From contig OZ253545.1 of NCBI GenBank assembly GCA_965262615.1, positions 288,001-352,000 of the forward strand: DNA of 64,000 nt. Direction: 5' to 3'. Source of the DNA: Alphaproteobacteria bacterium (GTDB lineage: Bacteria > Pseudomonadota > Alphaproteobacteria > GM7ARS4 > G965262615). The position numbers were made by a program, and so were the translations under genes. Each line of letters opens with the position of its first letter. The stretch's first letter is position 1. Shown here in pieces: positions 1 through 64,000 of this stretch. The notes beneath the pieces were generated by a model, which worked only from the letters and a program-made list of their open reading frames with translations, had not been told where the DNA came from and did not search any database.

Positions 1-404
1 AGGGTCACCATGTGGCACTTTTGTGTTTGGGAACTCGCCTGCATGAAGCTCTCAAAGCGGCTGACTCCCTTGCTCAAAAAGGCATCACCGCCACCGTTGC
101 CGATGCCCGCTTTGCCAAGCCTTTGGATGAAGAACTCATTTGTCAATTGGCGCGCCATCATGATGTGCTGGTGACGCTGGAGGATGGCTCTATTGGCGGC
201 TTTGCCTCTCATGTCATGACACTGCTTGCCCATCGTGATTTGCTCAGTGGCACTCAGGTGCGTCCCATGACTCTGCCAGACCGCTTCATCCCTCACGGCA
301 AACCGCACGGACAATACGAAGACGCTCAGCTCAATGCCCCTCATATTGAAGAGATGGTGCTGCTGGCTCTGGACAAACAAAAGCCCAAACGCAAAAGAGC
401 CTAA
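1..404 (+). CDS. dxs: 1-deoxy-D-xylulose-5-phosphate synthase, C-terminal part (5'-truncated by window)
   Basis: Transketolase C-terminal domain motifs TVADARFAKPLD, TLEDGSIGGFASHV, LPDRFIPHG. Confidence 0.93.
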   Translation, partial: GHHVALLCLGTRLHEALKAADSLAQKGITATVADARFAKPLDEELICQLARHHDVLVTLEDGSIGGFASHVMTLLAHRDLLSGTQVRPMTLPDRFIPHGKPHGQYEDAQLNAPHIEEMVLLALDKQKPKRKRA

Positions 405-419
405 GAGGCTTGCAGGGTA

Positions 420-449
420 TTGACATTTTGTTGTAAAAACACACATAAT
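420..449 (+). promoter_or_regulatory. Putative sigma70 promoter for the meaB-rpmB-pyrE-pst run
   Basis: TTGACA (420-425), 18 bp spacer, CATAAT (444-449) in the intergenic gap. Confidence 0.6.
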
Positions 450-484
450 TCTGCCTCTAGTGGCGGTGAAAGAGGGCTGGTCGC

Positions 485-1462
485 ATGGGCGTTTCACATG
501 CAAAACATCAAGATGAATTGGCACACAAAGCACACAAATTAGTGCGAGGCGACCGCCGCGCTCTGTCGCGCGCCATCACCCTCACCGAATCAAACAAGTG
601 GGAAGATAATGAACGGGCGCGCGCAATGGTGGCGGCCATTGACCGCAACACCCAAAGCAAAGTGATTGGCATTTCGGGCGCGCCCGGGGTTGGCAAGTCA
701 AGCTTCATTGAATCCTTTGGCTTGCACGCCACCAAACAAGGACTGTCGGTTGCCGTTTTGGCGGTTGACCCCTCATCCGCCACTGGCGGCGGGGCTATTT
801 TGGGCGATAAAACCCGCATGATGCAACTGGCGCGCGCACCCCAAGCCTATGTGCGTCCATCACCCAGTGGCGTCTCGTCACGCGGCATTGCTCACGGCAC
901 TTATGACGCCATCGCTTTGTGTGAAGCGGCGGGATTTGACCTCATCCTTGTGGAAACCGTCGGCGTGGGACAAGCCGAGACCGCCGTGCGTGATGTGGTG
1001 GATTGCTTCGTTCTGCTGGTCAATCCCGCAGGCGGTGACGCTCTGCAAGGAATCAAGCGCGGCATCATGGAACTGGCTGACCTCATCATTGTCCATAAAG
1101 CCGACAACGACCTATTGCATCAAGCTCAGCAAACCGCTCAAGAATACACCAATGCCCTTGCCCTCATGCGAGCGCGCCACAAGAACTGGCAAGTGCCACT
1201 GCTCACCGTCTCTTCCCACAGCAACAAGGGAATTGACGAGGTGTTCTCTGCCATGACGCAATTTTTTGAAGTCATGAAGGATGTCATCACCGCACAAAGA
1301 CGCAAGCAAAAAGAAAAACAGCTGCGACAACAAATGGACAGCCAATTGCAAAAAATGCTGGAAAAAGCCGACCTGGATAAAATTCAGCAAGTCATCCGAT
1401 TTGTTCAAGAAAAAAACTTGAACTTTCCTCACAGCTCTCTTAAGAGTGCGAGTGAAAGGTAA
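485..1462 (+). CDS. meaB: Methylmalonyl-CoA mutase-associated GTPase MeaB/ArgK
   Basis: GDRRALSRAITL, GAPGVGKS, VDPSS..GGAILGDKTRM, ETVGVGQ, LQGIKRGIMELAD. Confidence 0.93.
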   Translation: MGVSHAKHQDELAHKAHKLVRGDRRALSRAITLTESNKWEDNERARAMVAAIDRNTQSKVIGISGAPGVGKSSFIESFGLHATKQGLSVAVLAVDPSSATGGGAILGDKTRMMQLARAPQAYVRPSPSGVSSRGIAHGTYDAIALCEAAGFDLILVETVGVGQAETAVRDVVDCFVLLVNPAGGDALQGIKRGIMELADLIIVHKADNDLLHQAQQTAQEYTNALALMRARHKNWQVPLLTVSSHSNKGIDEVFSAMTQFFEVMKDVITAQRRKQKEKQLRQQMDSQLQKMLEKADLDKIQQVIRFVQEKNLNFPHSSLKSASER

Positions 1463-1466
1463 TTTT

Positions 1467-1769
1467 ATGTCTCGTCACTGTATCATTACCCAAAAAAAGG
1501 TCGCCAGCGGCAACAATGTGAGCCATGCTCACAACAAGACCAAGCGGCGATTTTTTCCCAACTTGCAATCGGTCTCCTTCTATTGCGATGACCTCAAGGA
1601 GCGTGTGCGCCTCTCCATCAGCACCCACGGCTTGCGCACCATAGAGCATCACGGCGGCATTGAGGCATGGTTGCGCCGTCATAAGCCCAGCGACCCCAAT
1701 TTGTTGCGTCTCAAAAAACGACTGCAACGCATTGATCGCCTCAAAGAAACCGAAACAAAAAAATCATAG
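1467..1769 (+). CDS. rpmB: 50S ribosomal protein L28
   Basis: MSRHC...GNNVSHAHNKTKRRFFPNLQ; alphaproteobacterial long form. Confidence 0.95.
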   Translation: MSRHCIITQKKVASGNNVSHAHNKTKRRFFPNLQSVSFYCDDLKERVRLSISTHGLRTIEHHGGIEAWLRRHKPSDPNLLRLKKRLQRIDRLKETETKKS

Positions 1770-1809
1770 CCTCGCCGTCATGGGAAAGTCACGCAGGGAA
1801 GCCAACGCC

Positions 1810-2454
1810 ATGACATCCCATCCCAATTCCCTTGCTCATCAGCGCATGGTGGCACAGCACCTGCTTGGCATTGGCGCAGCCAACATGGATGAATCCGCTC
1901 CCTTTACCCTCACCTCCGGCAAACAAAGCCCCTTGTATGTTGATGTGCGGCGACTGCTTTCTTATCCGCAAGAGCGCGATATGATTATGGATCGTGCTGC
2001 CACATTGCTAGAAAGCCAATTGCCTCACCTTTCTCACATGACCATCGCTGGTGGCGAAAGTGCTGGAATCCCTTTTGCCGCTTTTCTTGCTCACCACTGG
2101 CAACTGCCTCTCATCTATGTGCGCAAACAGCCGAAAAAATTCGGCTTGCAAAAAAACATAGAAGGTGACCTCAATCCCGACCGTTCCATTCTGCTGGTGG
2201 AGGACATCCTCACCCAAGGCACCAGCAAAGCGATGTTTATTAATCGTCTGCGAGAGGAGGGGGGAACAATCAATGACATTTTTATCCCTATTTCCTATCA
2301 AAACGAGCAACAAGAAGAGGCTTTTGGTAAAGCTCACAATTTGCGTGTTCACAGTTTGAGTCGCATCAGCGTGTTGCTGGATGTGGCACAAGAACAACAA
2401 ACACACTCTCTCGCCGCCATCACCGCCGCCCGCCAGTGGCTTGCTCAGTTATGA
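1810..2454 (+). CDS. pyrE: Orotate phosphoribosyltransferase (start may be 1780)
   Basis: PFTLTSGKQSPLYVDVRRLLSYP, YVRKQPKKFG, PRPP motif LLVEDILTQGTS. Confidence 0.92.
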   Translation: MTSHPNSLAHQRMVAQHLLGIGAANMDESAPFTLTSGKQSPLYVDVRRLLSYPQERDMIMDRAATLLESQLPHLSHMTIAGGESAGIPFAAFLAHHWQLPLIYVRKQPKKFGLQKNIEGDLNPDRSILLVEDILTQGTSKAMFINRLREEGGTINDIFIPISYQNEQQEEAFGKAHNLRVHSLSRISVLLDVAQEQQTHSLAAITAARQWLAQL

Positions 2455-3353
2455 CACAAGCTATGACCGCACGCGCCGTTCGCAGTCTTTTATTTTTGTG
2501 TTCCTTTGTCGCTGTTCTCACCACCTTCGGCATCGTGATGTCTTTGGCGACCGAAAGTCTGCATTTTTTTACGCACATCTCCCTTTTTGATTTTCTCACC
2601 GCAACCCAGTGGGACCCTCGCTTTGATGAGGATGGCGGCTCGTTCTCGCCCTGGCCCTTGTTGTGGGGCACATTTTACATATCGGTGATTGCCCTGCTGT
2701 TTTCGCTGTTTTTCGGACTCCTGACCGCCATTCACATGGTTTATTATGCCAGTGAGCCTTTGCGTCAATGGCTCAAACCCGCATTGGAATTGCTCGCGGG
2801 CATTCCCACTGTGGTTTATGGTTTTTTTGCCCTTGTGTTTTTGGGCCCTGTCATTAGCGACTTGGGTCATTTTTTGGGCATTGCCGCCACGCCATCCAGC
2901 GTCTTGGCGGCGGGCATCACCATGGGCATCATGCTGATTCCCTTCATCTCCAGCTTGTCCGATGATATTCTAAGCGCACTGCCATCCCACTTGAAAGACG
3001 GCTCTTTGGCGTTGGGCTCTACCTTGTCGGAAGCCATCGTGCGGGTTCTGTTGCCCGCGGCAACCCCCGGTCTTGCCGCCGCGGTGGTGCTGGCTTTCTC
3101 GCGCGCCATGGGAGAGACCATGATTGTGGTCATGGCAGCGGGCATTGCGGCGCGCTACAGTCTCAACCCCTTTGAGTCGGTCACCACCGTCACCGTCAAA
3201 ATCGTCTCGCAACTGACGGGAGACTATGAGTTCAATTCACCGCAAACACTGGTGGCTTTTGTTTTGGGCTCGTTGCTTTTTGTCATCACCCTTGCCATGA
3301 ATGCGTGGGCATTGACGGTGGTGCGCCGCTACAAACTGCGTCATGCCGCATGA
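2451..3353 (+). CDS. pstC: Phosphate ABC transporter permease PstC
   Basis: KPALELLAGIPTVVYGFF, SRAMGETMIV; ATGA overlap with pyrE stop. Confidence 0.94.
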   Translation: MTQAMTARAVRSLLFLCSFVAVLTTFGIVMSLATESLHFFTHISLFDFLTATQWDPRFDEDGGSFSPWPLLWGTFYISVIALLFSLFFGLLTAIHMVYYASEPLRQWLKPALELLAGIPTVVYGFFALVFLGPVISDLGHFLGIAATPSSVLAAGITMGIMLIPFISSLSDDILSALPSHLKDGSLALGSTLSEAIVRVLLPAATPGLAAAVVLAFSRAMGETMIVVMAAGIAARYSLNPFESVTTVTVKIVSQLTGDYEFNSPQTLVAFVLGSLLFVITLAMNAWALTVVRRYKLRHAA

Positions 3354-4555
3354 AACAACGCCAGCAAAAAGACTTTTTTTTTAGCGCATTGAGCCGTTTT
3401 GCCGCACTCATGAGCGGGCTGTTTTTGCTGGCTCTCCTTGCCATCATCACCGTCACTGGCAGTAATTCATTGTATGAAGCGCGCATTTATCTGGATATTC
3501 CCATAGAAAACACGGACGCAAGCTCTTATCGCACCCCCATGCGGGCATCATTGCATCATCTGTTGGGTGTCAGTGGTCGTCAAGATAAGCGTCAAGCCAA
3601 TCGTCTTTTGAGCAGTGCCGCGGACAGCGTCCTGACACACCACCTCACGCGAAACGCAATCACCTCACCGCAAACCATCTCTGTGTGGCTTCCCGCCTCT
3701 GCGCTGGTGGATGATGTCATGAACGGACGCATTGATTTGACCAATCCTCACAGCGAACGCATCGTCTCTGCCCAATTGCGCGGCTGGATTGAATCGCTGC
3801 AGCAGCAAAATCGTCTGGCACTTTTTTTCAACTGGACTTTCTTCACCGCAGGAGCAGCCACCTCGCCTGAGCGCGCGGGCATCGGCGTGGCATTGTTAGG
3901 CTCGCTGATGATGATGCTCATCGTCGCCCTGACCGCCATTCCTATGGGGGTTGGTGCGGCGCTTTATTTGGAAGAATTTGCCCCACGCACACAATTCGTC
4001 TCCGTCCTTGAAACCCTCATCAACAACCTTGCCGCCATCCCTTCAATCGTCTTTGGGATTTTGGGCTTGGCAATTTTCATTCAGTGGTTCGCCTTGCCAC
4101 GCTCGGCGGCTCTTGTGGGCGGACTCGCCCTCTCTGTGATGACACTGCCCACCATCGTCATTGCCACCCGTGGCGCATTGGCATCGGTGCCGCGCCATGT
4201 CCGAGAAGCCGCCCTCGCATTGGGAGCATCCCATCATCAAATGGTGTTTCATCATGTGCTGCCACTGGCTCTGCCCGCCATCATGACGGGGTCTATCATT
4301 GGCTTGTCGCAAGCTCTGGGTGAGACCGCTCCCCTTTTGCTCATCGGCATGGTGGCATTCATCGCCGACACCCCCACCTCCTTGCTTGATCCCGCCAGTG
4401 CCCTGCCGGTGCAAATCTTCATCTGGGCGGGCGCAGCCGAGAGAGGATTTACAGACAGGGCAAGCACCGCTATACTGGTGCTGGTTTTGTTCCTCATCGT
4501 CATGAATAGCCTCGCTATTTTTATCAGAAAAAAATTCACCAAGCCGTTCGCGTGA
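3350..4555 (+). CDS. pstA: Phosphate ABC transporter permease PstA
   Basis: YLEEFAP, INNLAAIPSIVFGILGL, ALGETAPLLLIG; ATGA overlap with pstC. Confidence 0.94.
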   Translation: MKQRQQKDFFFSALSRFAALMSGLFLLALLAIITVTGSNSLYEARIYLDIPIENTDASSYRTPMRASLHHLLGVSGRQDKRQANRLLSSAADSVLTHHLTRNAITSPQTISVWLPASALVDDVMNGRIDLTNPHSERIVSAQLRGWIESLQQQNRLALFFNWTFFTAGAATSPERAGIGVALLGSLMMMLIVALTAIPMGVGAALYLEEFAPRTQFVSVLETLINNLAAIPSIVFGILGLAIFIQWFALPRSAALVGGLALSVMTLPTIVIATRGALASVPRHVREAALALGASHHQMVFHHVLPLALPAIMTGSIIGLSQALGETAPLLLIGMVAFIADTPTSLLDPASALPVQIFIWAGAAERGFTDRASTAILVLVLFLIVMNSLAIFIRKKFTKPFA

Positions 4556-5335
4556 ATGACAATGACCCCTTCTCGCGACCGTTCTTTCATCAAAAGCCAC
4601 CGCCTCAGTGTTTTCTATGGCGAAAAACAAGCCCTGTTTGACATCAATCTGGACATTCACGCAAAAGAAGTCACCGCCCTCATCGGACCCTCGGGATGCG
4701 GCAAAACCACCTTCATTCGCTGTCTCAATCGCATCAATGATGAAATTGCCCTGTGTCGTGTTCGCGGCACCGTCACCCTCAATGGTGACAATATTTATCA
4801 TTCATCGGTGGATGTGGTGTCCTTGCGCCGCCGTGTGGGAATGGTCTTTCAAAAGCCCAACCCCTTTCCGCAATCCATCTATGACAACATCGCCTATGGA
4901 GTGCGTATTCACAAAATGTATCGCCGTCCAGATGAACTGGATGCCATTGTGGAACAATCCCTCAAAAAAGCCGCACTGTGGAATGAAGTCAAAGATCGCA
5001 TTCACGAACCCAGCCTGTGGCTCTCGGGAGGACAGCAACAACGACTGTGCATCGCTCGCGCCCTTGCCATCCAGCCGGAAGTCATCCTGATGGATGAGCC
5101 CTGCTCCGCCCTTGACCCCATCGCCACCGCCCGTGTGGAAGATCTCATTCAAGAACTCAAGCAGCAGTACACCATCATCATTGTCACCCATTCCATGCAA
5201 CAAGCCGCGCGTGTGTCATCACGCACCGCCTTCTTTCACATGGGACGCATGATTGAATGTGACGACACCAAAAAAATATTCACCAACCCCGAAGAAAATC
5301 AGACTCGTGACTACATCACGGGTCGCTTCGGATAA
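4556..5335 (+). CDS. pstB: Phosphate ABC transporter ATP-binding protein PstB
   Basis: [42 protein letters not shown]. Confidence 0.97.
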
Positions 5336-5375
5336 TCACAAGGCGTTCATCTTGATTATGATAGACTCATCCCCC

Positions 5376-6062
5376 ATGTCCTCAAAACAATCCCATATCG
5401 TCAGCGCGTTTGACCAAGAACTCAAAGACCTCTCTCGGCGACTGGTGACCATGAATGACCACAGCTGCGCCATGCTGTCCGATGCCATCGCCCTGCTTTC
5501 ATCATTGGACGAAGGCAAAGCTGAGCTCATCGTCAAGGACGATGAGCTGATTGATCAAAAAGAAGAAGAAGTCTCACTGTTTGCCGTGAAACTTCTGGCA
5601 CTGCGACAACCCATGGCAGACGATTTGCGCTTTATTGTCTCCGCCATCCGCATCGCCAGTGATATTGAGCGCATCGCCGATTACGCCAGCAATATCGCGG
5701 AGAGCGTGCTCTATATGAAGAAAAAAATCACCGCTCCCGCCAATCTCATCTCGCTGGGCAAAGCCACTCTCACCATGCTCACGAAAACCAGCCAATTGCT
5801 CACCAATCCCAGCAGCTCCACCGCCATCCATCTGTGGCATCAGGATGACGAAGTCAATCAGCTCTATCTTTCCCTTTTCAAAGAACTGGTGCAGCAACTG
5901 GCACAATCAACCCATGAAGACGAAACCCAATCCCTCATGCAATACATCTTCATGGCAAAAACCTTTGAGCGTGTGGGCGATCGCATCACCAATGTCAGTG
6001 AGGCGGTGTATTATCAAAGAAAAGGCTCATCGCTCGCGCGCGCCATTCATCACGATTCATGA
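5376..6062 (+). CDS. phoU: Phosphate signalling protein PhoU (start may be 5358)
   Basis: HIVSAFDQEL, LALRQPMADDLR, DIERIADYASNIA, FERVGDRITNVSE. Confidence 0.95.
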   Translation: MSSKQSHIVSAFDQELKDLSRRLVTMNDHSCAMLSDAIALLSSLDEGKAELIVKDDELIDQKEEEVSLFAVKLLALRQPMADDLRFIVSAIRIASDIERIADYASNIAESVLYMKKKITAPANLISLGKATLTMLTKTSQLLTNPSSSTAIHLWHQDDEVNQLYLSLFKELVQQLAQSTHEDETQSLMQYIFMAKTFERVGDRITNVSEAVYYQRKGSSLARAIHHDS

Positions 6063-6619
6063 CGCCCCCTTTGCCAAAGGAACGCTTTGCCATCCTCTAT
6101 GCCGACCCGCCGTGGGACTACAAAGGACAGTGGCAACACGCTGGCTGTGGCAGCGACGACACAGGGGGAGCGGCGCGTCATTATCCCACCGTCACATTGA
6201 ACGACATGATTGGTTGGGACATCGCCAGCATCACCGAAAAAGATGCCCTGCTTTTTATGTGGTCTAGTTCGCCTCACTTGGATCAAGCCATTCAACTGGG
6301 CAAAGGATGGGGATTTGCCTGGGCGACCATCGCCTTTGTGTGGGATAAGCAACGGGTGAATCCATCGTTCTACACCATGAGTCAGTGCGAATTGTGTCTT
6401 GTGTTCAAAAAAGGCAAAATTCCCAGCCCTCGCGGCGCGCGCAATGTGCGTCAATTTCTGTCGGAAAAGCGCGCCGCCCATTCGGTCAAACCCGACAGCG
6501 TCCGCCAGCGCATTGAATCCATGTTTCCCCATCACAAAAAAATAGAGCTGTTTGCCCGTCAGCACACCAAAGGCTGGCACGCATGGGGGCTGGACATCAC
6601 TTCCGCAACAAAGGAATAG
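6059..6619 (+). CDS. MT-A70-family (DPPW) adenine methyltransferase, orphan
   Basis: ILYADPPWDY, LLFMW, AFVWDK, HSVKPD, KIELFARQ..GW.AWG; ATGA overlap with phoU. Confidence 0.88.
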   Translation: MTPPLPKERFAILYADPPWDYKGQWQHAGCGSDDTGGAARHYPTVTLNDMIGWDIASITEKDALLFMWSSSPHLDQAIQLGKGWGFAWATIAFVWDKQRVNPSFYTMSQCELCLVFKKGKIPSPRGARNVRQFLSEKRAAHSVKPDSVRQRIESMFPHHKKIELFARQHTKGWHAWGLDITSATKE

Positions 6620-6757
6620 AGCTGTTTGTCAGCACACCAAAGGCTGGCACGCATGGGGACTGGACATCACTTCCGCAACAAAGGAATAGAGCTGTTTGTC
6701 AGCACACCAAAGGCTGGCACGCATGGAGACTGGACATCACTTCCGCAACAGAGGAAT
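6541..6757. repeat. 3 tandem copies (74/70/70 bp) of the MT-A70/ampG convergent 3'-end junction
   Basis: Units start at 6541, 6615 and 6685 (aatagagctgtttg...catcacttccgcaacaRagg). Confidence 0.97.
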
Positions 6758-7984
6758 GCTGCGTAGATAATACACAATAAATAACGCTGGCAGTGCCGCC
6801 ACCGCCGACACAATGAAAAAAGTATCCCACGCCACCCATGATGCCACATAACCACTGCCCGATGCCAACACGCTGCGTCCCACCATCGCCAATGAAGACA
6901 ACAACGCATAGTGACTCGCCGCCAGTGACACATCACACAAGCGCGACAAAAACGCCACAAACACCGCCGAGCCCATGCCTCCCGTCACATTTTCAATCAT
7001 CACCACCCAAAACAACACCGTCACATCGTGACCCGCCGCATAGAGCCAGACAAAAGCAAAATTAGACACCAATTGCAAAATTCCCGCCACCAACAACGCT
7101 CGCCCCAATGACCAGTGATAACTCATAAAAGCTCCCGCAATCGTTCCCGCTATCACTGCGCCCGTTCCCACAACCTTAGACACCAACGCCACCTCACTCG
7201 CCGAAAAAGAAAGGGCATAATAAAAAGGAAGAGTCATCACCCCCGCCACCGCATCTCCCAATTTATAAAGAGGAATAAAAAGCACAAACCACAGCATTTT
7301 TTCTTTCATCAACAGTGTGCGTAGACAATCAAGCCAAAAAACAAGCCCTTTGGAAGCAACCTTCACTTTCAAGGGACGCTCAGTTGGAGCACAAATTGTC
7401 ATCACCATGCACGGCAGCAAAGCCGCCGCCATCACGCCGTACACCATCTGCCATGACATCCATTCTGATAGTGCCAGTGCGCCCGCGCCCGCCATCAATA
7501 ATCCCAGCCGATAGCCCATCTGCAACACCGCCGCACCAACGCCCTGCTCAGACGGCGGCAACAACGCAATGCGATAGCCATCAATGGCAATGTCTTGAGA
7601 GGCGGAAAAAAATGACACAAGCAAAGCCAGCAGTGCCAACATCAATGGCTGTTCTGACGGATTCTGAAACCCCATCAGCACAATGACCGGCACCAATGCC
7701 CATTGACTCACGAGAATGAGTCCTCGCCTTTTCATTCTCAGAGACGCGCCGTGAGCATCAAAAAACGGCGCCCACAAAAATTTAATCGCATAAGGCAACG
7801 ACACCAACGAAAACAACCCAATGGATTGCAACGACACCCCTTGCGTTGATAGCCACCACGCCAAAGTAGACCCCGTCAACGCCAGCGGCAGTCCGCTGGC
7901 AAATCCAAGAACAAACAACGCCCCATATCGCCGTGTGCCCAACAGGCGGAGCGATGATGCCGCGTCATCCATCCATCGCCGCAT
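6737..7984 (-). CDS. ampG: AmpG-family muropeptide MFS permease
   Basis: LGFASGLPLALTGSTL, LPYAIKFLWAP, SASQDIAIDGYRI, YKLGDA, ENVTGGMG. Confidence 0.92.
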   Translation of the reverse strand: MRRWMDDAASSLRLLGTRRYGALFVLGFASGLPLALTGSTLAWWLSTQGVSLQSIGLFSLVSLPYAIKFLWAPFFDAHGASLRMKRRGLILVSQWALVPVIVLMGFQNPSEQPLMLALLALLVSFFSASQDIAIDGYRIALLPPSEQGVGAAVLQMGYRLGLLMAGAGALALSEWMSWQMVYGVMAAALLPCMVMTICAPTERPLKVKVASKGLVFWLDCLRTLLMKEKMLWFVLFIPLYKLGDAVAGVMTLPFYYALSFSASEVALVSKVVGTGAVIAGTIAGAFMSYHWSLGRALLVAGILQLVSNFAFVWLYAAGHDVTVLFWVVMIENVTGGMGSAVFVAFLSRLCDVSLAASHYALLSSLAMVGRSVLASGSGYVASWVAWDTFFIVSAVAALPALFIVYYLRSIPLLRK

Positions 7985-8976
7985 CAATGATCGCCTTGCA
8001 CAATCAGTTTTTGCAACGACTCTGCGGGTCGCCCGCCAATATGAGAAATGACCTCTTCCGCCGCCCATGCCCCCAAGTGACCACATTCCACCAGCGTTTT
8101 GTCATGAGCCAATCCCCATAAGAATCCTGCGGCATACAAATCTCCTGCGCCGGTCATATCCACCACGCCGGCGCGCGCATACGCCGCAATCTCATGACGC
8201 TCCTCGCCTTGCAAAATCACCGAGCCTTGCGCACTGCGTGTGCCAATCACCGTCTCACACAGTGAGAGCAGAAAATGCTCTTGGGTCTCTTGCTCCTTGC
8301 TGTCACACAAAGCCTCCGCCTCTCGCGCATTGGCAAAGACAATATCAACATGATTCTTCATAAAAGGAATGAGCGTATGACGATGCTCCATCACCAAGCC
8401 GCCATCGGACAAAGAAAACGCCACCCTGCCTCCCGCCGCCTTCACGCGCTGTGCCGCCTTGCTGAGCACTTTTTGTCCGTGAGGGCAGCTCCACAAATAA
8501 CCTTCCAAAAAAACAATGGCGGTGTCATCAAGCCACTGGTCATTGAGATCGCTGGGCTCTAATTCAGTGCTCGCCCCAAGAAATGTCTGCATGGTGCGTT
8601 CGGCATCCGGTGTCACGGCAATCAGACAGTGTGCCGTTTCAGCCCCCTCTTGTGCCTGCGGTGTCTCATAGCACACCCCCATGGCGCGAATGGAGCTCAC
8701 AAATTCATCCCCCCAATGATCCTTTTTCACCCGTCCGATAAACGCCGCCGAGCCTCCCAGTGATGCCACTCCCACCGATGTATTCGCCGCCGAGCCGCCA
8801 CACACACATTCTTGCACCCGCAAAGAAGACACCACATCTTGCGCCACCGGCTGCGTCACAAGAGTCATTCCGCCCTTGACTAATTGATGCTGCAACAAAA
8901 AATCATCCTCCACCGCCACCAAAACATCCACCACGGCATTGCCAATGGCAAGCACATCAAATTCTTTACGCGCCAT
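7984..8976 (-). CDS. PfkB-family sugar/adenosine kinase
   Basis: IGNAVVDV, GGSAANT, ERTMQTFLGAS, DMTGAGDLYAAGFL; GGGAGG SD before ATG 8976. Confidence 0.9.
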   Translation of the reverse strand: MARKEFDVLAIGNAVVDVLVAVEDDFLLQHQLVKGGMTLVTQPVAQDVVSSLRVQECVCGGSAANTSVGVASLGGSAAFIGRVKKDHWGDEFVSSIRAMGVCYETPQAQEGAETAHCLIAVTPDAERTMQTFLGASTELEPSDLNDQWLDDTAIVFLEGYLWSCPHGQKVLSKAAQRVKAAGGRVAFSLSDGGLVMEHRHTLIPFMKNHVDIVFANAREAEALCDSKEQETQEHFLLSLCETVIGTRSAQGSVILQGEERHEIAAYARAGVVDMTGAGDLYAAGFLWGLAHDKTLVECGHLGAWAAEEVISHIGGRPAESLQKLIVQGDH

Positions 8977-9616
8977 TTTTTCCCTCCCATGAACATAAAT
9001 CATAAATCACACATCCCTCACACAACGGATTGCGCGCTTTGCAGCGATAGCGTCCGTGCAAAATCAACCAGTGATGGCAGTGCCGCAACGCCCACGATGG
9101 CACCACCTCCATCAATTGCTTCTCCACCGCATCAGGTGTCTTTGCCGATGCCAGCCCCAAGCGATGAGACACCCTAAATAAATGAGTATCCACCGCAATG
9201 GTGGGCTGTCCAAACGCCGTGTTGAGAACCACATTGGCAGTCTTGCGTCCCACACCCGCCAGACTCACCAATTCCGCCTCACTGGCAGGAACTTCTCCCG
9301 CAAAGTCATCCACCAACTGCTGACTCAGTGTCATGATGTTGCGCGCCTTATTACGATACAATCCAATGGTTTTAATGTGATCAATCAAGCCCGCCTCTCC
9401 CAGTGCCAGCATTTGCTCGGGACTGTGCACCTTGGCAAATAATCCCTCCGTTGCCTTATTGACTCCCTTATCGGTCGCCTGTGCCGACAGCACCACCGCT
9501 ACCAATAATGTGTAGCTGTTGCTATAGTTCAGCTCTCCTTTGGGCTCTGGCGTGACCTCGGCAAAGCGGCGAAACATTTCCTCAATGGTGTCGCTGTTTG
9601 GTGGCGTGGTATTCAT
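8966..9616 (-). CDS. nth: Endonuclease III
   Basis: LLVAVVLSAQATDKGVNKAT, HhH LAGVGRKTANVV, VDTH, C-x6-C-x2-C-x5-C Fe-S motif. Confidence 0.96.
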   Translation of the reverse strand: MNTTPPNSDTIEEMFRRFAEVTPEPKGELNYSNSYTLLVAVVLSAQATDKGVNKATEGLFAKVHSPEQMLALGEAGLIDHIKTIGLYRNKARNIMTLSQQLVDDFAGEVPASEAELVSLAGVGRKTANVVLNTAFGQPTIAVDTHLFRVSHRLGLASAKTPDAVEKQLMEVVPSWALRHCHHWLILHGRYRCKARNPLCEGCVIYDLCSWEGKNGA

Positions 9617-9659
9617 CGTCTCCTCATAGCAACCCTCACATCGAAAAAACACCCTTATC

Positions 9660-10559
9660 ATGAAAAAACAGGTGGGCATACAGGAAATCGGATGGCTGAT
9701 TGTGCTCTCCATGATTTGGGGCTCTTCGTTCAGCCTGATCAAAGGGGCGGTGTCATGGATGCCTCCTCTTTTGCTGGTGAGCGGACGGCTCGCCATCGCC
9801 GCGCTGATTTTCATCGTTATTTTTGCTCACATGACCATGCCTCGTCATCATTGGCGGCAATACGGTCATGGCTATGTCGTCATTGGAGCGTTTGGCAATG
9901 TGATTCCGTTCACGCTGGTGGGCTGGAGTGAACAAGTGATGGACAGCGCACTTGCCGCCATCATTGTGGGACTCATGCCCTTCTTCACCCTTCTGTTCAC
10001 CCACCTCATGACTCGTGACGAACGCCTCTCCCGCCGCCGCCTGTTGGGCATCATGTTGGGACTTCTGGGCATTGCTCTGTTACAAGGATTTGAACTCACC
10101 CTTCGCATGGGCAGTTCCGCCGCCCTGCTCGCCATGGTGACATCCACCATCAGCTACGGCTTTGCCGCCGCCTATGCGCGCCGTTGTGATGGTCACAATG
10201 CCCTTATTTTGGCGGGCTATTCCATCATTGTGGGTTTTTTGCTCTGCCTGCCGTTTGCCCTCTATCATCACTGGCACTGGCTCATGACGCCGCGCCCTTT
10301 TGATATCAATGCCACCCTCGCCGTTGTGCTGTTGGGTGTGGTCAACACCGCCCTGGGAGGCTTGATATTTTTTCGTATCGTGTTTCGCTCAGGTGCGCTG
10401 TTTGCCAGTGCGTCCAACTATGTGATGCCTCTGTTTGGCGTGAGCTTTGGTGTCATTTTTTGGAACGAAACGCTCGGCATCAATGCCATTGTCGCCATGA
10501 TTTTCATCATGCTGGGCTGTTTCTGCCTTGCGCCGCCACGAAAAAAGTCACGCTTCTAA
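9660..10559 (+). CDS. DMT/EamA family transporter
   Basis: IWGSSFSLIK, about 10 TM segments in two EamA repeats. Confidence 0.88.
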   Translation: MKKQVGIQEIGWLIVLSMIWGSSFSLIKGAVSWMPPLLLVSGRLAIAALIFIVIFAHMTMPRHHWRQYGHGYVVIGAFGNVIPFTLVGWSEQVMDSALAAIIVGLMPFFTLLFTHLMTRDERLSRRRLLGIMLGLLGIALLQGFELTLRMGSSAALLAMVTSTISYGFAAAYARRCDGHNALILAGYSIIVGFLLCLPFALYHHWHWLMTPRPFDINATLAVVLLGVVNTALGGLIFFRIVFRSGALFASASNYVMPLFGVSFGVIFWNETLGINAIVAMIFIMLGCFCLAPPRKKSRF

Positions 10560-10567
10560 TCACGCTT

Positions 10568-11125
10568 CTAGGGAGCCGGCACAATCTCTATCATGCCCGA
10601 TTGCGCAATGCCATCGTCAGTGTCACTGGCGATTTGATTCTCCTGCCCCGTTGCCCGCAGCAGTGTCTCCGTCCATTCAATAAAGCATTGACGAGCATCA
10701 TCCCACGCCAGTTCAGCCACGCGAACCGCCCGTGACACATACGCCTCCTCATCCACAATTTGCGCCGAACGACTGATAGAAGACACACAATTTCCAAACT
10801 TCCCATGCAATGCTTTCAGCGACTCCGATGAACTCAAGGACGCAGGCAAAGGCTCACTGTCACTCAATTGCTCCAATTTATCAGCCAATAATTCCTCCGC
10901 TTCAATAAATTGTTCCTCATCCAACACATCCTTATTCACCATAAACCCTTCCAGCAACCGCCCCTGCAAAATAATCGCCTGCCCCAACAGATTAGACCGT
11001 TCGGCAATCCATTCGTTGTATTGCATGGCTTCGGATGACGAGATATCGCCGTCACACGAGACCAGACCCAGCGAGGTCATCACCATCACCGCCGACACAA
11101 TCCAACTGCTCACCGTTTTTCTCAT
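10568..11125 (-). CDS. Hypothetical acidic lipoprotein
   Basis: Signal peptide with lipobox LVS-C; fills the gap between known genes; no recognised family. Confidence 0.65.
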   Translation of the reverse strand: MRKTVSSWIVSAVMVMTSLGLVSCDGDISSSEAMQYNEWIAERSNLLGQAIILQGRLLEGFMVNKDVLDEEQFIEAEELLADKLEQLSDSEPLPASLSSSESLKALHGKFGNCVSSISRSAQIVDEEAYVSRAVRVAELAWDDARQCFIEWTETLLRATGQENQIASDTDDGIAQSGMIEIVPAP

Positions 11126-11213
11126 GACTTTATGCCATCTAACACTTGCAAGAAAAAATAACAACCTCTACAATGAAAAGACTGTGAACCAATTCATGCA
11201 GAGGATTACAAAG

Positions 11214-11687
11214 ATGGAAATGGTGAGAAAACAACGCAACGCTCTGTGGTTGTGCCTGTTGTTGCTGGTGGGCTGTGAACGAGGGGGCGATTTGAGCGTG
11301 GTTGAAAAAACCATCGTGGATGCCACCCCCGGGCAAACCTGGGCAATCATTGGTGATTTTAATGATATGGAGCGGTGGCATCCTGCTGTGGTGCGCACCG
11401 AAATCTTGGATGATGGATTCTCCCGCATCCTTTATCTGGAGGATGGCGGCGAACTGAGAGAGAAACTCTTGGATTACACAGACGGGGTCTCCTATCGTTA
11501 TAAAATATTGAGTGGTCCCCTGCCTGTGGAAAATTATGTCTCCACTCTGTCGGTAGAACCAACCCAAGATGGACGCACTCGCATCACTTGGGAAGCCAAT
11601 TTTGATCCCACCGAGGGAACGGCGAATTCCGAAGCACAGGAAATCGTCCGCCGCGTCTATCGTGCCGGATTGGATCGCCTGCGCTGA
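11214..11687 (+). CDS. SRPBCC (polyketide cyclase 2 / MxaD-like) lipoprotein, paralog 1
   Basis: Lipobox LVG-C; W..IGDFN....WHPAV, R.L.L.DGG, YKILSGPLPVENYVSTLSV, YRAGL. Confidence 0.85.
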   Translation: MEMVRKQRNALWLCLLLLVGCERGGDLSVVEKTIVDATPGQTWAIIGDFNDMERWHPAVVRTEILDDGFSRILYLEDGGELREKLLDYTDGVSYRYKILSGPLPVENYVSTLSVEPTQDGRTRITWEANFDPTEGTANSEAQEIVRRVYRAGLDRLR

Positions 11688-11854
11688 AGAGTTGTGAATA
11701 GGGTGTCAACATCTTAAATTTAGGTTTTGAAAAGTCTCTGTTCTATTAGATTGTATCAAAGATATTCTAACAGATTGTCTTGACCCTTGCAAAAAAGGCA
11801 GTTTTGAAGTGGGGTGTCGCCTCTTTCTGACGCGACCCAATAATAAAGGAAGTC

Positions 11855-12004
11855 ATGATGATGATATTCTTTGGAAAATACACTCTTCTCGCTACCTTTT
11901 CCCTGCTGAGCGTTGATGTAACAGAGACCATAGAAGCTTTAATGTCATCTCGTCATTAAATCGTCCGCCGCGTCTATCGTGCCGGATTGGATCGCCTGTG
12001 CTGA
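11855..12004 (+). pseudogene. Chimeric SRPBCC remnant: diverged 5' end of a paralog-2-like gene joined to a 47-bp copy of the paralog-1 3' end
   Basis: 34-aa ORF 11855-11959 (MMMIFFGKYTLLATFSLLSVDVTETIEALMSSRH) aligns to the paralog-2 N-terminus; 11958-12004 matches 11641-11687 at 46/47. Confidence 0.8.
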
Positions 12005-12011
12005 TTAACCC

Positions 12012-12040
12012 TTGCAAAAAAAGCAAATGTGAGGTATAAC
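12012..12040 (+). promoter_or_regulatory. Putative sigma70 promoter of SRPBCC paralog 2
   Basis: TTGCAA, 17 bp, TATAAC; followed by AAGGAGG SD before ATG 12083. Confidence 0.65.
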
Positions 12041-12082
12041 CGTTCATCTTTTTCAACTTGACCCAATCGTAAGGAGGTCGCG

Positions 12083-12559
12083 ATGATGTTTTCTAAGTTT
12101 TCTAATAAATATGCTCTTTTGGCTGTCTTTTCCTTGCTGCTGGCATCTTGCGGCAGCGATAGCTCTGTCTCTGTGACAGAAACTCAAGAAGTTTCCATGT
12201 CACCCAGCCAGGTGTGGGAACAGATTGGTGCTTTTAATGATATGGGACGATGGCATCCCGCCGTTGCCCGCACCGACATGTCGCCAGATGGCTCGGTGCG
12301 CACCCTGGTCCTCCAAGACGGAGGGACAATCAACGAACGCCTTGTGGATTACAGTGACGGCAGCTTCTACAAATACGAAATCCTTGATGGCGTGTTGCCC
12401 GTGATGAACTATGTCTCCACCATTGCCATTGAGCCCAGCAACAACGGAACGATGGTGACATGGAGCTCCACCTTTAATCCTGCCGAAGGAGTCACCGCAG
12501 ATAAAGCTGAGGAAGTTGTTCGCGGTGTCTATCGTGGGGGGTTGAATAACATTCGCTGA
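12083..12559 (+). CDS. SRPBCC (MxaD-like) lipoprotein, paralog 2
   Basis: Lipobox LAS-C; VWEQIGAFNDMGRWHPAV, RTLVLQDGGTINERL, LPVMNYVSTI, YRGGL. Confidence 0.88.
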   Translation: MMFSKFSNKYALLAVFSLLLASCGSDSSVSVTETQEVSMSPSQVWEQIGAFNDMGRWHPAVARTDMSPDGSVRTLVLQDGGTINERLVDYSDGSFYKYEILDGVLPVMNYVSTIAIEPSNNGTMVTWSSTFNPAEGVTADKAEEVVRGVYRGGLNNIR

Positions 12560-12573
12560 TTGCTTCATCTCAA

Positions 12574-13797
12574 TCATCCCAAAGGCATAAATGAAACCAA
12601 AACGCCTCGCCCTTGCGGCGGGGCGTTTTTTTCGTGGCGAATCAAAACATCCGATAACGACATCAACCGTAGCATGGCACTGTCCTGCCCTCTGTAAGGA
12701 AAAAGCCAGCTGCGCCCCTTTGAGTCATGACGCAATCGCCCTCGTAGGAAAGCCAGCCTTTTGCCGTTGCTGGGCAAATCTCGTCCCAATTGTCCTTGTG
12801 ACCATGTCCTCGCTTTGCATCCTTGAGCCGCCGCCAGCATGGGCAACAAAAAAACACAAGCTCCCACCATCGCCGAGACCGGGTTGCCCGGCAGTGCCAC
12901 CAATGGCTTGCCGTGAATTCTCATAAAACTCAATGGCTTGCCGGGGCGCACCGCCACCCCAGAAAAAAGACACTCAATGGCAGAATCATGCCGGCACAAC
13001 CATGCCATCACATCATGCGCCCCTTGAGACACGCCCCCCGTGGTGACGAGAATGGACGCATCACTGCGCGCCATCTCGTCCAAACGCTTGCGCAATTCAT
13101 CAGGGTCATCAGGGACAATGCCCCAGTCGCGCGGCGCACTTCCATGAGCCCGCATCATCGCCATGATGCCATACAAACTGGACGGTGTCACAATGGGACG
13201 CTGAGGGTCACGCTCATGCACAGCGCGCGCATCGTGAGGCTGTAGCAATTCATCCCCAGTCGCCAAACACGCAATGACGGGCTTTGTTCTCACAGACACG
13301 CCGTCATGCCCCGCCGCCGCCGCCAACGCTATATCATAACTGGTCAAACACCTGCCCGCACGCAAGACAATTGCTCCCTCTTTGAAATCCAATCCCCGCT
13401 GCCGCACAAAACACCCACGCCGCCAGTAAGAAGCCGATGGCGTGAGATGAACCATGCCATCATGCGCCACAGAATCCTCAATGGGAATGACACTATCGCT
13501 GCCTGCGGGCATCACGCCTCCCGTGTAAATGCGCGCCGCCTGACCCCCATCAAGCGAGCCGTTCCAGCGTTGCCCTGCGGCAATCTCACCCACCTGCGTT
13601 ACCGTGAACGAACCTTGCTGTTGATGGGCAAGAGCGTAGCCATCCATCGCCGACACATCGGCAAACGGATGATGCCAGCGCGCACACACATCAGATGCCA
13701 AAACACGACCCTCGCTCTCATGCAATGGCACATCTTCCGTGTCGCTTGCGGGCATAGAGGGAATCATCTGTGCGAGGGCATCTTCATAGTCAATCAT
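12574..13797 (-). CDS. moeA: Molybdopterin molybdotransferase MoeA
   Basis: SAMDGYAL, RIYTGGVMP, ATGDEL, TTGGVS.G..D, VRPGKP, LPGNPVSA. Confidence 0.94.
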   Translation of the reverse strand: MIDYEDALAQMIPSMPASDTEDVPLHESEGRVLASDVCARWHHPFADVSAMDGYALAHQQQGSFTVTQVGEIAAGQRWNGSLDGGQAARIYTGGVMPAGSDSVIPIEDSVAHDGMVHLTPSASYWRRGCFVRQRGLDFKEGAIVLRAGRCLTSYDIALAAAAGHDGVSVRTKPVIACLATGDELLQPHDARAVHERDPQRPIVTPSSLYGIMAMMRAHGSAPRDWGIVPDDPDELRKRLDEMARSDASILVTTGGVSQGAHDVMAWLCRHDSAIECLFSGVAVRPGKPLSFMRIHGKPLVALPGNPVSAMVGACVFLLPMLAAAQGCKARTWSQGQLGRDLPSNGKRLAFLRGRLRHDSKGRSWLFPYRGQDSAMLRLMSLSDVLIRHEKNAPPQGRGVLVSFMPLG

Positions 13798-14245
13798 GAT
13801 GCCGCCGCCATGTTCCTGAGCGTCCGCCTTCTTTGGACACCAATTGCACATCGGTCACCGTCATGGAGCGATCCATGGATTTGCACATATCGTACACGGT
13901 CAAACACGCCGCCATCACCGCCGTCAGAGCCTCCATCTCAACGCCTGTGCGTCCATGATTTTTCACCGTCACCGTCACGCACAAATGACCATCCGACTCA
14001 AAATCACACGCCACATCAACCGACGACAGACCGATGGGATGGCACAACGGAACAATGGATGGTGTGTGTTTTGCCGCCATAATCGCCGCCACCTGTGCCA
14101 GCTGCAACACATCACCCTTGTCAATGCGTCCCGCAAGAATGGCTTGCTTGGTGCTGGCGAGCATCACCACCCGCCCCGATGCCGTTGCGGCGCGCCGCGT
14201 CTCTTTTTTGTCACCCACATCAATCATCCGAGAGGCTTTAGCCAT
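13790..14245 (-). CDS. moaC: Cyclic pyranopterin monophosphate synthase MoaC
   Basis: MIDVGDK, KGDVL, PLCHPI, TGVEMEALTAV, YDMCKS, KEGGRSG. Confidence 0.95.
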   Translation of the reverse strand: MAKASRMIDVGDKKETRRAATASGRVVMLASTKQAILAGRIDKGDVLQLAQVAAIMAAKHTPSIVPLCHPIGLSSVDVACDFESDGHLCVTVTVKNHGRTGVEMEALTAVMAACLTVYDMCKSMDRSMTVTDVQLVSKEGGRSGTWRRHHD

Positions 14246-15035
14246 CACATTCAATCCATTTCTTCAATTCGTTCCCCGGATGGGATGCCCGCATCAATTG
14301 CTCTCCCATGAGAAACATGCTCACTGACGCTTGCCGATAGCGCAAAAAGGTCTCTGTGTCTTTGATGCCACTCTCCGCCACCGCCAAGCGACCCTTCGGC
14401 AAGCATCCGTGAAGTCGCAAAGCCTCTTCATGATCAATGGTAAGATCGCGCAAATTGCGGCTGTTAACACCAATAAGGGCATCCTCAATGGACAAGGCTT
14501 GACGCAATTCCTCTTCATCATGAGCCTCTGCCAACACAGTCAGCTGCAAACGGCGAGCCACCGCCGCCAGTGTCGCGCTCTCTTTTGGCGACAGTGCCGC
14601 CATGATGAGCAAAATGGCATCCGCTCCACACGCACGAGATTCATACAATTGCCACTCATCCATGATGAAGTCTTTGCGTAAAATAGGAATTGAGCTGTTT
14701 TTTTTGGCAGCACTGAGATCATCAAGCGAGCCGCCAAACCATTGTTCTTCGGTCAAAACCGACAGGGCAGCCGCTCCCGCCCGTTCATACTGATGAGCGA
14801 TTTGAATGGTGTCATGATTCATGGCAAACTGTCCCGCACTGGGAGATGCCTTCTTAATCTCGGCAATGATGGCAAAACCTCGTTGCTTCACGCTCTTTTG
14901 CAACGAAGACACAAACGAGCGCGGCGGTAGCGATTGCATCGCTCGCCGCTTCATCTCATCAAGAGAACATTGTTGTTTGCTCTTCATGACCGACTGGCGG
15001 CGCGCCGTCATAATGCGTGTGAGAACATCACTCAT
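14238..15035 (-). CDS. trpC: Indole-3-glycerol phosphate synthase
   Basis: IIAEIKKASPSAG, LSVLTE, LRKDFI, GADAILLI, GVNSRNL, VAESGI. Confidence 0.96.
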   Translation of the reverse strand: MSDVLTRIMTARRQSVMKSKQQCSLDEMKRRAMQSLPPRSFVSSLQKSVKQRGFAIIAEIKKASPSAGQFAMNHDTIQIAHQYERAGAAALSVLTEEQWFGGSLDDLSAAKKNSSIPILRKDFIMDEWQLYESRACGADAILLIMAALSPKESATLAAVARRLQLTVLAEAHDEEELRQALSIEDALIGVNSRNLRDLTIDHEEALRLHGCLPKGRLAVAESGIKDTETFLRYRQASVSMFLMGEQLMRASHPGNELKKWIECDG

Positions 15036-15235
15036 GGCTCATGTGACAATAACGATGCAACACCTGCAAGGCTGTGCCTTCGTGCAGTGTTTAGAGCATT
15101 GTTGTTTGCTCTTCATGACCGATTGGCGGCGCGCCGTCATAATCCGTGTGAGAACATCACTCATGGCTCATCACTCATGGCTCATGCGACAATAGCGATG
15201 CAACACCTGCAAGGCTGTGCCTTCGTGCAGTGTTT
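14964..15235. repeat. 2 tandem copies (129 and 143 bp) of the trpD-end/trpC-start junction, with a nested 14-bp duplication
   Basis: 14964-15092 is similar to 15093-15235; catcactcatggct is doubled at 15155-15182. Confidence 0.97.
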
Positions 15236-16193
15236 GTTGTGCGTGATCAAAGGCGGTGGCAAGGTCATCGTGACGACCACTCACCACCGCCATCGCCGCA
15301 CCATTCAAAGCCACCGCCGATGCCAGCGATGAATTCTTGCCTTGCAAAACGCCTTCCATCAATCGTGCATTGTCATCGCCAGAGCCGCCCCCCAAATCAC
15401 TGGGGGCATGGCTTTTTATTCCCAAAGCCGATGGCTCAATGCACTCCTCAGTCAATGTGCCATCTTCGTGCAGAACGGTGACCTGTGTGGGCGCGTGGGA
15501 GACGATTTCATCGTAGCCGTCTCCATGAACCACCCATATTTTTTTGCCTCCCAAGCGTTTGAATGTGGAAGCCATTGTGGCGCGCCATGCATCATCAAAG
15601 ACTCCCATGAGGGCGATTTTGTTTTGTGCCGGATTGGCAAGAGGCCCCGCCATGTTAAAAATTGTTCGCACCGCCAGAGCCCGCCGCACTGCCGCCACAT
15701 GCTTCATTGCTCCGTGATACAATGGCGCCCACAAAAAACAAAAGCCACATTCGCGCAAGGATTTTTGCATCACATCAGCCTCCGCCTCAATGTTTGCGCC
15801 CAGTTTCTCCAAGACATCTGCCGACCCAGCTCGCGATGACACCGCCCGATTGCCATGCTTGACCACCTTCATTCCCATCGCTGCCCCCAGCAGTGCCGCC
15901 GCCGTTGATATATTGAAGCTGCCCTTGCCATCGCCTCCCGTGCCGCAATTATCAATCACATCATCATGGGCGGCAAACGGACGCATCACCTGACGCATCG
16001 CCGTCACCAGCAACGGCAGAGCTCGCGCTTCCGCGTCCCGTGCCATCAGCAATGCAAGCAATGCCGCCACCACCGCATCATCGGCATCGCCCGCCATCAT
16101 CTCATTGAATGCCGCCTCATAGAGGTCATCAGAGACCTCGTTGCCGTTCCACAATTGACTGACAACCTGATCCACATCCCTCTCAGCCGCCAT
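15171..16193 (-). CDS. trpD: Anthranilate phosphoribosyltransferase
   Basis: DNCGTGGDG..SFNISTA, KHGNRAVSSRAGSADVLE, RTIFNMAGPLANP. Confidence 0.96.
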   Translation of the reverse strand: MAAERDVDQVVSQLWNGNEVSDDLYEAAFNEMMAGDADDAVVAALLALLMARDAEARALPLLVTAMRQVMRPFAAHDDVIDNCGTGGDGKGSFNISTAAALLGAAMGMKVVKHGNRAVSSRAGSADVLEKLGANIEAEADVMQKSLRECGFCFLWAPLYHGAMKHVAAVRRALAVRTIFNMAGPLANPAQNKIALMGVFDDAWRATMASTFKRLGGKKIWVVHGDGYDEIVSHAPTQVTVLHEDGTLTEECIEPSALGIKSHAPSDLGGGSGDDNARLMEGVLQGKNSSLASAVALNGAAMAVVSGRHDDLATAFDHAQQTLHEGTALQVLHRYCRMSHE

Positions 16194-16758
16194 GACACAC
16201 CTCCAAAAACTGACGCAAAATATCATGACCATGCCTCGTGGCAATGCTTTCCGGATGAAACTGCACGCCATAAAACGGCAACTCCTTGTGAGTCATTGCC
16301 ATAATCATGCCATCATCCTCACTGACGGCATCAATGGTGAAACAATCGGGCAGGGATGCCGCCTCCACCACCAGCGAATGATAGCGCGCCGCCGCAAATG
16401 GATTGGGCAATTCCCGCAATAAATGATCTCCCTCATGACGAATGGTGCTCACCTTGCCATGCATGGGATTGGCGCGCACAACGCGTCCGCCAAACGCCTG
16501 ACCCAACGCCTGATGCCCCAAACACACACCCAGCAACGGAATCCCCTGTGTGCAATTGGCTTTAATCAAATCCAAGCAGATGCCCGACTCATTGGGCGTG
16601 CAGGGACCAGGGGACAGCACGATGCTTTGAGCGCGCGCCAGTGCGTCATCAACCGATATGGCATCATTGCGCACCACATCAAAAGACACCCCCAACTCGC
16701 CCATGTAGTGAACAAGGTTAAAGGTGAAACTATCATAATTATCAATCAACAGATGCAT
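16183..16758 (-). CDS. trpG: Anthranilate synthase component II (glutamine amidotransferase)
   Basis: [42 protein letters not shown]. Confidence 0.95.
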
Positions 16759-16818
16759 TCTCGCCCCTTCACACAAAATGATAGCACGAAGACATCTTTT
16801 ATGCTACGATGCTCAGTG

Positions 16819-17547
16819 ATGGCTCGGCGCACAAAACTGACAAAAATCTACGAGGGCAAAGCCAAGGATCTGTTTGAAGGTCCCGACCCGCACACCCTCG
16901 TGCAATATTTCAAAGACGACACCACCGCCTTTAACAAAGAAAAAAGCGGGGTGATTGAAGGCAAAGGCATCATCAACAATCGCATATCGGAATATATCAT
17001 GGCACAGCTGAGCCAACATGGCATCGCCACCCATTTTCTCAAACGCCTCAATATGCGCGAACAACTGATTCGCAAAGTGGATATGTTCCCCTTGGAAGTT
17101 GTGGTGCGCAACATTGCGGCGGGCTCTATCTGTCGGCGGTTGGGACTCACCGAAGGCGATGCTCTGCCTCGCTCCATCGTGGAATACTACTACAAAGAAG
17201 ACCAATTGAGCGACCCTCTCGTGAGCGATGACCACATCACCGCCTTTGGCTGGGCAAGTTTTCACGAACTGGAAGAACTCTACGCTATTTCCTTGCGTAT
17301 CAATGACTTTCTCAGAGGCTTATTCGCCGCCGCCCATCTGGTTTTGGTGGATTTCAAACTGGAATACGGCAAAGACAGTGAGGGCAATATTATTCTTGCC
17401 GATGAAATCAGCCCCGATTCATGCCGCCTGTGGGATCAAACCACTCGGAACAAAATGGACAAGGATCGCTTTCGTCACAATTTAGGCGGAGAAGCCGAAG
17501 CCTATACTGAGGTGGCGCGCCGTTTGGGTGTCTTGCCCGCCGCTTGA
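16819..17547 (+). CDS. purC: SAICAR synthetase
   Basis: [52 protein letters not shown]. Confidence 0.97.
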
Positions 17548-17549
17548 AA

Positions 17550-17822
17550 ATGATGCGTTTTATTGTCTCTATTTGGCCCCGCAAGGCACAGCTGGACCCC
17601 CAAGGCACTGCCATCCACCATTCACTCGCTCAATTGGGATTTGACGGTGTCTCTCATGTCACGCACGGCAAGCAACTGGCGGTCACCGTGGAGGAATCCT
17701 CAGAGAAAAAAGCACACGCACGCATTGATGACATGTGTCGCACTTTGTTGGTCAATCCCATCACGGAGGATTACACCATTCGCCGCTCCGATGACGATGA
17801 CGCATCATGCACACCGCAATAA
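17550..17822 (+). CDS. purS: FGAM synthase subunit PurS
   Basis: LDPQG, LGF..V..V..GK, MC..LLVNPITEDY; lies between purC and purQ. Confidence 0.92.
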   Translation: MMRFIVSIWPRKAQLDPQGTAIHHSLAQLGFDGVSHVTHGKQLAVTVEESSEKKAHARIDDMCRTLLVNPITEDYTIRRSDDDDASCTPQ

Positions 17823-18475
17823 TCTCATTCCCTGGGTCTAATTGCGAAGAGGATGTGGCGCGCGCGCTCCATGAGGTCACGGGAGCTGCACCGTCGCGTC
17901 TGCGGCATGATGAAACCCAAGCACAAAAAGCCGATTTGTATGTTCTGCCCGGTGGCTTTTCCTTTGGTGACTATTTGCGCGCAGGAGCTCTCGCGGCACG
18001 GGCGACAATCATGGATGACATTGTCAAACGCGCCAGCAAGGGCGCGTATCTGCTGGGAATTTGCAATGGCTTTCAAATTCTGCTGGAGCGAGGATTGCTG
18101 CCGGGCTGTCTGCTGACCAATCATCATTTGCGCTTTCGCTGCTCCATGCAAGCTCTGCAAGTCGCCAATGCCGATACCGTCTTTACGCACCAATTTGCCA
18201 ATGATGAAGTCATTCACTTTCCCATCGCCCATCAAACGGGATGCTATCATGCCGATGAGACGACATTGAATCGCCTCAAAGACAATGACCAAATTGCCTT
18301 TCGCTATCATGACAATAATCCCAACGGCTCGGCGGACGGCATTGCCGGCATCTTTGATGACCACAAACGCATTCTCGGAATCATGCCGCACCCTGAGCGC
18401 GCCATGCACTCCATTCATGAATCGCAAGATGGAAAACGCTTTTTTCAAGGATTGCTTCATGCTCTTAAAAAATAA
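17807..18475 (+). CDS. purQ: FGAM synthase subunit PurQ
   Basis: FPGSNC, PGGFSFGDYLRAGA, GICNGFQIL, NPNGS, MPHPERA. Confidence 0.96.
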   Translation: MHTAIISFPGSNCEEDVARALHEVTGAAPSRLRHDETQAQKADLYVLPGGFSFGDYLRAGALAARATIMDDIVKRASKGAYLLGICNGFQILLERGLLPGCLLTNHHLRFRCSMQALQVANADTVFTHQFANDEVIHFPIAHQTGCYHADETTLNRLKDNDQIAFRYHDNNPNGSADGIAGIFDDHKRILGIMPHPERAMHSIHESQDGKRFFQGLLHALKK

Positions 18476-20660
18476 GGCATTTGCGAATTTCAATGATGAT
18501 GAACAAGAACTCATCAAAAAATTGCTGAAACGAGACCCCGTTGATTTGGAGTGTGCCCTCATCAAGGCTCTGTGGTCGGAGCATTGTTCTTATAAATCGT
18601 CAAAAAATTGCCTCAAGCGTCTTCCCAATGAGGCTTCATGGGTTTTGTGTGGTGAGGGCGAAAATGCGGGAGCGGTGGATGTGGGCGATGGGCTGGCTTG
18701 TGTCTTTAAGATTGAAAGTCACAACCATCCATCGTTTATAGAACCCTATCAGGGAGCGGCAACGGCGGTGGGAGGTATTTTGCGTGATATTTTTGCCATG
18801 GGTGCGCGTCCCAAAGCACTGATGAATGTCCTCGCCTTTGGTGAGCCTTCCCATGCGCGCACTCGTTATCTATTGCGCGAGGTGGTGCGCGGCATTGGCG
18901 ACTACGGCAATTGCGTGGGCGTTCCCACTGTGGGCGGCGAATGTCGCTTTGATGCCAGTTACAATGACAATATCATCGTCAATGCTTTGGCGGCGGGAAT
19001 TGTGCCTCATGATGGTCTGGCGTCGGCTGCCGCACCCAGTGGCTCGCTATTGATGTATGCTGGCAGCACCACAGGACGAGATGGCATTGCGGGAGCTGAA
19101 ATGGCATCGCGTCCTTTTCAGCACAACGCCATCACCGACGACAGACCCTCCGTGCAGGGCGGCGACCCTTTTGCTGGCAGACAAATCATGCAAGCCTCTC
19201 TTGCCATCATCAACCGACGGCTCGCTCTGGCGGTGCAAGACATGGGGGCGGCGGGACTCACATCCTCTGTCTTTGAAATGGCTGAAAAAGGTGAAGTATC
19301 GCTCAATTTAAATCTTGACTGTGTCCCTCTGCGGATGCCTTATCTCACCCCTCATGATATCATGCTCTCGGAAAGCCAAGAGCGTATGCTCTTTGCCATT
19401 GAGCCCGCCAAACAAAAAGCCGTGGAGACCATTCTCAATGAATGGCAATTGAGCCATGCCGTCATCGGACAATTTAATGAGGGCAATCGCGTCACCGCCA
19501 CCATGAACGGCAAAACCGTGTTTGATCTGCCCACCGCCATCGTCTCTCAAGCCCCCGTGTATGACCGCCCACAAAAAGACACCAAATTACCTCCTCCCAT
19601 GCCGCGCGACCATCATCTCAAAATCAAAGATGACCCTCATCTCATGCAAAAAAATCTCACATCCATGCTTGGCAGTCATCATGCCGCCAGTCGCCGCTGG
19701 ATTTTTGAGCAATACGATTGTCATGTCATGACCGATACCGTGCAGGCATCGGGAGGCGATGCGGCAATCATCCGCATTCACGACAACGGCAGGGCAATAG
19801 CCCTCGCCTGTGATTCTCACCCGCGCGCCACGGCTCTTCACCCGCGGCACGGCACGGCTCTGGCTGCGTCCGAGTGTTATCGCAATCTGTGTGCGGTGGG
19901 CGCGCGCCCTTTGGCATTCACCAATAATCTCAATTTTGGCAATCCCGAAGACCCTCACATCATGACCCAGCTGGCGCAATCCATTGAGGGACTGCGAGAT
20001 GCCGCCCTTGCCCTTGATTGTCCTGTCGTCTCCGGCAATGTCTCTCTCTACAATGAGACCGACCAGCATGCCATCATGCCCACGCCCGTCATCGGCGGCT
20101 TGGCGGTCATGGAGGACATGACTCAGCATGCCCATCTCAAAAACCTCAATCAAGGCGACCAGATTTTTCTCATTGGCGAATCAAGAGGGGAATTGGGCGC
20201 GTCTCTTTATTGTCACTGTCACCAGCTGGCGCGTGATTTTGCTCCGCCCGAGCCGCGCCTTGACGAGGAGAAAAAACACGGCACATTTGTGCGCCACATG
20301 ATTGAGCAAAACATCACCCGCTGCGTTCATGATGTCAGTGACGGCGGTTGGATCATGGCAATCTGTGATATGATCTGTGCCAGTGGGCAAGGCGTTCGGC
20401 TGCATCGTGAGGCGCGCTCAGAGATGTCTTTGACGGCATGGCTGTTTTGTGAATCCCCCGCCCGTTATATCCTTGTCACCGCGAAGCCTCAATCACTGCA
20501 AGAACAAGCCACAAAGCACACAATTCCCCTCGCTTCTCTCGGCATGGTGACAGGAGACGCGCTCTCCATGCAAGGGGTTTTTGATTGTCCCGTCACCGAA
20601 TTAATCCGTCTTTACTCTCAATGGTTTGATGATTATATTGATGGTAGGGAGATGCCATGA
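18459..20660 (+). CDS. purL: FGAM synthase subunit PurL
   Basis: WSEHCSYKSS, FKIESHNHPSFIEPYQGAATAVGGILRDI, QDMGAAGL, MLSESQERM, VSGNVSLYNET. Confidence 0.97.
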   Translation: MLLKNKAFANFNDDEQELIKKLLKRDPVDLECALIKALWSEHCSYKSSKNCLKRLPNEASWVLCGEGENAGAVDVGDGLACVFKIESHNHPSFIEPYQGAATAVGGILRDIFAMGARPKALMNVLAFGEPSHARTRYLLREVVRGIGDYGNCVGVPTVGGECRFDASYNDNIIVNALAAGIVPHDGLASAAAPSGSLLMYAGSTTGRDGIAGAEMASRPFQHNAITDDRPSVQGGDPFAGRQIMQASLAIINRRLALAVQDMGAAGLTSSVFEMAEKGEVSLNLNLDCVPLRMPYLTPHDIMLSESQERMLFAIEPAKQKAVETILNEWQLSHAVIGQFNEGNRVTATMNGKTVFDLPTAIVSQAPVYDRPQKDTKLPPPMPRDHHLKIKDDPHLMQKNLTSMLGSHHAASRRWIFEQYDCHVMTDTVQASGGDAAIIRIHDNGRAIALACDSHPRATALHPRHGTALAASECYRNLCAVGARPLAFTNNLNFGNPEDPHIMTQLAQSIEGLRDAALALDCPVVSGNVSLYNETDQHAIMPTPVIGGLAVMEDMTQHAHLKNLNQGDQIFLIGESRGELGASLYCHCHQLARDFAPPEPRLDEEKKHGTFVRHMIEQNITRCVHDVSDGGWIMAICDMICASGQGVRLHREARSEMSLTAWLFCESPARYILVTAKPQSLQEQATKHTIPLASLGMVTGDALSMQGVFDCPVTELIRLYSQWFDDYIDGREMP

Positions 20661-20887
20661 ATCAACAGGTGCGCGCCATAGAAAAACGCATCATGGATGC
20701 CATTCCTGATGCTCGTGTGGAGGTCAAAGACACGCGCGGAGACGGCTATCATTATGAGGTGCATGTGCGTTCCTCTTCCTTTGAGGGCTTGAGTCGTGTC
20801 AAGCAGCATCAGCGTGTTTATCACGCCATTGGTGATGATGTGGGACACGCCATTCACGCCCTCTCCGTTCATACACACACTAACTGA
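20657..20887 (+). CDS. bolA: BolA/IbaG family protein
   Basis: GDGYHY.V.V.S..FEGLSRVKQHQRVY, IHALS; adjacent to grxD. Confidence 0.9.
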   Translation: MNQQVRAIEKRIMDAIPDARVEVKDTRGDGYHYEVHVRSSSFEGLSRVKQHQRVYHAIGDDVGHAIHALSVHTHTN

Positions 20888-20897
20888 GGATGAGCTC

Positions 20898-21239
20898 ATG
20901 ACCGATGTCACTCACAATTCAATTCAATCCACCATTGAGACCCACGATGTGGTTCTGTTCATGAAAGGGACGGCGTCATTTCCCATGTGTGGCTTCTCGG
21001 CAATGGCGGCGGATATTTTGCAAACGCTGGATGTCCCCTTTACCGATGTGGATGTTCTCAAGGATGACGGCTTGCGACAAGGAATCAAAAGCTATTCCGA
21101 TTGGCCCACCATACCTCAATTGTATGTCAAGGGCGAGTTCATCGGCGGCTGCGATATTGTGCGCGAAATGTATGGCAGTGGCGAGCTGAAGGAATTGCTC
21201 AGCCAAAAGGGCGTGATGGCTCACGCCTCGCCATCATGA
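20898..21239 (+). CDS. grxD: Monothiol glutaredoxin Grx4
   Basis: VVLFMKGT..FP.CGFS, WPTIPQLYVKGEFIGGCDI. Confidence 0.96.
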   Translation: MTDVTHNSIQSTIETHDVVLFMKGTASFPMCGFSAMAADILQTLDVPFTDVDVLKDDGLRQGIKSYSDWPTIPQLYVKGEFIGGCDIVREMYGSGELKELLSQKGVMAHASPS

Positions 21240-22289
21240 GTTTTTGGGAAAAACAAACACCGAGCATTTTTCAATCAGCACTTGGATGCGCGTTCCCTCT
21301 TTGGGCAAAATCACCCCACTGAGTCTGGCATTGAGGATGACATTCTCATCAATGGCGATGCGCAAATGACTCACCCTTCCCAAAAGCCGCGCCGATAGGA
21401 TGCGACCATAAAGCCCATCCTCACCACCTTCACCTCCCTCACGAATGGTGATGCCATCGGGGCGAATGAGCACATCCACCTCTTTGCCATCGGCAATGGC
21501 AGTGGCGGCAAATTTGCCCACCGCCGTCTTCACGATGTGCGAGTGCACGACGCCAGACAGACGATTCACGGGACCAAATAATTCAGTGACAAAACGATCC
21601 ACAGGTCCAAGCCAAGTCTCGCTGGGAGAGCCCGACTGCACGATCGCTCCCTCATCATTCAAAATAAAAATGCGATCCGCCATAAACATGGCTTCTTCGG
21701 GATCATGAGTGACCAAAATAATCGCCGCGCCACTCTCTTGCAAAAATTCCAGTGTCTCTTCACGCATCAAAATGCGATTGTGAGCATCCAAATTGGAAAA
21801 AGGCTCATCCATCAACAACACGCTGGGTGATGCCGCCAGCGCGCGCAACAATGCCACTCGTTGCATCTGTCCGCCCGATAATTGGTGAGGCCAGGAATGT
21901 GTCAGTGATTCCATGTTGAGGCGCAGCATGGCATCATGAATCCACAATTCCCCCGCCTGCCGCATGCCATTGAGACCAAATCCAATGTTATCTCGCACCG
22001 ATAAATGAGGAAACAGTGCCGCTTCTTGAAACATCATGCCCACTTTGCGGCGTTCTGGTGGTGTCAATAATCCTCCTGCCACATCGGTGACCATGCGATC
22101 ATTGATGGCGATATGCCCCTGGCGGGGCGTCTCCAACCCGGCAATGATGCGCAGCAGTGTCGTCTTGCCACATCCCGAAGGTCCCAACAAACAGGCAATC
22201 TCCCCCGTTGCCACATGCAGCGATATATCCTGCAAAATGCGACATGAGCCGTACCAATGAGAAATATGATGCAATCGCAAGCCGTCCAT
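21234..22289 (-). CDS. fbpC: Fe(III) ABC transporter ATP-binding protein (FbpC-like)
   Basis: [45 protein letters not shown] tail. Confidence 0.85.
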   Translation of the reverse strand: MDGLRLHHISHWYGSCRILQDISLHVATGEIACLLGPSGCGKTTLLRIIAGLETPRQGHIAINDRMVTDVAGGLLTPPERRKVGMMFQEAALFPHLSVRDNIGFGLNGMRQAGELWIHDAMLRLNMESLTHSWPHQLSGGQMQRVALLRALAASPSVLLMDEPFSNLDAHNRILMREETLEFLQESGAAIILVTHDPEEAMFMADRIFILNDEGAIVQSGSPSETWLGPVDRFVTELFGPVNRLSGVVHSHIVKTAVGKFAATAIADGKEVDVLIRPDGITIREGGEGGEDGLYGRILSARLLGRVSHLRIAIDENVILNARLSGVILPKEGTRIQVLIEKCSVFVFPKNS

Positions 22290-23848
22290 CAGACCACCAA
22301 CCGCTCAGTGGATTCTTTTTTGTTGATGGCGTAATTGATGAGCATGACAGGAATCATTCCCACCAACACCAATACGAGAGCTCCATGAGCCACCTCGGAA
22401 AATCGCTCTTCTGACGCATATTGCCATATCCAAGTCGCCAATGTTTCATAATTAAGGGGACGCGTCAGCAAAGTCAAAGGGAGTTCTTTCATTCCTTCCA
22501 CGAACACGAACAACACCGCCGCCCAAAAGCTTTTCTGCACCATCGGCAGATAAACATGATGCACAACCGCGAGCGGTGAGTGTCCTAGAGTGCGGGCGGT
22601 ATCTTCCATCTGTGGCGTGATGCGCAGCAAGGAGGCGCGCATCAAACCGTACGGGATTGCCATAAAGCGCACAACATACCCATAAATCAACCCCACCACA
22701 GATGATAACAAAAGGGATGATGACGGGATGGCGGCAAGAGTCATCATCACACCAATAGCAAGCACCGCGCCCGGAATGGCATAGCCGACAGATGCGGTGC
22801 GCATGATGGCACTCAAGACAGGCGGCGCAGGCGGCAAACAAGACCAAGACAGTGCAAATCCCAACAATGCCGCCAGTAATGATGCCACAAAGGATGTGGT
22901 CACACTATTGAGGGCATGAATCCAAAAATCACCGCTCAAAAAAGAATGAGAATCCATCATCACATGACTCGCCAAAAACCACACAGGAATACCAAATCCC
23001 AACAGCACCAAAACACAACAAAATCCACACGCCGCCGCCGCGCGCCAGCCGCGTAATATTTTGGGCGGCACGGCTTGGCTTTTCATGCCAATGGGATGAT
23101 ATCGTCTGGCGCGCCGTCCAAAAGCTTCCAACGCCATGACGCACAGCACAACAATCAACAACACCAACGATAATTGTGCCGCCGCCGTGGCACTGAACAT
23201 GGTCATCCATGCATCATAAATGCCGACCGTGAAGACAGGCAGAGCAAAATATTGCACTGTGCCAAAATCCGATAAGCTCTCCATCGCCACCAAGGCACAC
23301 GCCCCCGCGAGGGCAGGGCGCAGCAACGGCAGTGCCACTTTGAAAAAATTACGCCACGCACCACATCCCAAAATTCGTCCCGCCTCAAAGATGGACGATG
23401 ATTGCTCCATCAATGCCGAACGGACAAATAAATACACATACGGATACAAAACCAGACTCAAAACAAAAATCGCACCCCCAACAGAACGAATGCCACTTTG
23501 AGGAAATAAATCGGTGTAAATAAAAGCAACAATGTATGAAGGCACAGCCAGAGGCAACAACAATGATGCCTGCAAAAATGTGCGCAAAGGAAAGCGATAT
23601 AAAGTCACAAGCCACGCCGACCCCAGACCCGCCAGCAAAGACATCATCATGACACCCAAAACCAACAGCATGGTGGTGCCAAGATGACGCTCCATCGTGA
23701 TGCGCATGATGTAATGCCACGAATCGCCGTCAGAGGTGAGAGCCAATTGCAGCAGAAAAAATAATGGCGCAGCCACCATCAATGCCAACACCAATGCTGG
23801 CAATCGCCGCCACCACAAAAAGAAATTACTGATCAAAAGCGATGTCAT
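22289..23848 (-). CDS. fbpB: Fe(III) ABC transporter permease (FbpB-like)
   Basis: LPLAVPSYIVAF.Y, LYPYVY, MESLSDFGTV, MKELPLTL..RP.N.ETLA; two permease halves. Confidence 0.88.
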   Translation of the reverse strand: MTSLLISNFFLWWRRLPALVLALMVAAPLFFLLQLALTSDGDSWHYIMRITMERHLGTTMLLVLGVMMMSLLAGLGSAWLVTLYRFPLRTFLQASLLLPLAVPSYIVAFIYTDLFPQSGIRSVGGAIFVLSLVLYPYVYLFVRSALMEQSSSIFEAGRILGCGAWRNFFKVALPLLRPALAGACALVAMESLSDFGTVQYFALPVFTVGIYDAWMTMFSATAAAQLSLVLLIVVLCVMALEAFGRRARRYHPIGMKSQAVPPKILRGWRAAAACGFCCVLVLLGFGIPVWFLASHVMMDSHSFLSGDFWIHALNSVTTSFVASLLAALLGFALSWSCLPPAPPVLSAIMRTASVGYAIPGAVLAIGVMMTLAAIPSSSLLLSSVVGLIYGYVVRFMAIPYGLMRASLLRITPQMEDTARTLGHSPLAVVHHVYLPMVQKSFWAAVLFVFVEGMKELPLTLLTRPLNYETLATWIWQYASEERFSEVAHGALVLVLVGMIPVMLINYAINKKESTERLVV

Positions 23849-24857
23849 CTATCAATCTTAACGCCTCATCGCGATATTGATAGATGGTGACATAATCCGT
23901 TTCAGCCTCAACCACATCGCCCCACGATGCCACAAGTTCAGAGGGTGGCACGAGGGGACGAATGGGATATTCATGATTGTCATCGGCAAATATTTTTTGT
24001 CCCTCATCACTGAGCAAAAATTCAATAAAGGCTAATGAATCCTCTGGGTGGTGAGATGATGCCGCCAGAGCCACCGCACTGATGCTGCCGTAAGCACCGC
24101 CATCCTGAACTGACGGAAACACCAACTCAATGGCATCAGCCCAATTGCGCTCATTGATGTCTGTGTTTTTTGTCATTTTGCCGAGATAGTAGCTGTTCAT
24201 GATGGCGACATCACACACCCCATCATGAATGGCACGCGCTTGGGCTCTATCATTGCCTTGAGGTTTGCGAGCGAGATTATTTTTGAATGCGGTGAGCCAT
24301 TGTCTTGTTTTTTGCGTTCCTTGTTTGACGATCATGGCAGCCACCAGTGCCACATTATAGGGATGTTTGCCTGACCGAGAGCATAATCTTCCTGCAAAAA
24401 CAGGCGATGCCAAATCCTGATAGGAGGAAACATTCACGCCCTTGCGGACGATGGGCACACGCATTCTTTTGGTAACGCCGACCCAGAAATTGTCAGAGCG
24501 ATAGGATTTTGCCACCAATGCCACAATATTGTGCGGCAGAGGTGACAGCACCCCCGCTTCTTGCAATGGCATCATGATGGAGGCATCCGCCGCGATAATG
24601 ACATCGGCGGGGCTGTTGCGTCCTTCCAGCTTGAGTCGTTCCACCAATCCTTTTTTGCTGTAGACAACGGTCACATCCACATCATGTCGCTTACGAAATG
24701 CCTCAACCACGGGCTCTAGCAAAAATGCTTGCCGCGTGGTGTAGATGACGAGGGCATCATCGCTGGCTGTGGGTCGTCCCCACAGCAACCACCCCAATGA
24801 TGCGACCACCAACGCTGCCACCAGAGCATAGGAAAAAAAACGATGTTTAGCTGTCAC
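23826..24857 (-). CDS. fbpA: Fe(III) ABC transporter substrate-binding protein (FbpA/FutA-like)
   Basis: EGRNSPADV, LCSRSGKHPYN, NLARKPQGNDRAQ, N.YY.G, N.EYP. Confidence 0.9.
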   Translation of the reverse strand: MTAKHRFFSYALVAALVVASLGWLLWGRPTASDDALVIYTTRQAFLLEPVVEAFRKRHDVDVTVVYSKKGLVERLKLEGRNSPADVIIAADASIMMPLQEAGVLSPLPHNIVALVAKSYRSDNFWVGVTKRMRVPIVRKGVNVSSYQDLASPVFAGRLCSRSGKHPYNVALVAAMIVKQGTQKTRQWLTAFKNNLARKPQGNDRAQARAIHDGVCDVAIMNSYYLGKMTKNTDINERNWADAIELVFPSVQDGGAYGSISAVALAASSHHPEDSLAFIEFLLSDEGQKIFADDNHEYPIRPLVPPSELVASWGDVVEAETDYVTIYQYRDEALRLIDDIAFDQ

Positions 24858-25590
24858 GGAATGTCTCTAACTGACGAGTTATAGCACATAAATCCTGCCA
24901 CGCCATTTTTTTATGAAGAGGAGAGCGCAAAAGATAGGCAGGATGAAACATCGGACGCGCCTTGATGACCGCGCCATTGTCACCGTGATAATCGTACCAC
25001 TGTCCTCGCAAGCGGCTGATTCCCTCTTTTCGTCCCAACAAGGCGGCGGTGGCAACATTGCCTAAAAAAATGAGAACGCGCGGCGCAACCAACGCAATGT
25101 GACGGCGAATGAACGGCACGCACATTTCAATTTCCTCCAGATGCGGCGTGCGATTGCCAGGAGGACGCCACGGCACAATGTTGCCAATCCGCACTTGTTG
25201 CGCCCCCAATCCGATGGATTGCAGCATCACATCCAACAAGCGTCCGCTGCGCCCCACAAAGGGTTTGCCCTCTCTGTCTTCATCTGCGCCGGGAGCCTCC
25301 CCAACACACATCACAATGGCATTGTCCGAGCCACGGGCAAACACCGTGTTCATGGCAAATTGCTTGAGGTCACAGCCATCAAAATCGCGTATGTCTTGTT
25401 CCAATTGTTCTAGTGAGTCGGACCGAGATGGATTTTCAAGCTTGGGCTCAAAGTCAGTGGCGACAACAGAAGGAGACGATATCCCCCAGTCTCTCACCCC
25501 CCAATCTCTCACACCGCTTGCCTGCCACCACCGCAAGTAATGATAAAAAGCTTGTGAATATGCTTGTCCTATGGGTGTGTGGTCTGCCAT
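24847..25590 (-). CDS. Uracil-DNA glycosylase family 4
   Basis: VGEAPGADEDREGKPFVGRSG.LLD, PWRPPGNRTP, FHPAYLLR. Confidence 0.92.
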   Translation of the reverse strand: MADHTPIGQAYSQAFYHYLRWWQASGVRDWGVRDWGISSPSVVATDFEPKLENPSRSDSLEQLEQDIRDFDGCDLKQFAMNTVFARGSDNAIVMCVGEAPGADEDREGKPFVGRSGRLLDVMLQSIGLGAQQVRIGNIVPWRPPGNRTPHLEEIEMCVPFIRRHIALVAPRVLIFLGNVATAALLGRKEGISRLRGQWYDYHGDNGAVIKARPMFHPAYLLRSPLHKKMAWQDLCAITRQLETFRDS

Positions 25591-25645
25591 ATAAACGCTA
25601 TATGATAGTTGCTGACACAGCACAAGCCACGATTGGAGACAGAGG

Positions 25646-27268
25646 GTGACACGAGAATCCATGCACTATGATGTTGTGATTGTGGGCGCGGGCCCTGCGG
25701 GTCTGGCGACCGCCATTCGCCTCAAACAGAAAGCCAAAGATTCTCTCACGGTCGCCGTTGTGGAAAAAGCCGCCGAGGTGGGCGGGCATATTTTGTCTGG
25801 CGCGGTGATGGATCCGTGCGGACTCAATGAGCTGATTGCCGATTGGAGCAAAAAAGGCGCGCCCGTGCGCTGTGCCGTGACCAAAGACCGTATGCTCTAT
25901 CTCACCCGACGCCATGCCGTCCCTCTGCCGACACCGTCTTTTGTGCGTAATGAGGGCAATTACATCATATCGCTGGGGGAACTGTGTCGTTGGCTGGCAA
26001 CCCAAGCCGAAGAATTGGGAGTGGATATTTTCCCCGGATTTGCCGCCAGTGATGCCGTCTTTAATGACAAAGGACACATGAGCGGGATCGTCACGGGAGT
26101 CATGGGCATTGGCAAAGACGGCACACACACCGAACGCTATCAAGAAGGCATTGAATTGCACGCCCAGCAAATCGTCCTTGCGGAAGGGGCGCGCGGCTCT
26201 CTCACCAAAAAAATCATCGCCCAATTCAAATTAGACCAAAATGCCGACCCGCAAACCTACGGCATTGGCATCAAGGAACTGTGGGAGATTAAAAAGGAAA
26301 AGCATCAGCAAGGCTTCGTCACTCATACGGTGGGATGGCCCTTGGATTCTCGCACCTATGGCGGCTCTTTTTTGTATCACATGAATGATGGGTTGCTCGC
26401 CTGTGGCTTTGTGGTGGCACTGGATTATCACAATCCGTGGATGAGTCCTTTTGAGGAATTTCAGCGTTTCAAAACCCATCCTTCCATTCGTCCACTGTTT
26501 GAGGGCGGCAGGCGTGTTGCCTATGGAGCGCGCGCCCTGACCGAGGGCGGATGGCAATCATTGCCGCGCCTGTCTTTTCCCAATGGCTTGCTGGTGGGAT
26601 GTGCTGCCGGCATGGTGAATGTTCCGCGCATCAAGGGCAGCCACAATGCCATTCGCTCCGGCATCCTTGCCGCCGATTGCATTGTCGCCGCCGCCCGCAA
26701 AAATCAATTGCAGCAAGAAATCACGCAGTATGACACCCTTGTGCGCGACGGTGACATCGGACAAGAACTGAGGCGCGTGCGTAATGTGCGTCCCTTTTTC
26801 CGCTACGGCTTATGGGCGGGGATGGTGCATGCGGCGGTGGATGGTGTCATTTTACGCGGCAGAGCTCCTTGGACTCTTCATCATCACCCGGACAACAAAA
26901 GCCTCACGCCAGCCGCCAAGGCGCGCCCCATCACCTATCCCAAAGCCGATGGCATCGTCACCTTTGATCGCCTCTCATCCTTGCCTCTGGCGGGCGTTGC
27001 CCATGAGGACAATCAACCCGCTCATCTCACCCTCACCGATGAAGCCATTCCCATCAAACACAACCTCGCCCTCTATGATGCCCCCGAACAGCGATATTGT
27101 CCTGCCAATGTCTACGAGATCATCACTCCTGATGGCAAAAATCCCACCCTGCAAATCAATGCGCAAAATTGCGTCCATTGCAAAAGCTGTGACATCAAAG
27201 ACCCCTTGCAAAATATTCAATGGGTGACTCCCGAAGGCGGCGGTGGTCCCAACTATCCCAACATGTGA
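25646..27268 (+). CDS. Electron transfer flavoprotein-ubiquinone oxidoreductase
   Basis: YDVVIVGAGPAGL, GGHILSGA, PQTYGIGIKELWE, RYCPANVYE, NCVHCKSCDIKDP, PEGGGGPNY. Confidence 0.96.
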   Translation: MTRESMHYDVVIVGAGPAGLATAIRLKQKAKDSLTVAVVEKAAEVGGHILSGAVMDPCGLNELIADWSKKGAPVRCAVTKDRMLYLTRRHAVPLPTPSFVRNEGNYIISLGELCRWLATQAEELGVDIFPGFAASDAVFNDKGHMSGIVTGVMGIGKDGTHTERYQEGIELHAQQIVLAEGARGSLTKKIIAQFKLDQNADPQTYGIGIKELWEIKKEKHQQGFVTHTVGWPLDSRTYGGSFLYHMNDGLLACGFVVALDYHNPWMSPFEEFQRFKTHPSIRPLFEGGRRVAYGARALTEGGWQSLPRLSFPNGLLVGCAAGMVNVPRIKGSHNAIRSGILAADCIVAAARKNQLQQEITQYDTLVRDGDIGQELRRVRNVRPFFRYGLWAGMVHAAVDGVILRGRAPWTLHHHPDNKSLTPAAKARPITYPKADGIVTFDRLSSLPLAGVAHEDNQPAHLTLTDEAIPIKHNLALYDAPEQRYCPANVYEIITPDGKNPTLQINAQNCVHCKSCDIKDPLQNIQWVTPEGGGGPNYPNM

Positions 27269-27271
27269 TTC

Positions 27272-29071
27272 ATGAACCGCTCTTCTCGCTTTCTTATCCT
27301 TCTCAATGGGGCACTGCTGGGGATTTTGCTGTCAACAACGGCTGATGAGCCCAGTGACAGTGACAGCGGTCACTGGCTCGCCATGTATCAGGCGGAACAA
27401 AACAGAGATTTGGCTTCCGCCACTTTTTATAAAATGAAACGCGCGGCTCTCAATCCCACCCTGCCTCATCTGGAAGAGGCATTCTACAGCGCGCTGCTGG
27501 CGGGGGATTTTGAATCGGCGGAGCTGCTGGTGGACACCATTCGTTCCGATTCTTTTCTTTGGTATCAATTGCAAGACCAGTTGGCGCGCGATGCCAACAG
27601 TGTCAAAAGTTTCATTGCCATCTTTGCCATGGTATCGGATATCAAAAAAAAGCGGTGGAATGATGCCCAAAACATTCTCAATCAATTGAATCAAAGCCCG
27701 CGCCTGTCAAGCAATTTTGAAAGACGCTTGCGCACATGGTTTCTCATGGCAAAAGGCGAAACCGAAGACGCTCTTTTACTGGTGCGTCAGGATGGTGATG
27801 ATGGCATGCGTATTCTCACTGAGGCTCTCATCAGTGATTTTTTTCATCGTGATGCGGTGATTACCAAACGCCTCTATGCCAACGCATTTCAACGCCTTCC
27901 TGACGATTTTGTCACTTCGTTGCTGTATGCCAATTTTCTCATGCGTCAGCACTTGTGGGATGATGCGGCTCGTGTTTTTCGTCATATCAGCAAAAGCGAT
28001 GAATTGTATTTTATTGCCCGGCAAGGACTTGACTGGACCGACACGGAACATCAGCCACAGCCCACCATGAAGAGCCCCGCCTTCGGACTCGCCCTCAGCC
28101 TCTACACCAACGCCTTCAACAGTGAGCCGGAAAGCGATCAACCCTTTAATTTTTTGAAAAGTTTGGCATGGACTCGTCTCGCCAGCTACAGTGATCCTTC
28201 GTTCATGCCGGCATATTTTGTCGCTTATATGCTTTTGAATAATTCCGCCTACACACGAGAGGCTTTGTCGGCGTTGCGACATCTCAACCAAAATCCACTC
28301 TGGAGAGTCTTTACCGTTTACATCACGGTCACCTTGTTGGAACAAAATCATTTCTTCAAAGATGCCGAAGATTTTCTCCGCATCGCCTTGACTCGATTTC
28401 CCGATGATCGCTTCCTCAATGATAAACTGGGGGATTTGTTGTTAAATTTAGAGGAGTATCCCGAAGCTCTCATGGCATACGATCAGGCTTTAAGCGACCG
28501 TGACAGCTACGACACACTGGGAAGCCAAGACCCTTTACGAGAAAAACACATCCTTGCCGATTTTTACTACGGACGCGCCATCGCCTTGCATCATATCAAT
28601 CGTCTGCAGGAAAGCGAAGAAGCTCTCAAAATCTCGCTGGAATACAAAGGAGATGACCCGTTCGTGCTGAACTATCTCGCCTACAGCTTGATTGAACAGG
28701 ATAAAAACTTGGATGAAGCTCTTGCCATGTTAGAACAGGCACGCTCCTTAGAGCCGGACAATGGCAGCATTATTGATTCCTACGGCTGGGGCTTATACAA
28801 AATGGGCAAAATTCGTGAAGCGGTCACCCTGTTGGAAGAGGCGGCACGCTTGTTGCCTGGCGACCCGGTAATCAATGACCACCTGGGTGATGCGCTGTGG
28901 ATGAATGACAGACCCCTTGAGGCGGTCTATCATTGGCAGCGAGCATTGAACCGCTTGGAGCGAGAAAATAGAGACAAAAAACTGCGCACCACCATCCAGA
29001 AAAAACTGGATGACCCCCACCATCGCCCGCGCCTTTTCAAGACGGATACCATCGCCTATCCCCTTGAATAA
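27272..29071 (+). CDS. Tetratricopeptide repeat protein (conserved between ETF-QO and ispE)
   Basis: VLNYLAYSLI, P.NG.IIDSYGW..YK.G, P.DP.INDHLGDALW; signal peptide. Confidence 0.9.
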   Translation: MNRSSRFLILLNGALLGILLSTTADEPSDSDSGHWLAMYQAEQNRDLASATFYKMKRAALNPTLPHLEEAFYSALLAGDFESAELLVDTIRSDSFLWYQLQDQLARDANSVKSFIAIFAMVSDIKKKRWNDAQNILNQLNQSPRLSSNFERRLRTWFLMAKGETEDALLLVRQDGDDGMRILTEALISDFFHRDAVITKRLYANAFQRLPDDFVTSLLYANFLMRQHLWDDAARVFRHISKSDELYFIARQGLDWTDTEHQPQPTMKSPAFGLALSLYTNAFNSEPESDQPFNFLKSLAWTRLASYSDPSFMPAYFVAYMLLNNSAYTREALSALRHLNQNPLWRVFTVYITVTLLEQNHFFKDAEDFLRIALTRFPDDRFLNDKLGDLLLNLEEYPEALMAYDQALSDRDSYDTLGSQDPLREKHILADFYYGRAIALHHINRLQESEEALKISLEYKGDDPFVLNYLAYSLIEQDKNLDEALAMLEQARSLEPDNGSIIDSYGWGLYKMGKIREAVTLLEEAARLLPGDPVINDHLGDALWMNDRPLEAVYHWQRALNRLERENRDKKLRTTIQKKLDDPHHRPRLFKTDTIAYPLE

Positions 29072-29077
29072 TGCATA

Positions 29078-29957
29078 ATGGTGTCTCACAATTTTCAATG
29101 CTCGGCTGCGGCGAAAATCAATCTGTTTCTTCATGTGACGGGACAACGCAGCGACGGCTATCATCGCCTGCAAAGCCTCATGGCATGCGTGTCTGTGTGC
29201 GATGAGCTCACACTCACATTAAAGCCGCAAAAAAAAGGCGATATCACCCTGACGGTGACAAGCGATGCTGAATTGAGATGGCAAAAAGTCGCACCCGAGC
29301 GTAATCTTGTGGTGCGAGCGGCGCGTTTTTTTAGCCACTGCCATGATGATGTTTTGTCCTCTTATGGGTGTCACTTTGCTTTGCACAAGAAAATTCCGCA
29401 TGGTGCGGGCTTAGGTGGTGGAAGCAGTGATGCCGCCGCGACATTGCGTCTGTTGGCGCACGCCTTGCGTCTTCCTGTTCCGCCACACACCGAACAACTG
29501 GGAGCGGATGTCCCCTTTTGCCTTCATGCCATGCCCGCGTGGGTGGAGGAAATCGGAGAAAAAATCATGCCCTTCACCACACCGATGCCTGCCTATGGGG
29601 TGGTGCTGGTGTATCCTCATAGACCATGCTCCACTCGTGCTATCTTTGGTAGCACCATTCGGCACAGCCGCGCGCTTGCCATGCCGCCTGCCTATGATGA
29701 CCTCACGGCTTTTCTCAAAGAACAAAACAATGACCTGCACCACGCCGCCACCCAGCAAGAATCGTCCATTGAGCAATGCCTGACTCTCTTAAAAGAACAA
29801 AAACACTGCCTGCTGGCGCGCATGTCCGGCAGTGGCAGCAGCTGTTTTGGACTCTTTGCCACCAATGATGAAGCACGCCACGCCTGTCACACCATTAAAC
29901 AACAACAGCCTCAATTGTGGACTGCCAAGACATCCATCATGACGCACGCCCCGCCCA

Positions 29958-29974
<17 letters not shown>
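29078..29974 (+). CDS. ispE: 4-diphosphocytidyl-2-C-methyl-D-erythritol kinase
   Basis: [53 protein letters not shown]. Confidence 0.96.
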
Positions 29975-31731
<1,757 letters not shown>

Positions 31732-31754
<23 letters not shown>

Positions 31755-34113
31755 CTCTCATCACGGCTTGGGTCTGGCGGCAGACATCATCAATGACACG
31801 CTGACACAGCTGTGCAATGGTGTCTTCATTCATGGTCTGTGTGTGAGGCTGCCATGTGATGTTGATTGCCAATGACTTTTGTTCATCGCTCACGCCTTTG
31901 CCAGTGAAGACATCAAACAGTGTGACCTCCAGCACCTCATCGCCGGCTGCTTGCCGCGCCGCCGTGAGCAGCTTTTCTGCTGGATATGAGCGCGCCACGA
32001 GAAAAGCAAAATCACGACTGACAGCAGGATACGCGGGTCGCTGCCACAGACGCGCGCGCTTGGGTGGTGCATAGCAATAGCGAGGCGTGATGATCTCCAG
32101 CATCGCCACATCTTTGGCGAGCTCATGATGCTGACGCAATTGGGGATGAATCATGCCAAAGTGGGCAGTCCATTCATCATCGTCTTGGTGTGAAAATCGC
32201 CCGCCCTGTCCACTATGCACATAGGGCGAAAGCGATTGTGTCTGTAATGAGAGATGCTCCAAAGAAATTCCCATGGCATCAATAATTGCCAGCAATTCGC
32301 CTTTGATATCAAAGACATCCCATTGCATTTTTTGTTGTCGCCAATGTCTGTTGTGTGCGTCACCCACGCGCACCGCGGCAATGGCTTGATATTCGCGTCC
32401 CTCGCGCCAGACGGCTCCCATCTCAAAGAGAGACTGGCGTGCCACGCCATGATCCTGATTATGACGCACCATCTCCAATAGGCGCGGCAGCAGCGATGGT
32501 CGTAGCATTTCTTGTCCCTGATGCATGGGATTGGCAAGACGCGTCCCTTCGCCAAAAAACGCTTCATGCTGTGGCGAGATAAAAGACCATCCCATGACTT
32601 CGCAAAATCCTCTGCTGGCGAGTTTTTGTTTGAGAGCCAACGCCATCTGCCACTCCTCATTGGTGACGGGCAATCGTCGCCAGTGAAAAAATCGCTCCTC
32701 AATGGCATCAAATCCTGTGATGCGCACCAGCTCCCCCACCACATCGGCGGTGCAGGTGATGGCTCTGCGCCAAGACGGCGGCGATACGCTTTTTTGATTG
32801 TGCCATGTAAATCCTAATTGAGTGAGGATATGATGTGCCTCCCCATTATCCATGTCTCTGCCGCTCAATGGTGCAATATCCTGATGACAAAACGAAACGG
32901 CGGGTGGAACAGATGGCTCTTGCCCCGCGCTCACCACCGATGATGCCGTTCCACCACACACAGAAAGAATCAGTGATGTCGCGGCATCCAAACTGGGCAG
33001 CACCGATGCGCCATCGGCATGACGCTCAAAGCGATAGCGAGACTCGCTGTCAATTCCCAATTGTCGCCCCGCTCGCGCCACAGATTTTGCGTCAAAATAG
33101 GCACTTTCTAAAAAAATCCACTCACTGCCCTCATGAATACCACTGCGCGCCCCTCCCATGACTCCCGCCAGAGACACAACGCCATCACCGCTCGCCACCA
33201 CCGTCATGCCCTCATCCAGTGCATATGTCTCCCCATCCAATGCCACAAAAGACTCCCCCTGAGAGGCGCGCCGCACCTCAAGACCTTTGGCAACCGCCTT
33301 GCCATCAAAGGCATGAAGGGGATGACCATAGGTGAGCATGATGTAATTGGTGATGTCCACCACGGGCGAGATGGAACGCATCCCCGCCGCCAGCAATGCC
33401 ATGCGTAGCCACAACGGAGACATGCCCCCCGCCCGATTGAGACGAATGACTCGTCCAGTGAAATAATCACAGCCACAATCGCGCGCCAATGATACCGTGA
33501 CTTCAGACTTGCCGTCAGAAACAACAGGCGGTGTGTGACGGGCTTTGAGTTTTCCCGCGCCCGCCGCCGCCACATCACGCGCCACTCCATAAATTGAGGC
33601 AGCATCACCGCGATCGGGTGTCAGGGCAATGACAAAAATGGGCGCAGCGGCATGACTCAACACCGTTGCCACATCATCGTCAACCGAGACATCATTTCCC
33701 AAATCAATGATGCCAGAGGCATCCTCACCAATGCCCAATTCATCACAGGAACACAGCATTCCCTCACTGACCACCGAGCGAATCTCCCGCTTTTCTATGG
33801 TGAGACCAGACGGCAGCACCGAGCCTAACGGTGCATAAACGCTTCTCATGGACACGCGCACATTGGGCGCGCCACAGACAACCGAGTAAGAAGATGAGCC
33901 ATCATGCACCTCGCACAACGATAAACGATCACTATGTGGATGAGGCATCGTTTTCGTCACCTGTGCCACGCGCAAAGAGGACAAATCAGGTGGCATGATG
34001 ACCGACTCCACCTCCAACCCCATGGCGGTCAGCAGTGATGCCAGATCATCACAATCGGAGGCTTTGGGGGTCAAATCAATGTGCTCACGCAGCCACGAAA
34101 GAGGAACTCTCAT
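31732..34113 (-). CDS. pheT: Phenylalanine-tRNA ligase beta subunit
   Basis: MRVPLSWLREH, VVCGAPN, S.GMLCS..ELG, TPDRGD, RYRFER, FDX-ACB tail RDFAF. Confidence 0.95.
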
Positions 34114-34125
34114 GTGTCACTCCTC

Positions 34126-35181
34126 TCACAAGGCAAAGGGAGAAAATCCGTAATGCTGACTCCACGCCAAGTCACCATCAAAAAAGGCACGCAAATCCGC
34201 CATGCCATATTTCAGCATGGCAAGACGCTCAATTCCCAATCCAAACGCAAAACCGCGATAGCGGGAGACATCAACATTCCCATGACGCAGCACATTTTCA
34301 TGCACCATGCCACACCCCAGCACTTCCATCCAGTCATCGCCTCCCAGCACAACCCCCTCTGATGTGTGACGGCAGCCGATGTCTATTTCCGCCGACGGCG
34401 AGGTGAACGGAAAAAAAGACGGACGCATCCGCAAAGGCAATTCATCCCAAGCAAAAAAGGCGCGACAAAAATCATGCAAGCATCCCTTCAAATCCGCCAT
34501 CGTCACATTCTCGTCCACCACCAACCCCTCCAATTGATGAAACATCGGCGTATGAGTGGTATCGGAATCACGGCGATAGGTGCGCCCCGGTGCCACAATG
34601 GCAAGGGGCGCGCCGTGAAGACGCAACGCCCGCATCTGAACAGGAGATGTGTGTGTGCGCAGTAATAAGGCGTTGCCATCATCATCGTGAAGGTTGAGGT
34701 AGAAAGTATCATGCATTTCACGGGCAGGGTGGTCGGCGGGAATGTTGAGGGAGGTAAAATTATGAAAATCATCCTCCACCTCAGGACCCTGCATCACACT
34801 GAATCCCATCTGCTGAAAAATCGTGGTGACCTCCCGCATCACATGAGTGACGGGATGAAGCCGTCCCTCTTGCACAGTGAGAGCGGGCAAGGTGACATCC
34901 ACCGCTTGTTCCTGCAGTTGTCGCTCCATGTTCTCAGCGGCGATTCTTTTTTGAGCTTGTGCGAAAGCGTCTTGAATTGTTTTTTGTGCCTGATGGCAGT
35001 CGGCAGCGCGCTGCGGACGCTCATCGGCACTGATATCCCGCAGCCCTCGTAATTGAAGCGTCAGCGTTCCTTTTTTTCCTAAATACTGATTGCGTTTGAG
35101 ATTGAGCTGATGGGGGTCTGAGACGGACTGAGCATCTTCGCACGCCTGCCGCACCATCGCTGCCAGATTTGCACCCGCCAT
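34126..35181 (-). CDS. pheS: Phenylalanine-tRNA ligase alpha subunit
   Basis: HPAREMHDTFY, LLRTHTSPVQ, HTPMFHQLEG, RPSFFPFT.PS, GFAFGLGIERL. Confidence 0.97.
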   Translation of the reverse strand: MAGANLAAMVRQACEDAQSVSDPHQLNLKRNQYLGKKGTLTLQLRGLRDISADERPQRAADCHQAQKTIQDAFAQAQKRIAAENMERQLQEQAVDVTLPALTVQEGRLHPVTHVMREVTTIFQQMGFSVMQGPEVEDDFHNFTSLNIPADHPAREMHDTFYLNLHDDDGNALLLRTHTSPVQMRALRLHGAPLAIVAPGRTYRRDSDTTHTPMFHQLEGLVVDENVTMADLKGCLHDFCRAFFAWDELPLRMRPSFFPFTSPSAEIDIGCRHTSEGVVLGGDDWMEVLGCGMVHENVLRHGNVDVSRYRGFAFGLGIERLAMLKYGMADLRAFFDGDLAWSQHYGFSPFAL

Positions 35182-35185
35182 GGAT

Positions 35186-35545
35186 TTAGGAAGCCATCTG
35201 ACGGCGCGCTTTTTCCACTAATGACGCAAAAGTCTGAGGCTCTCGCACAGCCAATTCCGCCAGCATCTTGCGATTAACGACAACGCCACTTTGCTGCAAG
35301 GCATGGATGAATTGTCCATAGGGGATTCCATGGGCTCGCCCTGCGGCATTGATGCGGGCAATCCAAAGGCGGCGCATGTCGCGCTTGCGGCGGCGGCGAT
35401 CTCGATAGCTGTATTGCCATGATTTCTCCAGACGCTGCAGTGCGGTGCGAAAATTAGAATGTGCCCGCCCGCGAAAACCCTTTGCCGCCCGCAAGACGCG
35501 CTTGCGCCGAGCCCGTGAGGCAACCGCATTAGTCGCACGAGTCAT
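35186..35545 (-). CDS. rplT: 50S ribosomal protein L20
   Basis: AKGFRG, YSYRDRR.RKR..R.LWI.RINAA, NRKMLAELAV. Confidence 0.96.
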   Translation of the reverse strand: MTRATNAVASRARRKRVLRAAKGFRGRAHSNFRTALQRLEKSWQYSYRDRRRRKRDMRRLWIARINAAGRAHGIPYGQFIHALQQSGVVVNRKMLAELAVREPQTFASLVEKARRQMAS

Positions 35546-35748
35546 GATGACACTCCATACGGCATAAAGCGTTTGAGACGCTTGCTATCGCAATGAGCGG
35601 CAATCGCACCGCCGCGACTCTGACGCTTCATCTTTTGCGTCCGCTTAATCAAATTGTGACGCCGACCAGACCGATACATCCGCACCAATCCACGCGCCGT
35701 CACGCCGAAACGCTTTTTGACACCGCTCTTTGTTTTCATTTTAGGCAT
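35542..35748 (-). CDS. rpmI: 50S ribosomal protein L35
   Basis: MPKMKTKSGVKKRF..T..G, RH, MPYG. Confidence 0.96.
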   Translation of the reverse strand: MPKMKTKSGVKKRFGVTARGLVRMYRSGRRHNLIKRTQKMKRQSRGGAIAAHCDSKRLKRFMPYGVSS

Positions 35749-35796
35749 GGGACAAGTTATACCATCTTCGCCACAGAACACAAGACACCAAAACCG

Positions 35797-36351
35797 TCAT
35801 GATTTATGAGGAGCGATGACCATGCACATTTGCCGTCCTTCATTTTGTGGCGGCGATTCAATTTTAATTTTGCCTTCAAGAGACTGAGTCAATTTATTGA
35901 GAACCTGCTCTCCGAGATCTCGCCGTGAGAGTTCTCGTCCGCGAAAGCGCACTGTCAGTTTGATTTTATCGCCGGCATCTAAAAATCGTTCTGCGGCTCG
36001 TTTTTTGACATCAAAGTCGTGACGATCAATCCCGGGGCGCAGCTTGATTTCTTTGACAACGGTGACTTTTTGTTTGCGGCGCGCTTCGGACTTTTTCTTT
36101 TGTTGCTGATAGCGAAACTTCCCATAATCCAAAATCTTGCACACAGGAGGATCAGCCAGAGGCGAGACTTCCACCAGATCAAGATTTTCTTGCCCCGCAC
36201 GCGCCAAGGCTTCCTCGCGAGAAATAACGCCGAGCATCTCGCCATTGGCATCCAGCACCCGCACCCGCATCGCTTTGATGGCATCATTGATGCGCAATTG
36301 ACTCTTATCATTGCCCTTGAAGGGTGGCTTGGGGGGAATGGGACGCATCAT
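35797..36351 (-). CDS. infC: Translation initiation factor IF-3
   Basis: RINDAI, LDLVEVSP.A.PPVCKILDYGKFRY, KEIKLRP.ID.HD, RFRGRE. Confidence 0.97.
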   Translation of the reverse strand: MMRPIPPKPPFKGNDKSQLRINDAIKAMRVRVLDANGEMLGVISREEALARAGQENLDLVEVSPLADPPVCKILDYGKFRYQQQKKKSEARRKQKVTVVKEIKLRPGIDRHDFDVKKRAAERFLDAGDKIKLTVRFRGRELSRRDLGEQVLNKLTQSLEGKIKIESPPQNEGRQMCMVIAPHKS

Positions 36352-38345
36352 CTTCGCTGAACGATGGACATGGCACGAGGCGCAGGCATCTGAGACTCTT
36401 GGGATAACAGGATCGCGGCTTGCTCAAGAGGGAGCGTCTGTTGTGCCGACCCACCCAAACGGCGCAAAGTCACACTGCCATCGCGCTCTTCGTTGCCGCC
36501 AACAATCGCAATCACGGGGCATTTTTCATGACTGTGTTCTCTGATTTTATAACTGATTTTCTCTGAGCGCGCATCTTGTTCAACAAAAAGATGGTGAGAG
36601 GCAAAGACTTGAGACACTCGCGTGGCATAATCGTCATAATCATTGGTGACCGATGCCACCACAACATGACACGGCGACAACCAAAAAGGCAAATGACCGC
36701 CATAATGCTCAAGAATGATGCCAATAAAACGCTCCAAAGAGCCAAACAATGCCCGATGCAGCATCACGGGATGATGTTTTTCACCATCCGCGCCCACATA
36801 ATGAGCATGCAATCGTTGCGGCAGACTCATATCCACCTGCAATGTGCCGCACTGCCAGTGACGACCCAAACTGTCCAAAAGCACAAACTCAATCTTAGGA
36901 CCATAAAACGCCCCCTCGCCATGATTGACCTCATAGGACAAATCAAGCGATTGCAATGACGACTGCAAAGATTGTTCCAACACATCCCAACTGGCATCAT
37001 CGCCGATGCGTTTGGCGGGACGGTCGGCAAATTTAATCAGGACATTCTCAAAGCCAAAATCTTTATAAATGGACAAAGTGAGTTCAATCACCTTGCGACA
37101 TTCCTCCTGCATTTGTTCAAAGGTGCAATAGATGTGCGCGTCATCTTGTGTGAAGGCGCGCACGCGCATCAATCCATGCAGAGCTCCCGAGGGCTCATAG
37201 CGATGCACTTTGCCGAATTCGGCGATGCGCCGCGGCAAATCGCGATAGCTCACCATGCCCTGACGATACACCTGCATGCCGCCGGGGCAATTCATGGGTT
37301 TGACGGCAAAGATGCGCCCGTCTTCGGTCTCGGTGGTAAACATATGTTCTCTAAATGTTTCCCAGTGACCCGATGCCTCCCACAAGGAGCGATCCAGCAC
37401 TTCGGGGGTATTGATTTCTTCATAACCGGCTTCGTTTTGTCGCCGCCGCAGATAGGATATCAAGGTGCGAAAAAGACGAGACCCGCGATCATGCCAAAAG
37501 ACAGCACCAGGGGCTTCTTCTTGAAAATGAAACAATTTCATCTGACGACCCAACAGGCGATGATCGCGTCTTGCGGCTTCTTCCAAGCGATGCAGATAAG
37601 CATCAAGGTCTTTTTGCCGATGCCATGCGGTGCCATAAATGCGCTGCAACATGGGACGGGTGGAATCGCCTCGCCAATACGCGCCGGCAACCTTCATCAA
37701 TTTGAAGGCATGACCGCTCTGTCCCGTTGTGGCAAAATGAGGCCCGCGACACAAATCAATAAAGTCGCCCTGACGATACATGAGCAACGATTCATCGGCA
37801 GGAATGGCATCTAAAATTTCTAATTTGTAGGCATTGCCGCGTTCGTGATAAAAACGGCGAATGTCTTCCCTGTGCCATTCCTCACGACTGATGGTGTCAT
37901 TGCGTTTGACAATATCATGCATGCGTTTTTCGATGTGCTCCAGATCCTGAGGCGTGAAGGCTTCCTCACGGGCAAAATCGTAATAGAAGCCATCATCAAT
38001 GACGGGCCCAATGGTGGGCGATGCGTCTTCATAGAGTTCCATCACCGCTTGTGCCATGATGTGTGCCATATCATGACGCAAAATCTCCAAACAGGATTCA
38101 TCGTCCGCCGTCAGCAATTGCAAGCGGCAATCGTGTCGTAGGGAGATGGAGAGATCGGTGAGTTGGTCATCCACCCGAGCGGCGCGGCAGCGGCGTTGCA
38201 ACGAGGGACTGATTGCCTCGGCAACCTCCAGCGGCGTGATGCCTTGAGAAAAAGAGTGACGGGTTCCGTCGGCGAGGGTCACGGCAATCGCTTCGGACTG
38301 CTCTGCCAAAGACGCAGGAAAACTCGTTACGAAATCGAGCTTCAT
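36348..38345 (-). CDS. thrS: Threonine-tRNA ligase
   Basis: TGS domain, DLCRGPH, GAYWRGD, RDHR.LG, KPMNCP, GLMRVR.FTQDDAH, GAFYGPK, HRA.FGS.ERF. Confidence 0.97.
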   Translation of the reverse strand: MKLDFVTSFPASLAEQSEAIAVTLADGTRHSFSQGITPLEVAEAISPSLQRRCRAARVDDQLTDLSISLRHDCRLQLLTADDESCLEILRHDMAHIMAQAVMELYEDASPTIGPVIDDGFYYDFAREEAFTPQDLEHIEKRMHDIVKRNDTISREEWHREDIRRFYHERGNAYKLEILDAIPADESLLMYRQGDFIDLCRGPHFATTGQSGHAFKLMKVAGAYWRGDSTRPMLQRIYGTAWHRQKDLDAYLHRLEEAARRDHRLLGRQMKLFHFQEEAPGAVFWHDRGSRLFRTLISYLRRRQNEAGYEEINTPEVLDRSLWEASGHWETFREHMFTTETEDGRIFAVKPMNCPGGMQVYRQGMVSYRDLPRRIAEFGKVHRYEPSGALHGLMRVRAFTQDDAHIYCTFEQMQEECRKVIELTLSIYKDFGFENVLIKFADRPAKRIGDDASWDVLEQSLQSSLQSLDLSYEVNHGEGAFYGPKIEFVLLDSLGRHWQCGTLQVDMSLPQRLHAHYVGADGEKHHPVMLHRALFGSLERFIGIILEHYGGHLPFWLSPCHVVVASVTNDYDDYATRVSQVFASHHLFVEQDARSEKISYKIREHSHEKCPVIAIVGGNEERDGSVTLRRLGGSAQQTLPLEQAAILLSQESQMPAPRAMSIVQRR

Positions 38346-38486
38346 GAAAATGAGCAAATGCCCATATCAAGTGGGCATAAAAGCGGAGCGGATAAGCGAA
38401 ATAGTCATAACGCCTCTATTGTGTGCAGACAATTCACCATTCGTCAAGGCGAAAAAAATGGGAACTATCCATAATTTTACTCATAT

Positions 38487-39275
38487 TCACTTTTTCTTTG
38501 ATTGTTTTTCAATCAAGAATTTTTTCCCAGCTCCTGTAAGCTGAGGAATATAAGGAATGGCATTAGGGTCTCTTGTGCGAAAATACCTTTTAGCGTGTTT
38601 GGGTATCCACTCCTTATCCAAAAAATCAATGTAAGTCGGCAAAAGATTGACAGGATATTGTCTCGCGGGAAATTCCCCCTGCGGTGTCCAGTGCAAATAG
38701 TAAAGATGGACATCCTCAAAGCTGTTTTTTTTGAGATAGTCAGAAAACAGGCGTCCGACACTAACGTCAGGTCTTATCTCTTTATCATCGTCAGACCTAT
38801 CTCTTATTATATGCCCTAATTGTTCAAACCTCCCATACAGGCGAATTCCCAATTCGCTTATAATAGAAAAGTAACCATCCGCGGTTCTATCCCAATTGTT
38901 GTTGAATCTCCGCACAAAAGCCTTTCCCCCCAAACTATAAGACCCCGTGCGTCTAATTGCGGGCAAAACTTCATGTGTAACCCATCTCTTGAATTTCTTT
39001 GCACCTTCCTTTCTGCTTTGGAAAATGAGCTGGTAAAGACCCGCCTCATTCGTGATGTTGAATGTTTGTTTGCGACCCATATCATCTATGCCGTCAGTAG
39101 TACTGACATCATCTTTTTCTAAAGAGCGTGCAACTTCACGCGAATTTGAAAGCCCCAATGCCTTGCAAATGTCAGCAATGTAAAACCACAGCTCGCCATT
39201 CACCTCAACGGTTCTAAAGGGGTATGAGGAATCTACTTCTTCTTGATATAGGAAAATTTGCAATTCACCTTGCAT
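38487..39275 (-). CDS. Bro-N domain protein with BstA-like C-terminal domain (candidate anti-phage/phage-derived)
   Basis: Bro-N motifs (GELWF...DICKALG.SN, NEAGLYQLIFQSRK..AKKFKRWVTHEVLPAIRRTGSY); C-terminal GYFSIISE...PDVSVG...A..YP...W.PK.A..YF..RDP; AT-rich relative to neighbours. Confidence 0.8.
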   Translation of the reverse strand: MQGELQIFLYQEEVDSSYPFRTVEVNGELWFYIADICKALGLSNSREVARSLEKDDVSTTDGIDDMGRKQTFNITNEAGLYQLIFQSRKEGAKKFKRWVTHEVLPAIRRTGSYSLGGKAFVRRFNNNWDRTADGYFSIISELGIRLYGRFEQLGHIIRDRSDDDKEIRPDVSVGRLFSDYLKKNSFEDVHLYYLHWTPQGEFPARQYPVNLLPTYIDFLDKEWIPKHAKRYFRTRDPNAIPYIPQLTGAGKKFLIEKQSKKK

Positions 39276-39361
39276 TCTTGGTCACCAAATTCTTACGCCG
39301 TGATTTTAATGTAGTGGCTATCAAAAAATAGAGGAAAAATGGGCGATAATTCCCAAAAACA

Positions 39362-39706
39362 TCAAAAGCAGGCGAGTTCCGCCGCCGCCATGGCGCGATA
39401 CAATTTGTCCAAAGGCCTCTTGGAGAGACCCACTCCCTGATATGCCTCACTGCGAGGCGAATTGCCCAGCTGCACCCGCACCAAAGCTTCGGCTTGGGCA
39501 TACTCTTTATATGACAAGCGGGCGGCTATCTTATCAATGGCGCACGAGCATCGTCTGATAAAATTGGGCGAGGCTTGATTGGCACTCATGCACGCAAACA
39601 CATACTCCGACCGCACCGCAGTGGGAAAATCATTAACGGTGCGCTCGCGTGATTCTCCAGAAAGGGGAGTCACCATCAAACAAATCAAAAGGGTGTATTT
39701 TTTCAT
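39362..39706 (-). CDS. Small secreted Cys-rich hypothetical protein (type seen in PQQ-dehydrogenase clusters)
   Basis: Signal peptide; NDFPT..R.EYVFACM..N...CSCAID.IA..L.Y..Y..AE...CF; family association from recall only. Confidence 0.7.
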   Translation of the reverse strand: MKKYTLLICLMVTPLSGESRERTVNDFPTAVRSEYVFACMSANQASPNFIRRCSCAIDKIAARLSYKEYAQAEALVRVQLGNSPRSEAYQGVGLSKRPLDKLYRAMAAAELACF

Positions 39707-39709
39707 AAT

Positions 39710-40444
39710 CTAACCTCGTGTCATTTCTTCCAGAGAGCGAAAGGTGATGCGATCTTCCCAGAGAAGTTGTCCTTTGTCATCCTTGGTGAAGGTTCGCAAT
39801 TGATAAAAGTAACCGGGCACTTCAGCCGACATGACAAAGATATAAGCTTTGTCGCGATACTTTTCAAACCTTTTACTCAAATCACCCGAAGCAAAGGGGC
39901 GAATGGTGATGCGCACCCCTTCCACATCTTTGCCTTCAAATGGAAATCGTATCCTTTCTGCCTCGGCTGACGCAAGAGAATGGCGAATACGGGAGCGAAA
40001 AAACAGCGTGCTCCCTCCCGTGATGCGATTCATTTCGCGCGCATCACGCTCTAAAAAAAGCATGAAGAGCGGATTGGCGTGCATCTGGTCTCTGGGAGGA
40101 AATCTGACTCGTTTGCGTCCTTTGAGAAAGCGAAAGGTGAGGTCTTTGCGCCCATCCTTGTGAATGCGATTGACATTGACCATCACCCGTCCCTGATAAT
40201 CCTCATCATACTGTCCCTGATGAAGAAAATCGTAATTAAGACGAGAAGGCGCGGTGATGTTATCAAGGGTGTTTTGCACAAACAGCAAGCGATTGGCAGA
40301 CGAGAGCTGTTCTATTTGGTCTTGAGCGTATTCATCGGCGATTTGATCCCAATCGTCGGTGTCATAGTTTTGCGCGCCGCTGGGGGTCGCGACGAGCAGA
40401 AAAAAGATTGCAACAGGAAGCCACATTGTCAAAATCACTCTCAT
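39710..40444 (-). CDS. Secreted hypothetical protein (type seen in PQQ-dehydrogenase clusters)
   Basis: Signal peptide; NPLFMLFLERDAREMNRITGG...FFRSRIR, S.EVPG.F; co-oriented with the 39362 ORF. Confidence 0.7.
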   Translation of the reverse strand: MRVILTMWLPVAIFFLLVATPSGAQNYDTDDWDQIADEYAQDQIEQLSSANRLLFVQNTLDNITAPSRLNYDFLHQGQYDEDYQGRVMVNVNRIHKDGRKDLTFRFLKGRKRVRFPPRDQMHANPLFMLFLERDAREMNRITGGSTLFFRSRIRHSLASAEAERIRFPFEGKDVEGVRITIRPFASGDLSKRFEKYRDKAYIFVMSAEVPGYFYQLRTFTKDDKGQLLWEDRITFRSLEEMTRG

Positions 40445-40505
40445 GGGTTAAGATAGCACTCTCGGAGGATAATGCCAATTCCTTTGGCAATCAAGAGGGA
40501 GAAAA

Positions 40506-42404
40506 ATGTCACATTATGATGTGGTTGTGATTGGTGGCGGTCATGCGGGCGTTGAGGCGGCGGCGGCGGCGGCGCGCATGGGGGCGCGCGTGGCTCTGGT
40601 GACTCGCAAACGAGATGATGTGGGCGTCATGTCATGCAATCCCGCCATTGGTGGCGTGGGCAAGGGTCATCTGGTGTGTGAGTGTGACGCTCTGGATGGC
40701 TTGATGGGACGCGCGATTGATGAGGCGGGCATTCAGTTTCGCACCCTCAACAAAAGTCGCGGCGCGGCGGTATGGGGACCACGGGCGCAAGCCGACCGCA
40801 CTCTTTATGCACAGGCTGTGCGCGCCATGCTGCAGGACGAGACATCCATCACGCTCCTTGAAGACGAGGTGGTGGATATCCAAGTCACGCGCCACAAAAA
40901 ACCGTCCCAATGGCAGCTGCAAGGAGTGATTCTCGCGCACGGCGGTTTTGTGGCGGCGCGCACGGCTATTTTGACCACGGGCACATTTTTGCGCGGCATC
41001 ATTCGCATCGGCGATTGGAGTCGCAGTGCGGGGCGCATGGGCGATGATGCCACCACCCACCTCTCGCAAAAACTGCAATCATTGGGACTCACCCTCGGAC
41101 GCCTCAAAACAGGAACGCCACCACGATTGGATGGCAACACCATCCATAAGGAGAAAACATCGCGGCAATACGGCGATGAAAACCCACTGTTCTTTTCCGC
41201 TTTCACTCACAAACTGCGGCAGCGGCAAATTCAATGCTTCGTCACCCACACCAATGACAGGACTCATGCCATCATTCGCCACGCGCAAAAAAATCCTCAT
41301 CGCGATGGTGCGGGCGAATTGGTGACGGGGCCTCGCTACTGTCCTTCGCTGGAGGAAAAAGTCGTGCGCTTTCCGCAGCAATCCTCCCACACGATTTTTT
41401 TAGAGCCAGAGGGATTAAACGACAGCACCATTTATCCCAATGGCTTGTCCATGTCGGTGTGTGAGAAGACGCAAAAAACGGTCATTCACAGCATCAAGGG
41501 ACTGGAGGATGCGCGCATTGTGCGCTACGGCTACAGCGTCTCTTATGACTATGTGCGAGGGTGTCATGTGAATCATCGTCTTGGTGTTCGCTGCGTTGCG
41601 GGATTGTATCTGGCGGGACAAATCAATGGCTCTACGGGCTATGAAGAGGCGGCGGCGCAGGGGTTGGTGGCGGGCATCAATGCGGCTCATGAGGCGGGCG
41701 GCGGCGCGCCAGAAGACGGATTCATGCCGAGTCGCGCCACCGCCTATATGGGGGTGATGATAGACGACCTCATTCGCCATGACCTCACCGAACCCTATCG
41801 CATGCTGACGGCTCGTGCGGAATATCGTCTGCGTCTGCGCTGTGACAACGCCATGAAGCGTCTGACACCGCACGGCATCAGACTCAATTGCTTGAGCAAA
41901 AAGCGCATTGCCCTGTGGCGACACATGGAACGCAACGATGAAGAGGCGCGCGCCTATCTGCATGGACATCGCCTGTCGGCATCCGTGTTGCGAGAACATG
42001 ATGTCGCTGTGCCGCGCGATGGTGTGCTGCCCACACTGGCGGAAGCCGTGTTTCATGAGACCATTCCCATGAAAGATTTGGCGCGTCACTACCCTCATCT
42101 TCCCACCCTCTGCTGTGATGCGGTGCGGCGCGTGGGCATTGAATGGTTTTATAGCCCCTATGTGAAGCGTCATGAATCTCAATTGGCTCTGTTGCACAAG
42201 GAGTCGCACACATTTCTTGATGAGGAATTGAATTATGATGATGTTCATGGCTTGTCTCATGAGGCGATGGCGGCACTGAAGCGCGCTCGCCCCACCGATT
42301 TGGCGGCGGCGTCTCGCCTTGAGGGCGTGACACCTGCCGCCCTCATTGCCCTGCTGCGCCACACCCGTCATGTTTCACGTGAAACATCGCCCGCCGCTTC
42401 ATAA
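40506..42404 (+). CDS. mnmG: tRNA uridine-5-carboxymethylaminomethyl(34) synthesis enzyme MnmG (GidA)
   Basis: YDVVVIGGGHAG.EAA, MSCNPAIGG.GKG, RLKTGTPPR, GPRYCPSLE, GQING.TGYEEAAAQG. Confidence 0.97.
   Translation: MSHYDVVVIGGGHAGVEAAAAAARMGARVALVTRKRDDVGVMSCNPAIGGVGKGHLVCECDALDGLMGRAIDEAGIQFRTLNKSRGAAVWGPRAQADRTLYAQAVRAMLQDETSITLLEDEVVDIQVTRHKKPSQWQLQGVILAHGGFVAARTAILTTGTFLRGIIRIGDWSRSAGRMGDDATTHLSQKLQSLGLTLGRLKTGTPPRLDGNTIHKEKTSRQYGDENPLFFSAFTHKLRQRQIQCFVTHTNDRTHAIIRHAQKNPHRDGAGELVTGPRYCPSLEEKVVRFPQQSSHTIFLEPEGLNDSTIYPNGLSMSVCEKTQKTVIHSIKGLEDARIVRYGYSVSYDYVRGCHVNHRLGVRCVAGLYLAGQINGSTGYEEAAAQGLVAGINAAHEAGGGAPEDGFMPSRATAYMGVMIDDLIRHDLTEPYRMLTARAEYRLRLRCDNAMKRLTPHGIRLNCLSKKRIALWRHMERNDEEARAYLHGHRLSASVLREHDVAVPRDGVLPTLAEAVFHETIPMKDLARHYPHLPTLCCDAVRRVGIEWFYSPYVKRHESQLALLHKESHTFLDEELNYDDVHGLSHEAMAALKRARPTDLAAASRLEGVTPAALIALLRHTRHVSRETSPAAS
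42370..42387. other. parS: parS centromere site 1 (inside the mnmG 3' end, encodes HVSRET)
   Basis: Perfect palindrome ATGTTTCACGTGAAACAT containing the parS consensus. Confidence 0.95.
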
Positions 42405-42407
42405 CGA

Positions 42408-42425
42408 ATGTTTCACGTGAAACAT
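42408..42425. other. parS: parS centromere site 2 (overlaps the rsmG start, encodes MFHVKH)
   Basis: Second ATGTTTCACGTGAAACAT, 38 bp after the first and about 600 bp upstream of parA. Confidence 0.95.
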
Positions 42426-43034
42426 GATGCACGCGCCGCTTTGCTTCACTATGGCGATGTGTTGGAGGCATGGGGACGCACCCTTGCCATCGGCGGCAAA
42501 CGAGGCGGACGGCGCGCCATTGACCAGCGCATTGAGCGCAGTCTGCAATTGTTTCCATTTCTTGAGAGGGTTGTCAAAAGATACAATGGAAAAATCAACA
42601 TATCAGACATGGGAAGCGGCGTGGGAATTCCCGCCATCCCCCTTGCCATCGCCGCCACACACCAAAAGGCGAATTATTGGCGACAGGTCACATTTCATCT
42701 GGTGGAAAAACAAAGACGGCGAGCCCTTTTGTTGCAAGAAATTGTGCGGCGATTGCAACTGCCTCATGTCACCGTCCATCACGGAAATTTGGACACAATG
42801 GAATCCCTTGAGGCTCATGTTTTCACCGCCGCCACGGTGGCATCTTTGGGAACTTTGTGTCGTTGGATGGAACGCCACAAAAGCCCCGCTCACTGCGCCG
42901 CTCTGCTCCTCAAAGGACGAGGCTTTTTGAGGGAATTGCACCAAGCGCAAAAATCATGGATAATAGAGCATGACATTCATCCTCTTGCTCAAGAGGGGGT
43001 GATTTTGCACCTCAACCACTGGACTTCACGATGA
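42408..43034 (+). CDS. rsmG: 16S rRNA m7G527 methyltransferase RsmG (GidB), divergent
   Basis: DMGSGVGIPAIPLAI, LVE...RR, LLLKG; lies between mnmG and parA. Confidence 0.88.
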   Translation: MFHVKHDARAALLHYGDVLEAWGRTLAIGGKRGGRRAIDQRIERSLQLFPFLERVVKRYNGKINISDMGSGVGIPAIPLAIAATHQKANYWRQVTFHLVEKQRRRALLLQEIVRRLQLPHVTVHHGNLDTMESLEAHVFTAATVASLGTLCRWMERHKSPAHCAALLLKGRGFLRELHQAQKSWIIEHDIHPLAQEGVILHLNHWTSR

Positions 43035-43816
43035 CTCAAAACATTATTGCCGTCACCAATCAAAAAGGCGGGGTTGCCAAAACCACCACCGCCGTCAATC
43101 TTGCCACCGCCCTTGCCGCCATTGAGCGCGATGTTTTGGTGGTTGATCTTGACCCGCAAGCCAATGCCACTTCAGGATTTGGAATCAATATCCATGCCGT
43201 CAAACACAGCATCTATGATGTCCTCACTCAGGAGCATCCCATCGGTGATGTCATCACACAGACGGATATTCCTCGTCTCAGCATCATTCCCGCCCACATT
43301 GATCTCGCCGCCGCCGAAATAGAACTGGGAGACGACAATGACGGAACGCTCATTCAGGGAAGTGATAAACTCAGAAAATATCTTCACCATCCCGATATCA
43401 GTCATTTTCATTATGTTTTTATTGATTGCCCCCCCGGCATCGGCTTTCTCACCCTCAATGCCCTCACCGCCGCCACCAGCTACATCATCCCCTTGCAGTG
43501 TGAATTCTACGCCCTGCAAGGACTGGGACAATTGCTGCAATTCGTCAACAGAGTTCGGCGCACCCACAACAACAAGCTCACTCTGTCGGGGGTGCTGCTC
43601 ACCATGTATGACGCACGCAATAGCCTTTCATCGGAAGTCGCCGAAGATGCGCGTCATAATTTTGGCGATAAAGTTTTTGAGACCGTCATTCCTCGCAATG
43701 TGCGTATTGCCGAAGCACCGTCTCATGGCAAACCCGTCTTGTTGTATGACCATAAATCCAGTGGTGCGGAAGCATACGCTTCCCTCGCCAGCGAATTGCT
43801 CAACCGAGAATCATGA
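43031..43816 (+). CDS. parA: Chromosome partitioning ATPase ParA
   Basis: NQKGGVAKTTTAVNLA, DLDPQANAT, IDCPP, PLQCEFYAL.GL, IPRNVR.AEAPSHGKP. Confidence 0.97.
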   Translation: MTQNIIAVTNQKGGVAKTTTAVNLATALAAIERDVLVVDLDPQANATSGFGINIHAVKHSIYDVLTQEHPIGDVITQTDIPRLSIIPAHIDLAAAEIELGDDNDGTLIQGSDKLRKYLHHPDISHFHYVFIDCPPGIGFLTLNALTAATSYIIPLQCEFYALQGLGQLLQFVNRVRRTHNNKLTLSGVLLTMYDARNSLSSEVAEDARHNFGDKVFETVIPRNVRIAEAPSHGKPVLLYDHKSSGAEAYASLASELLNRES

Positions 43817-44685
43817 ACCCGCAAAAAAAGAAAAAACTGGGAAGAGGACTCGCCGCCCTGCTGGGTGAAGAATCCGCGCAAGCTCTCGTCACCCCCGCCG
43901 CCCAAGGAGGCAAACGGGTGCAGTCGGTCGCCATTGAGTCTTTGCTGGCGGGGACGATGCAGCCGCGCCGCCACTTTGCCGATGACAATCTGGCTGAACT
44001 GACCGCATCCATCAAGGAACACGGAGTCTTACAACCCTTGCTGGTGCGCCCGCACGATGAGGGCACTTTTGAAATCATAGCGGGGGAACGCCGCTTTCGC
44101 GCCGCCACCAGCGTGGGAATCTCCCATCTGCCCGTGCTTGTCGTCCCCATGGATGATGCCACCGCCCTGCAAGTGGGGCTCGTGGAAAACCTGCAAAGAC
44201 AAGATCTCAATCCGCTGGAAGAGGCACAAGGCTACGCTCGCCTTGCCAACGAATTTGAACGCACCCAAGAGGAAATCGCTCGTGTCGTGGGCAAAAGTCG
44301 CTCCCATGTCGCCAACATGATGCGCCTGCTCACCCTTCCTGACACCATTCAAACCATGCTCTTGCAAAACCTTCTCACCATGGGTCATGCTCGTCTGTTG
44401 GTGGGACGCACCGATGCCATTGCGCGCGCTCAACGCATGATTAAAGAAAACATGAGCGTCCGTTCCGCCGAACAATGGATGACACGCAATTCAACATCTT
44501 CGCCCAAAACGACAAAAGTCGCCAAGGATGCCGATGTCGTCCAACTGGAAAAAAGCCTCTCCAATGAACTTGGACTCGCCGTGCGTCTGCACCATCAAAA
44601 AGGCAGGGGCTCCCTCACCATTCACTATCATGACAGTGACCAACTGGATGGCATCATTGAACGCCTGAAGCGACCGCTTGCGTGA
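43813..44685 (+). CDS. parB: Chromosome partitioning protein ParB
   Basis: LGRGLAALLG, QPRR.F, GVLQPLLVR, IIAGERRFRA, ENLQRQDLNPLEEA, GKSRSHVAN. Confidence 0.97.
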   Translation: MNPQKKKKLGRGLAALLGEESAQALVTPAAQGGKRVQSVAIESLLAGTMQPRRHFADDNLAELTASIKEHGVLQPLLVRPHDEGTFEIIAGERRFRAATSVGISHLPVLVVPMDDATALQVGLVENLQRQDLNPLEEAQGYARLANEFERTQEEIARVVGKSRSHVANMMRLLTLPDTIQTMLLQNLLTMGHARLLVGRTDAIARAQRMIKENMSVRSAEQWMTRNSTSSPKTTKVAKDADVVQLEKSLSNELGLAVRLHHQKGRGSLTIHYHDSDQLDGIIERLKRPLA

Positions 44686-44695
44686 GCCATTGCCC

Positions 44696-44740
44696 GTTCT
44701 ATTTTCGTTCTTCTTTTTGTTCTTCTTTTTGTTCTATTTG
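44696..44740. repeat. Four related 10-12 bp pyrimidine-rich tandem units at the parB/mnmE convergent junction
   Basis: gttctattttc-gttcttcttttt-gttcttcttttt-gttctatttg; the last unit contains the mnmE stop. Confidence 0.8.
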
Positions 44741-46095
44741 CCGATGCACAAAGAGCCGAACAGGTAATCCAGCATCTCCTCTGCGCCGCCGTGCCCCGTC
44801 ACCGCCCCCAAGGATGCGAGCGCGTCGCGCACATATTCCGCCGTCAATTCCTCTTGTCCTTGTGGCGTTTTTGCCGCCTGTGCCAGCAGTGATGCCGCCT
44901 CCTGCACCACCCGCCGCACTCGCGCTCGGGTGATGACCGGCGACTCGCCATTGTCATCATGCGCCATCATGCGCTGGCGCAGCTTCTCATAGCATCGTTG
45001 TGCCACCGATGCCGCCGTTGCCACAATGGCGAGAGGCTTTGCTCCTTGCCGCTGGCGACAAAACGCCGCCACTTTTTGATAAAAATCCTTCGTCTCGGGT
45101 TGATCATTTTTATTCACCAAAACCATCCACTGATGAGGCTGTCGCTCACCAATCCATGCGCGCCACACCGTCTCATCACCCTGAGCATCGTGAGCCAGCA
45201 CCAGCCACAGCTCATCGGCTTTGTGCACCATCCGATGTGTTTTGCCCATGGCGGCGGCATCCAGCTCATCGCGAGCTTCTCCCAAGCCCGCCGTGTCATA
45301 AAAACAAATCAACTGACCATCCAACTCACGATGATAACGCACCACATCTCGTGTTGTGCCCGCGGTGTCACTCACCAAAGAAACCTCTTCTTGACTGAGT
45401 TGATTCATCAGTGTTGATTTTCCCGCATTGGGCGGTCCCACGAGGGCAATCTGTATCCCCTCTCGCACCTGTTCGCCTTTGCGTCTTTGCAATTCGCGCT
45501 GCAATTCATCATGCACCGTGAGCAAGCTTCTGCGCGCCTTTTGCATCATGTCGTGGGGCAAATCCTCATCGGTAAAATCAATGGCGGCTTCGTAGAACGC
45601 CAAAACCTCCATCAGTGTGCTGCGCCATTGTTCAATTTTTTGTCGCCCCTCACCGCGCCACTGCTGCAATGCCTGCTGCCTTTGTGCCTCAGTGCGTGCC
45701 GCCATCAAATCCGCCAAGCCCTCCACAGAAGTCACATCCAGCTTTCCCGCCAAAAATGCGCGCCGCGTCAATTCTCCCGCTTGGGCGGCGCGCACATCGG
45801 TCATCTCATCCAGCTTTGCCACCACCGCCGCCAGTGTCGCCACTCCACCATGACAGTGCAGCTCCGCCATGTCCTCCCCCGTATAACTGTGAGGCGCAGG
45901 CAACCACACAACCATCGCCTCATCCAGAACATTTGTTCCATCTCGCAACAGACGCAATTGCATCATTCTGGGCGGCGGCAATTCATCACGCAAAAAAGAT
46001 GCCAAGACCTTCCGCACGCCCTTGCCCGATAAGCGAATCACCCCGATGGCTGACGGCGGCTGTCCCGTGCCCAACGCATAAATCACTGTCGCCAT
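44734..46095 (-). CDS. mnmE: tRNA modification GTPase MnmE (TrmE)
   Basis: IRLSG, PHSYTGED.AELHCHGG, GPPNAGKSTL, GTTRD, DTAG, C-terminal CIGK. Confidence 0.96.
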   Translation of the reverse strand: MATVIYALGTGQPPSAIGVIRLSGKGVRKVLASFLRDELPPPRMMQLRLLRDGTNVLDEAMVVWLPAPHSYTGEDMAELHCHGGVATLAAVVAKLDEMTDVRAAQAGELTRRAFLAGKLDVTSVEGLADLMAARTEAQRQQALQQWRGEGRQKIEQWRSTLMEVLAFYEAAIDFTDEDLPHDMMQKARRSLLTVHDELQRELQRRKGEQVREGIQIALVGPPNAGKSTLMNQLSQEEVSLVSDTAGTTRDVVRYHRELDGQLICFYDTAGLGEARDELDAAAMGKTHRMVHKADELWLVLAHDAQGDETVWRAWIGERQPHQWMVLVNKNDQPETKDFYQKVAAFCRQRQGAKPLAIVATAASVAQRCYEKLRQRMMAHDDNGESPVITRARVRRVVQEAASLLAQAAKTPQGQEELTAEYVRDALASLGAVTGHGGAEEMLDYLFGSLCIGK

Positions 46096-46204
46096 ATAAT
46101 CCCTCTCAGTGCTTGCGATAAAGAGCAAAAGTCTCTAAATCTTTCTCTAATCAAAACCACTAACAAAGCAACCGCCAGTGTAACCCAAGAACAAGAGAAT
46201 AGAC

Positions 46205-46756
46205 ATGAACAAAGAACAATTAAAAATCGCTGGCGCGCTCATGGCTTTGGTCTTGACCATCACCGTTGGCAGTGTTGGCACGGACTTGATTTACCATCCG
46301 TTCATATCCACCACCGACAGCAAACCCGCTTTTCTGCCGGAACAAGACACCGCAACCGCCTCTCCCACCACAAAAAAAGATTCTCAGCCTCAAGATGACA
46401 GCGCGTCCCTGCCGGATCGCCTCAAAAATGCCAGCATCACCCATGGTGAAAAAGTCGCCCGCCGATGCAAAGCCTGTCATTCCCTCAAGAAAAATGGCGC
46501 GATCAAAATTGGTCCTCCCCTGTGGAGCATTGTGGGAAGTCCTGTGGCATCCTTCTTTGGCTTTAACTATTCCGATTCTCTTAAAAATCTCAACACCATT
46601 TGGAGTCCCGCCGAACTGGATCGTTTTCTCAAAAAACCCTCCCGCTATGTCCCCGGCACAAAAATGAGTTTCGCCGGCATTGAAGACGGCAAAGATCGCG
46701 CCGATATCATCGCCTATTTGCGCACCCTCACCGCTGGAGGCAAGGGCGATCAATAA
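46205..46756 (+). CDS. Membrane-anchored cytochrome c (CycM/c552-like)
   Basis: N-terminal TM, CKACH haem motif, GPPLW.IVG, PGTKMSFAG, DRADIIAYL. Confidence 0.92.
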   Translation: MNKEQLKIAGALMALVLTITVGSVGTDLIYHPFISTTDSKPAFLPEQDTATASPTTKKDSQPQDDSASLPDRLKNASITHGEKVARRCKACHSLKKNGAIKIGPPLWSIVGSPVASFFGFNYSDSLKNLNTIWSPAELDRFLKKPSRYVPGTKMSFAGIEDGKDRADIIAYLRTLTAGGKGDQ

Positions 46757-47549
46757 TTCATCTCCTTTGCCCGCCTCGCTGCGACAGCTCGCCCATCGTC
46801 TCGCCGATGATGCCAGAGGCATCCTCACCGACAATTTTCGCAACCCCCATCGCGTGCAATACAAAACCGATGGCACACCCGTCACCACCATAGACACCAC
46901 CATTGAACGCCATCTGCGCGGTGTCATTGAAAAACACGCCCCCCATTGCGGCATCATCGGCGAGGAAGAGCCTCCTCATAACGAAAATGCCCCGTGGCTT
47001 TTTGTGTGTGATCCTCTGGATGGAACGCTGGCGTATATCAGTGGCAAGCCCCTGTTTGGCTTTTTGCTGGCAATCGTTCATCAGCGTCTTCCCCTCTATG
47101 GCATCATTGATAGCCCCATCACCCAAGAACGCTGGCACGGCGGTGACTCCTTTGCCTGCCAACACAATGGCACGCCCGTTCGCACTCATGACAAAACAAT
47201 CCTTGCCAATTCCATCCTGCACGCCACCAGCCCCCACATGTTTTTGCCTCATCAAGAAGCGGCGTTTCATCGCCTGCGCGCGATGTGTCGCTCGGTCATC
47301 TATGGCAGTGACTGCTACGCCTACGGCTTGCTCGCCTCTGGATTTGCCGATGTCATTGCCGAAGCCACCATGAAACCCGCCGACTTTCTGGCTCTTGCTC
47401 CCGTCATCACATCAGCAGGCGGGGTCATCTCCGATTGGCACGGGCGCGCCCTCACCCTTGATTCCGATGGCACCGTTCTTGCCGCCGCATCAACAGCTTT
47501 ACATCGCCAAGCCATCACCTTACTTAATGCTCATGACTCACCGTTTTAG
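46749..47549 (+). CDS. hisN: Histidinol-phosphatase, inositol monophosphatase family (start uncertain: ATC 46749 or TTG 46767)
   Basis: K.D.TPVT..D, GIIGEE, DPLDGT.AY.SG.PLFG.L, DCYAYGLLASG, AGG.ISDW.G. Confidence 0.85.
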   Translation: MNNSSPLPASLRQLAHRLADDARGILTDNFRNPHRVQYKTDGTPVTTIDTTIERHLRGVIEKHAPHCGIIGEEEPPHNENAPWLFVCDPLDGTLAYISGKPLFGFLLAIVHQRLPLYGIIDSPITQERWHGGDSFACQHNGTPVRTHDKTILANSILHATSPHMFLPHQEAAFHRLRAMCRSVIYGSDCYAYGLLASGFADVIAEATMKPADFLALAPVITSAGGVISDWHGRALTLDSDGTVLAAASTALHRQAITLLNAHDSPF

Positions 47550-49359
47550 CTCCATTATTGTGATGGTCGCCCTTGTTGCGACCCTTGGCAGCCGCGCCCA
47601 TGCGTCTGATCTCCATGCCCTCGCCCTCTACGGCGAGCCTCGCTACAGTGCCGATTTTACTCATTTCGCCTATGCCAACCCCAATGCCCCCAAAGGCGGA
47701 CGATTTAAAACCGCCGCCGTCGGACAATTTGATAACTTTAATCCCTTTATCCTCAAAGGAATCCCCGCCAATGGTCTCAATAGTTATCTCTTTGAAACAT
47801 TGCTCACCCCCTCTTATGATGAAGCCGCCAGTCACTATGGCTTGATTGCCCGTAGTGTGACGGTGTCACCCAATGGGCCCAATGGGCAAAAAATCACCTT
47901 TCACATTCGCACCGATGCCCGCTTTCATGACGGTGCGCCCATCACCGCCGCCGATGTCCAATTTTCATTTGACACCCTGATGGAAAAAGGACACCCATTT
48001 TTTCGGTTCTATTATCGCGATGTGGACAAAGTCACCACCACAGACCCATCATCGGTGACCTTTCATCTTGCCCCCAATGCCGCAAAAGAATTGCCCCTCA
48101 TCATCGGCTCGCAATTGCCCATCCTTGCCAAGCATTTTTGGCAGAATCATGATTTCTCCGAACCCTTGCTCACCCCCCCCATCAGCAGTGGGCCCTACCG
48201 CATCAGCGACTTTGCCTTCAATCAACGAGTCATCTACACCCGTGATGAAAACTACTGGGGACGCCATCTTGCCGTCAATCAGGGACGCCACAACTTTGAT
48301 ACCATCCACATTGATTATTATCGCGATGCCACCGTCGCCCTTGAGGGATTTCGCTCCCATGCCTACGATTTTCGAGCCGAAAATCAAGCCAAAGCATGGG
48401 CACACGGTTACGCGTGGGATGATGTCACCAATGGCTTTGTCATTGTTGAAGAAATTCCCCATCAAATCCCCACCGGTATGCAAGGATTTGTCTTTAACAC
48501 CCGCAAAACAATCTTCAGAGATTCTCGCGTCAGGCAGGCTCTCATTTTGCTTTACGATTTCGCATGGGCTAATCGCAATCTTTTTCACAACGCCTACACC
48601 CGTAGCACCAGCTATTTCAGCAATTCCGAATTGGCAGCGCGCGGTGAGCCATCGCCCGAAGAGAAACAACTCCTCAAACCCTTCGCCCATCAATTGCCGC
48701 CAGAGACTCTCACCTCCGCTTATGAAGCTCCCGTTGCTCACGAAAAAAACGGCATGCGTCCCCTCATGCGTGAGGCGCGCCGTCTGCTTCAGGACGCGGG
48801 GTGGAATCTGAACCAACAAAAAATGACCCACCAGAAAACTGGCGACACGCTGCAATTTGAAATTCTTTTGCGCAATCCACAATTTGAACGAGTGGTTGCG
48901 CCCTACATTCAAAGCCTCAAACGCCTCGGCATTGATGCTCGCCTGCGGCTCATTCAAGACGACTCCCAGTATCAAAAAAAGCTGGATGATTTTGACTTTG
49001 ACATGGTGGTGAGCGTCTTTCCCGCCTCTATCACCCCCGGCAATGAACTGCGCGATTTGTTCTCCAGCCAAGCCGCCGACACATCCGGCAGCCGCAATCT
49101 GGCAGGGATTCGTCATGAGGCGGTGGATTATCTCGTTGAACGAATCATCACCGCCGATGATCGCACCTCCGTGATTGTCAGTGTTAAAGCTCTTGATCGC
49201 GTCCTTTTGTGGAATCATTATGTCGTGCCTCATTGGCATATCGGTTATTTTCGCATCGCTTGGTGGAACATGTTTTCTCGTCCCGCCATTCAACCGCCCT
49301 ATAATTTGGCTTTGGATTTTTGGTGGTATGATCAAGAAAAAGCAGCGTCCATCCCCTGA
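47533..49359 (+). CDS. yejA: Peptide (microcin C-type) ABC transporter substrate-binding protein
   Basis: HF.YANP.APKGG, FD.FNPFI.KG, ARFHDG.PITA.DV.FSF, GMQGFVFN.R, ALDRVLLW.HYVVP. Confidence 0.9.
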   Translation: MTHRFSSIIVMVALVATLGSRAHASDLHALALYGEPRYSADFTHFAYANPNAPKGGRFKTAAVGQFDNFNPFILKGIPANGLNSYLFETLLTPSYDEAASHYGLIARSVTVSPNGPNGQKITFHIRTDARFHDGAPITAADVQFSFDTLMEKGHPFFRFYYRDVDKVTTTDPSSVTFHLAPNAAKELPLIIGSQLPILAKHFWQNHDFSEPLLTPPISSGPYRISDFAFNQRVIYTRDENYWGRHLAVNQGRHNFDTIHIDYYRDATVALEGFRSHAYDFRAENQAKAWAHGYAWDDVTNGFVIVEEIPHQIPTGMQGFVFNTRKTIFRDSRVRQALILLYDFAWANRNLFHNAYTRSTSYFSNSELAARGEPSPEEKQLLKPFAHQLPPETLTSAYEAPVAHEKNGMRPLMREARRLLQDAGWNLNQQKMTHQKTGDTLQFEILLRNPQFERVVAPYIQSLKRLGIDARLRLIQDDSQYQKKLDDFDFDMVVSVFPASITPGNELRDLFSSQAADTSGSRNLAGIRHEAVDYLVERIITADDRTSVIVSVKALDRVLLWNHYVVPHWHIGYFRIAWWNMFSRPAIQPPYNLALDFWWYDQEKAASIP

Positions 49360-49375
49360 ACCCATCGCCTGAGTC

Positions 49376-50476
49376 ATGAGACGCTACATCCTTCGCCGCC
49401 TTTTGCTCATCGCGCCGACATTGTTCGGAATTTTGCTCATCAATTTCGTCATCGTCCAAGCCGCCCCCGGAGGACCCGTCGAACAAGCCATTGCCACCCT
49501 TAAAGGACAATCATTGGGCGCGACCGCCATGATCAACCGAAGCGGCGGTGATGTCATGTCATCTGCGCAAAACGCCGCCACCCAAGGGGGACTTCAGGAC
49601 AATTATCGCGGCAGCGAAGGGCTCGACCCGCAACTCATTGAGTCCATCGAAAAACTCTATGGATTCGACCAGCCCCCTCTGACCCGTTTTGGCATCATGC
49701 TGGTCAATTATCTGCAATTTGATTTGGGTGACAGCTTCATTCATGGACGCTCAGTGACTGAGCTCATCATTGACAAGCTGCCGGTCTCCATCTCGCTGGG
49801 CTTTTGGACTCTTTTGCTGGTCTATCTCATTTCCATTCCTCTGGGCATCATCAAAGCCACTCGGGACGGCTCTCGTTTTGATTTATGGACTTCTTCGGTC
49901 ATCATCATCGGCTATGCCGTTCCCAGTTTTCTTTTTGCCATCTTGCTCATCATTTTTTTTGCTGGCGGCAGTTTTTGGAATCTGTTTCCTCTGCGCGGCT
50001 TGGTGTCCGATAATTTCGCCGAACTCTCTTTATGGCAACAAATCGGTGACTATTTATGGCACATCACTCTGCCCGTGGTCTCCATGGTCATCAGTGGCTT
50101 TGCCGGTCTCACCATGCTCACCAAAAACGCCTTCCTTGAAGAAATCAACAAAATGTATGTGCGCACCGCCTTTGCCAAAGGATTGACGCACAATCGTGTG
50201 CTCTATGGTCATGTATTTCGCAATGCCATGCTCATCGTGATTGCCGGATTTCCCGCCGCCTTCATTGGGATTCTTTTCACCGGTGCTCTGCTCACTGAGA
50301 TCATCTTCTCCCTTGATGGACTCGGGCTTCTGGGATTTGAAGCCGCCCTCCAAAGAGATTATCCCGTCTTGTTTGGAAGTTTGTATATCTACAGTCTGGT
50401 GGCTCTGCTGCTGCGCATCATCAGCGATCTCTCTTATCGGCTGATTGACCCCCGCATTGATTTTGACAAAAAATAG
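49376..50476 (+). CDS. yejB: Peptide ABC transporter permease
   Basis: YILRRLLLI.PTLFGI, APGGPVEQ, YGFD.P, FPLRGL.S, HVFRNAML, DPRIDF. Confidence 0.92.
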   Translation: MRRYILRRLLLIAPTLFGILLINFVIVQAAPGGPVEQAIATLKGQSLGATAMINRSGGDVMSSAQNAATQGGLQDNYRGSEGLDPQLIESIEKLYGFDQPPLTRFGIMLVNYLQFDLGDSFIHGRSVTELIIDKLPVSISLGFWTLLLVYLISIPLGIIKATRDGSRFDLWTSSVIIIGYAVPSFLFAILLIIFFAGGSFWNLFPLRGLVSDNFAELSLWQQIGDYLWHITLPVVSMVISGFAGLTMLTKNAFLEEINKMYVRTAFAKGLTHNRVLYGHVFRNAMLIVIAGFPAAFIGILFTGALLTEIIFSLDGLGLLGFEAALQRDYPVLFGSLYIYSLVALLLRIISDLSYRLIDPRIDFDKK

Positions 50477-50480
50477 TCTC

Positions 50481-51530
50481 ATGTCGCTGTCTCCTCTCGC
50501 TCGCCGCCGCCTTGCCAATTTTCGCTTCCACAAACGCGGCTATCGCGCCTTTTGGATTTTTATCACCCTGTTTGCCATCACCCTGCCCGCCGAATTCATC
50601 GCCAATGATCAACCTCTCCTCATTCGCTATGATGGCTCGTTCTATGTGCCCATGGTTGAACCCCTGTCGGAACAATTTTTTGGCGGCGAATTTGCCAGTC
50701 AAGCCGATTACACCGACCCCTTCGTGCAAAATCTCATTGAACAAAAGGGGTGGCTCTTGTTTCCCCCCATCCCCATGTCCTACGACACCATTGATTTTGA
50801 CCTTCAGCACCCCACGCCATCGCCTCCAGACTCCGTCCATTGGCTCGGCACCGATGATCAAGGGCGTGATGTTTTGGCGCGTCTCATTTACGGATTTCGC
50901 ATCTCGGTGCTGTTTGGACTTTTGTTGACCATGCTCAGCTACCTCATCGGCATCATCAGTGGTGCGCTTCAGGGTTATTTCGGCGGCGCGGTGGATCTCG
51001 TGGGACAACGATTGGTGGAGATTTGGTCTGGCTTGCCTGTCTTGTTTCTACTGATTTTACTCTCTGCCTTCATTGCGGTGAATTTTTGGTGGCTGCTCAT
51101 CATCATGGCAATGTTCAATTGGATTGCCATTGAATCGGTGGTGCGCGCCGAATTTCTCAAAGCACGCCAGCTGGTTTATGTGCGAGCGGCGGTGGCGTTG
51201 GGCGTGCCACCTCACATCATTCTCTTTCGCCACATTCTCCCCAATGCCATGGTGGCGGCATTGACCTTTTTGCCATTCGTTTTGAGCGGCGCCATCACGA
51301 CTCTCACCTCATTGGATTTTTTGGGCTTTGGCTTGCCGCCCGGCTCGCCCTCACTGGGAGAAATGCTGCAACAAGGCAAGAACAATCTTCATGCGCCGTG
51401 GCTGGGGCTCACCGCGTTTTTTGTGATTGCGGTCATGCTGACGCTGCTCATTTTTATCGGCGAGGCGGTGCGCGCCGCCTTTGATCCCCGCCGTAGCCTT
51501 CCCACTAATTCCACAAAGACAAAAAAATGA
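50481..51530 (+). CDS. yejE: Peptide ABC transporter permease
   Basis: AEFIANDQPL, LGTDDQGRDVLARLIYGFRIS, LDFLGFGLPPGSPSLGE, GEAVR.AFDPR. Confidence 0.92.
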   Translation: MSLSPLARRRLANFRFHKRGYRAFWIFITLFAITLPAEFIANDQPLLIRYDGSFYVPMVEPLSEQFFGGEFASQADYTDPFVQNLIEQKGWLLFPPIPMSYDTIDFDLQHPTPSPPDSVHWLGTDDQGRDVLARLIYGFRISVLFGLLLTMLSYLIGIISGALQGYFGGAVDLVGQRLVEIWSGLPVLFLLILLSAFIAVNFWWLLIIMAMFNWIAIESVVRAEFLKARQLVYVRAAVALGVPPHIILFRHILPNAMVAALTFLPFVLSGAITTLTSLDFLGFGLPPGSPSLGEMLQQGKNNLHAPWLGLTAFFVIAVMLTLLIFIGEAVRAAFDPRRSLPTNSTKTKK

Positions 51531-53119
51531 CCCCACCACTCCTCACCATCGATCGCCTATCTGTGCCCTTTCCCAATGAGAAAAATGCAGGACTGCAGTC
51601 ACTCTCACTCTCCATCAAAAAAGGCGAAAGCCTTGCGCTGGTGGGAGAATCTGGAAGTGGCAAAACCATGACCGCCCTTGCCATCATGCGACTGTTGCCA
51701 CCTTCCATCACCCCTCAAGGACGCATTCTTTTTCAGCATCGCCACAAAGAACTCTCCCTTCTGTCTCTGCCGTCCTCGCACATGCCCTTGGTGCGCGGCA
51801 ATCACATCGCCATCGTCTTTCAAGAGCCCATGACCGCCTTTAACCCTCTGCACACCATCGGCAGACAAATCGCCGAGAGCTATCTCACCCACCATCCCCT
51901 TGAGGATGCCCGCCCCCATGTCACACGATGGCTGCAAGAAGTGGGATTTGCATCCACAGACATTGCGCGCATCGCCAATAGCTATCCCCATCAACTCTCA
52001 GGCGGACAGCGACAAAGAGCCATGTGCGCTCAGGCACTCATCAATCAGCCCTCCCTTCTTATTTTGGATGAACCCACCACCGCCCTTGATATCACATCAC
52101 AACAAACATTGCTCGCCACCCTCAAAAAATTACAGCACAAACATCAGTGGGGCATGATGCTCATCACCCACGATCTCTCCATTGTCGCCACCATGACCCA
52201 ACACATGATCATCCTCAAAGACGGTGCAATCGTTGAACAAGGAGACACCCATCAATTGCTGAACAACGCAACGCATCCCTACAGTCGCACCCTCATTCAT
52301 AGCCTGCCGCCCGCAAAAACCTATCGCCGCAAAAAATCACCCCCTTTGCTGCAATTGCACAATGTCTCCTTGCACTATCAACGCACCGCCCGCTGGTTCA
52401 AAAAAAATGATGCACCGTTCATCGCCCTTAACAAGGTCTCCTTCACCATCCATCAAGGAGAAACCATCGGGGTTGTGGGAGAATCCGGCAGCGGCAAAAG
52501 CTCGCTGGCTCTTGCCATCACGCATCTGGCGGCGGCGCACGGCTCTATTCTTTACGAAGGACGCAATCTTCTCACGCTTTCTGCCAAAGACATGCGTCCT
52601 TTGCGCAGAGACATTCAAATCGTTTTTCAAGACCCCTTTGCCTCTCTCAATCCTCGCCTGACCGTGAGCGACCTCATCAGTGAAGGGGTGTCCATTTTTG
52701 AGCCTCATCTCAGTGAGACCACCCGTTCCGCTCGGGTGCAAAAACTTCTCAAGCAGGTGGGACTCAAGCCCTCTCATCATGATCGCTATCCTCATGAATT
52801 TTCAGGCGGGCAACGACAACGCATCGCCATCGCTCGCGCCCTCATTCTCAATCCCAAACTCCTCATTCTTGATGAACCCACCAGCGCATTGGACAAAGCC
52901 ATTCAAAAAGACATCCTCGCACTGCTCACCCAATTGCAACGAAAATTATCCATCGCCTATCTTTTCATCAGCCATGACATGGGCGTCATCAGCAGCATGG
53001 CCGATTATATCATCGTGATGAAAGACGGCATCATCATTGAACAAGGCGCAGCACAAGACATTCTGAAAACGCCACGCCAGAGCGTCACCAGACAGCTCAT
53101 TGCCGCGGCGCATCTTTAA
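51527..53119 (+). CDS. yejF: Peptide ABC transporter ATP-binding protein (two ABC domains)
   Basis: Two GESGSGK Walker A motifs, YPHQLSGGQRQR and YPHEFSGGQRQR. Confidence 0.9.
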   Translation: MTPPLLTIDRLSVPFPNEKNAGLQSLSLSIKKGESLALVGESGSGKTMTALAIMRLLPPSITPQGRILFQHRHKELSLLSLPSSHMPLVRGNHIAIVFQEPMTAFNPLHTIGRQIAESYLTHHPLEDARPHVTRWLQEVGFASTDIARIANSYPHQLSGGQRQRAMCAQALINQPSLLILDEPTTALDITSQQTLLATLKKLQHKHQWGMMLITHDLSIVATMTQHMIILKDGAIVEQGDTHQLLNNATHPYSRTLIHSLPPAKTYRRKKSPPLLQLHNVSLHYQRTARWFKKNDAPFIALNKVSFTIHQGETIGVVGESGSGKSSLALAITHLAAAHGSILYEGRNLLTLSAKDMRPLRRDIQIVFQDPFASLNPRLTVSDLISEGVSIFEPHLSETTRSARVQKLLKQVGLKPSHHDRYPHEFSGGQRQRIAIARALILNPKLLILDEPTSALDKAIQKDILALLTQLQRKLSIAYLFISHDMGVISSMADYIIVMKDGIIIEQGAAQDILKTPRQSVTRQLIAAAHL

Positions 53120-54812
53120 TCAGTGCTTCAAGCTGCGTCTCATAACGCTGTTTGATGGCGCGCCGTCTTAATTTCAGAGTCGGTGTCATCAACTGGTTGG
53201 CAATGGTAAATTCCTCATCGGCAATCATGAATTTCTTCACCCTTTCAAAGGGTTGCAACTGCCGATTGGTGTCATCAATCATTTTTTGAACATCAGCTTT
53301 TGTGCCTCGCCATTCTTGTGCCATCACCACAATCGCCACGATATACGCCAAACCATCGCCAAAAACCGCCGCCTGACCGATGGCATCATGACGGCACAAA
53401 TGCTCTTCTATCTTGACGGGGGCAATGTTATCGCCACCACTGTTCACAATCATATCCTTGATGCGGTCGGTAATCACGATGTCGCCATCATCATTGACAT
53501 AGCCACAGTCACCCGTATGCAGCCATCCATCCCGCAACGCCTCTTTTGTTGCCGCCTCATCGTTCCAGTATCCCTTCATGAGATTATCGCCGCGCACACA
53601 CAGCTCGCCTTCTGTTGTCACGCGCAATTCCACATTCTTGAACAGTTTTCCCACCGTGCCAAAGTGATTGGCAAACGGCTGATTGCAACTGATAATGGGG
53701 GCAGCCTCCGTCTGACCATAGCCCTGCAGAACCGTGAGACCAAAAGCATCCAAGTTTTTGTTGGTCTCCTCAGGCAAAGCCGCACCACCCGATATAAAAA
53801 GACGCACACACCCACCAAATCGCTTGGCAATGGCGCGCCGCACCAACACCGTCAGCACACCATCAAACAGCCTTTGCGGCAGTGACAATGGACGCGTCCG
53901 CCTTCTGCCCCAGTGCCATGTCTGGCGCAACAACCATCCCTTAATCCCCGTGGCGCGCCGCATTTGCTCCATCAATTTGCGCTCCATGCTCTGATACAAA
54001 CGCGGCACACCCGCCATCAAAGTGGGCTTCATCTCCGCCATGTTGGACACCAATTGCTCCACATTCTCCGCATACACAATCTGTGCATCACCCAAAGTCA
54101 TGGGAAAAAACTGACAACATGTGCGCTCAAAAGAATGCGCCAGAGGCAAAAACGACATGAACCGATGACCATCCAAACCAATGGGACGCAATAATGATGC
54201 CGCACCCTCGCAATTGGCTAAAATCGCCCCATGAGACAGCATCACACCCTTCGGATGAGAACTGGTCCCCGAAGTGTGAATGATGGAACACACATCGTCT
54301 TTTTTTATATGATTCAAAGCCAGTGCGTCATCGCCGCCTGATGCCATCACATCGTTCCACGATGTCAATTTTATGGATGACGGCATATGTGCCTCATCCT
54401 TGAGGTCATCCAACACGATCACCATCGTCACAGAATCGTTTTGCGGCAAAATATTTTTAAGAGACGCAAATGCTCGTGCAGAGGCAAAAATCACCGATGC
54501 CCGCACCGAATTGATGCAATAGAGATGATCCTCGGAACGATGAGTCGTAAAAAGAGGGGTTGTCACCGCACCACTCGCCATGATTGCCATGTCCGCCATC
54601 ATCCAGCGAGGACTATTGTCCGCCACAATGATGCAGCGAGGGTGGTGCTCCTGATGATGCCCCTGCAAAAAGCGCGCCATGTGCGTGACCTGACGCGCCG
54701 CCTCACGCCATGACAAAGACCGCCACGCATCTTCCTTAAAGTGACACAAAGCGCGCTCCCCCTGACTCTGAGCCTGAGCAAAAAACATATGAGGCAGTGA
54801 ATTCCACATCAT
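53097..54812 (-). CDS. Long-chain fatty acid-CoA ligase (AMP-binding)
   Basis: HTSGTSSHPKGVMLSH, SFLPLAHSFE, QGYGQTEA, GWLHTGD, ITDRIKD, TPTLKLRR. Confidence 0.92.
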   Translation of the reverse strand: MMWNSLPHMFFAQAQSQGERALCHFKEDAWRSLSWREAARQVTHMARFLQGHHQEHHPRCIIVADNSPRWMMADMAIMASGAVTTPLFTTHRSEDHLYCINSVRASVIFASARAFASLKNILPQNDSVTMVIVLDDLKDEAHMPSSIKLTSWNDVMASGGDDALALNHIKKDDVCSIIHTSGTSSHPKGVMLSHGAILANCEGAASLLRPIGLDGHRFMSFLPLAHSFERTCCQFFPMTLGDAQIVYAENVEQLVSNMAEMKPTLMAGVPRLYQSMERKLMEQMRRATGIKGWLLRQTWHWGRRRTRPLSLPQRLFDGVLTVLVRRAIAKRFGGCVRLFISGGAALPEETNKNLDAFGLTVLQGYGQTEAAPIISCNQPFANHFGTVGKLFKNVELRVTTEGELCVRGDNLMKGYWNDEAATKEALRDGWLHTGDCGYVNDDGDIVITDRIKDMIVNSGGDNIAPVKIEEHLCRHDAIGQAAVFGDGLAYIVAIVVMAQEWRGTKADVQKMIDDTNRQLQPFERVKKFMIADEEFTIANQLMTPTLKLRRRAIKQRYETQLEALIKDAPRQ

Positions 54813-55915
54813 GCTTGTTCCATCGCAATCATCGTTCCTTTGAAATCTTTCAACAAATGACGGTCGGCAGCCGTCACCCAGTACTGCACATCCAATTCGT
54901 CCCAGCTCTGATACAATTGGAAACGTCTGCGTTCATCCAGATGTGCCGCCGCCTCATCCAACAATACCACAGGACGCTTGCCAAGCTGCCGCAACAGTGC
55001 CACCGCTTTGCTCACGAGAGAAACCGTCAGTAATTTTTGCTCCCCCGTGGAACACAGACGACCATCCATGCCGGATTTTCCATGTCTCATCACAAAATCA
55101 CTCTTGTGAACACCATAGGCTGAGCCACCGCTGAGACGATCCTCCTCTCTGCACTGCCGCCACAATTCACAGAGCCGCTCCTCCAGCTGCAAAGCAGACA
55201 ATTCCGCGAGCCAGCCATCAACCGCACAATCCATCTCCAGTGTGATGGGGAAAATTGACTCATGGTGCTTGTTCAAGCGCGCCACCATCACATGACGCGC
55301 CGCCGCAATGGATGAATTCAAACGCGCCATGCGCTCCTCCAACAGAGTCAGCCAGCGAGCATCGCCATCGGTGCGCAACAAGCGACTTCGCTCCCGCAAC
55401 AAGCGACCATAATTGCGTAACCACGATTCGTGCTGGTGTTCAAAATGACTCGTTATGTGGTCAAGCAGGCGTCTTCTTGCCTCAGGCGGTGCGCCGCCAT
55501 CGCGCTCACTGTCTGGTGTCAACCACAAGAGGGGCATCTCTTTGCGAAATTCTTTTTGTGTCTGTGCCACATCATTGACTCGCATACGGCGCATGCCGCT
55601 CTGCCATGACAGCTGCACATCATCCACGACTTCATCCCTTCTCCATTGCATATGCACCATCCAACCATCAGAGCCCGTGTGCGCCACCACAGACGATGAT
55701 GCACCCCGCATTCCTCGTCCCTGCAGCAGGGAAATAGCCTCTAACACATTGGTCTTGCCGCACCCATTGCTTCCCCACAATGCCACACCACCCCTGTCAT
55801 CAAGAGTCAGACGATAATCCCTATGGTTGCGAAAATTACACAGACGCAACGAGCAAATTCCGCAATGTCCCGCCTCTTCGCTCACCAAAGACACCGCCGC
55901 TTCAATCATATCCAA
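54809..55915 (-). CDS. recF: DNA replication/repair protein RecF
   Basis: NFRNH, GSNGCGKTNVLEAISLL, RRRLLD, G.H.SD, CSTGEQK, LLDE.AAHLD..RR. Confidence 0.93.
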   Translation of the reverse strand: MDMIEAAVSLVSEEAGHCGICSLRLCNFRNHRDYRLTLDDRGGVALWGSNGCGKTNVLEAISLLQGRGMRGASSSVVAHTGSDGWMVHMQWRRDEVVDDVQLSWQSGMRRMRVNDVAQTQKEFRKEMPLLWLTPDSERDGGAPPEARRRLLDHITSHFEHQHESWLRNYGRLLRERSRLLRTDGDARWLTLLEERMARLNSSIAAARHVMVARLNKHHESIFPITLEMDCAVDGWLAELSALQLEERLCELWRQCREEDRLSGGSAYGVHKSDFVMRHGKSGMDGRLCSTGEQKLLTVSLVSKAVALLRQLGKRPVVLLDEAAAHLDERRRFQLYQSWDELDVQYWVTAADRHLLKDFKGTMIAMEQA

Positions 55916-57049
55916 CTACGCCTTAATGGGCATGAGAAGACCCAAGTAATGAGGGTTTTTCTCTCCGCGAACGGTGGTCGCTCCGCCAGAGCCGCGCAAA
56001 AACAATTGCACCATCCCCCCCTCAAGAGGAAGCACCGCATCTGTCAAATAACCAATGTTATAACGCAATTCCAATTCTTCTCCATCATAGTCCACATCCG
56101 CCTCATCGCTGCCCTCATGGTGATCATCATGATGAACACTCATGCCCAGCAAACCTCGCGCAAAACGAAGCGACAAACGACCGTTCTTGTGATCCACCAA
56201 ACTGCCCATGCGCTTCATCATCGCAAGAAACAAATCCCCCTGAAGAGAAATCTTCACCCCATCATCAGATGGAACCACACCGCGATAATCAGGATAGCGA
56301 TCCTCCAGCAAACGGGTGTAAAAATGAACATCGCCAAATTCAATGCGCATCCCCGTATCCGACACATAACAGATCATTTGTCCATCCACCCCCTGTAAAA
56401 GGTGTGTCATCTCTTTGACCGCGCGAACGGGAATAATCACTCCCTTCAACGAATTGTCCGCAGGCTGCGAAAGGGGAACATCAATCATGGACATGCGGTG
56501 ACCATCCGTTGCCACCATCCGCAGCATCGTCTCACCCCCCCCATCTTCCGTATGACAATAGACACCCTTGAGAGACGGACGCGCCACCTCACGAGGAACA
56601 GCATAATCAACCGTTCGCAAACCATTCAAAAAATCAGCGGCAGCCATCTCACAAGAATAAGAGCCCTTATCCTGATCCATCGGCGGATACCCCTCATCCA
56701 ATGTGCGCAACTTAAACTGAGCTCTGCCACACGAGAGCCGCACCCATGTCTCACCCCCCTCTTCTTCCAATTCCATGTGGAGATTATCAGCCACAGACAA
56801 CTCGCCCACAATCTTATGAAGCAAAAAACCAGGAAGGAGAATCGTTCCCTCGCCCTGCAAATTGTCACACGCCACCACCTCTTCACCACTGCTTTCCATA
56901 TTATTTGCCGTCATCATGATGCGTCCCTGATGGGCAACCAGCTTCAGATGCGACAAAATAGGCATCACTTCACGATGCTCCAATAAATCATGAAGACGCT
57001 TCAGCGACCCCAAAAAAGAACCGCAGTTAATATCAATGATCAGCTTCAT
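55916..57049 (-). CDS. dnaN: DNA polymerase III beta sliding clamp (divergent)
   Basis: MPILSH, R..L.GVY, MVATDGHRM, VIIP.RA, RLLE..YPDY..V.P, YN..YL.D, C-terminal LMP. Confidence 0.93.
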   Translation of the reverse strand: MKLIIDINCGSFLGSLKRLHDLLEHREVMPILSHLKLVAHQGRIMMTANNMESSGEEVVACDNLQGEGTILLPGFLLHKIVGELSVADNLHMELEEEGGETWVRLSCGRAQFKLRTLDEGYPPMDQDKGSYSCEMAAADFLNGLRTVDYAVPREVARPSLKGVYCHTEDGGGETMLRMVATDGHRMSMIDVPLSQPADNSLKGVIIPVRAVKEMTHLLQGVDGQMICYVSDTGMRIEFGDVHFYTRLLEDRYPDYRGVVPSDDGVKISLQGDLFLAMMKRMGSLVDHKNGRLSLRFARGLLGMSVHHDDHHEGSDEADVDYDGEELELRYNIGYLTDAVLPLEGGMVQLFLRGSGGATTVRGEKNPHYLGLLMPIKA

Positions 57050-58394
57050 GGCGCAAAATCTCCATAAGTCGTTCCATATCGTTTCTTATTGACATATCAT
57101 CCTCCCGTCTCTTTTGCATCACCTTGATGGCGTGAAGAACCGTCGTGTGATTCTTCTTTCTGAATTTGTGAGATATAGCAGGATAGGAGAGACTTGTCAT
57201 CTTTTTCATCAAAAACATTGCCATCTGGCGAGGACGTGCCAGTGAACGCATGCGACTGGAAGACAATAAATCATCAATGGAAATACCGTAGTATTGAGCC
57301 GTTTGTTTGATAATGTCATCGGCTTTGACATCCACATGTCCCTTTTGCCACCATTCCGCCACCACCTCCAGTGCCATCTCCGGAGTGATCGGCTTGTTCT
57401 CCAATTGATTTTTTGCCTCCAAATGCCTCAAAGTGGAAACCAACGCCCGATTGCTAAAACTCACGCGCAACGCCAGCATCTGCAAAATATCATCAGAGAC
57501 ACGAAGAGAGCCGTGACGAACCGAAAGACAATGACGCAAAATATCAAGACGCAATTGATAATCACTCTTTTTAATCTCCGCCACCAAACCACTGCCCAAG
57601 CGAGAGGTCACATATTTCGGAAATCCCTTCAGATGGGCAGGGTGCTCATTGCCTGTCACCACAACTTTTTTCCCCATCCCAACCAATTCGTTAAAGATAT
57701 ATTTCCACTCATCCAAAGTCTTTTCCTTGCTCAGCAGAAATTGAAAATCATCAAACAAGAACGCGTCTAAAGAACAAAAGTGATTCTTAAATGCCTTCAT
57801 GCGATCGTTATCGCGCACCACATCAACAAAATTGCTCAGAAAATTTTGTGCATTGACACAAGCAATGCGCCGACATCCATTCTCAAGAAGAAGCCACCCA
57901 ATGGCATGCAGGAGGTGACTCTTGCCATTGCCCACATCCCCGTAGATATACAACGGATTATAACGCTCATTGGATAATTCAAACTGCTGTGCAATCTTGA
58001 GAGAGCCCTCATAGGCGAGAGCGTTGGCTTCCCCCTTGACGAAACTCTCAAAGCGGGCAAGAGGATTTAAATGACATTGTTTGCCCAAAGCAAGAATATC
58101 ACCTTCAGATGTCTCACCAGAACGCACAGGCGAATGAGACACTGAAGCAGACGATGGCAATTCAATCACCAATTGATGAGTCTCACTTCCATGACGCAAC
58201 AAAGATTGCTTGATGGCATCTTGATAGTTGGACCTGATGTATTTTCTTAAAAAGACCGTCTCCACATGCACCACTGCGCGTCCATTCTTCAAAGAATGCA
58301 AATTCGTCTTTGACAAAAAAGCACGATAAACATCATCGCCATATTGACGCTGTAAGTCGTTTTGCACTCGCCGCCACAGTTCTTTCACATTCAT
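57033..58394 (-). CDS. dnaA: Chromosomal replication initiator DnaA
   Basis: F..FV.G..N..A, YNPLYIYG.VG.GKSHLLHA, DD.QFL, SRL..GL, ARPRQMAM.L, HTTVLHA; ATG overlaps the rhodanese stop. Confidence 0.96.
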   Translation of the reverse strand: MNVKELWRRVQNDLQRQYGDDVYRAFLSKTNLHSLKNGRAVVHVETVFLRKYIRSNYQDAIKQSLLRHGSETHQLVIELPSSASVSHSPVRSGETSEGDILALGKQCHLNPLARFESFVKGEANALAYEGSLKIAQQFELSNERYNPLYIYGDVGNGKSHLLHAIGWLLLENGCRRIACVNAQNFLSNFVDVVRDNDRMKAFKNHFCSLDAFLFDDFQFLLSKEKTLDEWKYIFNELVGMGKKVVVTGNEHPAHLKGFPKYVTSRLGSGLVAEIKKSDYQLRLDILRHCLSVRHGSLRVSDDILQMLALRVSFSNRALVSTLRHLEAKNQLENKPITPEMALEVVAEWWQKGHVDVKADDIIKQTAQYYGISIDDLLSSSRMRSLARPRQMAMFLMKKMTSLSYPAISHKFRKKNHTTVLHAIKVMQKRREDDMSIRNDMERLMEILRHEADH

Positions 58395-58834
58395 TTCTGT
58401 CGCCAAGGGAATCCCTCCGCTTTCCAGCCGTTATGACAGCCTCGTTGTCCTTTCTCATCCAGATCCCCCTCAAAGCCCGGCACCACATTGTAGCATTTCG
58501 CAAAACCCGCCGCCGTCAATGCCATCGCCGCCATGCGAGAACGACCGCCCGAACGACACAGACACAAAATCGTCATGCTCTCATCGAGACCACGCGCTTT
58601 GACATCTGATACAAAATTCATATTCTGAGTCATCCCAGGATAAACCTGCCAGGGAACATAACAAACCTCCCCGCCCAATGAAGACACATCACACACGCCC
58701 ACATAATTCCATTCCGCATCCGTGCGACAATCCAGCAGACGAGCTTGAGAATCTTCTTGCAACAATTGCCACGCCTGCTGCACCGTTATATCGCCACCGT
58801 AGGATGCCGACTGTGTCACTTGATCGCTCGCCAT
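58391..58834 (-). CDS. Rhodanese-like domain protein
   Basis: YGGDI....AW..L, LLDCRT.AEW.YVG, CLCRSGGRS..AA, CYNV..GFEG.LD..G.R....GWK..G.PW.Q. Confidence 0.92.
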   Translation of the reverse strand: MASDQVTQSASYGGDITVQQAWQLLQEDSQARLLDCRTDAEWNYVGVCDVSSLGGEVCYVPWQVYPGMTQNMNFVSDVKARGLDESMTILCLCRSGGRSRMAAMALTAAGFAKCYNVVPGFEGDLDEKGQRGCHNGWKAEGFPWRQK

Positions 58835-58911
58835 CGTCTTCCTTTCTTAAAGCCCCTCTCCTAGAAACCCCAGAAATCAAGGGTTTTTCATAAAATTCAT
58901 TCCCACAGCAT

Positions 58912-58939
58912 CAATTCATTGTGCCAATTCATTGTGCCA
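58912..58939. repeat. 13-bp direct tandem repeat in the rhodanese-dnaA/ogt divergent region
   Basis: caattcattgtgc twice, plus a partial aattcatt at 58894. Confidence 0.75.
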
Positions 58940-59063
58940 CTGCAAAAGTTTTTTCTCAAGATGAATAAAATTATTGACTTTTCAAATTCAAGGTTTCATA
59001 AGTCTTTTGACAAGAAAAATTGGTTATTAAATTGAAGATATTTGTTGTGCCGCTCTCCTGCCC

Positions 59064-59573
59064 ATGCTCACAGTGACGCTTTACCACAGTCCCATTGGCA
59101 TTCTTCACATCACCTGCAGTGCAAAACAAATTCATCGCTTGCGGTGGCTGCGCGCGCATCATGATGTCATTGATGAAGGCAGTCAGACGAGCCTGACACA
59201 GCGCGTGACTTCTTGGTTGAATTCCTACTTTTCTCGCCATCGCCCCACTCCTTTGGCAGAGGATTTGTTTTGCTGGGATGATGTCTCCGTCTTCACAGCC
59301 ACCATTCTCAAACAGGTGCGCCACATTCCTTATGGCTCACTGGTGAGTTACAAAAATGTGGCAGAGGAAGCGGCGACAGGGGCGCGAGCGGTGGGAGGCG
59401 CGTTGTCGCGCAATCCATTTCCCATTCTCATTCCCTGTCATCGCATCATTGCCAGTAATAGCCAAAAGGCTCGCCATCTTTGTCTCAAAGGATATTTGGG
59501 TGCAGAAGGCGTGACAAAAAAGAAGTATTTATTGGCTTTGGAAAATCCTCAACTATTCTCAGCTATTCATTGA
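59064..59573 (+). CDS. ogt: Methylated-DNA-protein-cysteine methyltransferase
   Basis: SPIG.L, IPYG...SY, ARAVGGA..RNP.PI.IPCHRII, K..LL.LE. Confidence 0.93.
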   Translation: MLTVTLYHSPIGILHITCSAKQIHRLRWLRAHHDVIDEGSQTSLTQRVTSWLNSYFSRHRPTPLAEDLFCWDDVSVFTATILKQVRHIPYGSLVSYKNVAEEAATGARAVGGALSRNPFPILIPCHRIIASNSQKARHLCLKGYLGAEGVTKKKYLLALENPQLFSAIH

Positions 59574-60027
59574 CTGAAAAAAGTCTTTATTGCTTTTGGA
59601 GGTGGTGAGTTTCTCAAGGATGAATTCCATCGCATCCACAGTTCCCATAGGTGTGAGAATTCTCCGCAGCACCCACATTACGGCATTGCCAAAAAGAAAT
59701 ACCTATTAGCTCTGGAAAATCCTCAACTATTCTCAGCTATTCATTGACTGAAAAAAGTCTTTATTGCTTTTGGAGGTGGTGAGTTTCTCAAGGATGAACT
59801 CCATCGCATCCACAGTTCCCATGGGCGTGAGAATTCTCCGCAGCACCCACATTACGGCATTGCCAAAAAGAAATACCTATTAGCTCTGGAAAATCCTCAA
59901 CTATTCTCAGCTATTCATTGACTGAAAAAAGTCTTTATTGCTTTTGGAGGTGGTGAGTTTCTCAAGGATAAACTCCATCGCATCCACAGTTCCCATGGGT
60001 GTGAGAATTCTCCGCAGCACCCACATT
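59508..60027. repeat. 3 tandem copies (174-bp period) of the ogt/rho convergent 3'-end junction
   Basis: Units start at 59508, 59682 and 59856; the junction cacccacattacggcattgcc occurs twice. Confidence 0.98.
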
Positions 60028-61154
60028 TTTGCCAGTTCATCCTTTTCCGTGAGCATTTCTTCCTTGCGTGTGCCAGACTTGGTGACATCAATGGAGGGAA
60101 AGACACGCTTATCAGAAATTTTACGATCCAAAACAATCTCCGCATTTCCCGTGCCTTTGAATTCTTCAAAGATCACCTCATCCATGCGCGAGCCAGTATC
60201 CACCAAAGCGGTGCCGATGATGGTGAGAGACCCTCCCTCTTCAATGTTGCGTGCCGCTCCAAAAAACCGTTTGGGACGCTGCAAGGCATTGGCATCCACG
60301 CCGCCCGTCAAAATCTTGCCAGAGCTGGGCACCATGGAATTATACGCACGAGCCAGACGCGTGATGGAATCCAATAAAATCACCACATCCCGACGACATT
60401 CCACCAAACGCTTGGCTTTGGCAATCACCATCTCGGCAACCTGCACATGGCGAGTGGCAGGCTCATCAAAGGTGGAACTCACCACTTCTCCACGCACGGA
60501 GCGTTTCATATCGGTGACTTCTTCGGGACGCTCATCAATCAGCAAAACCATTAAATAGACATCGGGATAGTTGGCAGAGATGGCATGGGCAATATTTTGC
60601 AGCATCATGGTTTTTCCCGTGCGTGGCGGTGCCACAATCAAGGCTCGTTGTCCCTTGCCGATGGGGGCGATTAAATCAATCACCCGATGAGTCATTTCCT
60701 TGTCATTTTCTACTTCTAATCTAAGACGCTCCGTGGGATAGGATGCGGTCAAATTATCAAAATTGATGCGGTGAGCCAATGGAAGCGATTGATAATTCAC
60801 TTGAGACGCTTCATCCAAAGAAAAATAACGCTCATTCTCAAGGGGCGGACGCAAAGAGCCACCCACCACATCGCCGTGACGCAATCCCAGACGGCGAATT
60901 TGCTGGGGCGACACATAAACATCATCCGCACTCGCCAGATAATTGGAGTCAGGAGAGCGCAGAAAACCAAACCCGTCTTGGCTAATCTCCAAAGCACCTT
61001 CCATGGAAACACTTTTTTCTGTTTCAGACAGACGCTTGAGGATGGCAAAAGTCATATCTTGCTTGCGCAATTGACCAGCATTTTCTATCTGCAGCTCCTC
61101 AGCGAACGCCAGTAATTCGGGTGCAGTCTTCTTTTTTAGCTCATTGAGATCCAT
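59907..61154 (-). CDS. rho: Transcription termination factor Rho
   Basis: [66 protein letters not shown]. Confidence 0.98.
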
Positions 61155-61235
61155 AACAAAAAACTCCTCAAAAGGATATGAAAAAAATAAGGGGGGATAG
61201 GGAACAAGCGATGATCGCCGTCACATGATTCCGTC

Positions 61236-61264
61236 ATTTTCTTTGATTATGTGACACTCGTCAA
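61236..61264 (-). promoter_or_regulatory. Possible sigma70 promoter of rho
   Basis: Minus-strand TTGACG, 17 bp, GAAAAT in the hemJ-rho gap. Confidence 0.4.
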
Positions 61265-61273
61265 GACATAATC

Positions 61274-61702
61274 TCAAAAAGGTTGAAAAACCACTAAGGC
61301 GACAATTAAAATCATCAAGACTGTGGGAACTTCATTCATCATGCGAAAAAATGATGACGGATGAGAATTGTTGCCAGCCACAAGGTCTTTGTGCCAGCGA
61401 GTGGCGATTCCTTGAAATGCCGATAATCCCAGCACCAAAACGACTTTTATCCATAACCATAATGGCACTGCCAGACCGAAATTAACCCATGTAAGAAAAA
61501 TTCCTGACAGGTATGTCACAATCATCGCCGGATTCATGATGATTCGCAACAGGCGATGTTCCATCATTCCAAGTGTCTTTGCCGTATCCGATTGCGCCGC
61601 GGCTTGGGCGTGATAGACAAACAAACGAGGCAGATACAATAAGCCCGCCATCCAAGCAATCATCGCAACGATGTGAATCAATTCTAAGGTTTTATAAATC
61701 AT
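61274..61702 (-). CDS. hemJ: Protoporphyrinogen IX oxidase HemJ
   Basis: HIVAMIAWMAGLLYLPRLFVYHA, ME.RL...IMNPAM, W...K, FR..NEVPT, PF end. Confidence 0.95.
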   Translation of the reverse strand: MIYKTLELIHIVAMIAWMAGLLYLPRLFVYHAQAAAQSDTAKTLGMMEHRLLRIIMNPAMIVTYLSGIFLTWVNFGLAVPLWLWIKVVLVLGLSAFQGIATRWHKDLVAGNNSHPSSFFRMMNEVPTVLMILIVALVVFQPF

Positions 61703-62714
61703 AGGAGCGAATAAACCGGATGAGCTGTTCAATGTGAGCAGGCGGCGTGACAGGAAGAATTCCGTGACCGCAATTGAAGATGTAACATCCATTGCCCAAA
61801 GTGTCCAATATTTTTTGTGTTTGTGCCATCATTCTTTTTCCTCCAACGACAAGATAAGTCGGATCAAGCGTTCCTTGCACGGCGGCATAGGGTTGCACAT
61901 GGTCAGCGAGCCATGATGGTGGCATCGTGCTGTCGCAGCTGACACCATCGGCACCACTGTGCATGGCAAGCGATTGATGTGAAACGCCACATCCCTTGGC
62001 AAACACGATTATTTTGCCATTGGGAACGGATTTTTTGATGCGTTTGATAATCTCTTTCATGGGTGTCAGACAATAATCATGAAAAAGACTCTCAGGCAAA
62101 CATCCTGCCCAAGAATCAAAAATTTGAATAGCATCAGCTCCCGCTTTTAGTTGATTAATGGCATGACAACTACAGGCTTCAATTAAAACATCCATCAAAT
62201 GAGAAAAATCATCTGGATTATTGAGACTCCACAAACGGGCATTGAGAAAATCACGAGATGTGTGTCCTTCAATCATATAGGCAGCCAAAGTCCATGGTGC
62301 ACCGACAAAGCCCATAAGTGTCTGATGAGGTGAAAGATGTGACTTCACAATATCCAAAGATTCGTAGACAACATTTAATTGGTGAGAAAACAAATCTTCA
62401 GAAAAATCGCACCCTTGATAAGGAGACAACGATGGCCCTTGTTTTTCGGTAAAAGACACCTCACTGCCTAAAGCGCGAGGAATCAATAAAATGTCCGAGA
62501 AAATAATGGCAGCGTCCAAATCAAATCGTTTGAGAGGTTGCAGCGTTGCCTTCACGGTGAGGTGTGAATCATGACAAAAATCAATAAAGTTTTTCTTTTT
62601 TTGTCTGAGTTTTTGATACTCTGGAAGATAGCGTCCCGCCTGACGCATAAACCAAATCGGCGGGGACGATTCATGATGACCCGATAGAACATTGAGCAGT
62701 TTTTTATGTGCCAT
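61692..62714 (-). CDS. hemE: Uroporphyrinogen decarboxylase
   Basis: PIWFMRQAGRYLPEY, DAAIIFSDIL, GF.GAPWTLA.YM.EG, QIFDSWAG, FN.GHGI. Confidence 0.97.
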   Translation of the reverse strand: MAHKKLLNVLSGHHESSPPIWFMRQAGRYLPEYQKLRQKKKNFIDFCHDSHLTVKATLQPLKRFDLDAAIIFSDILLIPRALGSEVSFTEKQGPSLSPYQGCDFSEDLFSHQLNVVYESLDIVKSHLSPHQTLMGFVGAPWTLAAYMIEGHTSRDFLNARLWSLNNPDDFSHLMDVLIEACSCHAINQLKAGADAIQIFDSWAGCLPESLFHDYCLTPMKEIIKRIKKSVPNGKIIVFAKGCGVSHQSLAMHSGADGVSCDSTMPPSWLADHVQPYAAVQGTLDPTYLVVGGKRMMAQTQKILDTLGNGCYIFNCGHGILPVTPPAHIEQLIRFIRSYDL

Positions 62715-62966
62715 AATTAAATTAATTAATTAATTGTAGGAGTAATTGAAAGTATCATATCTCGGTTAAATTCAATGATAACAAATTATAAACAAATGAC
62801 GCACAAAATCTCATATTGGAATTTCACCTGTGCTTTATTTGCACGAAGTTATAACTCTTATCAACAGAGTGTGGTTTTTGAATGGATGTGTTATTGTTAT
62901 GTTGATAAAAAATTATAACAATGAAAAATTATTGATTTATGTTTAATCTTTGACAAGATATACACC
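62715..62966. other. oriC: Putative chromosomal replication origin (oriC)
   Basis: Very AT-rich gap next to hemE (the usual alphaproteobacterial location); DnaA-box-like TTATAAACA 62786, TTATCAACA 62858, TGTTGATAA 62900; + strand flips from C/A-rich to G/T-rich here; parS about 20 kb away. Confidence 0.85.
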
Positions 62967-63572
62967 ATGCAAACAAAGAAAGATCTCATTTTAGCATCGG
63001 GGAGTGTGTCTCGGCGAAGATTATTATCGGCGGCGGGCGTTGAATTTGTAATTGATTCGGCGAATGTTGATGAAGAGTCCATCAGATATGAGTGGCAAAA
63101 AGCGGGCAAGAAGGTTGCGGCAGCGGCTCTTTTTTTGTCTGAGCAAAAGGCTTTGCGTGTGAGTCATCGTCATGGTTCAAAGCATGTGATTGGTTCGGAT
63201 CAAATTCTTCATGTGGAAAATGTGTGGCTGAAGAAACCAGAGACGATGGATGAGGTGCGCGAGCAGCTGCTATTTTTGCGCGGTAAAAAAGCGCAATTGA
63301 CAACGGGCGTGTGCGTGGCATTGCAGGAGACGATTGTGTGGCATGATGTGCAATCGGTGACAGCATATTTTCGTCTTTGGAATGAGGATTTTTTGAGTTC
63401 TTATATGTCTTGTTGTGGGGATTCCATTATTGGCGTTTCGGGTGCGTGTTGCTTGGAGCGAGAGGGTGTTCAGCTTCTTGAGAAGATTGAGGGTGATTAT
63501 CATAGTTTTTTGGGCTTGCCTCTTTTTTCGTTGTTGTCTTTTTTGCGTCAGGCGGAGGTGATTTCATCGTGA
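62967..63572 (+). CDS. maf: Maf-like nucleotide pyrophosphatase
   Basis: LILASGSVSRRRLL..AG, VDEE, KA..VS, VIGSDQIL, KP, GDY...LGLPL. Confidence 0.92.
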   Translation: MQTKKDLILASGSVSRRRLLSAAGVEFVIDSANVDEESIRYEWQKAGKKVAAAALFLSEQKALRVSHRHGSKHVIGSDQILHVENVWLKKPETMDEVREQLLFLRGKKAQLTTGVCVALQETIVWHDVQSVTAYFRLWNEDFLSSYMSCCGDSIIGVSGACCLEREGVQLLEKIEGDYHSFLGLPLFSLLSFLRQAEVISS

Positions 63573-64000
63573 CGCGCTTGGGTGTGATTGGTTATCCGGC
63601 ATCTCATTCTTTGTCGCCACTGATTCATTCCTATTGGTTTGAGCGGCATGGCATTGAGGGTGTTTATGAGATTGTGGAATCCTCGGATTTTTTATCGGAT
63701 GCTCACAAGTGCTGTATTTGTGGTTGGCGCGGTTTGAATGTGACTTTGCCCTATAAGGAAGATGCCTATCATTGGGTGGATGAGAAAGATGAGGCGGCAC
63801 AAGCGATGGGAGCGGTGAATTGTGTGGTGTTCGACAACGGCAAACGCACGGGCTACAATACCGATGCCTTTGGCTTTGGTGCATCATTGGATGAGGAAGC
63901 TGCGTGGTGGCGTGAGCGTGACCAAGAGACGGTGGTTGTTTTGGGGGCGGGGGGCGTTGCCCGTGCCATTGTGTATGCTTTGCGCGAGGCTGGATTTTCT
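63569..64000 (+). CDS. aroE: Shikimate dehydrogenase, N-terminal part (3'-truncated; absent from ORF track)
   Basis: Manual translation from GTG 63569: LGVIGYPASHSLSPLIH, GLNVTLPYKE, GAVN, GYNTDAFGF, LGAGGVARA; GTGA overlap with maf. Confidence 0.93.
   Translation, partial: MTRLGVIGYPASHSLSPLIHSYWFERHGIEGVYEIVESSDFLSDAHKCCICGWRGLNVTLPYKEDAYHWVDEKDEAAQAMGAVNCVVFDNGKRTGYNTDAFGFGASLDEEAAWWRERDQETVVVLGAGGVARAIVYALREAGFS

Follow-up and report, generated by a model that had tools for sequence, protein, structure and literature searches.

The tandem arrays that separate neighbouring genes in this genome are real and strain-variable tandem duplications. With a probability of roughly 0.75 they are of an ordinary kind, which survives only where both flanking genes stay whole and which calls for no new mobile system. 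They belong to the known variable tandem repeats of small symbiont genomes. The window (the whole stretch of DNA analysed, 64,000 nucleotides) had been described from its letters alone in a sequence-only reading, which claimed three junction arrays and a fourth related case, the arrays spanning gene junctions and keeping apart genes that would otherwise overlap. Tandem Repeats Finder (TRF) and a repeat search found all four loci as described, and collapse of the array to one unit indeed gives overlapping genes at the three main loci. The first of these lies between an MT-A70 family methyltransferase (MTase) gene and a gene named ampG by the sequence-only reading, to which Pfam here gives MFS_1:

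6059..6619, plus strand: MT-A70 family methyltransferase gene (Pfam PF05063, 58 bits), its last ~28 codons in the first array unit
6534..6757: tandem array of 74 + 70 + 70 nt and a short remainder (TRF, repeat search)
6737..8086, minus strand: MFS transporter gene (Pfam MFS_1, 59.5 bits), its last 6 codons and stop in the last unit

TRF reports a period of 70 bp in 2.9 copies with 97% matches at 6558-6757, and the repeat search places three 70-nt copies at 6558, 6628 and 6698. Each unit contains the stop codons of both genes, and the array borders leave a 3-nt remainder. In units 2 and 3 a 4-nt gap (GCCC) shifts the MTase part out of frame, and the live MFS end differs from the spares by one synonymous change. 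The spacer is now 117 nt; subtraction of 140 nt gives an overlap (-23).

The second array lies at the junction of two tryptophan genes:

14238..15035, minus strand: trpC (IGPS; Pfam PF00218, 267 bits from residue 5); copy A includes its start and first 24 codons
14964..15092: copy A of the unit, 129 nt, in which the trpC start is live and the trpD end spare (repeat search)
15093..15235: copy B of the unit, 143 nt, in which the trpD end is live and the trpC start spare (repeat search)
15155..15185: nested 14-nt duplication in copy B (x2.2, TRF, 100% matches), spanning the stop of trpD and the start of the spare trpC
15171..16271, minus strand: trpD (anthranilate phosphoribosyltransferase; Pfam PF00591 and PF02885)

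Here 14964-15042 corresponds to 15093-15171 (96%) and 15026-15092 to 15169-15235 (97%), i.e. a 129/143-bp duplication, with three synonymous differences between the live and the spare trpC. The spacer of 135 nt becomes -8 when 143 nt are removed. The third array lies between ogt and rho:

59064..59573, plus strand: ogt (O6-methylguanine-DNA methyltransferase; Pfam PF01035 and PF02870), its last 21 codons in unit 1
59508..59543, plus strand: diverged patch within unit 1, where 9 of the 12 changes relative to unit 2 fall
59508..60029: three 174-nt units (starting at 59508, 59682 and 59856), each with the ends of both ogt and rho (TRF, repeat search)
59907..61154, minus strand: rho (Pfam), its last 40 codons in unit 3

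TRF gives 174 bp x2.9 with 97% matches at 59517-60027, and the copies at 59508, 59682 and 59856 match at 100, 93 and 92%. Two spare 41-residue rho ends are 98% identical to the live one, with four synonymous differences, and the spacer of 333 nt minus 348 nt equals -15. The fourth case involves two paralogous genes:

11016..11687, plus strand: SRPBCC (Polyketide_cyc2) gene 1, longest open reading frame (Pfam), its last 47 nt being the live copy of a 47-nt repeat
11688..11957, plus strand: spare copy of the spacer and of the 5' part of gene 2 (alignment)
11958..12004, plus strand: spare copy of the 47-nt end of gene 1 (98% identity)
12083..12559, plus strand: SRPBCC gene 2, paralogue of gene 1 (Pfam PF10604)

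The two 47-nt copies (11641-11687 and 11958-12004) are 98% identical. Between them, 11780-11947 matches 12005-12202 at 125 of 161 positions, a remnant reading frame of 34 codons lies at 11855-11959 within this spare copy, and comparison of 11688-11957 with the 5' region of gene 1 gave no comparable alignment.

The unit number varies among strains at two of the four loci, in a comparison with contigs of other public runs diverged by 2-4%. At MT-A70/MFS there are three units in this genome, two in a contig of run X1 (depth 91; 71 nt skipped) and one in a contig of run X11, in which 140 nt are skipped and the single-copy overlap is thus seen directly. Most of these contigs are also missing the 317-bp block 11688-12004: the X11 contig and the main contig of X1 skip it, and a low-depth contig of X1 has it.

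The genome-wide repeat scan that the sequence-only reading had proposed was run by self-BLAST and yielded 61 tandem arrays in the 1.54 Mb single-contig genome, of which 35 lie outside genes. By the gene calls of a crude caller made for this analysis, coding sequence makes up ~91% of the genome and more than one in three gene neighbours overlap (38% of 162 convergent and 36% of 1064 co-directional junctions), so that collapse of an array to an overlap is in itself unremarkable. The placement of the arrays is far from random. With a period not divisible by 3, just 2 of 25 arrays were found inside a called gene, against 19.7 +/- 2.0 under random placement and with none of 2000 shuffles that low; both exceptions are actually in frame (periods 81 and 75), which leaves 0/23 truly frame-breaking arrays inside genes where 19.7 were expected. 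Arrays whose period keeps the frame sit within genes in 18 of 30 cases. The 35 arrays outside genes contain both gene ends (14), one (17) or none (4). The same holds for a relative at the order level (G002), whose first 400 kb contain 73 arrays, denser still, at a coding density of 79%: genes contain none of its 35 frame-breaking arrays, where the null gives 25.8.

These observations are best explained by a short series of steps. A replication slip or template switch at 0-15 nt of chance microhomology would give a head-to-tail copy of tens to hundreds of bases, and once two copies are present RecA-dependent unequal exchange, the RecA dependence being our assumption and the copy-number variation an observation, would gain or lose units, so that their number differs among strains. 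A duplication within a gene would break it, in-frame and tolerated units excepted; a unit with a complete junction would keep both flanking genes whole in one copy, and selection would therefore leave nearly only junction-spanning and in-frame units. Where the genes overlap, the surviving unit must contain both ends, and the overlap would be lost as a by-product. The outermost gene ends would stay live and accept silent changes only, the inner ends would be spares decaying with indels, and later duplications would carry silent changes of the live lineage into new spares.

Recounting the differences between copies in the window gave 15 synonymous codon changes (rho 4, ogt 5, trpC 3, trpD 1, MTase 1, MFS 1), exactly as counted by hand before, together with 4 replacements (6 if two edge codons of ogt are included), where about 5 had been counted, and two indels, namely the 4-nt one of the MTase units and the nested 14-nt duplication. 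The synonymous enrichment in the true frame extends to the whole genome, with 86 of 171 single-base differences between live and spare copies synonymous (42 segments, 26 arrays) against 50.8 +/- 5.8 in a spectrum-matched permutation. The sequence-only reading had argued that neutral decay would be mostly non-synonymous and that the spares were thus alleles of other strains. This does not follow, since half of the divergence falls on the live copy: a model with a constrained live copy and a neutral spare expects a synonymous fraction of 0.458 and the observed one is 50% (p = 0.14), so that silent-only survival on the live copy accounts for the excess and foreign alleles are unnecessary. The differences of the window itself, which was picked post hoc and owes half of its synonymous excess to the ogt patch and rho, lie above the simple model (15 of 19-21 codon changes, p = 0.003-0.016). 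Between spares, 19 of 40 differences are silent against a null of 11.8 (p = 0.008), which we ascribe to later duplication of changes of the live lineage, the order of events being our reconstruction. Constrained live ends, decaying spares and later duplication would together give about half synonymous differences. The differences also skew to the gene-body side of live segments (mean relative position 0.43; KS p = 9e-5, the sites being non-independent), a skew that a uniform clock does not predict.

An inter-strain origin as the rule, in which homologous recombination, unequal or ordinary, between diverged strains living together supplies the spares as ends of foreign alleles and the mostly silent differences pre-exist, is unlikely, though it draws on several of these observations. 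It would explain the silent excess between spares and the lean of differences towards the outer edges; several strains coexist in the samples (in X7, 163, 120 and 49 pieces fall in the 99+, 95-99 and 90-95% classes), recA and dprA are encoded in the genome, and the overall divergence between copies, ~4.5% per site, is close to the 2-4% between strains. Its best case is ogt, where 9 of the 12 differences between copies 1 and 2 fall in the first 36 nt of the unit (Fisher p = 4e-5), and where the residues are G-I-A in the spare and G-V-T in the live gene, the same residues that vary in four environmental Ogt homologues (97-78% identity). Against it as a rule, most arrays carry scattered single changes rather than patches, the spares have frame-shifting indels and stops (e.g. 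stop codons in a spare at genome position 1149747), and the silent fractions of 50% here and 39% in G002 (32 of 82 differences) fit the simpler model, which expects 46% and 45%; moreover, units of 70 nt would probably be too short for homologous exchange to be efficient. The ogt patch is best read, from the pattern of differences, as the probable end of a recombination tract by which the ogt allele was replaced. Homologous recombination with diverged co-occurring strains may thus occasionally replace a flanking gene up to a point within the array, and the ogt end would be the clear case, its spare fossilising an earlier or another allele. Of the proposed foreign-allele origin of the spares, then, the part that looks like allelic replacement at ogt stands and the general rule does not.

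Convergent junctions are over-represented among the arrays (11 of 35 against 162 of 1387 junctions, p = 0.0016), and among these 11 arrays 7 would overlap by 15-37 nt on collapse, where 38% would be expected (p = 0.08). We attribute the excess to this junction type being more permissive than any other; a mutational or adaptive bias is also possible. A bolder proposal is that this order of marine host-associated bacteria has an unusually high birth rate of short tandem duplications biased to convergent overlapping ends, perhaps because converging transcription collides with replication, and that the arrays are kept for separating genes and archiving alleles. It is a speculation with long odds against it; if the birth bias and the archiving held, the arrays would be a readable record of recombination history. 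Adaptive un-overlapping, by which duplications at overlapping and especially convergent ends are favoured because they relieve interference between genes, is more doubtful still. The convergent enrichment (convergent pairs make up 11.7% of junctions) speaks for it, but the enrichment for overlap is non-significant, 38% of convergent pairs still overlap without an array, one extra unit would be enough and yet 3-5 are reached, the X11 strain lives with the overlapped one-unit state, and the arrays with one gene end or none are left without explanation.

That the assembler strung together strain variants or unmerged contig ends is very improbable. The arrays of the source sample are known here from assembled contigs, several strains are mixed in the samples, the copies differ in an allele-like way, and no run contains all words of the stretch (best share 0.75); an artefact, however, would ignore gene borders, which the frame-breaking arrays never do, and would have to recur in the second genome of the order. 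The independent X1 contig has two tandem units at MT-A70/MFS, arrays reach 5 units, and contigs of two other strains end at the trp array, as is expected of repeats, which cause such breaks.

The units are of local origin, as 33 of 35 have no BLAST match (E <= 1e-4) more than 3 kb from their own array, which does not fit a dispersed intergenic repeat family (MIRU, REP etc.). Border remainders in the 20 arrays of at least 94% identity range from -17 to +15 nt, mostly 0-9, and no common border motif was found across them; such borders would suit slippage or illegitimate recombination. Silent-cassette variation does not fit either, since inside BLAST-defined arrays the live ends of rho, ogt, trpC and MFS and their spares encode the same residues and the genes are housekeeping ones. 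The genome encodes recA, mutS, mutL, dprA, xseA and a recJ-like gene. The least credible explanation, the integrative islets suggested by the sequence-only reading (small elements that target junctions with replacement ends for both genes and leave scars), has the geometry of direct repeats with both gene ends in its favour and fails on the rest: at none of the three main loci does cargo or foreign DNA lie between the units, the stretch 11688-11957 (270 nt) consists of local spacer and gene 2 5' end in a diverged copy, units are locus-unique, the resolvase, rve and DDE_Tnp_1 families have no match in the genome, and att-type scars are contradicted by the missing border core, the missing cargo and the presence of just two tyrosine recombinases in 1.54 Mb (open frames of 306-310 aa at genome positions 22457 and 409253), both outside and far from the window.

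Variable tandem units between genes are familiar from other bacteria. The MIRU-VNTR loci of mycobacteria place such units between operon genes, with stop and start codons of the neighbours in register; MIRUs are one dispersed family at many loci, in contrast to the units described here, 33 of 35 of which match their own locus only. Tandem duplication-random loss in mitochondria also takes place in a compact genome with overlapping genes and leaves one working gene copy beside decaying spares that become spacers. There whole genes are copied and reordered, whereas here gene ends alone are copied and gene order is unchanged. In Portiera, as far as the account in PMC7821994 goes, genome instability with repeats and long spacers builds up across the clade, a state resembled by G002 with its denser arrays and 79% coding; that instability is tied to the loss of dnaQ and repair genes, unlike here, where recA, mutS, mutL, xseA and a recJ-like gene are present. 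Wolbachia wMel, within the scope of PMC3287509, has 93 TRF loci in 1.27 Mb, among them VNTR-141 and VNTR-105 with periods of about 100-140 bp and units 98-99% identical, a copy number of about 1 to 7 among close strains, and an origin ascribed by its authors to slipped-strand mispairing. Its units, described there as intergenic, have hairpins and internal repeats, in contrast to the plain copies of flanking gene ends found here (PMC3287509). By the marks of Ehrlichia/Wolbachia-type repeats, the units here stand head to tail (70, 129/143 and 174 nt, 87-99% identity) and outside the working gene parts, the live reading frames being intact. In Ehrlichia, the subject of Collins et al. (2005) and Frutos et al. 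(2006), duplication and truncation of gene parts has also been reported. The Ehrlichia repeats (PMC10710844) are alike in several features: a small host-associated genome of ~1.5 Mb, many arrays, units of roughly 100-200 bp and a copy number that varies among strains, the G+C content being 51% here against about 28-29%. Unlike that of Ehrlichia, the genome described here is still ~91% coding, and its units therefore necessarily include gene ends and undo overlaps.

The tandem duplications across gene junctions noted at four loci of the window by the sequence-only reading have been recovered with Tandem Repeats Finder, a gapless repeat finder and BLAST. Pfam identified the flanking genes as MT-A70, an MFS transporter (called ampG in that reading), trpD, trpC, ogt, rho and two SRPBCC paralogues.

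Tandem arrays and repeats in the window, with the finding program
6558-6757: MT-A70/MFS array, 70 nt x2.9, 97% matches (Tandem Repeats Finder)
11641-11687 = 11958-12004: 47-nt copy at the SRPBCC pair, the fourth locus (gapless repeat finder)
14964-15042 = 15093-15171 and 15026-15092 = 15169-15235: trp duplication, two halves (gapless repeat finder)
15155-15185: nested trp-locus repeat, 14 nt x2.2 (Tandem Repeats Finder)
59517-60027: ogt/rho array, 174 nt x2.9, 97% matches (Tandem Repeats Finder)

Joined by BLAST, the trp halves form a single 129/143-nt duplication, only 87% identical because of the 14-nt nested insertion. The coordinates bear out that collapse to one unit leaves overlapping genes at the three main loci (by 23, 8 and 15 nt), and the earlier hand count was reproduced (15 synonymous codon changes against about 5 replacements, with two indels in addition). 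An event of the same kind accounts for the fourth locus. Its two 47-nt copies are separated by 270 nt that include a remnant ORF of 34 codons (11855-11959). Here the segment 11780-11947 aligns with 12005-12202, which covers the spacer and the first codons of the paralogue downstream (identical at 125 of 161 positions), so that the original unit ran from the end of gene 1 through the spacer into the start of gene 2; foreign DNA between the copies is ruled out by the same alignment. Of the two spares, i.e. extra gene ends inside the array, the start copy (78% identity) is far more diverged than the end copy (98%).

The proposed scan for tandem repeats was run by self-BLAST on the single contig of 1,542,258 bp (G+C 51.4%) in which the window sits (C1), and gave 61 arrays; genes were called with a crude in-house caller (1388 genes, 90.7% coding). 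Of the arrays with a period of at most 400, 35 are located outside genes, 14 of them carrying both neighbour ends, 17 one end and 4 none. The others are in frame within genes, mostly repeat proteins with Sel1-like, ankyrin-like or coiled-coil periods. Of the 25 arrays initially assigned a period that is not a multiple of three, 2 were found within called genes versus 19.7 +/- 2.0 when the units are placed at random (0 of 2000 shuffles as low), and both exceptions are in fact in-frame, with periods of 81 nt (peptidase-like gene) and 75 nt (coiled-coil gene). Over two genomes no frame-breaking array was found within genes (0/58): 23 arrays were counted here after the period correction and 35 in the order-level relative G002 (0/35, null 25.8 +/- 2.6). 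Arrays of in-frame period fall within genes in 18 of 30 cases. The 81-nt x3.2 duplication (C1:920641-920900; a 27-residue repeat in a 619-aa peptidase-like gene) shows that in-frame duplications survive inside ordinary enzymes too.

This placement is what a selection filter acting on randomly placed duplications predicts. Duplications that break the frame within genes would be lost and in-frame ones sometimes tolerated, while a unit with a complete junction would be harmless because the left gene is completed by the first unit, and the right gene by the last one. For an overlapping pair the sole harmless unit carries both ends, and the un-overlapping of genes is therefore a geometric by-product. 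In this genome, overlap is seen at 38% of convergent junctions and at 36% of co-directional ones. The proposed enrichment at junctions was found for the convergent ones (11 of 35 arrays versus 162 of 1387 junctions, p = 0.0016), an excess that we infer to arise from such junctions having neither promoters nor translational coupling.

Other repeats were observed outside the window. At the 5' end of a recJ-like gene (match 9737-11248) is a 171-nt x5 array (C1:8902-9756) whose first and last units have common variants missing from the three identical middle units. A 39-nt x7 array (C1:759200-759477) begins exactly at the mutL stop (MutL_C match 758621-759064, gene end 759202). Six tandem paralogous genes at C1:392463-397539 each have an internal 123-132-nt x4.5-5.8 repeat, a single open frame of about 33.8 kb (C1:1257765-1291574) contains 2652-nt repeats that are about 90% identical, and large gene families with 108-nt (Sel1-like) and 102-nt (ankyrin-like) periods occur elsewhere.

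Live gene ends, those used by the intact flanking genes, were compared with their own spares in 42 segments from 26 arrays; the arrays at genome positions 3991 and 727058 were left out of the codon counts, their periods having been misjudged and their alignments being meaningless. In the null every change was moved to another same-base site within its segment (5000 permutations). In the true frame 86 of 171 single-base differences are synonymous versus 50.8 +/- 5.8 under the null, and none of the permutations reached 86; without weighting, pN/pS is 0.28-0.29 for the true frame against 0.88 and 1.81 for the other two. The synonymous signal described from the window is thus real, but the conclusion drawn from it, that the spares were recently functional ends of other alleles or strains, does not follow. 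It had been expected that neutral decay would give mostly non-synonymous changes, which is wrong, since a constrained live copy contributes silent changes only. After duplication the live copy would evolve on under constraint, adding silent changes alone, and the spare would add changes of every kind. For f = 0.297, the silent fraction under neutrality, the model gives 2f/(1+f) = 0.458, a value compatible with the 0.503 observed (p = 0.14). An apparent rejection of the model with an unweighted site count (p ~1e-4 to 1e-6) vanishes with the base- and change-type-matched null. A spare beside a live gene looks selected simply because its live partner is, and no foreign allele is required for about half of the differences to be silent.

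Decay of spares is seen in MTase units 2 and 3, which lack 4 nt and are out of frame, and in a spare elsewhere in the genome with two stop codons. Silent changes are also enriched when spares are compared with each other, with 19 of 40 differences (null 11.8, p = 0.008); later rounds of duplication, in an order of events that we infer, may have copied live-lineage changes into new spares. In rho, on such an ordering, two of the three changes taken as spare-specific can equally be live-lineage changes predating the last duplication. The differences are skewed to the gene-body side of the segments, which the simple model does not cover.

The clearest exception to the simple live-constrained model is ogt. 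Its units 1 and 2 differ at 12 positions, nine of which are clustered within the first 36 nt (Fisher p = 4e-5); seven of these nine base changes are silent and two conservative. The spare reads G-I-A and the live gene G-V-T. Environmental Ogt homologues (97, 84, 79 and 78% identical) have V-T, V-A, I-G and V-A at the two variable residues, and because natural homologues vary at these same residues the spare has the look of an allele that once worked. The patch is best explained by a recombination tract that replaced ogt up to about position 59543, with the other allele kept in the spare units; either may be the newcomer. Inter-strain recombination, one of the mechanisms put forward for the arrays, finds support in this patch of probable allelic replacement; elsewhere neither it nor a new architecture is needed. 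A tight ancestral junction fits the arrangement in two order-level relatives, where ogt and rho again converge as neighbours with spacers of 1 nt and 331 nt. No close relative was found by Ogt in genome and metagenome contigs (best 45% identity among the best 80 loci per scan). The nearest Rho among 30 related genomes is 75% identical, and the genome studied is the sole member of its family there.

Part of the window segment 6001-16000 has been found in eleven public sequencing runs; with a highest share of words of 0.75, no run stands out as the source. The sponge-metagenome labels of runs X2 and X4-X6 give no evidence of habitat. Contigs of four runs (X1, X7, X10 and X11) were compared with window positions 1-20000; these are short-read contigs, which show presence rather than absence, and their pieces are about 1-4% different from the window. 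At MT-A70/MFS an X11 contig jumps 140 nt (6589 to 6730), leaving one unit, which is the overlapping ancestral state, and an X1 contig of depth 91 jumps 71 nt, leaving two. At the fourth locus, a low-depth X1 contig carries the 317-bp block that both the X11 contig and the main X1 contig skip. The X1 and X11 contigs end at 14993/15085 in the trp array and restart at 15206. An assembly artefact behind the arrays is very unlikely, given the independent two-unit X1 contig and the placement of arrays so that genes are spared.

The same comparison shows that single samples contain several strains, with 163/120/49 pieces for X7 and 84/82/35 for X10 in the 99+, 95-99 and 90-95% identity classes. Larger strain differences occur within 16836-17342, where 229 nt (16836 to 17066) are passed over by X1 and X11 contigs and a stretch of about 145 nt (17196 to 17342) is missing or replaced in X1 and X10. 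Small, in-frame-sized indels were seen as a 13-nt insertion after 1454 in the X1 strain and a 12-nt deletion at 2450 in X1 and X11.

Integrative islets targeting overlapped junctions, also proposed, are rejected since the units are local (33 of 35 without a match beyond their own locus), the borders have no motif and resolvase, rve and DDE_Tnp_1 have no match in the genome, whose only two tyrosine recombinases are of Xer-like size and distant from the window. Among 20 well-preserved arrays no common border motif was found, and border remainders range from -17 to +15 nt, mostly 0-9. Integration of small circles of kin DNA by single crossover is likewise rejected, as arrays hold up to 5 units and 70-174 nt is probably too short for it.

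The economical mechanism is slippage or template switching, by which the arrays would be born, followed by RecA-mediated expansion and contraction of unit number. The genome encodes recA, mutS, mutL, dprA, xseA and a recJ-like gene. Since mutS and mutL are among them, a loss of mismatch repair is rejected as the cause. The ExoI C-terminal domain and RecC have no match in the genome, which is uninformative because each was detected in just 1 of 14 control genomes.

The relative G002 (1.63 Mb; coding density 79% with the same crude caller) has 73 arrays in its first 400 kb versus about 16 per 400 kb here by the same procedure. Tandem arrays in that segment (G002:C1:1-400000) are about 4-5 times more frequent, with periods of 30-176 nt and a few longer. 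Outside genes, 29 of its 59 arrays carry at least one gene end, and 32 of 82 differences are silent (null 23.7, model value 0.45). G002 shows the same array pattern, and the tendency therefore predates the genome studied. Tandem duplication seems to be lengthening its spacers, and the density of its arrays, which merits a survey of the lineage, suggests a lineage-wide tendency to enlarge spacers in this way. The arrays offer ready-made strain markers for an uncultured lineage, and spare ends such as that of ogt are usable fossils for dating allelic replacement.

In the literature searched (one library) no report was found of bacterial junction-spanning duplications that undo gene overlaps or of tandem repeats in sponge symbionts, and the term 'tandem repeats' is absent from a paper on a broad-host-range sponge symbiont (PMC8546597). 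Among known cases, the arrays described here come closest to the variable tandem repeats of Ehrlichia ruminantium and the VNTRs of Wolbachia, which are put down to slippage (PMC10710844, PMC3287509) and which share with them a small host-associated genome, units of roughly 100-200 nt and strain-variable copy number. Spacer growth of the G002 kind parallels that of E. ruminantium. Unlike those cases, the genome studied is still compact, and for this reason its units consist of gene ends and undo overlaps; unlike MIRU, its units form no dispersed family. A cassette system has been ruled out by the codon-by-codon comparison of spare with live gene ends. The arrays resemble known variable tandem repeats and call for neither the new architecture nor the mechanisms proposed; rather than as an unnamed junction-cassette system, they are better understood as a clear natural case of selection filtering a random mutational process.
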